64,000 nt of DNA from Octopus vulgaris. Its lineage: Eukaryota. This document shows positions 1 to 64,000 of this stretch, one piece after another (the stretch's first letter is position 1; every line of letters starts with the position of its first letter). The position numbers were made by a program, and so were the translations under genes. The notes beneath the pieces are model-generated. The model was not told the origin of the DNA and ran no database searches. It worked only from the letters and a program-made list of their open reading frames with translations. The stretch covers positions 217,062,001 through 217,126,000 of the forward strand of contig OX597814.1 of NCBI GenBank assembly GCA_951406725.2. The letters are read 5' to 3'.

Positions 1-179
1 TGCATATGCCTATAAATGTTATATGTAAATGAAACGGATTTGACACTCAACATATGAATGACACCTACTGTGTCAAAAAGTTATATATTTTCATTTGAAT
101 TGCAGTGATGTTAGGGAAAATTCTACCATCTCACATTGGATATGCATACATACATACATACAAACACACATACAAATAT

Positions 180-455
180 AGGTGCAGCTTTAGCTCTGTG
201 GTTAAGAAGCTTGCATGGCGCCTAGAGCAATTGTCTGTTGTTATAGCCTCAGGTTGACCAAAGCCTTGATTGGATTTGGTAGAAGGAAACTGAAAGAATT
301 ATGATGTGCATGCGTGTGCCTATTAGTGTCTGTCTCCACCACTGCTTGACTTAATGTGTACTAGGGTTGACTTGTTCAACTAGGTGCCCCAGCATGGGTG
401 GTGCCCCAGCATGGCTACAGTTCAATGACTGAAACAAGTCAAAGATAAAAGACTA
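180..455 (+). mobile_element. Degenerate SINE, family A (tRNA head + CORE-like block + GTGCCCCAGCATGGC...CTGAAAC tail)
   Basis: Diverged match to the young copy at 11823-12232 (GACCAAAGCCTTG..GGATTTGGTAGAAGGAAACTGAAAGAA; tail CAGCATGGCTACAGTTCAATGACTGAAACAAG). Confidence 0.7.
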
Positions 456-1547
456 AAGAAGAGCCAAGAATATCAGCCCAGGACTGTTAGGGCATCAGAT
501 GAGTTACTTTCAGGGATCTGTTACAGCTTTTTAGAGATCTGTTTCCATTTTTCACATTTTGAGTTCTAATTTCCAAGGTGCAGAATTGGCAAGAGCAAAT
601 CACTCGACCACAGGATCACCCTGTCCAACCTGCCAGTGGCCAGTATAGACTGGCAGGCTCGCAGTCATCTTAGACAGCCCAGCAATGGCATGATGACGTT
701 TCATCAAGCTTTTGTTAGAAAATAATTGGATGGAAAGTGTATCTAAAACTACATTATGTCAAGTGTCCTTTACTTTATCAAGATAGCAGAATGTGATTAG
801 AGGGAGATCTGGTTGTTATTCATAGCATTTCATTGGCTCATATATGCATTCCATTATGGGACATGTTGTAAGAGTTGTTCTATATACGAAGACTGATTCA
901 AAACACTTTATCCTTGCACTTTTCAAAATACATTAGACAATGAGAGAGCTTGTACATGGTCGCTTACTTTGTTAAGAATAGTAATGAAATCTCTTTTAAA
1001 TCACACCCAATTATTTTAAAAAGGAATGTCACACTGGATAATGTGATCCAAGGGACCTGGCAGAGACTTCCTTTAACATAAGTCTCCTTGAACAAGCTTG
1101 ACCTTAGCTAAACAATAAGCACTGGTCTCCCCCCCCCCAAAAAAAAAAATTTATTAAATAGATTTTAATTCTTCTAATTTAAAGAGAAATTCAAAAGATT
1201 TTCTAGCAATTCCCTATAGAAAATATTGGCATATATGTAATAGATTTGTTTGTGGAAAGTAGTAAATATTTTGTATTTAAATTAAGGTAACCAAGTAAAA
1301 AGACTGATTTAACAGTGTAAAATGAGAATGGTAAGGAAACTAGACATCTTATTCCTTGTCATACTGACAGCCACCACAGTAATGTTTTCTCCTCTATGTC
1401 TTTGAGACTGCTTCAGACAGGTGTTGGAATAAACAGACATAGGGGAGTGGTTGTGATGGGAGAGAATGTTAGAGTGTATGTGTGAGGGTACAAGATAAAG
1501 AGATAGAGTATGTGAATAAATAGTGAAGGTGAGAAATAGTGTGTGTG

Positions 1548-1580
<33 letters not shown>

Positions 1581-1899
1581 TGTGTGTGTGGCTAAACAAA
1601 TGTCAAGGTGAGTTACATGAATGGAAGTAACATTTAAAAATTTAAACTATATCAAAGAAATATAAAAAGTATGTATAGAAAAAAATTAGTTTAAGCAAAG
1701 TAAATATTAAGGAAGTGTGTGTGTGTGTGTAAAGAAAGAGAGAAAGAGAGGAAAGATAAGATTAAAATATAAACATTTGGAAATGAATCTAACAAAATAA
1801 AACCTTAGAAATCCTAAAAAGAATTCACCTCCTCCTCTAACAAATACCTCAACCACATTCAAAACTATAATTAATGTATTATGATTAATGAGGCCTTAC

Positions 1900-2111
1900 C
1901 TCGATCTTGTTGCTTGCAACTCAGCTTTGAAGTAATTATAGCTCTATAAAATTGTGGTCTTTCTGATATAAATTATGGTTTTGATGGAATGTTAGAGAGA
2001 TTTGGCACTAAAATGCAATGTAGCATTTATAGTACCATCATGCCACATGGTTTTGGCTAGTCACCAACTTCAGCTCCGGGAATAAGTTCAAATAAGTTTG
2101 CTCACTGTTTT
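1900..2111 (-). other. Candidate non-coding exon
   Basis: Minus strand: CATTCTACAG| acceptor and GAG|GTAAGG donor around unique sequence. No open frame through it; the acceptor choice is uncertain. Confidence 0.3.
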
Positions 2112-2325
2112 CTGTAGAATGGACTAGGACTAATAAATGTATAATAAAAAGCTTTAACGCTTTGAAAGTTCATTGCCAAAATAAATTATACACCATACAT
2201 AGATAAACAAATATTGTTTTTAATAACATTTTGTCTAAAGTGGGAAAATTGTCTTCAGATGGGTAAATAAAATAATGCTATATGCACGCACATGTATGTG
2301 TGTATTTTTGTGTGTGTGTGTGTAT

Positions 2326-2601
2326 CCGCCTCGACTGGCTTCTGTGCCGGTGGCACATAAAAAGCACCAACCGATCGTGGCCAATGCCAGACGCCCCCCT
2401 CTGGCACCTGTGCAGGTGGCACATAAAAAGCACCCACTACACTCGCGGAGTGGTTGGCGTTAGGAAGGGCATCCAGCTGTAGAAACACTGCCAGATCAGA
2501 CTGGAGCCTGATGCAGCCCCTGGCTTCCCAGACCCCGGTCGAACCGCCCAACCCGTACTAGCGCGGAAAACAGACGTTAAACGATGATGATGATGATGAT
2601 G
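2326..2601 (+). mobile_element. SINE family C, 3' part with (GAT)n tail
   Basis: GGTTGGCGTTAGGAAGGGCATCCAGCTGTAGAAAC block and GACGTTAAACGATGATGAT tail. Close copies at 24768-25005(-), 36264-36397(+), 42326-42490(-), 51120-51372(-). Confidence 0.85.
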
Positions 2602-2612
2602 ATATATATATA

Positions 2613-5600
2613 TCAGGTCGCTCTTGAATGCTACTGGCATCATGTAATCTAGTACAACCTGTCATATGGTCGGGTCATCAGCAACTAAACTGGCAACCCC
2701 ACCAGGCTTGCTTGGTGAGGAGGGTGTTGTTGGACACCCTGCGGAATGAAAAATAAGACCTGTAAAAGGGCAGATGAACTTCTGAACAGTCACAAAATGT
2801 CTAAATATCTATATACCTTTTTTTCTTATATATATATTTTTACTTTTAGATATATATATATATATATATATATATTTTATATCTTTTAATTGCATATCTT
2901 TTACTTTTCTTTATACAATATTATTTATGTGATTCTTATTACCACATTGTACCTTTTTTTATTTTTTTATATGTATATATATACATATATATATGTGTGT
3001 ATATTTTTACTTTTATATACATATTTATATTTATTGCATACCTTTTGCTTTTTATTTTATTTATGAGCGACTCCCCGTTGGTTGCTGGAGTGATATTTGG
3101 TCACTTTATAGAGTGTTTGAATGTTGATTGGTATCTGGAATGGGATAGTTTACCTCATGGGCAGGTAGAAGCTCTTTAATTTTGGTTGGTAATCTACCTA
3201 AGAGAAGGAAATCTCTGAAATAAAACCTGAAGCCCTGGAAGCTCCTGGTTTTGTCAATTTCCATGTTACACTGGCAAAAGTCTTCTTGGGCCAATAGATG
3301 GGGTTAGCGCACTGCATGCTTCACCCACTGAAAATTATTCATCTGCACAGGTACTTCCTGTACTTCAAATCTTAGTAAAATCATTGAATTGGTTGGTTGG
3401 CAGAAACCTAAAAATACACTTGTAACTAACTCTAAAATGTCTCAAACAAATTCAGTAAAAGGCAAAAAAGGGCTTGGGAATGTCAGGAGAACAGGTCTGG
3501 CTCAGCAGGTATCCCAGTGTATCACCAGCTGGACCCAGTCATCATCCTGCCACTGTGATCAAACAATCTTCAATAAAAATAAAAATAAACATCCTTTGAA
3601 TTTTGGTTGTTGGAATGTGCACACACTTCTTGATGATAATTTCAACAAGAGGCCAGAAAGGAGTTCTGCACTTATTGCATGTGAGCTTAAGAAATATTCC
3701 CTTGATATAGTTGCACTCTCTGAAACTTGTCTCTCTGGTGAGGGTCAAGTAAATGAACCTACTTATGGATATACTATCTTTTGGAGAGGCCTACCTAAGG
3801 GTCAGCATAGAGAATCTGGTGTTGGGTTTGCCCTCAAGAATACATTAGCATCCTCCATTGCAGAGCTTGCAAGTGGTATATCTGAGCGGATCATGTCATG
3901 CCGTATTAAACTAACAAAAGGCAGGTTTCTTACCGTTGTTAGTATTTATGCACCAACAATGTCCCATCCTGATGAAACTGTAGGACAGTTTTATGATGAT
4001 CTAAGACAATTATTGAGGAAAGTACCAATTTCTGACAAGCTGGTCATATTGGGAGATTTCAATGCAAGAGTTGGAAAGGACTATGTTTCATGGCCTGTTT
4101 TAGGTCAACATGGGATTGGAAAATGCTATAAAAATGGAGAAGTTCTTTTGACGTTTTGTACTGAGAATAGTTTGTTTAAGGAGAAAAATAAATATAAAAC
4201 CACCTGGATGCACCCAAGATCTAAGCACTGGTATCACATAGATTATATTCTGATCAGAAAACGTGATATGAAAGATGTTTCTAGCGTTTGGGCGATGAGA
4301 GGGGCAGAGAGCTGGACTGACTATCATCTAGTGTGTGGAAAATAGATTTTACATAATGCCTAAAAATCGAGAGTCTGGCCCTAAGGTATCCAAAAAATTA
4401 AATGTTGCAAAATTTAAATTATCAAGCAACTTGCAAAGATTCCACGATGCTATAGAAAGTATCAGGATGACCCAAACAATCCATGGGAAGATTTCAAAAC
4501 AAAAGTATTTCAGGCTGCAAGTTCGTCAGGATTTAAATCACATAAGTCCAGTGATTGGTTCTCAGATCAGCAGAAATTCATGATCTACTTTTAGAAAAAC
4601 AAAACTTAGGCAATACACTTCTTTCTCAGTCCTTGAACCCCTACTCAAACCTTACAGAAAGCTGAAAGGGAAAGTGCAGACTGCTTTAAGGAAAATTAAA
4701 CAGGAATGGTGGAATGATAGAACAAAAGGGGCACAAGAAGCAGCTGATAGAAATGATGCCAAGGGTTTGTACTCTTATGTTAATGAGGTATATGGCCCAA
4801 AATCTTCTTCAATAGCTCCAGTGAGAACAGCAAATGGATGTTTGCTTTTGACTGACACCGTTTCTATTCATAAGCACTGGGTAGAACATTTTTCTGCACT
4901 TTTGACTAGACCATCATCCACTGACATGAGAACGACAGAAAAAATTGAACACCTTCCAAATATAAAAGAGATGGCATTTGAACCAACTCTAAATGACATT
5001 TATTTAGCTGTGAATAAGCTGAATAACAATAATAAGTCTCCAGGGTCTGATGGAATCTGTGCAGAAGTCTTGAAACCCTGAGGAGGGCATTTACATAAAA
5101 TACCGAACAACAGGGAATATTTTTAATGTGACCAGACTGAAATTCAAAACAAAGGATTTACTTCACTCGTTAGGGAACCTTTTTTATGCTGACGATTGCA
5201 ATCTTGTCAGTCATTCTGAAACAGGTCTGCAATCTCTTGTATCTGCATTTGACTCGGCTCGTGATGATTTGGGTTTGACCATTAACTTGAAAAGAACAGT
5301 TGTAATGCATCAACCTGCATGTGGTGCTGTTTGTAACCCCCTAAAAGTTTTCTAAAGGGAAAGTTCGTCTACCTTGGAAGCTCTGTTCAAAATGATGGAA
5401 ATCTTGATACAGAAATACAGTTGCAGACTCTAAGGGCAGCAAAAGCATTTGGTAGCTTGGAGTCACATGTTTGGTGCCAGCGACACATAAATAAGAATAC
5501 AAAGCTGGCTCTTTACAAATCATTTGTCTTACCATCCTTGTTGTATTCCTGTGAAACTTGGACTTGTTATGAAAGGCATTTTAAATTGTTAGAACAATTC

Positions 5601-6360
5601 CACAAAAAGTGCCTTCATCGCATTTTAAAAATGAAATGGAGTTCTTTTACTCCAAACACAGATGTCCTTGCTTCTGCAGGCATCACTTCAATTAAAGCTA
5701 TGATTTTGAGGAACTAAATGAGATGGTGTGGCCATATTGTTCAAATGGCAGATGAATGCATGCTGAAACGGCTGTTTTATGGTGAGCTTGCAGAGAGGAA
5801 ACACTATCGGCGTAGACCTAAAGAAAGGTTTAAGGACAGTATAGGGAGTACTATGAAGTTACTATGAAGTCACTGGGAATGGTTCCAGATATAGAAATCC
5901 TTGCTTCGGATCGAGTTGGATGGCAAACAAAGGTCTGGAGTGGAGTGAAAGCATTTGAAGGGGCCAGGATAACACAAATAAGGCTCAAAAGAGATCTAAG
6001 AAAGAATATAATGATCGGGAAGGTGAATGACAATGACCTTTTTGTGTGCACAGTCTGTGACAGACCATGCCTGTCATTTGCTGGCCTCAAATCTCATCTG
6101 CGAATGCATGGAAAACAAACCTCCACCAACTATTCTGCCTATATGTCTGTGCACACCTTTGAATGCAGTGTATGCTAGAGACATTTTAAGATCCACAAAG
6201 AGCAGAACTTATCTGCAGCTCTTGGTGGTCTAAATCAGAGGAGCAATCTATGTGGATGTCTTTTCAGAACATTGGTTTAAAAAGCCATATCAGATGCCAT
6301 GATGATGCTAAGGTATAGATACAGGAAGTGGTCAAACTCTGCATAAGGAGTAGACAACCA
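2613..6360 (+). mobile_element. RTE-clade (BovB-like) LINE, near full length, decayed, with internal RT deletion
   Basis: APE endonuclease, RT and C-terminal zinc-finger remnants in order; long 5' UTR; 3' end runs into (CA)n. The 5' boundary is approximate. Confidence 0.88.
3437..6318 (+). pseudogene. Disrupted endonuclease/reverse transcriptase polyprotein of the RTE LINE
   Basis: Motifs WNVHTLLD..RPERSSALIACELKKYSLDIVALSET, SIYAPT, LGDFNARVG, TWMHPRSKHWYHIDYIL, KSPGSDGICAEVLK, LFYADDC, LPSLLYSCETW, CTVCDRPCLSFAGLKSHLRMH; many stops and frameshifts. Confidence 0.92.
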
Positions 6361-7930
6361 TACACACACACACACACACACACATATATAACTACAGAAA
6401 AATAATGATTTCATTATTATGATTTCATATATATATGATTTCATATATATATATTACTTGTTTCAGTCATTAGACTGCAACCATGCTGGGACAATATCTT
6501 TGTAAAATGTCTTATTTTGTCAACCCCTGCACATTTGTAACACCCATGTATACATTGTTCTAGTGTGAATGCATCCCTGTGCTAAATAGAAAAAAAAATT
6601 ATTATTATTATTATTATTATTATTAATTGTTAGGAAAAACACCTTGCAGTATTTGTTTTAGCTCTTTAATTTCCAAGTTCAAATCACACAAAGATCAATT
6701 CTGATTGGTTATCTTATTGATGATAGAGAAATGAAAAGCAGTCAAGTGTTGGAGTTTGATTTAACTGACCACAGTACTTAACCGGACAATTTTGAAGTAG
6801 GGGACTAAACCAGTCCCTTCAAAATTCCATCCTCCTCCTCCTCTCCGGCTAATGCTGGGACCAATTAAATTTTGCTGGGATCCATAGAATTAAGTACCAG
6901 TCCAATACTAGGGATGATTCAATTATCTAATACCCTCTCTCATAAATTACTTGCTTTGTGTCTAGAATACAAGCAATAATTACTTGTATTAGTTCTAATG
7001 ACTGTGAATTCAGACTTGTATAGTTGATAATATGTTGATAATATAAAATCTTCATTTTGATATCAACATTAATGATTTATGGAGCCAATGTTAGTCTTGC
7101 TTTATATTTGTTCTGCCTAACACTGATTCTGTCTCATTCTCTTTTGCTTCCTTCCCCCCAGTCCCTGATCCTCTCACATGGTATTCATAACCAAGGCAAC
7201 TTCAGCCCTCATACATTTGTTTTACGTTGTTTTGCTATTTTCCCATGACCTTTGCAAGTCCTTAAGATCAATGTGACTTCAGTTTGAACTTCAGTAGGAG
7301 GAAATATGGATAGAGCAGGAATTCCAGAGCTTTACGGGTTGGGCAGAGGAGAGTGTTTAGTCCTAAGGCTATGAAGGTTAATAAAAATGGGATAAATGGT
7401 TGCACTGACTGGAGCTTGGGTGTTGGAGGTAGATGTAGATATTGGTGCAGGGGAAGGGGAACTCTTGTTTTTCATATATTGACTTTGTGAGTGTTTGTGG
7501 ACAAATAGAGGAGGAGGAGAATAAGAAACCCCAGTAAATGAGTTGCTATTTATCCACAAAATCAGTTTTCTATGTTCTTTTACATTCTGAGTTCAAATCT
7601 TGCCGAGATGATTATCTTTCAACATTTTGGGGTCAATAAAAATAAGTACCTGTTGATTCAACTGGATTGATATAATTAGCTGTTCCCCCTTGCAGGTATT
7701 TTGGCAGAGTTTCAGAATATCTCATGGCTCATAAGAAAAGAAAATGGTGGGGTTTTTCCCCTCCGTTTTTATGTATTTCTATATTTCACACAACAATAAT
7801 AATTATGATCTTTGAAACATATTTTTTCTATAAATTTCAATATTTTACATTTTTGCCCTCAACTTCCTTAACCTTTTCCTTACCAAAGAAGTATGGGGCA
7901 TCTATTTCAAAGCTTCCCTATTGTTTTTTT

Positions 7931-7997
<67 letters not shown>

Positions 7998-8545
7998 CAT
8001 GTATACTGTATTATAGATCCATTACAGCTAATCTTGCCAATCAGCTTTGCACAAGATATTACATAATCAGACAACTAGGAGTCACTGCAATGGAAAAAAA
8101 TTGGCAACTGCTCTCTGTTACCAGAGGTGAAGAAGTGTCAATGCTGGTTTGTATGTTGGGGTGGGGTGGGGGTGGTTATGATAGAGTAAACACATAAAAA
8201 TAAATAGATTACGGAAAAACAAAATAATTAAAAAAAGATATTAAAATTTTAGTCAACCTAGAATGGGTCAGAGCACCCCATTACTGATCATCATTCTTCT
8301 GAGAGGTAAAATTTATCCCTACTTGTTCTGTTAGAACTATACTGCAGAGAATCTCTCTCATATTGGTATTTTGGTGCAAAATGCACTTTTGTTTATATTG
8401 CTAGCAGGGAGATAAATCCCTGCTGTTTCCAGCACCAAGACTACCAGATCATGTAATCCAATGCCTTAACAATTCTGTCAATAACATTCCTTTCTTTTTT
8501 TAGTCAATGAGGACAATTACATACATTTCATTCATACATACAATA

Positions 8546-9066
8546 CCGTAAATCTTCGAGTTAGTCCGCCCTTGAGTATAATACGCTGGGGATTTTTAGA
8601 GGGCTGTACCTCTGAAAAACCTAAACCTTGTGTATAATACGCACCCATTCTCTAACTTGAGTCGAGGAGGTCTATATAACGTCCTTCGTTTGTGAAACTG
8701 TATACGGTAACGTCCTATGTTTATTATTGTATATATAACATAATGCAAATGGGTAGCTTTTTTGTGCATTTTGTTTGCAGAAAATAAAGAAATAACAGTA
8801 ATAACAGTAATAACGTTTAATAAATTTTGATTATTGCAAGTTATGGATGATTCTTTTATGACTTCATTGCTTTCAGGCTTAGTTTAAGGTATTTTTGTGC
8901 CCGACATCACAAAATGCGTCTGAATAAACATTGCCGGACAGCAAATAGAGACTCGGACATTGCTTAGAAAATAATTTTCATTTTTAACCTCGTATATAGT
9001 ACGCACTAGGGATTTTGACCGTTAAATTTTGGGAAAAAAATGCGGATTATACTCAAGGATTTATGG
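8546..9066. mobile_element. Tc2/pogo-like MITE
   Basis: TIRs CCGTAAATC(T/C)TCGAGT... / ...ACTCAAGGATTTATGG flanked by TA; second copy at 45886-46374. Confidence 0.85.
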
Positions 9067-9184
9067 TATTCGAAAAGTTAAAAAGGATACTTGCAAAGAC
9101 AGAGGAGTAGACTCAACAAGTTATCTAAAAATGGGAGAGGGGAAGGTAAAAGACATTACACAGTAAATGTTAGGACAAGTTTAA

Positions 9185-9404
9185 CCCTTTAGCATTCAGA
9201 TTACCCTGTCAAATGTAAAGCCCGTTTAATCACATTGTTTTAAATTAATTGTACAGCATCTTGCAACTCTGAGATTTTGATGATGTCCCTGTTTATTTTT
9301 AGAATGACTTTGTAGGGTAGGTGTGAGAGGTCAGAGCTGGCTGGTTTGAGCATATAACAGGAAGACAATTTTGGCCTGGTATGGCCGGTTTAAACACTAA
9401 AGGG
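9185..9404. mobile_element. piggyBac-type MITE, family P1 (~220 bp)
   Basis: TTAA|CCCTTTAG...CTAAAGGG|TTAA. About ten copies in the window (also ~12778-12982, 16568-16796, 23616-23835, ~24117-24302, 24616-25072, ~31610-31775, ~41640-41863, 48187-48616, 51002-51473). Confidence 0.85.
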
Positions 9405-9643
9405 TTAAAGATTATCTGGATAAAATATAAATGATTGTATAAAGATAATTAAAATTTTCATAGAAAGCCAAATATTTAAAACAAAATGTTATTTTTTCTA
9501 AACTTGAGCTCGCTTGATTGGTATAGAATAGTAGCCCACAACTTTGATCATCTTCACTCTCATCAGCTGTTGCTGAATGACATGTACAAATGATTTGCTT
9601 ATAGTGATCAAATATTTGTGCCACACATTAGTTCCCCCCACCA

Positions 9644-10770
9644 TCAGAGTGGTGGAATGCACCGCTTTATATTAACTTTACTGATTTTGAAAAAGCATTT
9701 GATAGAGTACAGAGGGAAGGCTTATCGAAAATTATGCAGCACTATGGCATACCAGACAAGTATATATCTCTAATAAGAGCAACTTACCAAGGAATGTCAT
9801 GCCAAGTTTTGCATGGAAACAGAGCTACAGATAAATTCGAAGTAAAAACAGGAGTTTGACAGGGCTGTACACTTTCTCCCTTTTTATTTCTACTAGTTAT
9901 AGATTGGATTATGAAGGAAACAATGATTGAAAGCCAAACAGGCATTGAATGGATGGATGCAGACGCTCTAGAAGATCTCAACTTTGCAGATGATATAGTG
10001 CTACTTTCACAAACATATAGCCAAATGCAAAATAAAACGTCAAAATTAGAAGCAATGGCTGCCAAACTAGGATTGAAAGTCAACCGCGACAAATCAAAAA
10101 TTATGTGCATTAATGAAGAAAGCAGTGAACGTATTAAACTAGAAACCAGTGAACTGGAGGATGTAGCCGAGTTTACATATTTAGGTAGTAAGATAATGTT
10201 TTCAGGTGGCACCGATGAAGATATTAAGACGAGAATAAGTAAGGCAAGGACCACTTTTCACCTGTTAAAAAAAGTATGGAGCACAAGTGTAATTTCAATA
10301 AAGAACAAAATAAGAATTTTTAACACAATCGTAAAAGCGGTGTTATTTGTATGGGGCTGAGACATGGTGAACAACAATTAAGTCAAATAATGAAATACAA
10401 TCATTTATCAACAGATGCTTGCAAAGTATTCTTAAAATTAGATGGCCCGAACATATAAGCAATATGGAGCTATGGCAAAGATCAAATCAAGTTTCGATTA
10501 GGGAGCAAATATTGAAGAAAAAGTGGAAGTGGATTAGTAGCACAATTAGAAAAGACACACCAAATGTAGCGAAAAGTGTTTTAAAGTGGAAACCAGTTGG
10601 ATATAGAAGGAGAGGTAAGCCTAAGAACTTGTGGCGGAGATCAACACAAAAGGAACTAGAGAAAGGGGGACATTCATGGCAGAGTATAAGTACAGAAGCG
10701 AAAAATTATGCGACATGGAATTCAATTATAAGTGGCCTATACTCCGCATTGGAGGGTTAAAGGCAGAAAA
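9644..10770 (+). mobile_element. 5'-truncated RTE-clade LINE (second lineage), RT and C-terminus
   Basis: WNAPLYINFTDFEKAFD..HYGIP..KTGV*QGCTLSPFLF..LEDLNFADD..FTYLGS..YGAETW..RRRGKPK..W; short A tail; probable TSD CCATCA (9641-9646 / 10786-10791); inserted into an older minus-strand SINE. Confidence 0.92.
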
Positions 10771-11174
10771 AAACCCAAAAAACCCCCATCAAATTGACAT
10801 TGCCTGAACAGGGGCATAGTATACCATATTTCAGGTGTTGTATAGCATATATCAGGTGTTGAAATGACTGTAGAGCAATGTGAGCTGAAGTGTTTTGCTC
10901 AAGAACACAATGCACCACCTGGTCTAAGAATTGAAACCTTAGTCACTAGGCCATGCATCCTCACACTCTCACATTACACTGTTTAGGTAGTGACATCTAT
11001 CATCCAAAAAGAATGCAAATGCCCAAGTTTCTCAGGTGTCAGAGCAAACAAGAAAAGGTATTATTTATTATTTACATAAAACATTTAGTAGACATAGAAA
11101 ATTAATCCAATACACTACAGCTTGGAGAAAAATGGTTCTTAAATCCTTTGTCTCTGGTAGAAATCTCCATAATA

Positions 11175-11535
11175 TCATTATCATTTTAACTTCCATTTTT
11201 TCATGCTGGCATGCATCGGATGGAGTTTACTGAGGTAGATTATCTACAGCCGGATGCCCTTCCTGTTGCCAACTCTCACCTGTTTCCAAGCAAGGTAATG
11301 TTTTCCCATGATCAGGCACATTTCCACAGGGAATTGGCAGTGATTCATTTACAACTATTATGTAATGTGATGACAAGGACAAACACAATAAATATATACA
11401 CTGAAGAACTTCTTTTGGTTTCTGTCTAAATCCACTCACATGGCTTTGGCCAATCTGGAGCTATAGTACTATTTGTTCATGCTGCCATGCAATGGAACTG
11501 AACCCAAAACCGCGTGGTTGGAAAGCAAACTTCTC
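11175..11535 (-). mobile_element. Hybrid SINE family E (family A head + family C-like 3' end)
   Basis: Reverse complement of the structure at 29843-30243, 33340-33765, 37580-38050 and 49224-49650. Confidence 0.65.
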
Positions 11536-11822
11536 AACTTTATTTTCTAGAGATCAAGATTTCACTAATAAAGTTACAGGGAAATAACAAAATGAAGAAA
11601 TTCTTAATCACTCTGAAAATCTGTCAACGCAAATTGTGGCCTTACCAGAGATTATCCTTACACGTATATACATGCGTATGTGATTGCGTGCGTGCGTGCG
11701 TGTGTGTGTAATGTCGAAAAAAATATTTACCATTTATTATTTCTTCTGTCAATTTAATTTATATGCTAATAGCGACTGAATAGTTTTGGAAATGTCTGTA
11801 TTCCTGATACTTCTTACATATA

Positions 11823-12232
11823 GGCGCAGGAGTGGCTGTGTGGTAAGTAGCTTGCAAACCAACCACATGGTTCCGGGTTCAGTCCCACTGCGTGGCACCT
11901 TGGGCAAGTGTCTTCTGCTATAGCCCCGAGCCGACCAATGCCTTGTGAGTGGATTTGGTAGACGGAAACTGAAAGAAGCCTGTCGTATATATGTATATAT
12001 ATATATATATGTATGTGTGTTTGTGTGTCTGTGTTTGTCCCCCTAGCATTGCTTGACAACCGATGCTGGTGTGTTTACGTTCTTGTCACTTAGCGGTTCG
12101 GCAAAAGAGACCGATAGAATAAGTACTGGGCTTACAAAGAATAAGTCCCGGGGTCGATTTGCTCGACTAAAGGCGGTGCTCCAGCATGGCCGCAGTCAAA
12201 TGACTGAAACAAGTAAAAGAGTAAACAGTAAA
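11823..12232 (+). mobile_element. Full-length young SINE, family A
   Basis: tRNA-like head with A/B-box-like motifs (TGGCTGTGTGG; GGTTCAGTCCC), ACCTTGGGCAAGTG CORE-like block, internal (TA)n/(TG)n, conserved tail ending AAGTAAAAGAGTAAA. Confidence 0.92.
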
Positions 12233-13189
12233 TAAGGGAAATAACTCGCGCTAAAAGTATTTGACAAGTTAATTACGAGCAACAAGGACGATATAAGTTT
12301 GTTCTCGATCTTCTCAGATATTGCTTTGTTTAAAAAGAGCCTGGATCAAACCTCACGCACATAGTTGTTATTTTTAATTGGCAGAATGTTACGAAAGTGA
12401 CTCAAGAGGCGAAAGTTTCGAGCTAACTTATATTCTGGAGCAAATGTTTTTACAGCTGTTTAACTAGTCAAGTGTGAAATAGAACTTTATAAACCTGTTT
12501 TCTTTTGTTCAGGCATGCGAAGTGGGGCAGATAGAGTTTTCTACCTTTGTTGAGTAGGAACAAAACAATTACTGTGGAATTTTTAAAAACTTAATAACGT
12601 CATGACCAGTCGTCCTGCGACCATAAAAACCTCACAGTCGTTGTGTAGGTCGTCACATCTATACGTATATAAAATTAAATGTGTTATAGGAATTGTTCTG
12701 GATTTTTTAAGTTCTGAATCCAAATCTCAATTAGCTCAACCCAGCCCTTCATCCTTCGGGGGTTGAGAAAATAACACTGTTGCATTAAGATTACTCTATC
12801 AAATGTAACGCTTATTTATTCACACTGCTTGAAATTAATCATGTATTATCTCATAGTTTCAAGATTTCGATGATGAAATTTTAGAATGACATTATAGTTT
12901 ATGTGTGAAAGACCAGGTCTGGATGGTTTGAATATAAAACAAAATATTTAGGCCAGATATGGCCAGTTTAAATGCTAAAAGGTTAAACTATCAGTCAAGA
13001 ACAGGGGTCAATGTTTTCAACTAAACCACAATCATCTACAAGCTGCTGACCTTAAAACAGAAACAACTATTAACCCACCTTGGTTATTTTTACTTTGATT
13101 TTGATTGATAACTGGGCAGCACCATACACACACACAAATGCATGCATAACACACATATATACATATACACATACAATTAAGGAATAAAT

Positions 13190-13810
13190 CAAAGTTTCTC
13201 AACCATTTTTTTACCTCTGGACCCCTTTGATTCCCATTTTATCCAGATGGACACTCCTTGCCTTTTGAAGTTTAAAAAATCAGATATCTTTATAATTAAA
13301 TATTATTAGGAATTTTATTTTAGAAGATAGTTAAAATATTTTGTGTTATAGTAAAAGTATAACTAATTTATTGCACATAAGCATATAGGCGTAGGAGTGG
13401 CCGTGTGGTAAGTAGCTTGCTTACTAACCACATGGTTCTGGGTTCAGCCCCACTGCATGGCACCTTGAGCAAGTGTCTTCTACTATAGCCTCGGGCTGAC
13501 CAAAGCCTTGTGAGTGGATTTGGTAGACGGAAACTGAAAGAAGCCCATCATATATATGTATATATATGTGTGTGTGTGTGTGTTTGTGTCTGTCCCCCCA
13601 ATATCACTTGACAACCGATACTGGTGTGTTTGGCAAAAGAGACTGATAGAATAAGTACTAGGCTTACAAAGAATAAGTCCTGGGGTTGATTTGCTCGACT
13701 AAAAGCAGTGCTCCAGCATGGCCACAGTCAAATGACTTAAAAAAAGTAAAAGAGTAAAAATATAAATTTTGACAATGAAATCTTCTATGGACTCCAGTTG
13801 AGAATCCCTG
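13190..13810. mobile_element. hAT/Charlie-like MITE interrupted by a family A SINE
   Basis: Ends CAAAGTTTCTCAAC / GTTGAGAATCCCTG; MITE sequence resumes after the SINE. Confidence 0.6.
13388..13760 (+). mobile_element. SINE family A
   Basis: Colinear with 11823-12232. Confidence 0.9.
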
Positions 13811-14289
13811 GGGGTTTATGGATGGATGCTCTGCTAGTATGATTGATAAATTTTCAGTTGGTTCAATATAGTTAGGTTGGGTACTCCACAGACACTAGCA
13901 GAATCAGCACGACATGATTACACCTTTTGAATTACAGGTACGGCCAATCTGACAGGATGGTATACAGTTTTTGTTTGCTTATTTTCATTTGCATGACTTC
14001 AACTAACCCAAATCTATGGTAGAAAATGCTTGTGTACAGTGCTGTGCTGAAGCAGTGAACCCAGGATCCACAGTTGTAAAGCAAACTTCATAACCATTCA
14101 GCCATGCTCATGTCTGCGTGCACACACACACACACACACCATTTTTCTCAATACTGGTTCAAGAAAATTCTGCTCCTGTTGACAGTGATACAGAAACAGC
14201 AACAATGTGATGCTCTCTACACATACATGCTCACACACACACACACACAAGTGTGTGTGTTTGTGGGTGTATGTACACACATCTATATC

Positions 14290-14426
14290 TGTGTGTGTGT
14301 TTATATATGTGCCTGTATATGTGTGTGGTGTGTATAAAAATATGGGGGTTTATGTTTATATATATATATTATGTGTATGTCTGTGTGTTTTTAAATATAT
14401 ATATATATATATTATGTGTGTGCGTT

Positions 14427-14509
<83 letters not shown>

Positions 14510-14707
14510 TTATATATATAATGTGTATGTGTGTTTATATATATTATGTGTATGTGTGTTTATATATATTATGTGTATGTGTGTTTATATATATTATGTG
14601 TATGTGTGTTTATATATATTATGTGTATGTGTGTTTATATATATAATGTGTATGTGTGTTTATATATATTATGTGTATGTGTGTTTATATATATTATGTG
14701 TATGTGT

Positions 14708-14741
<34 letters not shown>

Positions 14742-14995
14742 ATATAATTTAATGAAGCATCCAGCCGTAGCTGCACAGCTGCTGTTAAACAAGACCTGAA
14801 CAATTATAGGTATATATCAGTTGTGAACTATTATATATATTATGTGTGTGTGTGTTTATATATATAATGTGTGTGTGTGTTTATATATATTATGTGTGTG
14901 TGTGTTTATATATATTATGTGTATGTGTGTTTATATATATATATATATGTGTGTAATTTAATGAAGCATCCAGCCGTAGCTGCACAGCTGTGTGT

Positions 14996-15069
<74 letters not shown>

Positions 15070-15162
15070 GTGTGTGTGTAAGTGTGTGTGTGTGTGTGTG
15101 TAAGTGTGTGTGTAAGTGTGTGTGTGTGTGTGTAAGTGTGTGTGTGTAAGTGTGTGTGTGTG
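14290..15162. repeat. Compound (TA)/(TG) microsatellite with 25-bp higher-order unit
   Basis: ATATTATGTGTATGTGTGTTTATAT repeated about 8 times, followed by long (TG)n with TAAG interruptions. Confidence 0.95.
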
Positions 15163-15411
15163 TTAATTATTGCTTATTGTCTTTTGTTGCAATTTCATTT
15201 AGGCCTAATTTATTAATTTGGATTGGAAGGGATAGATACAGAGTGAGAGAGTGGTGGTGGTGGGGCAGCTACATATAATGAGAAGGGAGAAAGAGAAGGA
15301 GAAAGAATGTGAGAGTGTGAGCATTTTGTGGTTATATACACACTTTTGTTTTGTAATTGTGGTGGAACATTCCCAGACCTTTTCAACTTCATTCTCTGCA
15401 AACATCTCTCT

Positions 15412-15617
15412 CTCTTTTACTCTTTTACTTGTTTCAGTCATTTGACTGCGGCCATGCTGGAGCACCGCCTTTCATCGAGCAAATCGACCCCGGGACTTAT
15501 TCTTTGTAAGCCCAGTACTTATTCATCGGTCTCTTTTACTGAACCGCTAAGTTACGCGGACGTAAACACACCAGCATCGGTTGTCAAGCAATGCTAGGGG
15601 GACAAACACAGACACAA

Positions 15618-15661
<44 letters not shown>

Positions 15662-15823
15662 GACAGGCTTCTTTCAGTTTCCGTCTACCAAATCCACTCA
15701 CAAGGCATTGGTCGGCCCGGGGCTATAGCAGAAGACACTTGCCCAAGATGCCACGCAGTGGGACTGAACCTGGAACCATGTGGTTGGTTAGCAAACTACT
15801 TACCACACAGCCACTCCTGCGCC
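15412..15823 (-). mobile_element. SINE family A, young, full length
   Basis: Near-identical reverse complement of 11823-12232. Confidence 0.92.
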
Positions 15824-16223
15824 TATCTCTTTAAAAAGAAAAGAAAATTACTGTATGATATGTATAAAATAATTCAGTAACTGATAAGGTGACCTAAAAT
15901 ATGTTCAGGTTGTGTGTAAAGCAGCTGAAGTTATGGTCAGATACTTCATTTAATTTGCAATGGAAAAAGAAACCCATTTGGCATCATTCTTCTGGTTTCA
16001 TTAGATGCAACTGAGATATGCTGAAACTCATTAACTTTGATTACCCCTTTAAGATTTTGATGTTTCAATGATTGATATTGTTGCTGTTTATCCCAGAGCC
16101 AGTTGTGATTGGGCAGACCCCCCTGATTAAAGGCATTCTAATTATGTTTACCCTGGGCTGACCTGGAGCTAAACAACAATATTAACAATGTTAATCCCAT
16201 CTAGAGCTTAAGTGCTACTCTAA

Positions 16224-16457
16224 TAAGGCAGTGAGCAGGCAGAATCGTTAGCACGCCGGGTGAAATGCTTAGCGGTATTTCGTCTGCACTACGTTCTGAG
16301 TTCAAATTCCGCCGAGGTCGACTTTGCCTTTAATCCTTTCAGGGCCGATTAAATAAGTCCAGTTACACACTGGGGGGGGCGATATAATCAACTTAATCTG
16401 TTTGTCTGTCCTTGTTTTTCCCTTCTGTGTTTAGCCCCTTGTGAGTAATAAAGAAAT
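16224..16457 (+). mobile_element. SINE family B (Nin/Deu-domain-like) with 13-bp TSD
   Basis: GAGTTCAAATTCC B-box-like motif and GTCGACTTTGCCTTT(C)ATCCTTTC..GATTAAATAAGT block; TSD AGTGCTACTCTAA at 16211-16223 and 16458-16470. Confidence 0.9.
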
Positions 16458-16567
16458 AGTGCTACTCTAAGTTACAGGCAAAAAAAAAAAATTTTTTTAA
16501 ACAATAGAGAGAGAGGGATGGGAGAGGGGGAGAAGAAAACCCACCTTAGTTGTCAATCTAGCTTTAA

Positions 16568-16796
16568 TCCTTTAGCATTTAATACTGTCAAATTTAATAC
16601 TTATCCATTCACATTGTTTTGAATTAATCATGCAGTATCCTGTAGCATTGAGATTTCAACGATGTGATTATTTACTCTGAGAATGACATTGTAGAGTAGG
16701 TGCAAGAAGCATGATCCGGCCAGTTTGAATATAAAACAGGCAGAATATTTGGACTGGATATTTGGGCTGGATATGGCTGGTTTAAATGCTACAGCG
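16568..16796. mobile_element. piggyBac-type MITE P1
   Basis: TTAA-flanked and colinear with 9185-9404. Confidence 0.8.
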
Positions 16797-17009
16797 TTAA
16801 ATATCCTGGAGGTACACTTCCCCTCTAATTGCACATGTGGTACATAGTAACTGGTAAATGTCTTATTAATTCACAGAGTTCAGTTCAAATCCTTTTCTGA
16901 ACTGTTGAAAAGTTCCATAATTGTCAAAAGAAAGAGAGATTTAGTTTTCATAAATATAAAATAGGATTATTCAATAACTCTCAAAAAACTTTGGGAGTGT
17001 GAATGTCAG

Positions 17010-17400
17010 TCACAGCTGTGTCGTTAAAAAGTTCACATTGCAACCATGGTGTTTTGGGTTCAGTTCCCACCGCGTGGAAACTTCGGCAAGTGTTTTCTAC
17101 TATAGTTCCAAGCCAACCAATGACTTTTAAGTGAATTTGGTAGACAGAAACTGTGGAAGCCTTTCATGTGTGTGTGTGTGTGTGTGTGACTTTGTAGTTA
17201 TGTTTCCCCCCACACCCACCCTACAGCTTGACAACCTATGTTTGCTTACATCCCCTGTAACTGAGCAGTTTGGCAAATAGAGACTAAAACAATAAGAACC
17301 AGACTTAAAAAGTATGGGGCTGATTAGTTCGACTAAAACCTTTGAAAGTGATGCTCCAGCATGGCCCCAATCTAATGGTTGAAACAAATAAAAGATGAAA
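17010..17400 (+). mobile_element. SINE family A, older copy
   Basis: All modules present but diverged. Confidence 0.75.
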
Positions 17401-17542
17401 GATGTTTCAATTTGGTTCCTTGTTATAGACAAATGTTGGTGAATAAATCAGCTTCCTTTTAAAACTAAGTCCACAGTTTGGTTTCAATACCTGGCTATGG
17501 CCATGTCACTTCATTTACATCATTTATGTTTCTGGGAAAGGT

Positions 17543-17760
17543 AAGGCAGTGAGATGGCAGCATTGTCAGCATCCTGGGCAAAATGGTGTTAAACATTTTG
17601 CCCATCTTTACATTCTGAGTTCAAATTCTGCTGAGGTCGATTTTGCCTATCATCCTTTTGGGACCAATAAAATAAGTACCAGTTGAGCACTGGGGTCAAT
17701 GTAATTGACTTACCCTTTCCCTGAAATTGCTGACCTTGTGCCAAAATTGGAAATCAATAG
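17543..17760 (+). mobile_element. SINE family B
   Basis: AAGGCAGTGAGATGGCAG head and GGTCGATTTTGCCTATCATCCTTTTGGGACCAATAAAATAAGTACC block. Confidence 0.8.
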
Positions 17761-18149
17761 CTCCGGTTCCATTTCATACATCCCACAAAATCTCCAGGAA
17801 GGAGAGAATAAAAATGAAATGAGGCAATTGGGAGCAGCTGTTTGTGTGCTGGCAATTTGGCACGGCTGACTGAACATTGAACTTGTTTTGGTGACAGTAC
17901 TTTTTGGCATTGGAGGCACTCACTCACACACACACTCGTAAGTGCGTGCACAAATATACACATACAGAGAAGGAGAGAATGAGACACTACAACTTATTAA
18001 CTGAACACTTTCCTTCTCCTCATACACATGAAGAGAAATATCTTCACACACAAACACAAAGAGAGATTAAGAGAAAGAAAGAGAGAATTAGGGAAACATT
18101 AAAAAGTTTAATATCAGATACACCAGTGTAGAATCAACAATGCCATATA

Positions 18150-18366
18150 TGAGGGGGTGCTGAAAAGTTCCTGGCTTTGGATAAGAGAAAATACAGGAGG
18201 ATCCGTTAATTATGATTTCATTTAACATATTCCGCTCTCAAATTCACAAACTTATTGCAGTGGTCCTTCAGTTTTTCCAAGCCCTATAAAAGAACTTGGA
18301 AGGATGGGCCTCCTACCAGGCCTTTCACAATACCCTTAAAGCTAGGAACTTTTCAGCACTTCCTCA
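18150..18366. mobile_element. mariner-type MITE
   Basis: TA|TGAGGGGGTGCTGAAAAGTTCCTGGCTTT ... AAAGCTAGGAACTTTTCAGCACTTCCTCA|TA. Confidence 0.85.
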
Positions 18367-18938
18367 TAAGTGGCAGCAAAACAGCTGTGCCTAAGAAAAC
18401 CATTCCATACATCAAGAGGGAAAACTATTCGTGAAGAGGGAAAATAATGGTAAAAAGAAGCACTTTAGAACATCTCTTGTCTTTGGTATCTCATATTCTG
18501 TTAACTAATGAATGAATTACACTAGTTTTATGAGATGGTGGGAAAAAGAAACTCCTTTAAAAGGGCATTTAAAGAGGTAGTTGTTTACAAAATTTTTAGA
18601 CATTAAAAAACTGATAAAGACAAACTGAAGATTCTACTTTTGTTGTTTTATTAAAGGGCACTAAACTGTAAATAAATTTTCTTGTCAAAGTAGTGTGTTT
18701 AGAGCTTGGTGTTAAGCTTATATGTAAACTTTATAACAAACTTAAGAACATTGCTTGTGTTCAAATATTGACTAAAATCCAAGGAAAATGAAAGATATTG
18801 CTGTCATTTTGAGATAAGAAGAGGAATGGCAAGGTTAAGTAAAATAAATCATTGTAAGTGCCAGGCTTCATAGATTTAGTGACCATACTTTGTAGATTAT
18901 CTTTAATACGTTATGTAAAGGAGAAGTATAGCATTCAC

Positions 18939-19193
18939 AGTGTGCTGTCCTTTAGTTCAGATGTGGCAGGGCTGACTACAGTATGTAACTGACAGAGGTG
19001 CATGTGTGTGTGTGTGTATGGTATATGTAAGCCTGACAGGTGTGTTTGTATGTATAGAATATATATACATAGTGAGCTGTCCTTTACATCAGATGTGGCA
19101 GGGTTGACTACAGTGTGTAATTGACAGAGGTGTGTGTGTGTTTTGTATATATGAGCCTGATAGGTGTGTTTGTATGTATAGAATAGATATACA
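18939..19193. repeat. Tandem duplication, two ~125-bp units
   Basis: AGTG(T/A)GCTGTCCTTTA..TCAGATGTGGCAGGG(C/T)TGACTACAGT... starts at 18939 and again at 19071. Confidence 0.85.
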
Positions 19194-20459
19194 TATATGA
19201 ATGTATACATGCATTCATGAATATGTGCATGCAGATACATATACATAGATGTATGCACATGTTTGTGTGTGTGTGTGTGTGTGTGGATATGTCAGTTAAT
19301 AGATTTGATAATGGACTTTAGGTGACATTTCCATAAAGAGGGTAGCATTTTTTGCAGTATTTAGGTGAGTCTTTGAAATAGTCATCCACTTCAACACCAA
19401 TCAACTTTTCTATACTGTCTAAATTGTAACTGTGTTTAACAGTATTTATAGTACCAATTACCTTGAATACTAATGACCTTAGAACCTTGAACCAAAAATC
19501 ACTGTCTTGAAAGACTGAGGTCATAGAATAAATTGACTTGCTGACATTTCACAGTTGTTAAAGCCCCAATTTTTATCAGCATTTCTTTGATAACTAACAG
19601 TAATCTGCACATAGATTATTGGTTTTGCTTAAAATAAATATATGTCTATATTGAATTTTCAGTAAAGGACTAAACATTTAGAGGTGTATTTCACAAAACC
19701 TTAGATAATGTAGATACTTCTTAATTTTGATGTTACTGTGAATACTTCCTCTTTCAAAAGTGTAAGTCAGTGTTTAACTTCAAAACCATTAAGCAAACTT
19801 ATGGCCTCTGTTATCTGAAGTTATCGTGAGTCATAAAAGTAATTGCTTTGTGATTTAGCAGCGGTGAATGAATGAATGAAATTGGGGGGGCCTCTGATCC
19901 ATGTGAGTACAGAAGAGCAGGATATTAGCAATTATTACATCTCAGATAGGTTAACAAGTTAAGTGATTAATCATGCTAATAATATTAGATTCTCTAAGGT
20001 TGAAATATTTATTGCAGATTACTTAAATATATTTTACTAGTTCAAGCTTAATTTGTATACAACCCATGAAAGTGAAAGAGTTTATTATTTTGACATTTTT
20101 TGAAAACTTGAAAGCAAAAAAATAACCAAAGTCACACAAACAGTTATATTTTATTAGTAGAGTAAATAATCAAAGAAATGTGTGAATGTGAAAGAGTATA
20201 TGTTGCTATTTCTGATGATGATCCTTTTTTCATGGAAACTGCACATCTTATAACTTTCCAAAGCTACGTATCAAAGACCAGGCTCCTTCTTCAGGGACAA
20301 AAAAGTTTTCATTCTTGTTCAGATGCTCTTCTACAAAGACTCACAGAAGAGTACCTCTCATATATCTAGGCTGTTGTTGCAGATACAAACACCCAACACT
20401 ATTAACAAGAAAATTCATCAACCTAATAAGCAAAGATTCACACACTAATATGTTACAAC

Positions 20460-20720
20460 CAGCGTTGGTGCTAGGAAGTGCAAGGCCCAATTAGAGAATT
20501 GTCAGTAGGGCCCTCTACTCCAAAAAAGCTGAAGATTGATGTTTTATGCTTTGTGTAATATGCCAGCCAAAAAGTACTGAAAGTTTGAGCCTCTACCATT
20601 AGCAACTATGATATACTAAAAAGTCAGCATAGCATCGTCTGCTTGAATGTGTGCTTGGAGCCCTCTCTTGGTACAGGGCCCAATTTGAACATTTGTCTAA
20701 TAGGCTTAAAATCGGCCCTG
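20460..20720. mobile_element. hAT-type MITE with 8-bp TSD
   Basis: Perfect TSD GTTACAAC (20452-20459, 20721-20728); ends CAGCGTTG / CGGCCCTG; internal GGCCCAATT subterminal motifs. Confidence 0.8.
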
Positions 20721-20810
20721 GTTACAACCACTAAGCTCATAGCCATATTAGTATCCTTCTTTCTCTATCTCTTCTACTGCTGTTACGATGACTTCTGCTC
20801 CTCTGAAACA

Positions 20811-21059
20811 CTGGGTTGGTGCATAATTATTGTGGATTTTTTTCAACAAATTTTATTCAACAAAAACAATAATATTTAACAAAGAACATCTTTAAGTGAC
20901 GGTCTGACCATCTGACAAGCAAATGGGAAGCAGTAATTAAAGTAGATGGGGAATATGCTCTGGAATAATCATTTAAAGATGTTTTTGTTACATATTGTTA
21001 TTGTTTTTGTTGAATAAAATTTGTTGAAAAAAAGCCACAATAATTATGTACCAACCCAA
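20811..21059 (+). mobile_element. mariner-derived MITE with ~80-bp TIRs and transposase C-terminal remnant
   Basis: TIR TGGGTTGGTGCATAATTATTGTGG...; core encodes DHLTSKWEAVIKVDGEYALE*, matching the mariner L..RW..V...DG.Y terminus. Confidence 0.85.
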
Positions 21060-21729
21060 TAAGTTTCATACCAATTCTATCCACCTCTTGCTTCCATGTT
21101 TCTTCCTATCTGCATCGTTATGTCTCACCTAACTTTCACATTAAATACCTTTCTTGATCCTTGTTTACTATTACTATAGCTACCTGGAACCCACTCCTCC
21201 TCTTTTAGGTTGTTTCTACAGTCATCAATATCAGCAATCTTACCAATCTGATAAAACTTTAAAAAAATAAACTAACAAACTATAGGTGCCCCAGCATGGC
21301 CACAGCTCAAGAGCTGAAACTGGAAAACATAAACATAAGCATCTGGAAAATACAGCATATCTTCATGCTGCTGGAGCTATTTCATTTTACTTGCAGCAAC
21401 TGAACATTTCATTCTACTTAACACACACATATACTAAATATTATGGGCTTTAGCCTACAAATTTGATTGTAGTCACTAACTTTGAAAGTTCTGTGAAATT
21501 GACCAACAGTTTGATTGATTACGAGGACAAAATTGGGAAGTAGTTTCCTCACAGTAGAACACACTCTCATAGTGCCACATCATAATCAAAGAGAAATTTC
21601 TCAGAGAGGCCATTCTTTAGAGAATCAATTTTTGGTGCTCGCCAACTAATTCTAGTGTGTGGCTCAGTCAAATTGTTATTAGTTAGAAATATGTGCTTTA
21701 TACAATGGAATTAAGTTGAATCCTTTTAA

Positions 21730-21946
21730 TAATGATTTCAAATTTTGCCACAAGGCCAGCAATTTCAGGAGAGGGGGTAAGTTGATTACATCAAGCTCAG
21801 TATTCAACTGGTACTTATATTATCAACCACAAAAAGATGAAAGGCAAAATCAACCTCGGCAGAATTTGAACTCAGAATGTGAAGACGGACGAAATGCTGT
21901 TAAGCATTTCGTTTGGCATGTTAACAATTCTGCCAGCTCACTGCCT
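21730..21946 (-). mobile_element. SINE family B
   Basis: Reverse complement of the 16224/17543 family. Further minus copies at ~29035-29212, ~37080-37285 and three tandem copies at ~47110-47642. Confidence 0.8.
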
Positions 21947-22627
21947 GAATTCTTTCAATAATGTTTTGAAACTAACTGAATTTCTTGGGTTGAGCTTAGT
22001 CGTATCTAGTGCCCATTATCATTGCAGGAACTCTGAGACTAGAGGTGAAAATGAAGAAAACATTTGATGGGTTGTGGCTAACCACTTCTTTGATTCCCGT
22101 AAATTACTCAGCAGAACAACACACAGAGCAGCCAGTTTTAGTTATATCTAGTAGCAAGAATCAACAGGAGAACTATTTCCATGTGTACTTTCTAACCAAA
22201 AACTGGCTCTATACTCGACAAAGTGCAGAAGAAGAAGCACAGCAAAATATCAAGTTCCCTTCAAACTGGAGACTTGGTCTGAATAATTACAGCAGAATAG
22301 ACTCTGCTGAAAGATACCCAAGGGCTGGGTGGTGGTGTTAAACAAATGAGGTCATTACTATTTTATTGTGGTATACTGTTGTTGTTGCTTTGTCCAAAGT
22401 TTTCCCTGATTAAGCAAACCTATGTTCAAAGGCATTCCACTCATGACCATCTTGTCTTTTTTACAGACAAAGAGTACCCTGGACCACAATATCCAATATG
22501 TTCTCTTTAGGACAGTAGTGTGCGATTTCAAGATTAGGCTGCTGTTTCTAGCAGGCTAAATGACCCTATAGCAGAGCCCCTTTGATGGCTCATCATGATA
22601 CAAGGTCTTTTACCATACTACAAGCAT

Positions 22628-22678
<51 letters not shown>

Positions 22679-23615
22679 TAACAATGATCTGAAGACAATA
22701 GATCACTCGAAGTATTCATTAGAATTAAAAATGCATTTTGCAAACTGCGTGATGTAATTAATGCCAGAATTAGATCTAATAGTAATGTGGTTGTTAAGTT
22801 ACAAAGAAAATAGAAAAAGTCCTGTTGTCAACAAAGGATTTCCCTCTTTGTGCACAAATGGAAAATGGTATAAAGTGTGTAGACATAGTGTCATGCTATA
22901 TGGCAGTTAAAGCAAATGAACAGGACATATAATGTTTGAATGCCAAACATACACACACACACACACACTAACACACCATGTTTCGTTTCTCTTTATCCTC
23001 TATGGCCTCCTTCAATCAAGGAAGGTTGCCATCTATATATATTTGTGCAATACTGAGCAAAGGAAGAACGGTAGTTACCCATGCAACTGTAGCCTTTCCA
23101 CTACACTGATGTTTAACCCAAAAGAAAGACCATGAAAGCTGAATAGAAACCTATTGTATATGTGTGAGCATATGTGAATATGTGAAACTTTGTTTGTTCC
23201 TCATTACTTGACAACCGTTGTTGGTTTGTTTATGTCCCAGTGAATTAGCTGTCTAGCAAAAAGAGATCAACAGAATAAGTGCCAAACTTAAAAATAATGA
23301 CTGAAAACAAAAAAAAAAAGTGTTCTGTTGCAGTCATTCAGTGAATAGATTTGTGATTACAGAGGTGAGAGATCTAAATCCATTGTCATCTGTCTAAACA
23401 CCAAAAACCCCTGGCCTTTCATTTGAATGCATTTGACAGAACACACTTTGTTATAAGCGCTGAGTGTTATATCTAAATGTTCCACTCTCTATTACAATAA
23501 TCAATGAGTCATGGCTTCTTTCTATCCTTTTTACTCCCACTCAAAAGTGCTTGAGCTCCGTTAAGGAAACAGTGGCCATAGGTGTTGTCCCTTGTTTGTT
23601 GACTAAGCTATTTAA

Positions 23616-23835
23616 TCCGTTAGCATTCAAATTACTCTGTCAAATGTAATACCAATTTGCTCACATTGTCTTCAATTATTCATGCCTTATCCAATGGCTT
23701 TGAGATTTCAATGATGTAATTGCATATTTTTAGAATGACATTGTAGGCTAGATCTGAGAAGCTACAGCTGGTGAGTTTGAACATAAAACAGGTCGGATAT
23801 TCAGGCCTGATATGGCCACTTTGAATGCTAAAGGG
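23616..23835. mobile_element. piggyBac-type MITE P1
   Basis: TTAA-flanked; CTAAAGGG|TTAA right end. Confidence 0.82.
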
Positions 23836-24615
23836 TTAAAAAATTATTTGAAATATGTCAAAAACATAATCTAGAAAAGAGGATCTAAAGAGCTGGACAT
23901 TGCCCAATATCCTAGATTAATCCTTTAACATGATGCCGGTGTTTTGTAACTGGCATGTAAAAAGCAACCACTACACACTTGGAGTGGCTGGCATTAGGAA
24001 GGGAATCCAGCCATAGGAACCGTGCCAAATAAGATTGGAACCTGGTACAGCTTACCAGTTTCAGTCAAACCGTCTGACCCATGACAGCATGGAAAATGGA
24101 TGTTAAATGATGAATACTCTGTCAAACATAGTGCTTGTTTCCTCCAATTGGTTTGAATGAATCATGTCTAATCTTGTAGCAACAAGATTTCAATGATATG
24201 ATTGTATATTTTTAGAATGACACTGTACGGTAGGTGTGAAAGACTGAATGTGGCCAGTGTGAACGTAAAACATGCGTAATATATGGGCCTGATGCTAAAG
24301 GGTTAATAAAAAACAGAAAGGAAAGACATCTTGGTCAGTGCAAATATAAACCATGTATCAAGAAATGGATCTCGTGTTGATGATGAGTCTTATCTTTTTG
24401 CAGTGTTGGTTTATTTACATCCCCATAACTTAGCAGTTCAACAAAAGAGATCAACGGAATAAGTACTAGGCTCAATTTGTTTGACTAAACCCTTCAAGGC
24501 AGGGCCCTAGCGTGACTGCAGTCCAATGACTGAAACAAGTAAAAGATAAAAGGTAAAAGCTTGGACCGCATCAACGCTATGAGAGCAAGAAGGCCTGTAT
24601 CAAAGAAACTATTAA

Positions 24616-25072
24616 CCCTTTAGTATTTAAACCAGGCCATATGCAGCCCAAATATCTTATCTGCTTTGTGTTCAAACTGGCCCGATCTGGCCTCTCACAC
24701 TTCCTCTGCATTGCCATTCTTAAAATAAACAATCACATCATTTAAATCTCAAAGCTATATAAGACAGTCATCATCATCATTGTTTAGCGTCCGTTTTCCA
24801 TGCTAGCATGGGTTGGACGGTTCTACTGGGGTCTGTGAAGCCAGAAGGCTTCATCAGGCCCAGTCAAATCTGGCAGTGTTTCTACGGCTGGATGCCCTTC
24901 CTAACGCCAACCACTCCGCGAGTGTAGTGGGTGCTTTTTACGTGCCACCCGCACAGGTGCCAGACAGAGCTGGCAAATGGCCACGAACGGATGGTGCTTT
25001 TTATGTACGTTTTATGTGTAGTGAATAAATAAGCATTGCATTTGACAGAATAATCTGAATGTGAAGGAAGGG
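24616..25072. mobile_element. piggyBac-type MITE P1 (reverse) with nested family C SINE (24768-25005, minus)
   Basis: TTAA|CCCTTTAG left end and AAGGG|TTAA right end; the SINE with (CAT)n splits the MITE. Confidence 0.8.
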
Positions 25073-25672
25073 TTAAATGTGATTGAACCCAAGACCACAT
25101 GTTTGTGAAGCCAACTTCTTATCCATTCAGCCACACCTGTGCCCAAACCATATGTTAAAACACACACACACACAAGCGAACAAAAGAAGGGAAACAAAAG
25201 AAAACAGATAGCTCATTAAGCAGCAGATGTACTTAATAAACTCTGCTGTAAGAAATGAGGTCAGTGGTCAATACTGTTACCAATGGCAAAATAGGTCGGT
25301 GGAGAGTGATGGGGTGGGAGAATTCCAGTGGAAATTTCAGGTGGAGTCTGTTTTAGCATAAAGCAACTACATGGTTTCTTACTTATGGCAGATAAGAAAA
25401 GTGTAAATGAGAAAAAAGGACTAAGGAAAAAAAAAATAACATTGGGGGGGGGTGGGGGTGAATCTACAATAAAAACTACAATGAAATTGAGTTCCATACT
25501 TAATTGCTTAATTGTTAAAGAAGAAAATCAAAGTTATTTGGTAATGTTTAGCAGAAACAGAGACCAATAGAATAAGCACCAGGCTTAAAAAATAAACACT
25601 GGGGTTGATTTGTTCAACTAAACACCTCAAGATGGTACCCCAGCATGGTCACAATCCAATGACTGAAACAAG

Positions 25673-26060
25673 GGCGCAGGAGTGGCCGTGTGGTAAGTAG
25701 CTTGCTAACCAACCACATGGTTCCGGGTTCAGTTCCACTGCGTGGCATCTTGGGCAAGTGTCTTCTGCTATAGCCCCAGGCCGACCAATGCCTTGTGAGT
25801 GGATTTGGTAGACGGAAACTGAAAGAAGCCTGTCGTATATATGTATATATATATATGTATGTGTGTGTGTGTTTGTCCCCCTAGCATTGCTTGACAACCG
25901 ATACTGGTGTGTTTACGTCCCCGTCACTTAGCAGTTCGGCAAAAGAGACCGATAGAGTAAGTACTGGGCTTACAAAGAATAAGTCCCGGGGTCGATTTGC
26001 TCGACTAAAGGCGGTGCACCAGCATGGCCGCAGTCAAATGACTGAAACAAGTAAAAGAGT
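25673..26060 (+). mobile_element. SINE family A, young
   Basis: Near-identical to 11823-12232; directly follows the tail of an older family A copy. Confidence 0.92.
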
Positions 26061-26319
26061 ATATATAAAAGATGTCTGCATAAAGTCAATAGATGAAGAG
26101 GATCAGTGGATGAATGGAGAAGCAGTGTTGCAGAATTTAGTTGTTTCTCTACAAACTCAATTTGAAGCACAAAGAGGTCAACTTTATTTTCCAACTTTTC
26201 ACAAAGTCAATAAAGTCTGAACCAGATAAGTATTGAAGCCAGTGTAATTGACAATTCACCATCCTTAGATGTGAGGTTTTGTGCCCAACATCAGAATTGA
26301 ATATACATCACAAATGCAC

Positions 26320-27180
26320 ATAACCTATATGAGTTGTGACGCACATACAATACATTCAGTCATTTTAACACACAGACACATACATACCTATTAGTTGTGT
26401 GACATACTTATAAACCTATTAGTTTATGACATATATATTCACAAAGAAAGACCTAGAAATTTTATATAAAACACACATTAGTTTTATAACACGCACCGAT
26501 GCCAAAATAGACAATTTTATAATATGCATACACCCAAACACACATCCTACTTATTAGTTTTATGTGACATGCACACTACAAAACCACAGAGTTGTTAGTT
26601 TTAAATCACACACACACACACACATACACACACCTACATGAAAGTTTTATAACATAAGCAGAGAACAATAAGTTTGAACACAAACATACACACACAGTGG
26701 AGGCGCAATGGCCTAGTGGTTAGGGCAGCGGACTCGCGGTCGCAGGATCGCGGTTTCGATTCTCAGACCGGGCGTTGTGTGTGTTTATTGAGCGAAAACA
26801 CCTAAAAGCTCTACGAGGCTCCGGCAGGGGGTGGTGATCCCTGCTGTACTCTTTCACCACAATGGCGGTGCCCCAGCATGGCCACAGCTCAAGAGCTGAA
26901 ACTGGAAAAACAAAAACAAAAACAAACACACACACATACATACATACAGAACTGTAAGTTTCATGACATAACTAGATGCATACATACACATTGCTATTAG
27001 CTTTATAAAACACCCTACACACTAGTGTTACAATACACCCTCAGCATTTGTCAACATATGGGTATGTCAGATATCATTTCATACACACGTACACAACCGT
27101 TGCATAACCCACATATGTAGCCGAGTTGGTTATAAAACACACACGTAATACATACACATATTGGTTTTATAACTTGACAC
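26320..27180. repeat. Cryptic degenerate minisatellite (CTATTAGTTTTATAACAC motif spaced by CA-rich runs)
   Basis: About 15 variants of (CT)ATTAGTTTTAT(A/G)ACAC at roughly 30-60 bp spacing; interrupted by a SINE. Confidence 0.6.
26697..26925 (+). mobile_element. SINE family D (tRNA head, short body)
   Basis: TGGCCTAGTGGTTAGG A box, GGTTTCGATTC B box, TTGAGCGAAAACAC CORE-like block, tail GTGCCCCAGCATGGCCACAGCTCAAGAGCTGAAAC + (AAAAC)n. Confidence 0.88.
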
Positions 27181-27232
27181 AGCTGCACCTGTTATATTGT
27201 TGTTCAATTGATTCACTTATTAGAATACTCAC

Positions 27233-27392
27233 CTTTCAAGTAAAGAAAACTGTGGTAGTGGTTGGACTGCCAGGCCACTGCTAGTCCAGCAAACCTTGTC
27301 AGCTGGTAAATAACCAAGCATTTAGCATAAAGCTATTGATTTGTGTTATATGGTGATGCTAACATCATGGAAATGGTTTATATTACTAACAT
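27233..27392 (-). other. Candidate exon (160 nt)
   Basis: Minus strand: TTTCCTCTTACAG| acceptor and AAG|GTGAGT donor around unique sequence. Stops in all three frames from the acceptor; an internal ATG opens MLGYLPADKVCWTSSGLAVQPLPQFSLLE up to the donor. Confidence 0.45.
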
Positions 27393-27484
27393 CTGTAAGA
27401 GGAAACTTTCACCCATCACTCCAGTTTAATGTTTCACTTTGAATTCTCTCAAATATACAAACTGTGACATTTGTTGTATATGTA

Positions 27485-27709
27485 TTTACTTATTTTAGTC
27501 ATTAGACTGCGACCATGCTGGGGCACTGCCTTGAAAAGCTTAGCTGAACAATTCAACATCAGTGTGTTTTGTTTGTTTTTTCTTTTTGAAGTTTGATACT
27601 TATTCAGTTGGTCTAATCTGCCAAAACCACTAAGTTATAGACATAAACAAACCAGCACCAGTTGTCAAGTAGTGGAGGGAACAAATATGAGCATACAAAT
27701 ACAGACACG

Positions 27710-27743
<34 letters not shown>

Positions 27744-27905
27744 GATATACACACACAATGGACTTTCACAGAGTTTCCATCAACCACATTCACTCACAAG
27801 GTATTGATTACCCCAGGATAGAAGACACTTGCCCAAGGTGCCATGCAGTGGGACTGAATCCAAAACTATATGATCACAAAGTGAGCTTCTTAATGACACA
27901 GCCAT
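27485..27905 (-). mobile_element. SINE family A, older copy
   Basis: Reverse complement of family A modules; a similar old copy lies at ~31028-31345. Confidence 0.75.
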
Positions 27906-29537
27906 GCTTGCTGTGCCCCAGCATGGCCACAGCCTTACGACTGAAACATGTAAAAGAATAAAAGAATTAAATAAATGGATCTCAGTCAATTTCAATGATG
28001 AGTATTTCGGCTGTTCCGACAAATGACCTGTTTACTCTTGTATAAGTGGCTGAGTATCCCACAGACATTTGTAACCTTAATATATGCCTCAGGCACAATT
28101 AGTGAGATAGTGTGTGACAAGGATGGCCCCTTCAGTTCAACTACAGTTCATCTTGATGTGTGGCCTCCATACAGTTTTTATCTACCCAGCCTCCCCCACA
28201 AAGCTTGGGTTGACCCAAGGTTACAATAATAGACACTTAAAAATGACCTATAGTAGGATTGAACAAGGGACTTCCCGATTATGAAATAAACTTTTTATCC
28301 CCTGGCCATACTTTTATCTATAATACACACACATAAGTATTGGTGTAGGTATGGAAGAGTGATTAAGTTCTATTAATATATATATGAGAAATAGTGAATT
28401 AAGATATTTGAAACAGTATTAAGAATGAATAATAGAGAGACAAATTAGGTCAAGCGGAGAACCAAAACCAGATTACAGGTTCAGTTTGCAAATAGTTTCT
28501 GTCCACAGCGCTTTCTAAGAATGTAATAATAATGCAAAATTCTATTCTATTTAAAGAATATGTTTTTAGCATTTTTCCTTACATATCAATACAGTCTTGA
28601 CTTCTTGATATGCAAAACAATGAAAATAGTAATAGTTCATAAATTCTATTTTATTTTAACCCTTTTGTAATAGTGTTAGATTAATAAAATGTGATAGTCT
28701 TCTCTTTATTAACACTATATCACTTGTTTTAATAATTCTTAATACTTCAAGTATTATGCTCATCATCATTTAATGTCTAACTTGTATATTGGCAAGGGTT
28801 GAACAGTTTGACAAAGTCTTACAAATTGAAGGATTACATCATGCACCATTGTCTATTTTGGCATGGTTTCTGTGCCTGGATACCTTTCCTAATGCTAATC
28901 ACTTTACAGAATGTATTGTGTGTGTGGAGGAGGGCACTAGCAAAGCAAAGGGCTTAAAGTGGATCTTATAACTGAAGGAGAACAAGAGAAAGTGATGATT
29001 GTAAATCTTATGTTAAGAAAATGACAATATTTTTTCTACTATAGGCACAAGGCTTGTAATTTTGGGGGAGAGGGCTAGTTGAATACTTTGACCCTAGTGT
29101 TCATCTGACCCTGAAAGGATGAAAGGTAAAGTCAACCTTAGCAGTATTTGAACTCAGAATGTCAACCTCAGCAGCATTTTGATTGATATGCTAACGATTC
29201 TGCCAACTTGCTCTTTATGACAAAATTGGAAGTGAACAGGCTTTAAGAATTCTTTATGCTTACACAACGGTACTGCATATGCCACCAATCATCATTGTCA
29301 TTGCAGAATAACTGATATTTCAATAATTTATTTATAAAAGTATGAAAATTTTTTTGTTACATTAAACCCTAACCCTTAAATAATCTGAATAAGACTACTG
29401 AATAATGTCTTTCTGCATATTGATAATTTTAGTGCTATAAGGATTAACAACCTAAGCGGGTGTGAAATAGTTTCAATGATGCATGAAAAGTGGGCCACAG
29501 ATTCTGTTAAAGTAGAAATTATTGAGATATCCCAGGC

Positions 29538-29602
29538 ACTCACCTGGAAAAAAATAAATGATAAAATAAAAAAAGAAAAGTAAAAAGAAAAAAAAAATTA
29601 GT
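29538..29602 (-). promoter_or_regulatory. Strong 3' splice site fused to a 5' splice site (candidate recursive splice site)
   Basis: Minus strand: ACTAAT branchpoint-like motif, ~50-nt T-rich polypyrimidine tract, TTCCAG|GTGAGT. Confidence 0.55.
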
Positions 29603-29842
29603 CCTGTTTCAGAGGGACATTTACCTTTTGTATCTCTTCCTCACACATGAATGCCAGGCTAAAGATATATCCTCAATAATAGCAAAAGAGGAAATATTTG
29701 AACAGCTGATATCAAAAGACATTCCTCTATAATTTATATGCTGCTCTCTGTTGTTGATATTTTTTTTACATTTTTTAGGTTAATTTCTCAATAAGCATAT
29801 CACCTCAGAGCAAAGTTGGGTGGATAACATTTTAGAGATGTA

Positions 29843-30243
29843 CAGGTGCAAGCATGGCTGTGTGGCAAGAAGCTTGATTCTCAACCACATGGTTCAACCC
29901 TACTGCATGGCACCAAGGGCAAATGTCTTGTATGATAGCCCCAGGCTGACCAAAGCATTGTGAGAAGATTTGGTAGGCGAAAACTGGAAGAAGCTTGTCA
30001 TATATGTATAGGTATGTGTTTGTGTTACAGTCTCTTTGGCTTGACCATTGCATAGCAGTTGTAAGCTAGTGTCATCATGATGCAAACGACATCCTTTGTA
30101 TCCAATCATCCATGTGTCTGGTTATGGGAAAATATTACTTTACTTGGAAACAGGAAAGGCATCTGACCATAGAAAATCCACCTCAACAAGTTCCATCTGA
30201 CCCATGCAAGCATGGAGAAGCAGACATTAAAATAATGATGATG
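29843..30243 (+). mobile_element. Hybrid SINE family E
   Basis: Family A head and CORE-like block joined to a CTTGGAAACAGG..AAGGCATC..GACCCATGCAAGCATGG..(GAT)n 3' end. Confidence 0.72.
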
Positions 30244-31895
30244 ACAATTCTGTGAAACCCAAACATTAAGCCAATCCCTTTATAAATCACCAGAATTCAT
30301 AAAGATGGTGTTTGTCTCTTATTTCCACAGCAATAAGCTGATAACCAAGAATAAGATGCTATCATGTCCAGCAGAGTTAACTTTGCAGTTAGGCAAAACT
30401 GAACTCAGTACTGCAAGTTAATGAACCACTCACCAATACAAGCTAATTAACTCCTCATCAATGCAACATTGCTGTGGCTAGTGCTGGTTGCAGCAGGGAA
30501 TTACACCAACCACAGAACCTATTCACAGACTTTCGAGGCAATGAAGGTTACATGGTTGCTTCAACCTATAAGAAGTAGCAGTTAATTATCTCACAGATCA
30601 TGTTTTCAGAAAGGACCCACTAGATGTCATAGTTTTAGATATGCAATATTCAAGAAAAGACAAAATGATCGCAGTCAGAACATCATTGATTACAGTTCTG
30701 CTGGATCAGGGCTGACTTGAGACTAAACAACAACCTAGTCACAATGGATACAACACAGTGCCATTGATAGGATCTGAACTCTTGAACTCTCAGCTGGTTG
30801 CTAAGTATCCTATTGACTTGTCCACCCTCATGTACATATGCTCCCATTTAGCTATCTTCCAGAGGTGACCAGTAAATGACATACCTAGTACCAGCTTATT
30901 TACCAACAGCAGACTAAGTACAGTTATGCATGTACTGACCCCACAATGACATGAGTGTGTTATGATAAGAATTTTGGATCTTTACTTCAAGAATCTGAAT
31001 TTATTATTTTTTATTTTTTTTAAATTTTTACTTGTTTCAGTCATTGGACTGCGACCATGCAGGGGCACTGTTTTGAAGAGTTTTCATCAAACAATTGGCC
31101 ACAGTATTTTTTTTTTTTTTTTAATCTAGTACTTATTCTATCAGTCTCTATGCCTAACTGCCAAGTAACAGGTTAGTAAACAAACCAACATTAACCATAA
31201 AGTGGTGATGGAAACAAACAAAAAAGACATATACACACACACATATATGTATATAAGCTCTAGTTTCTATCTACCATAGTCATTCACAAAGCATTGGATC
31301 AGTTAGGGGCTACAATAGAAGACACAGGTGTTGTGCAGTGGGACAGAGTAGCTGTATGGTTAAGAAGCTTGCAAAAGGGTGAGGAGTAAAATGTAGGCAA
31401 ATAGTGACTTCTGCTAAGATAATGTTAGCAGTGAACCATGGACATTAGTGTATATATGTGGAGAAAAGAATTTCCAGAATTAATTCAAATACATAAGTAC
31501 TGTATTTCATGACAAATATGGTTTTGAAAAAGTTAACTTTTGTGTTATCAAACACTGAAGAATTTAATTAAATAACAATAATTTCCTATTATTGCCAGCT
31601 AATTTACATTTAGCCCTCTTATACCAGCAATATCCGGCCAAAATATTCTACCGGTTTTATGTTATTCTCAAAGTTAATCACATCAAAATCTTGAAGCTAT
31701 GAGATATTGCAAGATAAATCCCAAACAATGTGAATAAAGTATTTCATTTGACAGAGTAATCTGAATGCTGAAGGGTTAAAAAAGGAGTAGTAAATAAATT
31801 ATTACACTTGTGAGACAGGTATAATAGCTTATCAAATAGACTTTTGGAATAGTTATCACTACTCCATGGAGAAGAAGGGCAAGGAGTTGGGTGAA

Positions 31896-32116
31896 CCCTT
31901 TTGTTACTAACCCGGCCAAAACCGGCTCTGGTTCTGTGGTAAAATGTCCTTATTTTCATAGGTTTTGAATTAAAATATTCCACCAAGCCTTAGTCACAAT
32001 TTATGTTCCAAACACTAGCTTAATGATAACTAAGTTGTTTTACTAAATTCTTTGTTATATTTAAAATAATTGGAAGAAACTCAGAGCATCTTGAAATAAA
32101 TACAGTAACAAAAGGG
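31896..32116. mobile_element. piggyBac-type MITE, family P2
   Basis: TIRs CCCTTTTGTTAC / GTAACAAAAGGG flanked by TGAA and TTAA; a decayed reverse copy follows at ~32190-32534. Confidence 0.78.
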
Positions 32117-33844
32117 TTAATAAGTTAATTACTAATCTTTCTGTAAATAAAAAAAATTGGCAATTGGTAATAGGAAAATACCAAAATAATTGTAATTAAT
32201 AATTTGGAACATAAATTTTGTATGAAATTTTGATGGAAGGTTTTAATTTACCTTATTTTCTGGCAGACAAGTCAATGTAGTACACAATGTAACCATGTAG
32301 TGTAAACATTCAAACTTTATCCCTATCTTCCCAAATCCTACTGCATTTCACATAGAAGTTTTTGGTTTTCCAAAGTTGTGTTGATTTGTAAGTCAATCTA
32401 CCATTTTTGGCAGTAAATTTTTGTCTGAAAAATTTAACTTGTGTACTAGAAAATATGGTAGATCCCTTTAAAACAGGAAGTTTGTATTATAGAACCAGGG
32501 GCAGCCTCAGGCAAGTTTGTATCAAAAGGGTCAAATCACAATTGAATCTACTGAAACAATCTCTCTTACTCATACTTGAAACAACAGATACATACCCAGA
32601 GGCAGATATGTGAACTACTGTGCAACAGGGTGTTATCTTAGTAGGACAGCTTAACAGACAGATTAATTCATAAATAATTCTTTAACAAATTTAATCATGA
32701 ACATTTTTAAGGATTGGTATCAAATTTTCAAAAGGACTGCGAAAATATGACATAATATATAATGAAACAAGTTGAGTGTGAATTAAAATGGGAGTAAGAG
32801 AGAGATGTGTGTATATGCTCACACATCTAAATGTATATATATGTGCATGTGTATAAATATATATATATATATACACACACAAACTTAAGCATATATATAT
32901 ATCTACACATACACTCACTAATGCTTATATATATATATATATATATATATACATGCACACACACTTTATATATATATATTGTAAATAATTTTATATAGAA
33001 CTACAAAAATGAGAATAATTATGGAATGTTCTGATGGAGTCATGGGGTGCTGTCTGTGAAATATGATGTGTCTGGGAATTTTAAATCTAACTAAACCTGT
33101 CACTCTCCAAATCTGACCATAGCTGATTTTTCTCAGAGAGAAAAAGAGAATGTATAGAATGTAGAAAAGAAAGAGAAAAGGAGAAGAAATGGTACTTTAC
33201 CAACTCCAAAAAGATAAAAGGCAAACTTAACCTTGCGAAGATTTGAACTAACAACTCTGCCAACCTGCTGCCTGTACACATGTATGTATATACACATGTA
33301 TAAATACAGACACACAAATCTATGTACAAATCCACATGCATAATTCTTAAGAGGTTTGCTTTCCACCCTACCACATGGTTTCAGATTCAGTCCCATTGCA
33401 TGGCCCTTGGTCAAACTCTGAGTCAACCAAAAACCTTGAGTGGATTTGGTAAATGGAAACTGAAAGGAACTTGTCATATATAAATGTATGAGTGTGCATG
33501 TATACATGTTACTGTCTCTTTGCCCTGACTTCTTGATGTCGTGATAGCTGTAAACAAGTGTGATCATCATGCAAGCAGTGTCCGTCATTTACAATCTTCC
33601 TTGAAAACATATCTGGATAAGGGGAAATGTTGCCTTACTTGGAAACAGGTGAGGGTTTGTGATAGGAAAGGCATTCAACCATACAAAATCTGCCTCAACA
33701 GAATTCCATCCAACTCATGCAAGCATGGAAAACTAGATGTTAAACTGATCATCATCATCATCATGATCATCATTAATATTAATGTCTGTTGTCCATGCTG
33801 GCAAGGGTTGGATGGTTTATGTATATATATATATATATATATAT

Positions 33845-34112
33845 AAGTTTATATAATTGCGCATAGAAGAATACATTAATCAATGAAATTCCAAATTAGT
33901 CTGATTTTCACATTTTATTATTTACCATTTTCACAATTTTACAATATGGAAATAAACTAGTACTTTCATGTGGACAGTTGCCAATGGTGGGACACAGCTC
34001 CCACTACATAAACCTCATGATTGCGTAAGGCATGAAAGTACTAATTTATTTCAATATTGTAAAAAAATTGTAAATAATAAAATGTGAAAATCAGACTAAA
34101 TTGGAACTTCAT

Positions 34113-34120
<8 letters not shown>
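33845..34120 (+). mobile_element. (TA)n-embedded inverted-repeat cassette with degenerate hammerhead (Penelope pLTR-like)
   Basis: Imperfect ~90-bp arms at 33875-33970 and 34032-34120; TAAAC CTCATGA TTGC GTAAGG GCAT GAAA GTAC TA ATTTA at 34009-34049. Confidence 0.6.
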
Positions 34121-34159
<39 letters not shown>

Positions 34160-34305
34160 CATAAATGAGGGCAAAGGAAAAAAATTCTAATGCCAATTAT
34201 GCCGAAAAATTGGACATATTGTCCATTAACCATATAATTTTTTCACAATACGCACGTTACTCGAAAAAAGGTCAACAGAAATTTCTAAAACATTCCATTA
34301 TTACC

Positions 34306-34360
34306 ATATCGGACCGATTTCAGAGTTAGTTACTAAGAGCCCTCTCTTCATCAGTGATAC
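34306..34360 (-). ncRNA. Type I hammerhead ribozyme motif within a (TA)n-flanked cassette (34155-34395)
   Basis: Minus strand: TATCA CTGATGA AGAG..TTAGTAACTAA CTCT GAAA TCGG TC CGATA; GUC cleavage triplet; A.C mismatch at the base of stem I. Confidence 0.7.
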
Positions 34361-34392
34361 ATGTGGCAAAAGAAATAAATGATCCTCACATT

Positions 34393-34427
<35 letters not shown>

Positions 34428-34432
<5 letters not shown>

Positions 34433-35521
34433 CAAAATAATGGAAACACCTAGCATCATAGCATTATAATTTTGAAATATCTATAAAACCATGAAAAGTT
34501 TGTTTATTTTTATGTTTTGAATTTATTATTAGTGTTGCTTAATATGTTTTGCTAAAATTGCCGTTTCCTTTGAGATATCAGAAAAAGGTAATTAAAATTC
34601 ATTAAAATGACAGATTTATCGGACTTTCATAGAGGTCAAATTGTTGGTGCTCTTATGCCAACAATTTGATGTTAGGGACTATCAGACTCTTATGCGAATT
34701 ATTAGAAAGGATCACAAAATTACATCCAGCTCCAAAATTACTGCAGAGCTTAATGACCACCTTTTTACAGGAGGGCTGCAATTTGAAAACCACCACTTTC
34801 AAAAAAAAAAAAAAACCATTGCAAGGTGTTTAGAGTGGAGTAAAAACCTACAGAATTGGTCCCTAGAGCAGTGGAAGAATGTTATTTTCTCGGATAAGTC
34901 ATCCTTTACCTTATTTCCAACCGCCAGCTGAGCATACGTGTGGAGACAGCCAAAAGAAGCATTTGACCCAGACTGCCTTCTTCCAACTGTTAAACATGGA
35001 GGAAGATCTGTGATGATCTGGGGGTCTTATATCTTGGAAATCTGCCAGCCCAATGGTTTCCCTTCATGGCAGAATTAATAGTCAAGACTATTTAAACATT
35101 TTATCTGACCAAATTCATCCTATGGTTATGGAACTGTTTCCGGAGGGAAATGCAATCTTTCAAGATGACAATGCATCAATTCACACAGCTAAAGTTGTTA
35201 CAGAATGGCACGAGGAACATTCTAGTGAAGTTGAACATCTTATCTGGCCACCGCAGTCCCCAGATCTCAATATTATTGAACATTTATGGTGCATTTTAGA
35301 AAAACAAAGGAGTCAATATCCTCCGCCATCATCACTACAAGAACTGGAGACTGTTTTAGTGGAAGAATGGACAAAAATTCCTATGGAAACAATTCAAACT
35401 TTGTCTGAGTCCATACCTTGTAGAATTTAAACTGTAATTACTGCCAAAGGTGATCCTACTCCATATTAAAATAAATTTGCTTGAAATTTTAAGGCGTTTT
35501 CATTATTTTGTCCAACCCCTG
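34428..35521 (+). mobile_element. Tc1-like DNA transposon (DD36E), internally deleted
   Basis: TIRs TTGGACAAAATAATGGAAACACC / GGCGTTTTCATTATTTTGTCCAACCCCTG|TA; the left terminus is eroded by (TA)n. Confidence 0.92.
34607..35469 (+). pseudogene. Tc1-like transposase, disrupted
   Basis: MTDLSDFHRGQIVGA..., WKNVIFSDKS, PTVKHGGRSVMIWG, FQDDNASIH, WPPQSPDLNIIEHLW, AKGDPTPY*; stops, frameshifts and N-terminal deletions. Confidence 0.92.
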
Positions 35522-36182
35522 TATATATATCTTCACATACTCAAACATGTATTTATGTAGAGATATGGTCCTGTTGGGCTCATCAGTTCCTGTCACAACA
35601 TCTAACCCATGCCAGCATTGAACATGGACATTAAATGATGTTGATTGAATATGATCCAAAGTAGATTTGGCTGTTATTTCTAGATGATCTCAGAACCACA
35701 TAGAAGCTCCCTTGTTGGCTCGTTACACTAGGCTAGATCAGTTAGGAGGCAGATGTTGCTTGTATTCATTTCCTGCAACATGAATACAGGCTATGTTGTG
35801 TTACGGCAATAATTCATTGCCAGACTACATTACCAATGTTGCACCAAAATCCTTTTATTTATTTAATTATTTGCTTAAAAACATTTTTATTCATGTTTGT
35901 GATTAGCAGCATGAAAGTCTAACATCTTAAGGATGGGGGCTGAGTGCTCCATCACAATTACACACTGACCCTCACATGCAAAAAACCTGTCATATTTGTG
36001 TGTGCATTTTATAAATAAATGAATATATATATATATATATATATATATACATGTGTGTGGGTATATATGTGTGTATATATACCGAATAATTGTCACATAT
36101 TATATTACAGATATGTGTATATATGATAGAAATATTAAAATTACTAAGTCTCTATAAAAGAGATTACGACAGCGTTTACTGG

Positions 36183-36228
36183 AAATTAATTGTTATCGCC
36201 ATATTAATATGGCGATAACAATTAATTT
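36183..36228. repeat. Perfect 46-bp palindrome
   Basis: AAATTAATTGTTATCGCCATATTAATATGGCGATAACAATTAATTT equals its own reverse complement. Confidence 0.95.
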
Positions 36229-37384
36229 GTGTATATATGTATATGCATATATGTATATATGTTTAGGAAGGGTATCCAGCTGTAGAAACATTGCCAGATC
36301 AGACTGGAGCCTGGTGCAGCCTTCTGGCTTCCCAGACCCCAGTCGAACCGTCTAACCCATGCTAGCATGTAAAGCGGACACTAAATGATGATGATGATAT
36401 ATGTATCTGTGTGTGTGTGTATATATATGAATGTATATGTGTGTGTGTATACATATGTATATCTGTGTGTATACATATATGTATATCTGTGTGTATACGT
36501 ATGTATATATATATATAACACATACATACATACATATAATATTTTATGATGTGCCCCCTCTCCAGTATTATTCTGTTATTATTCCTGCTAACTTCAAACC
36601 CTTTTATAATTCAGCTTCTGATCATTGTAATCAGGTTCTCAACCAACCTGTTCTACACACCTATAGTATTTGTATACCCAGTTGTTAACATCTGTTCTCA
36701 TATCACAACCTCTCCCATATGCAATCGTATAAACATACAAAGCACTTCTGCAAATCTTTTAACGCACTGACATGCATGCACACAAGAACACCTTTAATAT
36801 CTTCACTTAGTACTAGTACCATACTGCGGGTACTAAATCTGAGTGGGAACTCAAACATTTTACCCAAGGTAATCTAGTACATCACTTTGGAAAATACATG
36901 CCATATGTTTGGATGACATCAAACCAGGTTTATAATTAGTAATGAAAATGTGAAATAGAAATACTGGGGAAGTATATATTAGTACTGTACCTCAAACATA
37001 TATATGTGCATATCCCTGTTTATACAACTATAAGGAAAAAGTATGCAAAATAAGGTTAATTACAATAAGGGTGTAAAATTTTAGCACAAGGCCTGCAATT
37101 TTAGAAGGAAGGATTAAGTCAAATACACTCCAGTGCTCAATTGGTATCTTATTTTATTGACACTGTAAGGATGAAAGGCAAGGTTGATCACAATAGGATT
37201 TGAGCTCAGAATGTAAAATGCCAGAAGAAATGCTGCTAAGTATTTTTACAACATAATAACAAGTCTGTCAGCTCATTGCCTTAAGATTCATTGTCATTTA
37301 ATATCCACTTTTCCATGCTTGCATGGGTCAGATGGAATTTACCGAGGCAAATTTTCTACTGCCAAATGCCCTTCATGTTATCAA

Positions 37385-37830
37385 CCCTTGTTTCCATGAC
37401 AAGCGTACACACACACACACCTGATGGGCTTCTTTCAGTTTCCATCTACCAAATTCACTCATAACGCTATGGTTGACTTGGTGCTATAATAGAAGATACT
37501 TACTCCAGTTTCCATCTACCAAATTCACTCATAAGGCTATGGTTGACTTGGTGCTATAATAGAAGATACTTACTCAAGGTGCAGTAAGTAGATTTGGTTC
37601 ATGGAAACTGAAAGAAGTCCATTGTGTGTGTATGTGTGTGTGTTCCTTGTTTCCATGACAAGCGTACACACACACACCTGATGGGCTTCTTTCAGTTTCC
37701 ATCTACCAAATTCACTCATAAGGCTATGGTTGACTTGGTGCTATAATAGAAGATACTTATTCAAGGTGCAGTAAGTAGATTTGGTTGATGGAAACTGAAA
37801 GAAGTCCATCGTGTGTGTTCCTTGTTTTGA
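37385..37830. repeat. Tandemly duplicated head-to-head SINE junction
   Basis: CAGTTTCCATCTACCAAATTCACTCATAA..AGAAGATACTTA occurs three times; the opposite-strand GATTTGGT..ATGGAAACTGAAAGAAG occurs twice. Confidence 0.8.
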
Positions 37831-38862
37831 CATCACATGATAATTGTGAATGTATGTGGTTGTCATACACCATACAGGCAATGTCATTCATTTCCAATAT
37901 TCTGCAGAAACATGTCTGACTATGAGGAAAATATTGCTTACTTGGAAACATATGAGGTTTGGTAACAGGAAGGGCACCCAGCTGTAGAAAATCTGCTTCG
38001 GTAAGCTCCCCCATCCAACCCATGCAAGCATGAAAAAATTCACATTATGATGATATATTACATTGATTGACAAAACAATGAAGGTATCTGTGAATGCTGC
38101 TAAAATTAACAGCCAAACCTCCTTAAAATTACGAGAGAGAAAGAGAGAGAGATTGGATAATGTATTCCTAGGTAAACTATGTCAAAACGAAAGTAAATAA
38201 CAAAATGACTTATCACTGAAATGTCTTTGAGTATAAGTCTGCTCAAACAGAGCTGATGTGGAGTGAAACAATAATAATAAGCAGTCAGATTTATTGACAA
38301 AATACATCATTTATATGGAGAGAAATCATTCAATGGTTGCCAACATAAGTTGGCATTCTTGAAAGATTTACACCCATAATAAAATCCATTACCTACACTT
38401 TAATAAAGCAATATGTTGAGTCAATGAGAGAAACCACATGTTGTCACACAACTTGTAGGAAATAGTTATTTTGCAACAAATTACACCTGAGTAAAAAAAA
38501 AACCCCAGGATGATTATGGTTGGAATACCATAGATCATATATCTGCTACATCAAAAGTAACCACGGGTTAAACAGCAGTGCCAAAATATTTCACATAAGT
38601 CTATCAAACTTATTCCTTCTTATAATAAAACAAAGTAACTGCACTGATTGCAATAAAAAGCAAAATTACAATATTTGATTATTAAATAAACTGTCAATCA
38701 ATTTTCAAATCGCGCGCGCGCGTGCATATTTGGTTTTGTTCCTCCTCATATTGTAAAAGTTACAACAAGTTCACTCAGCATGAGGGTGGAGCTCAGGTAT
38801 CTGGGATGGTGTTTTTTCAATACTCCCTCCACCACACACACAGTTATGGGCTGTATTAAAAT

Positions 38863-39183
38863 AGTGGCTGTGTGGTTAAGAAGGTTGCTTTATAACCATG
38901 TGGTTTCGGGTTCAGTTCCATGAAGCATCTTGAGCAAGTGTCTTGCGAGTGAATTTGGTAGATGAAAGCTGTGTGGAACCCACTGTGTGTGTGTGTGTGT
39001 CCTGATCACCACTTGACAATGGTATTTGTTTACATCTCTGTAACTTAGCAGTTCAGTAAAAGAGGCTGATGGAATAAGTACCAGACTTTAAAAAATAAGT
39101 ACTGGTGTCAACATGTTTGATTAAACCCTTCAATGTGGTGCTCCAGTATGGCCAAAGTCCAGTGACTGAAGCAAGTAAAAGAT
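38863..39183 (+). mobile_element. SINE family A, older copy
   Basis: GTGGCTGTGTGGTTAAGAAG head through GACTGAAGCAAGTAAAA tail. Confidence 0.75.
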
Positions 39184-39382
39184 GATCCTGATAAAGAACC
39201 CTTCACTCATCAACACAATCCAATAATTTACCTATCTTCAAAACAGCAGATAAGAGCAAGTTCCTCCACTATTCTGCTGCTATTACAATAGTTGGTGATC
39301 TTTCGGAGAAAGCCTATCAAAATTGAAAGTGTTTAGCAATTTCTGTAGAAAATTTTAATTCCTTTCATTTTTTTCAGCTGAA

Positions 39383-39620
39383 TTTTTTTTTTTTTTTTTT
39401 TTTTGTACTTGTTTCAGTCATTTGACTGCGGCCATGCTGGAGCACCGCCTTTAGAGTGGTGAAAGAGTACAGCAGGGATCACCACCTCCTGCCGGAGCCT
39501 CGTGGAGCTTTTAGGTGTTTTTCGCTCAGTAAACACACACAACGCCCGGTCTGGGAATCGAAACCGCGATCCTCCGACCGCAAGTCTGCTGCCCTAACCA
39601 CTAGGCCATTGCGCCTCCAC
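39383..39620 (-). mobile_element. SINE family D with family A-type tail and poly(A)
   Basis: Head and body match 26697-26862; tail is GGCGGTGCTCCAGCATGGCCGCAGTCAAATGACTGAAACAAGTA. Confidence 0.88.
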
Positions 39621-39696
39621 TTATGTTTATGTATTTTTTGTGCACATTTGTATATATACACACACACATACACAAATACACACACACACACATACT

Positions 39697-40110
39697 CTTT
39701 ACTCTCTTTTTACTCTTTTACTTGTTTCAGTCATTTGACTGCGGCCATGCTGGAGCACCACCTTTAATCGAGCAACTCGACGCCGGGACTTATTCTTTTG
39801 TTAGCCCAGTACTTATTCTATCGGTCTCTTTTGCCGAACTGCTAAGTAACGGGGACATAAAAACACCAGCATCGGTTGTCAAGCAATGCTAGGGGGACAA
39901 ACACAGACACACAAATACACACACGCATATATATATATATACATATATAAGACGGGCTTCTTTCAGTTTCCGCCTACCAAATCCACTCACAAGGCTTTGG
40001 TCGGCCTGAGGCTATAGCAGAAGACACTTGCCCAAGGTGCCACACAGTGGGACTGAGCCCGGAACCATGTGGTTGGTAAACAAGCTACTTACCACACAGC
40101 CACTCCTGTG

Positions 40111-40112
<2 letters not shown>
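39697..40112 (-). mobile_element. SINE family A, young
   Basis: Reverse complement of 11823-12232. Confidence 0.9.
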
Positions 40113-40160
<48 letters not shown>

Positions 40161-41222
40161 TACACACACAAAAAGAAAATACATAAAGATAAGTGATCCT
40201 TCTGAAAAAAAAAATTTAAGAAATAAAAATCATTTTATGAAAATTGCAAAACAAATACTTTCAGTTATGATAGACTTTCTCTGAAAGATTGCCCAATAAT
40301 TTATGCTCGTCTAAATATTTTGATTCTACACTTTCAAAGCAATACATCACTCACTTCTTCCCCTCATTCTGTCTTCATCCAAAACCCTGCACTTGGTGTT
40401 TTGCCCAATTCTTCCTGTCTAGAACTTGCAGTCTTCAAGGGAAATATCTTCCCCATTTATACTCCAACCTCAATTATTGAGCTTCTGTCAGCACCAACCT
40501 TTAATGGAATTAATTTTAACTGTTACCTATTTCACCAATGAAGCAAGGCCTAGAAAGGTTATGAGGACAATCTTTTAACTTCAATCTAAGATGTAAAAAT
40601 AATACTCCTGATTTATATTTACAAAATCCCTTTATTATTGTAGTTTGTAATGACACCTGTCACTAAAACAACATTCAAGGCTGTGTTGTTTATCCACAAC
40701 CTTTGCAGAACTTACTTATAGTTTTATATTTTCACTGTGTTATGGAAAGCAGGTCATCTCTCAATAAACTTCGCCCACAATAGTCTTTCAAGTTTTTCAG
40801 AGATGTTTACCAGTAATACAAAGTATTGCATTTGAAATGGAATTTAGGACATTTGCATTTTAAATGACTTACTAAAAATCAACCGTAGCTTTGTACACAT
40901 CAGTTTATATTTTGTGCCCTGCCCTGTTTTGATTATCTGGCAAACTAGTTTTGCTTGATCAATAGCTACAACATACACTTATTCGTCAAATATATCTTTC
41001 CTGTGTTGTATGTCTAAGATTTTGTCACCTGTAGCTCCCCAGCCTTATTAAAACCCAAATTTCTTAGTCTATTTCAATACTATTAAGCAATTATTTAAAC
41101 ATGTACTACTCAGTAGGTTTCCTTATTCCTTAATTATAATCTTCTGACTCAATACATAATGTTACAATCTTCAAAACATCTGACAGTCAAGTATTTCAAT
41201 AAGGATGGCCTTCTTCATGGCA

Positions 41223-41612
41223 TACTCTTTCTCTCTTTTACTTGTTTCAGCCATTTGACTGCGGCCATGCTGGAGCACCACCTTTAGTCGAGCAAATCGA
41301 CCCCGGGACTTATTCTTTGTAAGCCCAGTACTTATTCTATCGGTATCTTTTGCCGAACCGCTAAGTGATGGGGACGTAAACACACCAGCATCGGTTGTCA
41401 AGCAATGCTAGGGGGACAAACACAGACACACACACATATATATACATATATACGACGGGCTTCTTTCAGTTTCCGTCTACCAAATCCACTCACAAGGCAT
41501 TGGTCGACCCGAGGCTATAGTAGAAGACACTTGCCCAAGATGCCACGCAGTGGGACTGAACCTGGAACCATGTGGTTGGTTAGCAAGCTACTTACCACAC
41601 AGCCACTCCTGC
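41223..41612 (-). mobile_element. SINE family A, young
   Basis: Reverse complement of 11823-12232. Confidence 0.9.
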
Positions 41613-41867
41613 ATCTGCATGTGTACAGAGCATTCTTCTTTAACGCTTTGGTGTTTGCATTATTCTACCAAAATTAATGCTTTTTCATCCAAATTGTTTT
41701 GAATTAATCATGCATTATTTTGTAGCTATGAAATTTTGATGAAGTAGCTATTAATTTTTAAAACGATATTGTAGGGTTGGTGTGAGAGACCAGATCTGGC
41801 CAGTTTGAACATAAAACAGGCAGAAAACTTTTGGCCGGACATGGCCGGTTTAAATGCTAAAGTGTTA

Positions 41868-42245
41868 ATGAATAGAAACCTAAACTATAAAGAACTTCAA
41901 AATCACCCCGATGGTATGTATACCAAGCTTCCCATGAAGGCTCAAAATATCACATGACATGGGCACAAGACCAAATAAAAGATATATGAACACCGTTTCA
42001 CCCATCTCTACTATTACTATTCTTGCTCAAAACAGAGCAGGCTTTAGTGGGCATTCCTATCATTCTGAACACCAGGCCATATCACATTATATTTCAGAGA
42101 CTTCCACACCCTCTTAGAGAAGACCACTCAGACACCATGATATAATTGCTGAGACACACAACTTAAAATTAAGGACCTACCAAGGCAAATTGGGGACAGA
42201 GATTCCTGGTGCATTTGGGTGAAATGCATCACTGTTGCAGCTACT
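41868..42245 (+). pseudogene. Old 3' fragment of an RTE/RTEX-type LINE (third lineage)
   Basis: Hand translation with stops and shifts: ET*TI..ELQNHPDGMYTKLPMKAQNIT*HGHKTK*KIY..LAQNRAGFSGHSYHSEHQAISHYI..RRPLRHHDIIA, resembling the RTEX pattern DGxYTRLLxxAxNIxW...RxxFAGH...GRP. Confidence 0.65.
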
Positions 42246-44493
42246 AAAAATGACAAATTTCTTTTTAAAACAAAAGCAAGAGTTAGGTATTCATGTCAGA
42301 AAAGAAATTCCTTGCTTCATCAATTCATCATCATCATCATCATTTAACGTCCGTTCTCCATGCTAGCATGGGTTGGACGGTTCGACCGGGGTTCTGGGAA
42401 GCCAGAAGGCTGCACCAGGCTCCAGTCTAATCTGGCAATGTTTCTACAGCTGGATGCCCTTCCTAACGCCAACCACTCCGTGAGTGTAGTATGAAATATG
42501 AAATTAAAAAATTATGAAATAAGAAAAATAGACAGAGAAAGCAAAATACATGTTGGGATTTGGTAAGATTATAATTATTAGGAATATGGTATTGAAGTTG
42601 GAAGGCAGGAAGAGATTACTCATTTTAAAATAGACATATGATTTGAATTAAATTGGAATTTTATGTCCTTTATTCTTACAGTTTCATATTTCATGAATTT
42701 GATTTATTAACCACAGATTAAAAAAATAATAATAATAAATCATCCCTCAAAGGAGAGAGAAAAGCAGAAACCAAAACAAACAGAAAAATGTATTTCAAAC
42801 TAAGACTTGATTAATCTTACAAATCATCCTTAATCAGGGCCTTAGAAAATTTATCTTATTCAGGCTGTGTGTAGTCTATCTTTCAAAAACAATATTTTTC
42901 CTTCAAATAATTCCATATGACAGAACTTTGCAGACAAATAACAAATTTTAGGTTAAGTAGCATGTTATGAAATACGACAGAACAGGAATTCAGAATTGGG
43001 TTTTACAGAATATTTAAATATTTCATAGAAATATTTTGTGAAAATTAATGTAATTGATCCTCTGATAAAACAAGGAAGGAGTCGAGGTTTAAATGTTTGG
43101 CTTGTATATCAATTGAAATGCAGTGAATGACATCCTGAAACTGAACTCAAAACATTGCAGTATCATTGAACAGATTCACATCATCACAATAATGGAAGAC
43201 TGAAGTAATTTCTAAATAAGCCTGTCATATGTTTACACACACACACACACACATCCACATATTTTGGGGTATGTGACTTATGTCCATTATAAGTGTGTGG
43301 ATGTTATGTAATGAATACATTTTAGTGGTCTAATGGTGCCAACCTTAAACATACACAGTTTTTAACTTTCGAAAGAAAAAGTTGGGTGTTTGCTGGTGAC
43401 TTTATTTAATTTGTTTGTTTAATTTATGCTGTTTTTTGTTCCCCTCCTTGATTTTGTATAGTTGAAAAAGTAGGACAGTTGCTGAATATTACACATTCAT
43501 TAAATCTTTAACTCACATATACGTAGGATGACCGAATCGTATTTTTTTCATCTCAGTATTATTCAACAAATGAAATGTAAATCTGTTATATTAACAGTGT
43601 TATCAGAAATAAATTGACATTAGAAATGCTGATGATTGTTCTTTGCAGTTTAGTTCAAAGCTGGTCTGGTTCTCGACAAGAGATTTCACAAATACCAAAA
43701 TCCTAACTCTGTGAAACTCAAACTAAGACAGTACCACTCTCATTCTCTGGTTTTCTCTCTTAGACAAAGAACAAGGTCAAAAGTAGGATAGTAATTGAGA
43801 AGTGAAAGGGAAAATAAGTTGGGAAGAAATTCCTCCAGAAGGATGGAAGTCTTAGGGAGCAAGGATAAAACAAAATACTAAGTGTAAGGTTTGGATAAAC
43901 CCAGTTTCAACTCATTAGTAGGTTTCTACTTTGCCACTGTCTCCTTAACTCTTTCTTCCTTTTAAACTTGCTGTAAACAAAGTAAAGATAGCAAATGAGT
44001 AGAACAAGTGATTAATTTAGGAGCTATTAAATACTTATTTTCATTTTATATGATGCATTTGTGAAGAACATTATCATAGGTTATGGGTTGCCGACAGAAA
44101 GACCACTGGTAAGAGTAACAAGAGGGTAATTGTGTAGTTCAAGTTAAGTAGAAACTGAGTTGCAAGTTGAAGTTGTGGTACAACTTGAAGGGTGGGGGCT
44201 ACTTGGAGTTGAAGGACAGGGGCTATGGTCAACTTTGGAACGAAACTGAGGTCTCTTTCACCATGACAGGAACTTTGACTAGTAGTGTTATTAGAAAAGA
44301 AGATTCCAGGACCTATATTGTTTATTGCTATCCTTTTCTTTCCTTTCTAGCTACTTGGGGTCAGAAGGGTCTCACATGGTGTTTGCTGCCACATGTGTAA
44401 CAGCTAGGTATTTTACCGTGAACTGTTAGTCTCATGTCCTATGATTCTACACTTACAATGGGATACAGTTTCAGAATGACTTTATGGTCTTAA

Positions 44494-45566
44494 CCCTTTC
44501 GTTACTATATTTCTGACCAAAATACACCCCTTATGTGTTTCAATTAATTTCTAACATAATCATAAATTTAGTCTGGTTTCATTAAACAACTATAACTTTT
44601 TTATTTATCAATATATTAACGTAAATTTTGGAAGATAATTTAATGAAATGTTCTCAACCAATTCTATACTATAATTTTTGTCACAAAGTGACTCTAATTG
44701 CAGGTAGATACAGGTAAATTCAAAATATAAAATTATTAAAATTTTGTTTAAACATCGCTATAGAAAATGGGTTATTAGCTAATATTCAATTGGGTATACA
44801 ACAAAATTTTACGATAGAATTTGTTATTCTGGGTAACTTTCTGATACCCATAATAATATTTATGGCAAAATAGTCTTAATTTCATTTAAGGTTATGGGAA
44901 ACCACTAACTATCCTTTCTTTCACTTTGTTTACATTTAGCGTAATGGTTTGTTTCCGCTGTAATGATTTCAAATAGGCTCATTCGAAAAAGTAAAAAGAA
45001 ATAGTCTAAGGCTTTACTCTCCTGGGAAAGTCTGTGGCTTGGTCCAGTTTCTTCAGAAAAATCACCGAAAGAAACAGTTTTTAAATTTTCACTCCATTCA
45101 GGTGCCAATTCATTTTCTTTATCGCTGTCGGAGCTCTCGGATCCACCGTTTTCACTTTCGGAAAATGAAACATCAGATTCATTATCAAATACCACATGCT
45201 TTTTTTTTTCAGTCATAGAGTTAGATTTATGAAGGTCTTCAGTAGAAAATCCTTCGAATTCTGACTCGCTGCTTGATATAATGAAATTCGTATCCATTTT
45301 TTCTCAGAATTACAAATTTTGAAAACACAATAGGAACAAATTTCGGAAAAAAATCTCCCAAAATTCACGGAATTAAAATTACACTTCGATTTTTGTACAA
45401 AACTGTAGTTGAACTCTTTACGAAGTATAATACGTATTTTCACGAATGTACTAAAGAGATTTGCTCTGATATTCTCATTTAAATATGAATAGGTAAATTC
45501 GGGCAGCTTTGGGCGGTTTGGTCACATTAACCAAAATTTTTTTCGGGTGGTTTGGTAACGAAAGGG
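44494..45566 (-). mobile_element. Internally deleted piggyBac transposon
   Basis: TTAA|CCCTTTCGTTAC ... GTAACGAAAGGG|TTAA, perfect 12-bp TIRs and TSD. Confidence 0.93.
44905..45297 (-). pseudogene. N-terminal fragment of a piggyBac (PGBD4-like) transposase
   Basis: Acidic Ser-rich N-terminus, then FSEETGP..KALDYFFLLF..LFEIITAETNHYA; the catalytic DDD domain is absent. Confidence 0.88.
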
Positions 45567-45885
45567 TTAAGGGATCATAATGACTCGCTATTTCATGTGG
45601 ATTTCCTGAAATTATATATATTGTTCTTCATCACATCTACACTTATCAATGCTCATGATGCACTACAAAAAGCTTTAATGTTGCTGTCAATGCCATCAAC
45701 TGTCATTCTTTGTGTTGAGCTGATCCATACACTGGCAAGAAGAGACTGAGAGACACCCTCCCCACCCATAAGTCCGTTCAGTAAGTGTGTATCTTACTAT
45801 GTTAGCTTTCTGTACTACTTCATCCTCAGTCCCCAAACCAAACATGTTTATCAGGGTGTCCTTTAATTCATCCTCAGAAAGCATA

Positions 45886-46374
45886 CCGTAAATCCTCGAG
45901 TATAGTCCACCCTTGAGTATAATATGCAGGGGAAAAACCTAAACCTTGTGTATAATATGCACCCCTTCTCTAACTTGAGTCAAGGAGGTCTATATAACGT
46001 CCTTGGTTTGTAAAAATGTATACGGTAACGTCCTTTATTATTATTGTATGTATAACATAATGCAAATGGGTAGCTTTTTTGTGCATTTTGTTTGCAGAAA
46101 ATAAAGAAATAACAGTAATAACGTTTAATAAATGTTGCTTATTGCAAGTTATGGATGATTCTTTTATGACTTCATTGCTTTCTGGCTTAGCTTAAGGTAT
46201 TTTTGCCCCCGACATCACAAAATGTGTCTGAATAAAAACTGCTGGACAGTAAATAGAGACTCGGACATTGCATAGGAAATATTTTTCATTTTTAACCTTG
46301 TATATAGTACGCACTAGGGATTTTGACCGTTAAATTTTGGGAAAAAAATGCAGATTATACTCGAGGATTTATGG
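45886..46374. mobile_element. Tc2/pogo-like MITE (second copy)
   Basis: TA|CCGTAAATCCTCGAGTATA ... TATACTCGAGGATTTATGG|TA; colinear with 8546-9066. Confidence 0.88.
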
Positions 46375-48186
46375 TATAAAATATTAACCTTCTCTATGAT
46401 GCAAAAGGATATCAGCTTTCTGTATGCCTGCTTTTGGATAAATTCTTTGGCCAAAGAGAGACAGTCCTTCATGGCACACCCGTCACATACATTTCTATGA
46501 CTGAACAATGTCTATATTTAGAATCTTTTGGTTGGCTTCAACATTTGCAAAGCTGAGTGTTGTTGATGTTGCATTTGTTGTTATTGTTAAACAAATCACG
46601 AAAATCATTCTCCTATATGTCAAAAACCACCAAACATCATTGATTTGGTTTCAAAATGTTTTTGCTCTGATTCTAGATTTTTTTTTTTTTTTTTTTACTT
46701 CTGTTTTTCATTTTTCTTTTCCCTGCAGTTGTCAAGCCTTTTGTTTGCTGACATTTTGTGGTGAATGTCAACTAACAAAAAAAGTATCAAAAATGCCCTT
46801 TTTTATTCTCTAAACTTAAGCAAAAAATTTAACAACAAACTGCTCACCTTACTTTGAATGAATTGACACAGAAAAAGTAAGCTATTGTGGGAACAAAAAA
46901 AGATAAAATCGCACAATAACGGCGGCCGAACTCGTGAGCGCTCGCCTCTGTTTTCGGCCCGCCGATTCCTCTTCTTCTCGTTTTTTTCCGATCGGCGGCG
47001 GCTGCTTCCCGAGCTTCCGCTGCTGCCGCGCTTTGTTTTTTTTTTTTGCTCAGAAATGAGACTGCTGTGAAGTACATCTTGTCATGGTAAAATCCAATCT
47101 TAATATTTCTAATACAGGCATAAGGCCTGAAACTTATGGGAAGAGAACAGTCAATTACACTGATCTTAGTACTTGACTGGCACTTTATTAACCCCTGAAG
47201 GATGAAGGTAAAGCTAGCCTAAGTAGAATTTGAACTCAGAACATAATTAAACAGTTTCTAATGGCTTTACCAATAATTATAATAATTCGTTCTATTATAG
47301 GCACAAGGACTGACATTTTGGGGGGCTGTGGTGGGGGTAGTTGATTACGTCAACCCCCAAAAGGATGAAAAGCAATGTTGACCTCAGTGGAATTTGAACC
47401 CAGAACAACTTTACCTATAAAAATAATAGTTTCCAATTTAGGTACAAGGCCAGTGATTTTAAGGGAAGGGGACTAATTGATTACATTGAGCCCAGTACTT
47501 GACTGGTACCTATTTAATCAATCCTGAAAGGATGAAATGTAATGATAACCTTGGTGGAATTTGAACACAGAATACAAAAGAGCCAGAAGAAATGTTACTA
47601 AGCATTTTGTCATGCTAAACAATTCTGCCAGCTCCATGCCTTAATAACAATAACGAAATTCTTTGAAATAGTAAAATTAACAAAATACTTGGTTCATAGA
47701 AAATATATAAAAAAATCCTATTTAAAATTCTGCAGGATATTAAAGAAGCAAGCTTGAATACATTAATTATAGAGATAAAAACATAGAATGGATACCATAT
47801 TTTTATTCTAACCAGATGTTGTTGACAAATATTATGTAAAAAAATTATTAATATTAGAAAAGAAAGAAACTCTTATAAATAAAACCACAGTTGAAAATTT
47901 ACAAACCTATTTAATTTTGAATCAAGAGAACATATCCCAAGGATAAGCAAAACAAGAGGAAATGAAGACTTCGGATGTTGACCGCAATCTGAGTAATGGA
48001 AACTGTTAAACTTAAATCTGTAAAAAAACTTGCAGACAACAAAGAAGTATTGCAATGTTTTTTTTTTTTGCTGTTAGTGATGGCTGTTGTTTTTTAACCT
48101 CATGTTGTGATTGAATAGATCCATGAGCAAATGTGGTCAAGTGAAGTCCTTGTTATATTTTTTTCAGACAGTATATCTCAGATTAA

Positions 48187-48616
48187 CCCCTTAACATTTA
48201 ATCCAGTCATATCCGGTCTGAATATTCTTACTTCTTTATTGTCCACACGAGGCTAAACATAGAGGAGACAAACAAGGACAGATAAAGGGATTAAGTCGAT
48301 TACATCGACCCCAGTGCATAACTGGTACTTAATTTATCGACCCCCGAAAGGATAAAAGGCAAAGTTGACCTCGTCGGAATTTGAACTCAGAACGTAGAGG
48401 ACAAACAGATTAAGTCAATTATATCGACTCCAGTGCGTAACTGGTGCTTATTTAATCGACCCCGAAAGGATGAAAGGCAAAGTCAACCTCAGCGGAATTT
48501 GAACTCAGAACATAGCGGCAGACGAAATACCGCTAAATCTTGAAGTTAGAAGATAATTAAAAACAATGTGAATAAATAGGGAACACATTTGCCAAAGAAG
48601 TATGAATTCTAAAGGG
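48187..48616. mobile_element. piggyBac-type MITE P1 (reverse) with nested, internally duplicated family B SINE (48245-48536, minus)
   Basis: TTAA-flanked ends; the SINE block GATTAAGTCGATTACATCGACCCCAGTG...GAACTCAGAAC is present twice. Confidence 0.75.
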
Positions 48617-49841
48617 TTAAATTATCCTGTACCTGTTTTTTTTTTTTTGTTGTTGTTTAGGACAGTAGAACTGACTTAATAATTTCTAGTGTTAATGGTT
48701 GTTTGTTTAGATGAGGAATGGGCAACCTTTTCCACTCAGCAGGCTACATGAGACATGGTTCACCAGCAGGCAGGCGGCACTACTAAAAGAGTTCAAGGGA
48801 ATTTTTTGTTAGGCATGCTCAGTTTGTCCAAGACTGGTTTAGATCCATGTGTTTCCTAAATGAAGCAAACCTAGAATTAAAGGCATTCCAACCATAACCA
48901 TGTTGTCTTTTTTTTCTCCTTTTTCCCTTTAGATTCATTCTTCAATTATAAAATGTTAGGGAGTGATAAGAGAGTGATCTGACTGCTATTTCTAGCGGAT
49001 CAGTTGACCATGGATACTGCATATCTAAAATAGTAGCCCCAATGTAGTAGGTTGATCTTCTGGATATAATAGCCAAATGTTTCTCAAAGGTCACACCTCA
49101 TAGCTTGAAATGATAAGTATGCATTGATTAATGTAATTCCTAATGTACAAAAAGACAGGATGGGCTAAATAACAGCATAAAATAGAAATATTTAAATTCA
49201 AGCATATATTATTTATTACTGAGTAGGTGCAGACTTGTCTGTGTGGTTGAGATTTGCTTCCCAACGATGTAGTTTTGGGTTCAGTCCTACTGCATGGTAC
49301 CTTGGGCAAGTGCCTTCTACAATAATCCCAAGTCAACCAAAGCTTTGTGAGTGGATTTAGCAGATGGAAAGTGAAAGAAGCACATCATATATGTATGAGA
49401 GTGTGTGCTCGTGTGAATGAATTTGTATTTCCCCTTGTATTCAGAGGGTGTGGGCATTGTCTGTTTCCATTTCTTGACATAAACAAACCCAGGCCAATTG
49501 TTGTTTGATAGACTGGAAGATTATTACTTCACTCGGAAACATGTGGCGACTGGTGTCAAAAAGCAAGTCTAGCCATAGAAAATCCTGCCACAATATATTC
49601 TCATCTAACCCATGCAAGCATGGCAAACTAGATGTGACAACGATGATTATTACTGGGAGAAAATAGACTGGCTAATTAACCCTTCCGTTTCCATTTTGTG
49701 GTCAACATCATTTTTATGTTGTTTTTCAATGCTGGCACAAGTTAAAAAGGTCACCACTGCCTTATGTCCTCCTATATAGGGACCATGTCTTACTCATGTT
49801 CCATTCTTGCATGATTTCTATGGTTGGGTACCCTTCCTAAA

Positions 49842-50235
49842 ACCAACCACTTTACAGAGTGGACAGGATGCATTTTATCATGACACCAGCACTACAGAGG
49901 TTGTTATATTCTTTGCAAGATTAAAGTTACCTCTCTATCCTATGTGACTTAATTCAGTTACCAACCACTTTACAGTGTGTACTCAATGTATTTCATTATG
50001 GCACCTGTACTAAGAGAGGTTGTCATGTCCTTGGCAAGACCAAAGCCTCTTCTCTGTCCTATGTGTTTATTCACCAACCACGATACAGAATGTACTGGAT
50101 GTATTTTATAATGGCACCTGCACTAGAGAGGTTGATGTGCCCTAGGCAAGACCAAAGCATCCTCTCGATCTAATGTGTCTCCATTCATTCCCTAACCACA
50201 TTACAGAATGCACCGAATGCATTTTATTGTGGCAG
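49842..50235. repeat. Degenerate tandem repeat, ~3.4 x ~115 bp, seeded from family C SINE sequence
   Basis: ACCAACCACTTTACAG..GGCACCTG.ACTA.AGAGGTTG..GGCAAGACCAAAG units start near 49842, 49960, 50073 and 50190. Confidence 0.75.
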
Positions 50236-51001
50236 TAGTGGTGGAGATGTCAATGAGAAAATATTGACAGGATGTACAAAATACGATCTCAAGTAACAAT
50301 TAACCATGAGAAAATAATGACTAATTTTAATAACCACAAGAGAAATTAACGGATAATCATTGGTCAGATGTTAGAAACTAAAGATTTGGGAAAATACTAT
50401 TCAATTCAGTTGTGTTGCTGAAAGTTCATTTTGTGTTCATATACTAAAATGTCATTGTAATTGCTGTGAACATAGATTTTTTTCTGCTGTTGTTTAGATC
50501 TGCCCTGTATGATTTAAGGTATTCCAGCTATGACTAAATCATGTTTTTATAGATTAAGATAGCAGGGAAGAGAACCACATAAAACTACTTTGATGACTTA
50601 TAGTGTTAGTGGTGGTTAATTTTAGTTAGTTAAAACAATAACATCCAGCTGGATAACATACAAAGTCAAAAATATCAGATATATGGCCAATATAATATTT
50701 CTGGTGTTTTTCTATTTCTCAGAAAGGTTTGACAGATTTCAATTTTGGTAGGATTTGAACTTAGAATTGTAAATTAACCAGAAGAATTAAGAAACGAAAT
50801 GTGTCAAAATTAAGACATCAATGATAAACTTATTTTTATAATATGAAATAGTCAAGTGAACAAAATATAGTATGTTTTTAAAGCTTGGTACTCTTTTGCT
50901 GAATTGCTAAGTTAAAGGAATGTAAACAAACCAACACCAGTTGTGTGGGGAACAAGTACATATGCACAGTCCCTCTTCCAGATCAAACAAATAACAGCTG
51001 A

Positions 51002-51473
51002 CCCATTAGTATTTAAACTAATCATATCTGGCTTAAACATCCTACTTGTTCTATGTTAAAATTGGCCAGTTCTGGCCTCTCAAACCTATCCTACAACGTC
51101 AGTCTAAAAATAAGCAATTCATCATCATCATCGTTTAACGTCCGTTTTCCATGCTAGCATGGGTTGGACGGTTCGACCAGGGTCTGGGAAGCCAGGAGGC
51201 TGCACCAGGCTCCAGTCTGATCTGGTAGTGTTTCCACAGCTGGATGCCCTTCCTAATGCCAACCACTCTGTGAGTGTAGTGGGTGCTTCTTACGTGCCAG
51301 GGGAGGCTGGCAGCGACCATGATCGGTTGGTGCTTTTTACGTGCCACCGGCACGGAAGCCAGTCATGGCGACGCTGTCAATTGAAATATCAAAGCTACAA
51401 GATAATGCATGATCAATTCGAAACAATGTGAAATAAGCATCACAGCTGACAGAGTAATCTGAATGCTAAAGGG
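51002..51473. mobile_element. piggyBac-type MITE P1 (reverse) with nested family C SINE (51120-51372, minus)
   Basis: MITE halves flank the SINE; right end CTAAAGGG|TTAA. Confidence 0.78.
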
Positions 51474-52522
51474 TTAAGAAAACAGTTGAAAATCAAGAAA
51501 GCGGGATAGCAATTTAGGCATAAGGTAAAAGTATGTGACATTCATGCTTTCCACAAAGTTATTAGCAATATAAATGGAGTGAATTAGGTTAAAAACGGGG
51601 ATCAAAAGTGGGTTGTAGATTTAGACTACTGGAATCCATCACCTCAGTGGCAACATTAATAATAATAGTCTGTAGACAGTATGGCTGGGTGTGTTTGTTG
51701 GGAAGAATGAAGAAAGACATGGAGTAAATATTGTAAATAAATTTATCCTATTTACACAGCGACAATCAATTCTAAATTTGAATAAACATTTCATTTCCTC
51801 TTCAATAAACATTCAGCTCTTTAACAAAACATGTGGACGGCAGAAAGTGTGTTACGTAACCCTGGCTAATACATGTAGGCTTCTGAACGAAGAGATTTAA
51901 TAGGTTACAAAGAATAGGGAAAACACTGGAATAATACGATATAAAAATAAATGAAAGGACAAAACAGGAGACTATATGTGTGTATTTGTGTGTGTGTGTT
52001 TGTTCATGTGTAGCTATAACGAAGCAAATGTTATCCAGAAATATATAAACTGTTTAGTGACAAAATAGACACACTGAGAGCTACATTTCCTATAAAAGTT
52101 TTCTATGTTATAAAAATAACATTACTAAAAAACTGTGCATTTGGTTTTGCTTTGTGACTCTAAACTTGTCTTTAGAATATAACAAAAAAAAAAAAAAAAG
52201 AAGAGGGAAATGAAGAGGTAGAGTTCACAAATGTATTCATTTAGATGGATGTGTCAGAGCATGAGCAGGTTTAGAAGGTGTGCCTCAACAGATCAATCAG
52301 TGAAGTGTTAAAAATCATAGATCTAAGCTCCTGTCCAAGTCTAATTTAGCAATAGGCATGAGTTTACAGAGCCTATAGTAGTAGCCATAGGTAAAGTTGT
52401 GATCAGCAGAACTTTGTAAATGCCTAACAAAAATTTTCATCTTGGATATTCTTAGAAGTGGAGCCTGCCTGATCATGAGTCATGTCTCATGTGACCCGCT
52501 TCTTGAAAAAGGTTACCCTTAC

Positions 52523-52596
52523 CTGGCCTATAGTTTGACTAGAAATGACAGCCATAACAAACCAAGGGGTAGAACCAGCATACATCTCAGATTGAT
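52523..52596 (-). other. Candidate non-coding exon (74 nt)
   Basis: Minus strand: CTTATTTCTTTAG| acceptor and CAG|GTAAGG donor. Confidence 0.35.
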
Positions 52597-55149
52597 CTAA
52601 AGAAATAAGATCTAAATCTGATAGCTTGTTACTGAATTGTAACCCATAGATTTGTGCCCATATATTTTCCACAAAGGGCAAATTATCAGCTGTATGAATG
52701 AACACCTTACTAATTTGGCCATTTATTGAGTAGCAATGAATTATGAAAAACAGTGATTTTGAAGTTATTTAAATAAATTGCAACTAATCATAAAACAATT
52801 CCTCACAGATGTAGTAGAAAAGTTGGTTGGACAATGGCAATTAGCTTAGGGGCTATAGAGAAAGATGAAAGCTGGAAGGAAGAAACAAATGGCTCATTTA
52901 TGATGAAAACCCAGAACAAATTAACAATCAACCTATTGTGTTAAGTGGTGCCCTTAATATGGATATTAGCTTTGCTTCTGTGAGGGGTTTTATAATTCAT
53001 AATAATGAAGCACTGATATTTTTAATCAATAGAACTTGATTTTTTTTTAAGGATTTCTAATATATGTAACAAAGCTTTCACCAACAGCCTTGTAACATGT
53101 GCTGTAAAGAACTTGCAATACCCCAGACACCAGTATAGTATTTAAAGGGATAAAACATGCACTTCTATATATATAACTTCTATTGCTGTCATAATTAGTC
53201 AAATGCTGCTCTTATATATTCAACACTGAAGTCTTTCTCACTTTAGTCATAATTGATCCAGTGTAGGGATAGGTAACACCAATTTGCATATTGCAAAATG
53301 CATTGTGCAGTTCAGGTATATGACAAGGTGTAAATCGGGATTTTTCTAAGAAGCTACATACTTCGTAGATAGTGTTTGTTCAATCACAGTACATACAACA
53401 ATATTAGAACACAGTAGTAGACTGAGCAAATGACCTACTAGAAACAGAAGCCAAATCCCTCTGGTCTTAAACAATTAGATATAGATGCCCTTAAAAAATT
53501 AGGATGATCAGAGCTTTACATTTTTTTTTGATGATAGGTTTACTGAGTCAAAGTTGACCTGGGGTTAAATAACATAGCAGTGGATCAAAGTATACATCCA
53601 CCAGTAATCCAGTGTTCAAGATACACAATAATTCACAGTATATGCTTACTACAAAATACACACACACACACATTTGTTGCTCAATGTCTCCCACACAAAC
53701 ACACAAACTGGTGAAGCAATAACTGCAGACACTGGAGATCAATATCAATACATTACACAAACTATTAAAAATTTACACGTATCCATTCACACATCAGTAG
53801 ATTAAAGTCTCAATACATTCGCGAATCAATGCGAGTGTATGTGAATATGATCGCTGTTGAGAGTCCCTACTACTAGAAATAGCAGCTCTCGGTCTACACG
53901 TAGCAGTCTCTAAAAAGGACATGATGGACAAGAAGGTAACGAACTGGCAGAACTGTTAGCACGTCTAAGTTCAAATTCTGCCACGGTCAGCCTCGTCTTT
54001 CATCCTTTTCGAATGCGATGAAATAAGTACCAGTTGAGCACTGGGGTCGATATGATCGATTAGCACCGTTCCATATCAAATGTCAGACCTTGTGTTTATT
54101 AGTAGAAGGGATTACTACAAAGAAAAACAAAACACGGGATTGTCATATCTTGAATGCCTTTGTCAAAGGTCTACTCAACAACTGCAGCTAAACAGTCAAG
54201 GAGGAAGTCTTCAGTTTCAGCAGTGGCAGATAAGAGATGTTCAGATAGAATTGTTGGCAAATGAGGAGTGCTAACAAAGAGGTTACGAGTTGTGCGTGGG
54301 TGGAGGCAGCCTTCGAAAGGAAAAGGCCAGATAGAGTGAACTGGGAGGGTGAGAAAGACAATTGGGAACTTGACCTGTGAACTTGTAACCTTTCAACAAA
54401 CGTTATTATTATTTCAATAGGTGGGAACATGTAGTAGAAACATGTTAACGTAAATGCATTTACGAGTGCCGGAACACGTTGACCTTTCCTGGGAATTAAT
54501 TTACTAATAACCAGGAAGAGGAACAAGTGTGTGAACTGAAGTTATCTTTTGCCTATCTATTGTATGTATCTTTCTCGGCCATCTATTATCTTCTGTCAAA
54601 GCATGATTATAGTTATTCACGCCAAGATGAAACAGAATTTATTAATGAACAATACATAAGAGAAAACACTTATGGTCCGAGGGGCGAGAGATGGTCATCG
54701 TCAGCAACAATAAACAGTTAATAGAATTAGTTGGTGTGAAGATGAGTTCCGAAATTTATCTCCAGCTTTAAACCTTTTTAACAAAGAGAAAATAATCGAA
54801 CACGCATAAAGAGAAGGCCGATCGAAGACTGAAAGTCAACTTAAAGCATCGAGAACATATACGTTGTACAAACATAACAAAACATCTGATATGACCTATA
54901 TAAAAAATGAAAAATAAGGCGAACGATCAGTTGACATTTTCCAGTTGCGAGTCAACACGTTTTTACATTCTTTGACAACTATATATTTAAAGAGGTCTTA
55001 GTTGAACCCTTTATGGACGGGAAACCCAGGGTAAACTCATAAACCGGCCATCACCAGATAAAAATATAGACTGCTCTATTTCTTAAAGTGTGCTTCTTCG
55101 GATTTATGTTTTTTTAAAAACTATATATATATATTATTTTATAGAAGGA

Positions 55150-55198
55150 GCTTCTACAGGACTAGAACTGTTTCATTCAAAAGAAATCATCAGGAAGC
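55150..55198 (-). ncRNA. Type I hammerhead ribozyme motif (inverted copy)
   Basis: Exact reverse complement of 55300-55348. Confidence 0.72.
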
Positions 55199-55299
55199 AA
55201 GCGCCATGCCTACCCCCAAAAAAGTCCCCCACCACCACCCATTTTAACCCATTTTAACCTGCCTAAATGTATAAATACCAAAACAACTCTTGTCTAATT

Positions 55300-55348
55300 G
55301 CTTCCTGATGATTTCTTTTGAATGAAACAGTTCTAGTCCTGTAGAAGC
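55300..55348 (+). ncRNA. Type I hammerhead ribozyme motif
   Basis: GCTTC CTGATGA T TTC TTTT GAA T GAAA CAG TTCTAGTC CTG TA GAAGC: stem I 5 bp, stem II 3 bp + U.U, stem III 4 bp, GUA triplet (predicted cut after 55343). Confidence 0.75.
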
Positions 55349-55431
55349 TCCTTCTATAAAATAAATTAATTTACTCTGCTATGTATTGAGTACCTTATTT
55401 ACTGTGGTTAACCCCGACTCAACCCGGGACC

Positions 55432-55473
<42 letters not shown>

Positions 55474-57066
55474 CACACAATTGTTCGTAATAGAAATCTT
55501 GTCAATAAGTATTGAAAGATATTAAAGGAAGACAAACAATATTGTAAAATGTATTAGAATTTTAGCCATGAAAGAATGCCAAGTTATAATCCTTTTCTTC
55601 ATTTAATGCTATGTGAAAAGACTATATTATTTGCAATACTTTAAGAGAAATCACAAGTGTCAGCGAACAAAGAAATGGTGACGCGATTCCATGGTAACCC
55701 TTTTACTTCGTTTGCGTTGCTTATGCCGCTTGAAATGGATATGTTGGATTCAATAATGAATATTCTGGTTGTTCGATCAACTGAACTGCCTGCTCATTGA
55801 TTTGTAATGTGAGAAAGTACTCCACAGACACATGTACTCTTAATCTTATTCACAAGCAGAATTAAGATTATAGTGCGACACTGTATGGCAAAGCAACCCC
55901 CCCCCCATTCTCGGAATTACAGTCGGGCTGACAGAATTATGCATTTTCCGTCAGTTTTTGTTTCACTCTTAAAGTTTAGGTAGACTTATGGCTACAATAA
56001 AAGTCACTTGACCACGATGACATGAATTGAGAACAAACCCGGGACCTCATAATTGCGAAGCGAACTCTTTAATCACTTGACCAGGCTTGAGTCCTAATTA
56101 ATCTAGTGGCACTGCAACGCTGTATGAGAAATCAAAATCGTGTATCTGTTGTTTCACAAACACCTTGATGTGACACACTGTTACACGTTTGCAACAAATG
56201 TAGTTAGCCTTTAGCCTCACGCGTTGGACTTCACACACAAATATTCTCTTTTATTCTTTTTAAAAAAATTATTTCACAGTAAACATATTGCGAGGACGGG
56301 TTTATAAGTGGGACAGTCAAATTTTAATGAAATCAAAGACTTTTGCTGTACACAACTTAGCCATAGTTAATTTTGAATTTGTTTCCACAGTCACTACACA
56401 GTGCGTGTGTAATTACTTACATACGGAGCATACATACAAAAACAAATAGGCTCCCAGCGTGCTTCAAACGTGTAATGAAGTGCTGAGTAACAAAGCACAT
56501 GCAATTAAGTTGCACATATCCAACTTTTAGGTTGTCATAATAATTATTATAGGTTAGAAAGACAGTATTTAATGACTAGCAGCTTGTTTTAATTGACCCC
56601 GCTGACACTGAAGGCGTGTAATTAGAGCAACGTCAAGAGGTAGATCGGAAGGAGTGAGGGTGGGGCAGAGCAGAGAGAATAGGTGTATAAGATTAAAAAC
56701 AAAAACCAATTGAAACTACGTTGTTCTGACAATCTTAATGCGTAACATTTTAAGAAATGAATGAGTTGACGTGGGAAAGGCGTTGGCGGGTTTCCCATAC
56801 GTTTAAATCCCACTCTTTATTTCTCTAAAAACAGGGAGAGAAAAACAACAGTTATAGAGGTAGTGATGGGGGTATTCTTATTACTTCTGTATTTTCTTTA
56901 AACAAACAAGGTAGATTAATAGTATCATGAATATTGATTACGTGGGTAGGCATGTCATTGATTGAGTCGACACATATATGTTGCTAATACTTGGGTTATT
57001 GGATCTGGAAGGACAAAATATTAAGTATGAACTTCAGACCGAGTATAATGAAACTATACTGTAATA

Positions 57067-57232
57067 CAGTGGTTCTCAACCTGTGGTCCGCAAAGATAGT
57101 ACTAGAGGATCATGAACTGAATTCAGAATTTCATATATACATACATACACACACACACAAGGATAAGCATATTAAAAGGGGTCCGTGGGAAAATTCATTT
57201 AAATAAAATAGTGAAAATGTTGAGAACTACTG
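57067..57232. mobile_element. hAT/Charlie-like MITE
   Basis: TIRs CAGTGGTTCTCAAC / GTTGAGAACTACTG; degenerate 8-bp TSD CTGTAATA / CCGTAATG. Confidence 0.8.
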
Positions 57233-59337
57233 CCGTAATGCATCTAGTTTGACACTTTAAATGCTTCAATTATCTTTACATCCCTTCGTTGTGTATAGAT
57301 AATAATAATAATAAATAAACCAAAAATTATTGTAGATATAGATGAAACTGAAGAAATACAATGAGTTTACAGAGATACACACTTGGGCGAAAGTAAAGAA
57401 TAGGCACACCCGATGTTTACAGTTTTTGTTACACCGAAAACGGGTGGAGTACGTAAGTTTATGAAAATACTTGGGATTGAAACCAAACCGTGCGCATTCG
57501 ACTCGCCTGGAATTTTCTCTCTCTCTCTCTCTCTCTCTCTGACCTCATTGGTTTTATTTAAAAAGAAAAAATAATAATAAACGACTGAAGCAGGTGTGAA
57601 AATAGTTATGTTTAAGATAGGTGTTATCAAATTTCTGCTCTGCCAGAGTGGTTTTGTGAGAGTAATCAGTTAAAATAGCTTTGGTAGAAAAAGTTTTCTA
57701 GTTTTAATTCGACTTGTTATTAATGTAAATGGAGGTGATAATAGTGGGGAAAAAGACGAAGTGTTTTGCTCTGGAATTAAAGTATGTAGTGGTACTAGTA
57801 TCGTATGTAGTATATGTTGTATAAACCACGCAGACTCTGCGCACAAAGTAGAAAAAAAATTAAATACAGAATATACGCGAACTAACAGCGAGCGAAGGGT
57901 GCTTGAATGACAGACGAAGTGGTTGATAGAAAACTACTTCAGTTTATGAGACACGAGTGTGTAAATATACGTACCTGTATAAATCAGGGGACTTATCCGT
58001 AAACAGTATGTTATCATAATCCGAATAAGAGGACATTCTCCGAAAGGATTTCATCATTGAAGAACTGGGCTGCAGGTCTCCTCTCTGGATATGTGTAATG
58101 TATAGAGAATGGAGAAGTTTTTAAACCAACTTCTGTTTTTCCCGTATTATTACCTGTTGTTGAATTTTTTCTTTATTCGTTTGTTTCGTTGCCGAACTTT
58201 GATAAAACTAACAAATCAGTACTGGGATTCATGGTTAATCTTAATCGTGTACAGTCCAATGATTCGGTCGTTTAAAGTTGATTTTATTTAATAACAAGTC
58301 AATAAACACGCAGATAGAAAACTTGTTAATAGAACAGTGACCATCCTACATTGTCATTATAAAAGTTGTCAAAAGCAGGTAATATTATATATACTCATAT
58401 GTAAGTAAGTATATATACTTACTTATACATACATACATAACTTAGTAGAAGTGGCGGTGCGATGTTTAGCTGTCTATTACAGGTAGTCAAATCATTAGCA
58501 GCCACAGAAAGGGAAGGAAGACTGATAGTTTTCCTAAATGTAGAGGCGGTCTATTTGCCGGTAATATCTGACACCTTATTCATTCTCATACTGTTGCTTG
58601 CAACTAATTCAGTCATAAACTTCGCAGACACAATAATACCCACGCTCACTCTGCCTTCTTCTCACCTCTTCTCTCCTCTTATTCTTCACCACAAATGTTT
58701 TCAATAAACAGTCCCGTAACTCTGTCTATTGTTTTCGCCTTATTTATTTAACGATGTGAGGGACACACACACACATAAAAGAGAGTGATGTTTATATATT
58801 TATATACACACAGCTGTCTAGAACGCGGGAAATAGTACTCAATACAAGATTATTATTAAACTTATTCGGATGATGCAGTATGTACCGTTACTCCGAGTTC
58901 CTGCCTACAACCTCTTTACCCTACAAAGAGTATATATATACATATATAAGGGGTTAAAAACAACAAATTAGATACAGTTTATTTTCTACCGTATCATATA
59001 TATAAATATATATATATTGTGGTGTAAAATAGCGCTCACATTTGGAAGTTTCGAGCTGTGGAACCACTGGTACCATCCGAATAAACAAATTAATTTTTCT
59101 CTTCTCTTTGAACATACATATATAAGTTATGGTCAAGATTTTTGAAGTTATTCTGCGATCATCGATTGTCAAACGCGTTGAGAGAGAGGAAGGGGTTGTT
59201 TTATCACAATAGAAATATTTTGTTTCCTCATATTTGTCAGAAATATTTATGAAATTGTCTACAAAGACCTTGGGCAAGTGCCTTCTGCTATAGGCTCAGG
59301 ATTTGGTAGATGGAAACTGAAAGAAGCCCATCGTGTG

Positions 59338-59402
<65 letters not shown>

Positions 59403-59611
59403 AATATTAGGGAATAAATCCAAACTTACAGGGAAAAATCAGATTTAGGATTGAATCCAATTTTATAGTAAAATATTATATTATATTAAATTAGAGATAA
59501 AACCACTATTAGGCAAATCATACAATGAAAAACTTAAGCCAATACATAAGATTATTTAATTTATATTATTTAAATATATAACAAAATTATTTAAAAAAAT
59601 ATAATTAATAT

Positions 59612-59680
59612 AACACTACGATCGTTTCATGGCTGTTAATTTCTTTAAATTTTCGAGTTACAGTCATTCATCAGGTGGTT
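59612..59680 (-). ncRNA. Type I minimal hammerhead motif within a (TA)n-flanked cassette (59399-59711)
   Basis: Minus strand: AACCAC CTGATGA ATGACTGTAA...TTAACAGCCAT GAAA CGATCG TA GTGTT; palindromic stem III ACGATCGT; GUA triplet. Confidence 0.75.
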
Positions 59681-59707
59681 TAAATATTTAACTTGGCGAG
59701 GTTTAAT

Positions 59708-59711
<4 letters not shown>

Positions 59712-59759
<48 letters not shown>

Positions 59760-59876
59760 CATATATATATATAAATACATACACATACACATATATATAT
59801 ATACATATACATACATACACATACACATATATATATATATACATATACATACATACACATATATATATACATACAT

Positions 59877-59909
<33 letters not shown>

Positions 59910-59960
59910 CACATACATACATACATACATACATATATACATACATACACATATATATAT

Positions 59961-60043
<83 letters not shown>

Positions 60044-60048
60044 TATAC

Positions 60049-60079
<31 letters not shown>

Positions 60080-60084
60080 TATAC

Positions 60085-60115
<31 letters not shown>

Positions 60116-60180
60116 TATACACATACATACATACATATATATATATACACATACATACATACATACATATATATATATAC

Positions 60181-60211
<31 letters not shown>

Positions 60212-60212
60212 T

Positions 60213-60245
<33 letters not shown>

Positions 60246-60254
60246 TATATATAC

Positions 60255-60285
<31 letters not shown>

Positions 60286-60294
60286 TATATATAC

Positions 60295-60325
<31 letters not shown>

Positions 60326-60340
60326 TATATATACACATAC

Positions 60341-60371
<31 letters not shown>

Positions 60372-60378
60372 CACATAC

Positions 60379-60411
<33 letters not shown>

Positions 60412-60414
60412 CAC

Positions 60415-60501
<87 letters not shown>

Positions 60502-60523
60502 CATACATACATATATATATACA
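59712..60523. repeat. Compound (TA)n/(TACA)n/(CA)n microsatellite
   Basis: Direct inspection; source of the long YIYI/HTHT pseudo-ORFs. Confidence 0.97.
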
Positions 60524-60561
60524 TAAATTGATCAAAATAAAAACATGATGCGAAGGATTCA

Positions 60562-60639
60562 GCGGTACATATGTTTCGGGCCTTTATTAGACAGATTTAT
60601 AACAATGCATAATGTATGTCTGTGGCCTTCTTCAGCCGC
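60562..60639 (-). ncRNA. Type I minimal hammerhead motif (inverted copy)
   Basis: Reverse complement of 60963-61040. Confidence 0.75.
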
Positions 60640-60962
60640 GCACAACAGCTTCCACAAGGACATGTGTTACATCAAAAATTCTTGGTTGGGGATGCAAATC
60701 CTCCCATTCGCGTACGACATAATGCGGCAGCAGCATAGAATTGAAGCGTCCATCTCTTTCTTCTCTCAATGTAGGATGAGAGAAGAAAGAGATGGACGCA
60801 ATACATCAATACATCAATGTATCCCCAATACATTGAGAGAAGAAAGAGATGGACGCTTCAATTCTATGCTGCTGCCGCATTATGTCGTACGCGAATGGGA
60901 GGATTTGCATCCCCAACCAAGAATTTTTGATGTAACACATGTCCTTGTGGAAGCTGTTGTGC

Positions 60963-61040
60963 GCGGCTGAAGAAGGCCACAGACATACATTATGCATTGT
61001 TATAAATCTGTCTAATAAAGGCCCGAAACATATGTACCGC
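60963..61040 (+). ncRNA. Type I minimal hammerhead motif
   Basis: GCGG CTGAAGA A GGCC ACAGA...TCTGT..GGCC C GAAA CATATG TA CCGC; palindromic stem III ACATATGT; GUA triplet (predicted cut after 61036). Confidence 0.78.
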
Positions 61041-61147
61041 TGAATCCTTCGCATCATGTTTTTATTTTGATCAATTTACTCCACCACCTACACCACCAAA
61101 CGGTATACACAGGTGCTTATAATTATCAAGTACTCACCCCGAATTTC

Positions 61148-61326
61148 TATATATATATATATATATACATACATACATACATACATATATATATATATAC
61201 ATACATACATACATATATATATATATATACACATACATACATACATATATATATATATACACATACATACATACATATATATATATATATACACATACAT
61301 ACATACATATATATATATATATACAC

Positions 61327-61357
<31 letters not shown>

Positions 61358-61476
61358 CACATACATACATACATACATATATATATATATACACATACAT
61401 ACATACATACATATATATATATATATACATACATACATACATATATATATATATATACATACATATATATATATAT

Positions 61477-61507
<31 letters not shown>

Positions 61508-61560
61508 CACATACATACATACATATATATATACACATACATACATACATATATATATAC

Positions 61561-61601
<41 letters not shown>

Positions 61602-61730
61602 CATACATATATATATATATGTGTATATATATATATATACATACATATATATATATATATATATATGTGTGTGTATATATATATATACATGCATACATAT
61701 ATATACATACATATATATGTATATATGTAT
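61148..61730. repeat. Compound (TA)n/(TACA)n microsatellite
   Basis: Direct inspection. Confidence 0.97.
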
Positions 61731-62291
61731 GTGTCAGTATCCCCAATATCGCGTGACAACCGATGTTCCCGTAACTTAGTGGTTTGGCAAAAGGCACTGA
61801 TTGAATAAGTACTAGGTATACAAATAATAAGTCCAGGGGTTTATTTGTTCAACTAAAGGCGATGCTCCAGCATGGCCACAGTCAAATAGCTGAAACTAAC
61901 AACTGAATAAAAGGGTACTCTTCAGAGTGTGTACTTTACAATTATATCGTTATTTAATATGAAAAAGAATATTGGTAGACACAATATTTTTTAGAAATTT
62001 CAAGTTTCATTTTGTAAATCTATGTGATGTGTGTCAGTATATATGTGTATGAGCACAACAGTTTGTTCTTTTTTCATCTATTAAATTCCTTTGCTTTGTG
62101 CCGTTGCTTGGCCTGCCTGAAATAGAAACTGCACAATGGATAATGTAGTCCTGGGTACATTATTTTAAAAAAGAGGAAAAGAACCCAGAAGTCCTTTTAT
62201 CATAGGTTTCTTTAATTAGTCCTGAGCTGGAGTAAAATAAATCCATTTTCATGACATCATATATATATATACATATATGTATATACATATA

Positions 62292-62700
62292 GGCGCAGGA
62301 GTGGTTGTGTGGTAAGTAGCTTGTTTACCAACCACATGGTTCTGGGTTCAGTCCCACTGCGTGGCACCTTGGGCAAGTGTCTTCTACTATAGCCTCAGGC
62401 CGACCAAAGCCTTGTGAGTGGATTTGGTAGACGGAAACTGAAATACGCCCGTTGTATATATGTATATATATATATGTGTCTGTGTGTGTTTGTGTGTCTG
62501 TGTTTGTCCCCCTAGCATTCCTTGACAACCGATGCTGGTGTGTTTATGTCCACGTTACTTAGCAGTTCGGCAAAAAGAGACCGATAGAATAAGTACTGGG
62601 CTTACAAAGAATAAGTCCCGGGGTCGATTTGCTCGACTAAAGGTGGTGCTCCAGCATGACCGCAGTCAAATGACTGAAACAAGTAAAAGAGTAAAGAGTA
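62292..62700 (+). mobile_element. SINE family A, young
   Basis: Near-identical to 11823-12232. Confidence 0.92.
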
Positions 62701-62860
62701 TACACGTGTGTGTGTGTGTGTGTACAAGCATGGATGACTGAAGATCTTTTTCTTTGCATACTTATGCATGATACATAACATACATACCTCTCTTGAATGT
62801 GTTGACAATTTCAGTAAAGTTTGCTTAGCATATAGGAAATCATCATCATTATTATTACAT

Positions 62861-63075
62861 AAGGCAGTGAGCTAGCATAATCATTAGCATGCTGGATTAA
62901 ATGCTTAGTGGTATTTCGCCCATCACTCTGTTCTGAGTTCAAATTCCTCTGAGGTCAACTTTGCCTTTCATCCTTTTGGGGTCAATAAAAATATGTACCC
63001 ATTGTAAAACTGGAGTCAACGTAATTGATTCATCCCCTCCCCCATAATTGCTGCCCCTGTGGCAAAATTTGAAAC
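62861..63075 (+). mobile_element. SINE family B
   Basis: AAGGCAGTGAGCTAGCA head and GGTCAACTTTGCCTTTCATCCTTTTGGGGTCAATAAAA block. Confidence 0.82.
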
Positions 63076-63491
63076 CCTCATTATTATTATTACAGAGGTT
63101 AGGTTGTTTTTTTTAGCTGCAGGTCAGCTTTAACTAAGCACACCTGTAATCAGAGATATTCCAGTTCTACCTATCCTGCCTTTTTACTGAAGTACAAGTG
63201 ACACATTCGCGTATGTGATTTCAGAGAGGTTTGCAGCTATTTCTATCAGGTTGAATGATCACATGGAGATATCATCATTGACATGTAGGCCAAATTTATA
63301 CCAGTAATATAAGTAGTAGTCGAGCACTGAGTTTATGTAAGGGATTGTAATCCTTCCTCACCATAACCTTAGGACTTATGCCTCATTATAGGTGCAGGCA
63401 TAGCTGTGAGGTTAAGAAGCTTGATTCCAAACTAGGTGATTTCAGGTTCTGCATGGAAGGTGGATGTTACACAATGATAATGATGATGATG

Positions 63492-63533
<42 letters not shown>

Positions 63534-63752
63534 TATAATTATTAGGGAATATTACTTCTTAGTACACAGGAAAAGGACATTCACATTCGATGTACTAAAA
63601 TGAACATATTTTTTACTCCTTAAGTTTTTAATATTCAGTTATTATTTTTATTTATTTTTTATTTGCATTTCTATTCATTTGTACGTTGATAAGTAAGATT
63701 ATATCGAAGATATAGAGTATCATGGACATATATAAGAGGTAGGGAGGAATCT

Positions 63753-63852
63753 AGACCTGAAGATTGAGAGTATGTCGACCCGAGTAAGTATTGAAACTAG
63801 ATACCTCGTAGCTAATCGATACCGATGTACTTTCATGAAACACGTGTAGTCT
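63753..63852 (+). ncRNA. Type I hammerhead motif with long branched stem II, within a (TA)-flanked cassette (~63530-63985)
   Basis: AGAC CTGAAGA T TGAGAGTATGTCG ... CGATGTACTTTCA T GAAA CACGTG TA GTCT; 13-bp stem II including G.U pairs; palindromic stem III ACACGTGT; GUA triplet. Confidence 0.8.
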
Positions 63853-64000
63853 CATAAACGGAAAATATAGGATTCAGAATAGATATAGTTTGTATAAGAT
63901 TTAATTTTTAACATTTTCGGGAGTGGTCGGGTATAAAATCTTTCAGTGTTGATTGAGTTGAAGGTGGTTCTGTCTCTATACAAATATATATGCATAAATA

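Follow-up and report, generated by a model that had tools for sequence, protein, structure and literature searches.

The closest described relatives of the sequences considered here belong to the Hydra clade of Penelope-like elements (PLEs), which have a C-terminal endonuclease (Craig et al., 2021; PMC8557442). That source describes Hydra elements, one octopus family among them, that target (TA)n, have inverted, 5'-truncated arms, may end in a tail and carry hammerhead ribozymes. In PMC11167929, two start sites for reverse transcriptase (RT) bracket the tail. Among the PLE hammerheads described so far, cutting in vitro is weak or depends on a protein. A second group, the metazoan non-LTR retrozymes, is described by Cervera and de la Pena, 2020 (PMC7229834) and in a preprint by Li et al., 2026 (10.64898/2026.07.22.740005). 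Our literature search on octopus and cephalopod hammerheads returned only PMC8557442 as relevant, and the available text of a recent octopus repeat annotation does not mention ribozymes (PMC13282606).

The window, that is, the whole 64-kb stretch of Octopus vulgaris DNA that was analysed, contains six cassettes, here called c1 to c6 in their order along the forward strand. Very probably, these are the 5'-truncated, often fold-back 3' ends of several PLE families, four of the six being traced to parents with RT and a GIY-YIG endonuclease (EN), together with one likely non-autonomous 503-nt passenger, and each has a type I hammerhead predicted to cut the element RNA. This kind of element is already known, and a separate class of mini-elements is not needed. 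The features are as follows.

33846-34118, no single strand: c1, probable fold-back left over from the end of an old Neptune/Nematis-type PLE; its minus-strand arm bears the tail and keeps only the GAAA half of the ribozyme, and its inverted arm lies on the plus strand
34009-34048, plus strand: c1 hammerhead, damaged in the window copy
34158-34396, minus strand: c2, piece of a 503-nt non-coding head-to-tail unit, its long arm on the minus strand ending at an internal site
34302-34359, minus strand: c2 hammerhead, with stem I of 5 bp, stem II of 4 bp and stem III of 4 bp plus a 3-nt loop; predicted cut after 34307
34354-34307, minus strand: descriptor match within the c2 hammerhead
34382-34396, plus strand: c2 tail end, ~15 nt
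55134-55200, minus strand: c3 inverted arm without tail
55193-55155, minus strand: second, intact c3 hammerhead, in the inverted arm (descriptor scan)
55201-55433, plus strand: c3, 3' end (pLTR and tail) of a putative Hydra-type PLE with a 722-aa ORF
55305-55343, plus strand: c3 hammerhead in the direct arm (descriptor scan)
59400-59710, minus strand: c4, young short element end with a 73-nt tail
59674-59617, minus strand: c4 hammerhead (descriptor scan)
60524-60773, minus strand: c5 inverted arm, 250 nt, without tail, 100% identical to the direct arm
60635-60566, minus strand: c5 hammerhead in the inverted arm (descriptor scan)
60829-61147, plus strand: c5, 3' end (pLTR and 69-nt tail) of a putative young Hydra-type PLE with an 842-aa ORF
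60967-61036, plus strand: c5 hammerhead in the direct arm (descriptor scan)
63535-63607, minus strand: c6 tail-bearing arm, reduced to the tail alone
63608-63980, plus strand: c6 long arm, pLTR of a putative older Hydra-type PLE
63757-63848, plus strand: c6 hammerhead, with a long stem II (descriptor scan)

The original prediction had placed hammerhead motifs in all six cassettes, one of them with a mutated core, and this proved correct: the descriptor scan found seven intact type I hammerheads in five cassettes, while that of the sixth, c1, is a core-mutated copy. The seven motifs hold CUGANGA, GAAA and UH in that order, and helices I, II and III pair in all families, the fold being open at helix I. 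Every cassette adjoins a (TA)n run, as had been noticed beforehand, four are fold-backs or have an inverted arm, and each has relatives throughout the genome, in families that number from hundreds to thousands of copies. That the cassettes are unrelated is true only in part. Pairwise blastn gave a sole match among the six, between c4 (at 59.4 kb) and c6 (at 63.5 kb), and the tails of these two families align (score 81.5 versus 56.6 +/- 6.1, maximum 75.5, in 300 shuffles). The palindromic stem III expected in most cassettes is present in c1 (AGUACU), c4 (ACGAUCGU), c5 (ACAUAUGU) and c6 (ACACGUGU); in c3, stem III is instead a true helix of 4 bp closed by an 8-nt loop, with no palindrome. The reading of c2 stem III as ATCGGT was rejected since it leaves a mismatch beside the core; the better parse is AUCG/CGAU around a 3-nt loop (interrupted palindrome AUCGG-U-CCGAU), with the predicted cut after UA.

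No PLE coding sequence lies within the 64-kb window. Longer copies joined to RT and GIY-YIG sequences were found for c1, c3, c5 and c6, and the earlier suggestion of truncated pLTRs is right for these four. Intact pLTR-ORF-3'UTR-pLTR copies exist for c5 (L181 and L183, 842 aa) and for c3 (L257 and L258, 722 and 718 aa), and for c6 decayed RT and EN lie upstream in L380 and L381; the parents have a single ORF with RT and then a C-terminal GIY-YIG, intact for c3 and c5 and decayed for c6. The RWK/DKT motifs read RWA/DKT in c5, RWR/DKT in c3 and KWK/DKT in c6, with the third residue of RWK varying, and the translations have a CxCX5C linker, no CCHH, and CxxC and CxH around E and N. The canonical hammerhead lies in the pLTR, insertion is into (TA)n, and the 3' UTR of the c3 parent is microsatellite-like. 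Judged by these motifs, the parents of c3, c5 and c6 appear to be Hydra-clade PLEs; a 'Neptune' label was dropped because the Hydra motifs are present. The parent ORFs gave no RT or GIY-YIG match in Pfam and no match in PDB, and a homologue search (32 matches) found RT relatives carrying PF26215/PF00078, with none when restricted to longer proteins.

For c1, decayed RT and GIY-YIG lie upstream in L376 (YLDD at 5848, linker at 6464, EN at 6575-6710, hammerhead at 7905), the EN part is also present in L378, and the GIY-YIG matches of the parent loci in the atlas stand at 0.95. A CX2-5CxxC linker and CCHH are recognisable, with one cysteine of each replaced in the decayed copy. Linked through two decayed loci with partly replaced zinc-finger cysteines, c1 is probably the end of a decayed PLE of the Neptune/Nematis type. 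In the window copy the core at 34014-34020 reads CUCAUGA, and the first pair of stem I is a C-A mismatch; CUGAUGA with a paired stem I is the form in most of the 30 listed copies of the family.

Neither 5' extension nor a tail search found a parent for c4. In 50 loci fetched, some of which overlap, the non-inverted sequence that c4 copies have in common reaches at most ~110 nt upstream of the core, and their 3' half is common to heads with different hammerheads; c4 likely comes from an unseen element related to the c6 family, either as its end or as a short derivative. Tandem monomers, the other arrangement envisaged beforehand, were found for c2, with head-to-tail units in L145 and L146 and four direct units in the latter. 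Nearly all of 30 c2 copies span the unit start back into the tail of the preceding unit, the unit holds no ORF of at least 150 aa, and the 50 loci fetched (some overlapping) include no autonomous parent. No RNA records holding c2 are on record, and the unit, together with the joint of its end to its start, is covered by contigs assembled from runs presumed to be RNA; since the same joint occurs in genomic tandems, these contigs are no evidence of circles. As far as its sequence indicates, c2 is likely a retrozyme-like, non-autonomous passenger of PLEs. The idea of a non-autonomous retrozyme-like class fits c2 and fails for c1, c3, c5 and c6, which have PLE coding sequence upstream.

The top copies of these families bear common insertion marks. 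A fixed 3' end followed by a TA-type run was seen in 30/30 copies of c5, in 20/20 each of c3, c4 and c6, in 16 of 19 of c2 and in 8 of 15 of c1. An inverted arm lies within 1.5 kb in 13/30 copies of c5, 7/20 of c3, 14/20 of c4 and 10/19 of c2, and in c3, c4 and c5 the inverted arms end 67-73 nt before the 3' end. Few ends fall at the predicted cut: none of 10 c5 arms and 2 of 27 c4 arms within 3 nt, and 1 of 30 c2 copies within 10 nt. As the ends are not clustered there, cleavage has left no trace in the DNA, and we rejected it as the cause of the genomic 5' ends in c5, c4 and c2.

We propose the following model. The parent would be transcribed from a promoter in the upstream pLTR, the RT-endonuclease would nick a (TA)n run, and the terminus of the RNA tail would be where cDNA begins. 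Synthesis would mostly halt within a few hundred bases, leading to insertion of mainly the hammerhead-bearing end, and a second round of priming, at an internal site rich in A/U, would give the inverted arm without tail. Tandem transcripts are likely trimmed or circularised by the ribozyme, which would not set the genomic 5' ends; it may act as a dimer through the palindromic stem III in c1, c4, c5 and c6, and as a monomer in c3 and perhaps c2. The c2 unit would likely be copied by a Hydra-type enzyme from multimeric or circular RNA.

Chance matches of a loose descriptor in A+T-rich repeats would be in keeping with the result from Rfam, which gave no hammerhead family at E<=10 and only microsatellite-driven miRNA noise, and with the weak folding energies: a hammerhead-like minimum-energy fold is clear only for 63748-63858 (z -2.6), and in the other five motifs (z -1.4 to +0.9) the hammerhead is not the minimum-energy fold. 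However, the controls refute this explanation, to which we attach practically no weight. A stricter earlier descriptor found six of the seven motifs in the window versus a mean of 0.035 (maximum 1) in 200 dinucleotide-shuffled windows; 400 kb of arbitrarily chosen genome held 21 motifs versus 0.12 when shuffled; and five dead-core decoys gave 0, 0, 0, 1 and 2 matches. The motifs are confirmed as real, and self-cutting of RNA is predicted from them. Whether the hammerheads are themselves passengers, conserved in shape but dispensable for transposition or inactive in vivo, is a matter of function only and is compatible with the identity proposed here. The lack of a pile-up of copy ends at the cut site fits such a role, as do a Poseidon element, in which catalytic mutants were without effect on insertion in vitro (PMC11167929), and the Naiads, which thrive without canonical hammerheads (PMC8557442). 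Against this, N7 is free within a kept core in 38 clusters (A 16, U 14, C 6, G 2), and stems are re-paired across families, which argues for selection on the RNA fold. Covariation was assessed in 12 copies of another Hydra lineage, separate from the six families and picked by downstream flank only (8 of 20 flank-picked rows were left out: 2 truncated or fused, 1 masked and 5 near-duplicates). In this alignment 93.9% of cells were paired, two-sided change occurred in 5 of 14 pairs, and the covariation score was 0.298 versus 0.171 shuffled (0/500) and 0.00-0.12 slid, while the two measures on which relatedness has the least effect gave weak results (37 and 202 of 500 shuffles). Overall, we consider it unlikely, though well worth keeping in mind, that the hammerheads are mere passengers.

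It is also improbable, in our view, that all six cassettes are short ribozyme mini-elements, non-autonomous and similar to retrozymes or SINEs, which form a class apart and only borrow Penelope enzymes. The tandem, ORF-free units of c2 would suit such a class, and so would the short common sequence and shared 3' half of c4, but c3, c5, c6 and c1 run upstream into PLE coding sequence. The novelty claimed for such a class is largely refuted as well, given that the parents have described Hydra-clade motifs and that canonical hammerheads and insertion into (TA)n have been reported for that clade (PMC8557442).

The dense, diverse ribozyme-bearing population with a (TA)n preference that had been proposed is borne out by the excess in 400 kb and by the TA-type runs at copy ends. 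Extrapolation from the 400 kb gives a likely genome total of ~100,000-200,000 motifs (~150,000). The chances seem to us evenly balanced that this genome is the densest animal hammerhead reservoir described, with ~100,000-200,000 intact-core motifs in dozens of families (~50 per Mb) that a Hydra-clade radiation, active to this day, has spread. This radiation would also carry non-coding passengers, the 503-nt unit for one, which would be copied round a circular or multimeric RNA and leave a tail, an inverted arm and a TA target. If so, retrozyme mobilisation by Penelope enzymes and the purpose of the ribozyme could be tested directly with a young, intact enzyme of 842 aa and its passengers; if the density estimate is true, self-cleaving motifs would lie in many introns and UTRs of the octopus. 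The practical value lies in young Hydra-type families whose ORFs are intact and whose copies are nearly identical, in hammerheads with long stem II loops that form natural covarying series, and in a retrozyme-like unit that bears the insertion marks of Penelope elements. These could help to answer two open questions, namely what the hammerhead does in Penelope elements and which enzyme moves animal retrozymes.

Compared with known systems, the c3, c5 and c6 families resemble Hydra-clade elements such as Hydra-1_Obim and Penelope-13_HM (PMC8557442) in RW[K/R/A], DKT, the CxCX5C linker and CxxC/CxH around conserved E and N, and the cassettes share with that clade (TA)n targets, 5'-truncated inverted copies, a canonical hammerhead near the 3' end and, often, U-U at the base of stem II. 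In contrast to the published families, which are mostly <3 kb with a short stem II and 30-40 bp tails, those described here have 3' UTRs of ~1.4-3 kb, stem II loops of up to 50-90 nt, tails of ~67-105 nt and mostly an even-length palindromic stem III. The density and the unusually long 3' UTRs and tails were not found in the literature searched. The c1 parent resembles Neptune/Nematis PLEs (PMC8557442) in its order of RT, cysteine linker and C-terminal GIY-YIG and in its ~32-nt optional tail, but the copies seen are all decayed and do not separate the two clades. Like the metazoan non-LTR retrozymes (PMC7229834; 10.64898/2026.07.22.740005), c2 consists of non-coding head-to-tail units, each with a type I hammerhead, alongside co-occurring PLEs; its unit, however, is 503 nt rather than the 150-450 described, it is known from DNA units, and it occurs mostly as dispersed truncated copies with the tail, inverted arm and TA target of PLEs. 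Finally, a published set of type I hammerheads shares with this genome a small helix III of palindromic sequence, a majority of single motifs derived from truncated elements, opposite-strand pairs 100-700 bp apart and many families per genome. The present motifs differ in that G10.1-C11.1 occurs in only 12 of 38 clusters, and the published set counts ~2,000-9,000 motifs per genome by another descriptor, whereas extrapolation here gives ~150,000.

The hammerhead motifs of the window are real. All six cassettes lie where the original prediction placed them, each adjoining (TA)n runs:

33846-34118, cassette c1
34158-34396, cassette c2
55134-55433, cassette c3
59400-59710, cassette c4
60524-61147, cassette c5
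63535-63980, cassette c6

A type I hammerhead descriptor matched six times in the window, against a mean of 0.035 over 200 shuffled windows, and permitting a 3-nt loop III raised the count to seven, the extra motif being that of c2. Two motifs each are found in c3 and c5, one in either arm of a perfect inverted repeat (arms of 67 nt and 250 nt, respectively). The core mutation expected in one cassette is carried by the window copy of c1, together with a stem I mismatch, while the palindromic stem III claimed for most cassettes does not extend to c3, which has a real 4-bp stem III, and that of c2 is best parsed as an interrupted palindrome. Rfam gave no hammerhead match for any of the six, and minimum-energy folding gave a clear hammerhead-type fold in c6 only. 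At 33846-34396 and 59400-61147, and also at loci L120 and L251 elsewhere in the genome, elements of different families stand back to back within one (TA)n run; each insertion may give a target to the next. The window also holds decayed fragments (3332-6178, 9784-10760, 34611-35430 and 44905-45303) that, from motifs in the ORF list, we take to be LINE-like (AP endonuclease/RT), RTE-like, Tc1/mariner-like and piggyBac-like.

A sample of the genome supports the predicted dense population. Forty stretches of 10 kb, taken from 26 contigs at round coordinates, contained 21 motifs against 0.12 after shuffling, and five dead-core decoys gave 0-2 matches on the same sample; 15 of the 40 stretches were positive, and two pairs among the 21 motifs are arms of one insertion. 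The expected (TA)n enrichment is also present, with 15/21 motifs within 300 nt of (TA)6 compared with 35% of random places (p 0.0007). Extrapolation to the 2.8-Gb genome gives ~147,000 motifs (Poisson 91,000-225,000; bootstrap 84,000-210,000), and the window, with seven, has roughly double the mean density, a difference that chance would allow (p 0.055). Published counts, made with another descriptor, are ~5,000 for mussel and as many as 120,000 for axolotl; the axolotl genome is some tenfold larger. Those for Xenopus (~9,000) and coelacanth (~4,000) likewise come from another descriptor (PMC4209133).

Candidate copies at first look numbered 750 for c1, 2380 for c2, 400 for c3, 1276 for c4, 1781 for c5 and 433 for c6, rough totals with only 40 per cassette scored. 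Identity between the best copies and the one in the window is 97-100% for c3, c4 and c5, 95-97% for c2, 83-88% for c6 and ~67-90% for c1. Among best-scoring copies, which are not a random draw and from which six duplicate rows were removed, a fixed 3' end followed by a TA-type run was seen in 30/30 for c5, 20/20 each for c3, c4 and c6, 16/19 for c2 and 8/15 for c1, and an inverted arm within 1.5 kb upstream in 13/30 for c5, 7/20 for c3, 14/20 for c4 and 10/19 for c2. The usual layout is (TA)n, an inverted arm reaching an internal A/T-rich site, a junction, a direct arm running to the tail end, and (TA)n. The tail-less arm falls short of the 3' end by 67-73 nt in c3, c4 and c5, ~32 nt in c1, ~90 nt in c6 and ~105 nt in c2; in the window copies, the direct arm of c2 and c6 is reduced to a stub and c4 lacks the inverted arm. 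For Penelope-like elements (PLEs), PMC8557442 describes both tails and inverted copies truncated at the 5' end, and in a lizard Poseidon element two RT start sites bracket the tail (PMC11167929). In the mechanism that we propose, a (TA)n run is nicked, target-primed reverse transcription would start from the two sites, and synthesis would stall early.

Longer copies joined to RT and endonuclease were found for c3, c5 and c6. The c5 ORF lies upstream across a 1.6-2 kb UTR; searching with the protein turned up many copies whose open frames span ~842 aa, and L181 and L183 have the complete layout of terminal repeat (pLTR), ORF, UTR and pLTR. A second family was reached upstream of c3 across a microsatellite-like UTR, with full units at L257 and L258 and 80-100% identity in 125/132 matches, and for c6 a decayed RT and endonuclease lie ~1.4 kb upstream. 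All three parents have RW[A/R/K], DKT and a CxCX5C linker, with CxxC and CxH flanking conserved E and N and CCHH absent, features of the Hydra clade in PMC8557442, section 11; the c3 and c5 proteins are only ~33-36% identical. The named RT homologues are from octopods. Upstream of c1, L376 has the remains of an RT (with YLDD), followed by a linker with cysteines and a GIY-YIG domain, and the endonuclease part is also present in L378; the parent is probably of Neptune/Nematis type, a less secure call than that for c3, c5 and c6.

The c3-family 3' UTR (L140, also L142; 2.4-3 kb) is itself microsatellite-like, made of TA/TG sequence, and its truncated copies may therefore lay down more DNA of this type along with fresh (TA)n targets. 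In the c6 pLTR (L150:7574-7610), a TATA-like box ~36 nt upstream of a point where 4/7 of the long copies listed start, and a splice-donor-like site after the clustered starts, would fit an internal promoter. Repeated CCAAT-like boxes lie upstream of a c1 hammerhead in L316. Further Hydra-type families (L188-L198, L221, L233) combine intact ORFs of 941-1091 aa with inserts rich in asparagine and hammerheads that covary. The descriptor misses one hammerhead-like core, whose stem II is very short, in the pLTR of a 727-aa Hydra-type family (L251:2000-5800).

The tandem-monomer arrangement foreseen was found in c2, a 503-nt unit (variant 474) of which as many as four stand head to tail, accompanied by partial copies in inverted orientation; a search for an ORF in the unit found none. 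Among copies chosen by the unit's start, 29/30 are preceded by 6-397 nt from the tail of another unit, and 1/30 ends within 10 nt of the predicted cut site. The c2 copies thus extend past their own predicted ribozyme, and the template may have been an uncut multimer or a religated circle. A c2 form lacking 53 nt (L145:5922-5974) occurs in contigs of two runs from different studies (X5 and X10), guessed to be RNA; the missing part comprises the stem I 5' strand and the core start, and its ends are not those of a canonical intron. The shortened form has deeper coverage than the intact one and was seen in 0/65 genomic c2 matches examined. No parent of c4 was found among 50 loci, some overlapping. 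Its common non-inverted sequence stops ~70-110 nt upstream of the core, and its 3' half is common to heads with other hammerheads. The cassettes share little sequence, as claimed, except for the tails of c4 and c6, which align (score 81.5 vs 56.6 +/- 6.1 for shuffles). The c4-type 3' end occurs in 6/40 arbitrary 10-kb stretches with differing hammerhead heads (L207, L215, L220, L221, L229, L235), which suggests a very large lineage sharing one tail.

Stem covariation was found in another Hydra lineage, whose 12 copies (of 20 rows, picked by downstream flank alone) keep the fold with 93.9% of cells paired and two-sided change in 5/14 pairs. The covariation score was 0.298. Shuffling gave 0.171, with 0/500 shuffles reaching the observed value, and sliding gave no more than 0.12; results for pairs-with-change (37/500 shuffles) and pair-type counts (202/500) are less clear. 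Over 1.9 Mb of fetched loci, an overlapping and enriched set, 378 matches in which the descriptor demands pairing fell into 38 clusters, with stem III palindromic or near-palindromic in 35/38 and N7 taking all four letters. The predicted cut site leaves no mark on genomic ends, which lie within 3 nt of it in 0/10 c5 arms and 2/27 c4 arms. According to published work, the hammerheads of PLEs are slow to cut, and do so as dimers (PMC4209133), or cut only with protein and are dispensable for insertion in vitro (PMC11167929).

The elements seen here are new members of kinds already known. A 2026 preprint argues that retrozymes derive from pLTRs (10.64898/2026.07.22.740005). In an octopus repeat annotation, 31 Penelope-like families are listed as recently active, and 'ribozyme' and 'hammerhead' are absent from the available portion of its text (PMC13282606); Craig et al. 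(PMC8557442) is the only relevant report of cephalopod hammerheads that we found. What remains of interest is how dense the motifs are and how long the UTRs and tails run, together with the 503-nt passenger and the c4 lineage, an orphan. In the Craig et al. supplement (PMC8557442), Hydra families likewise have a (TA)n preference, canonical hammerheads and an inverted 5' copy, and include an octopus member.
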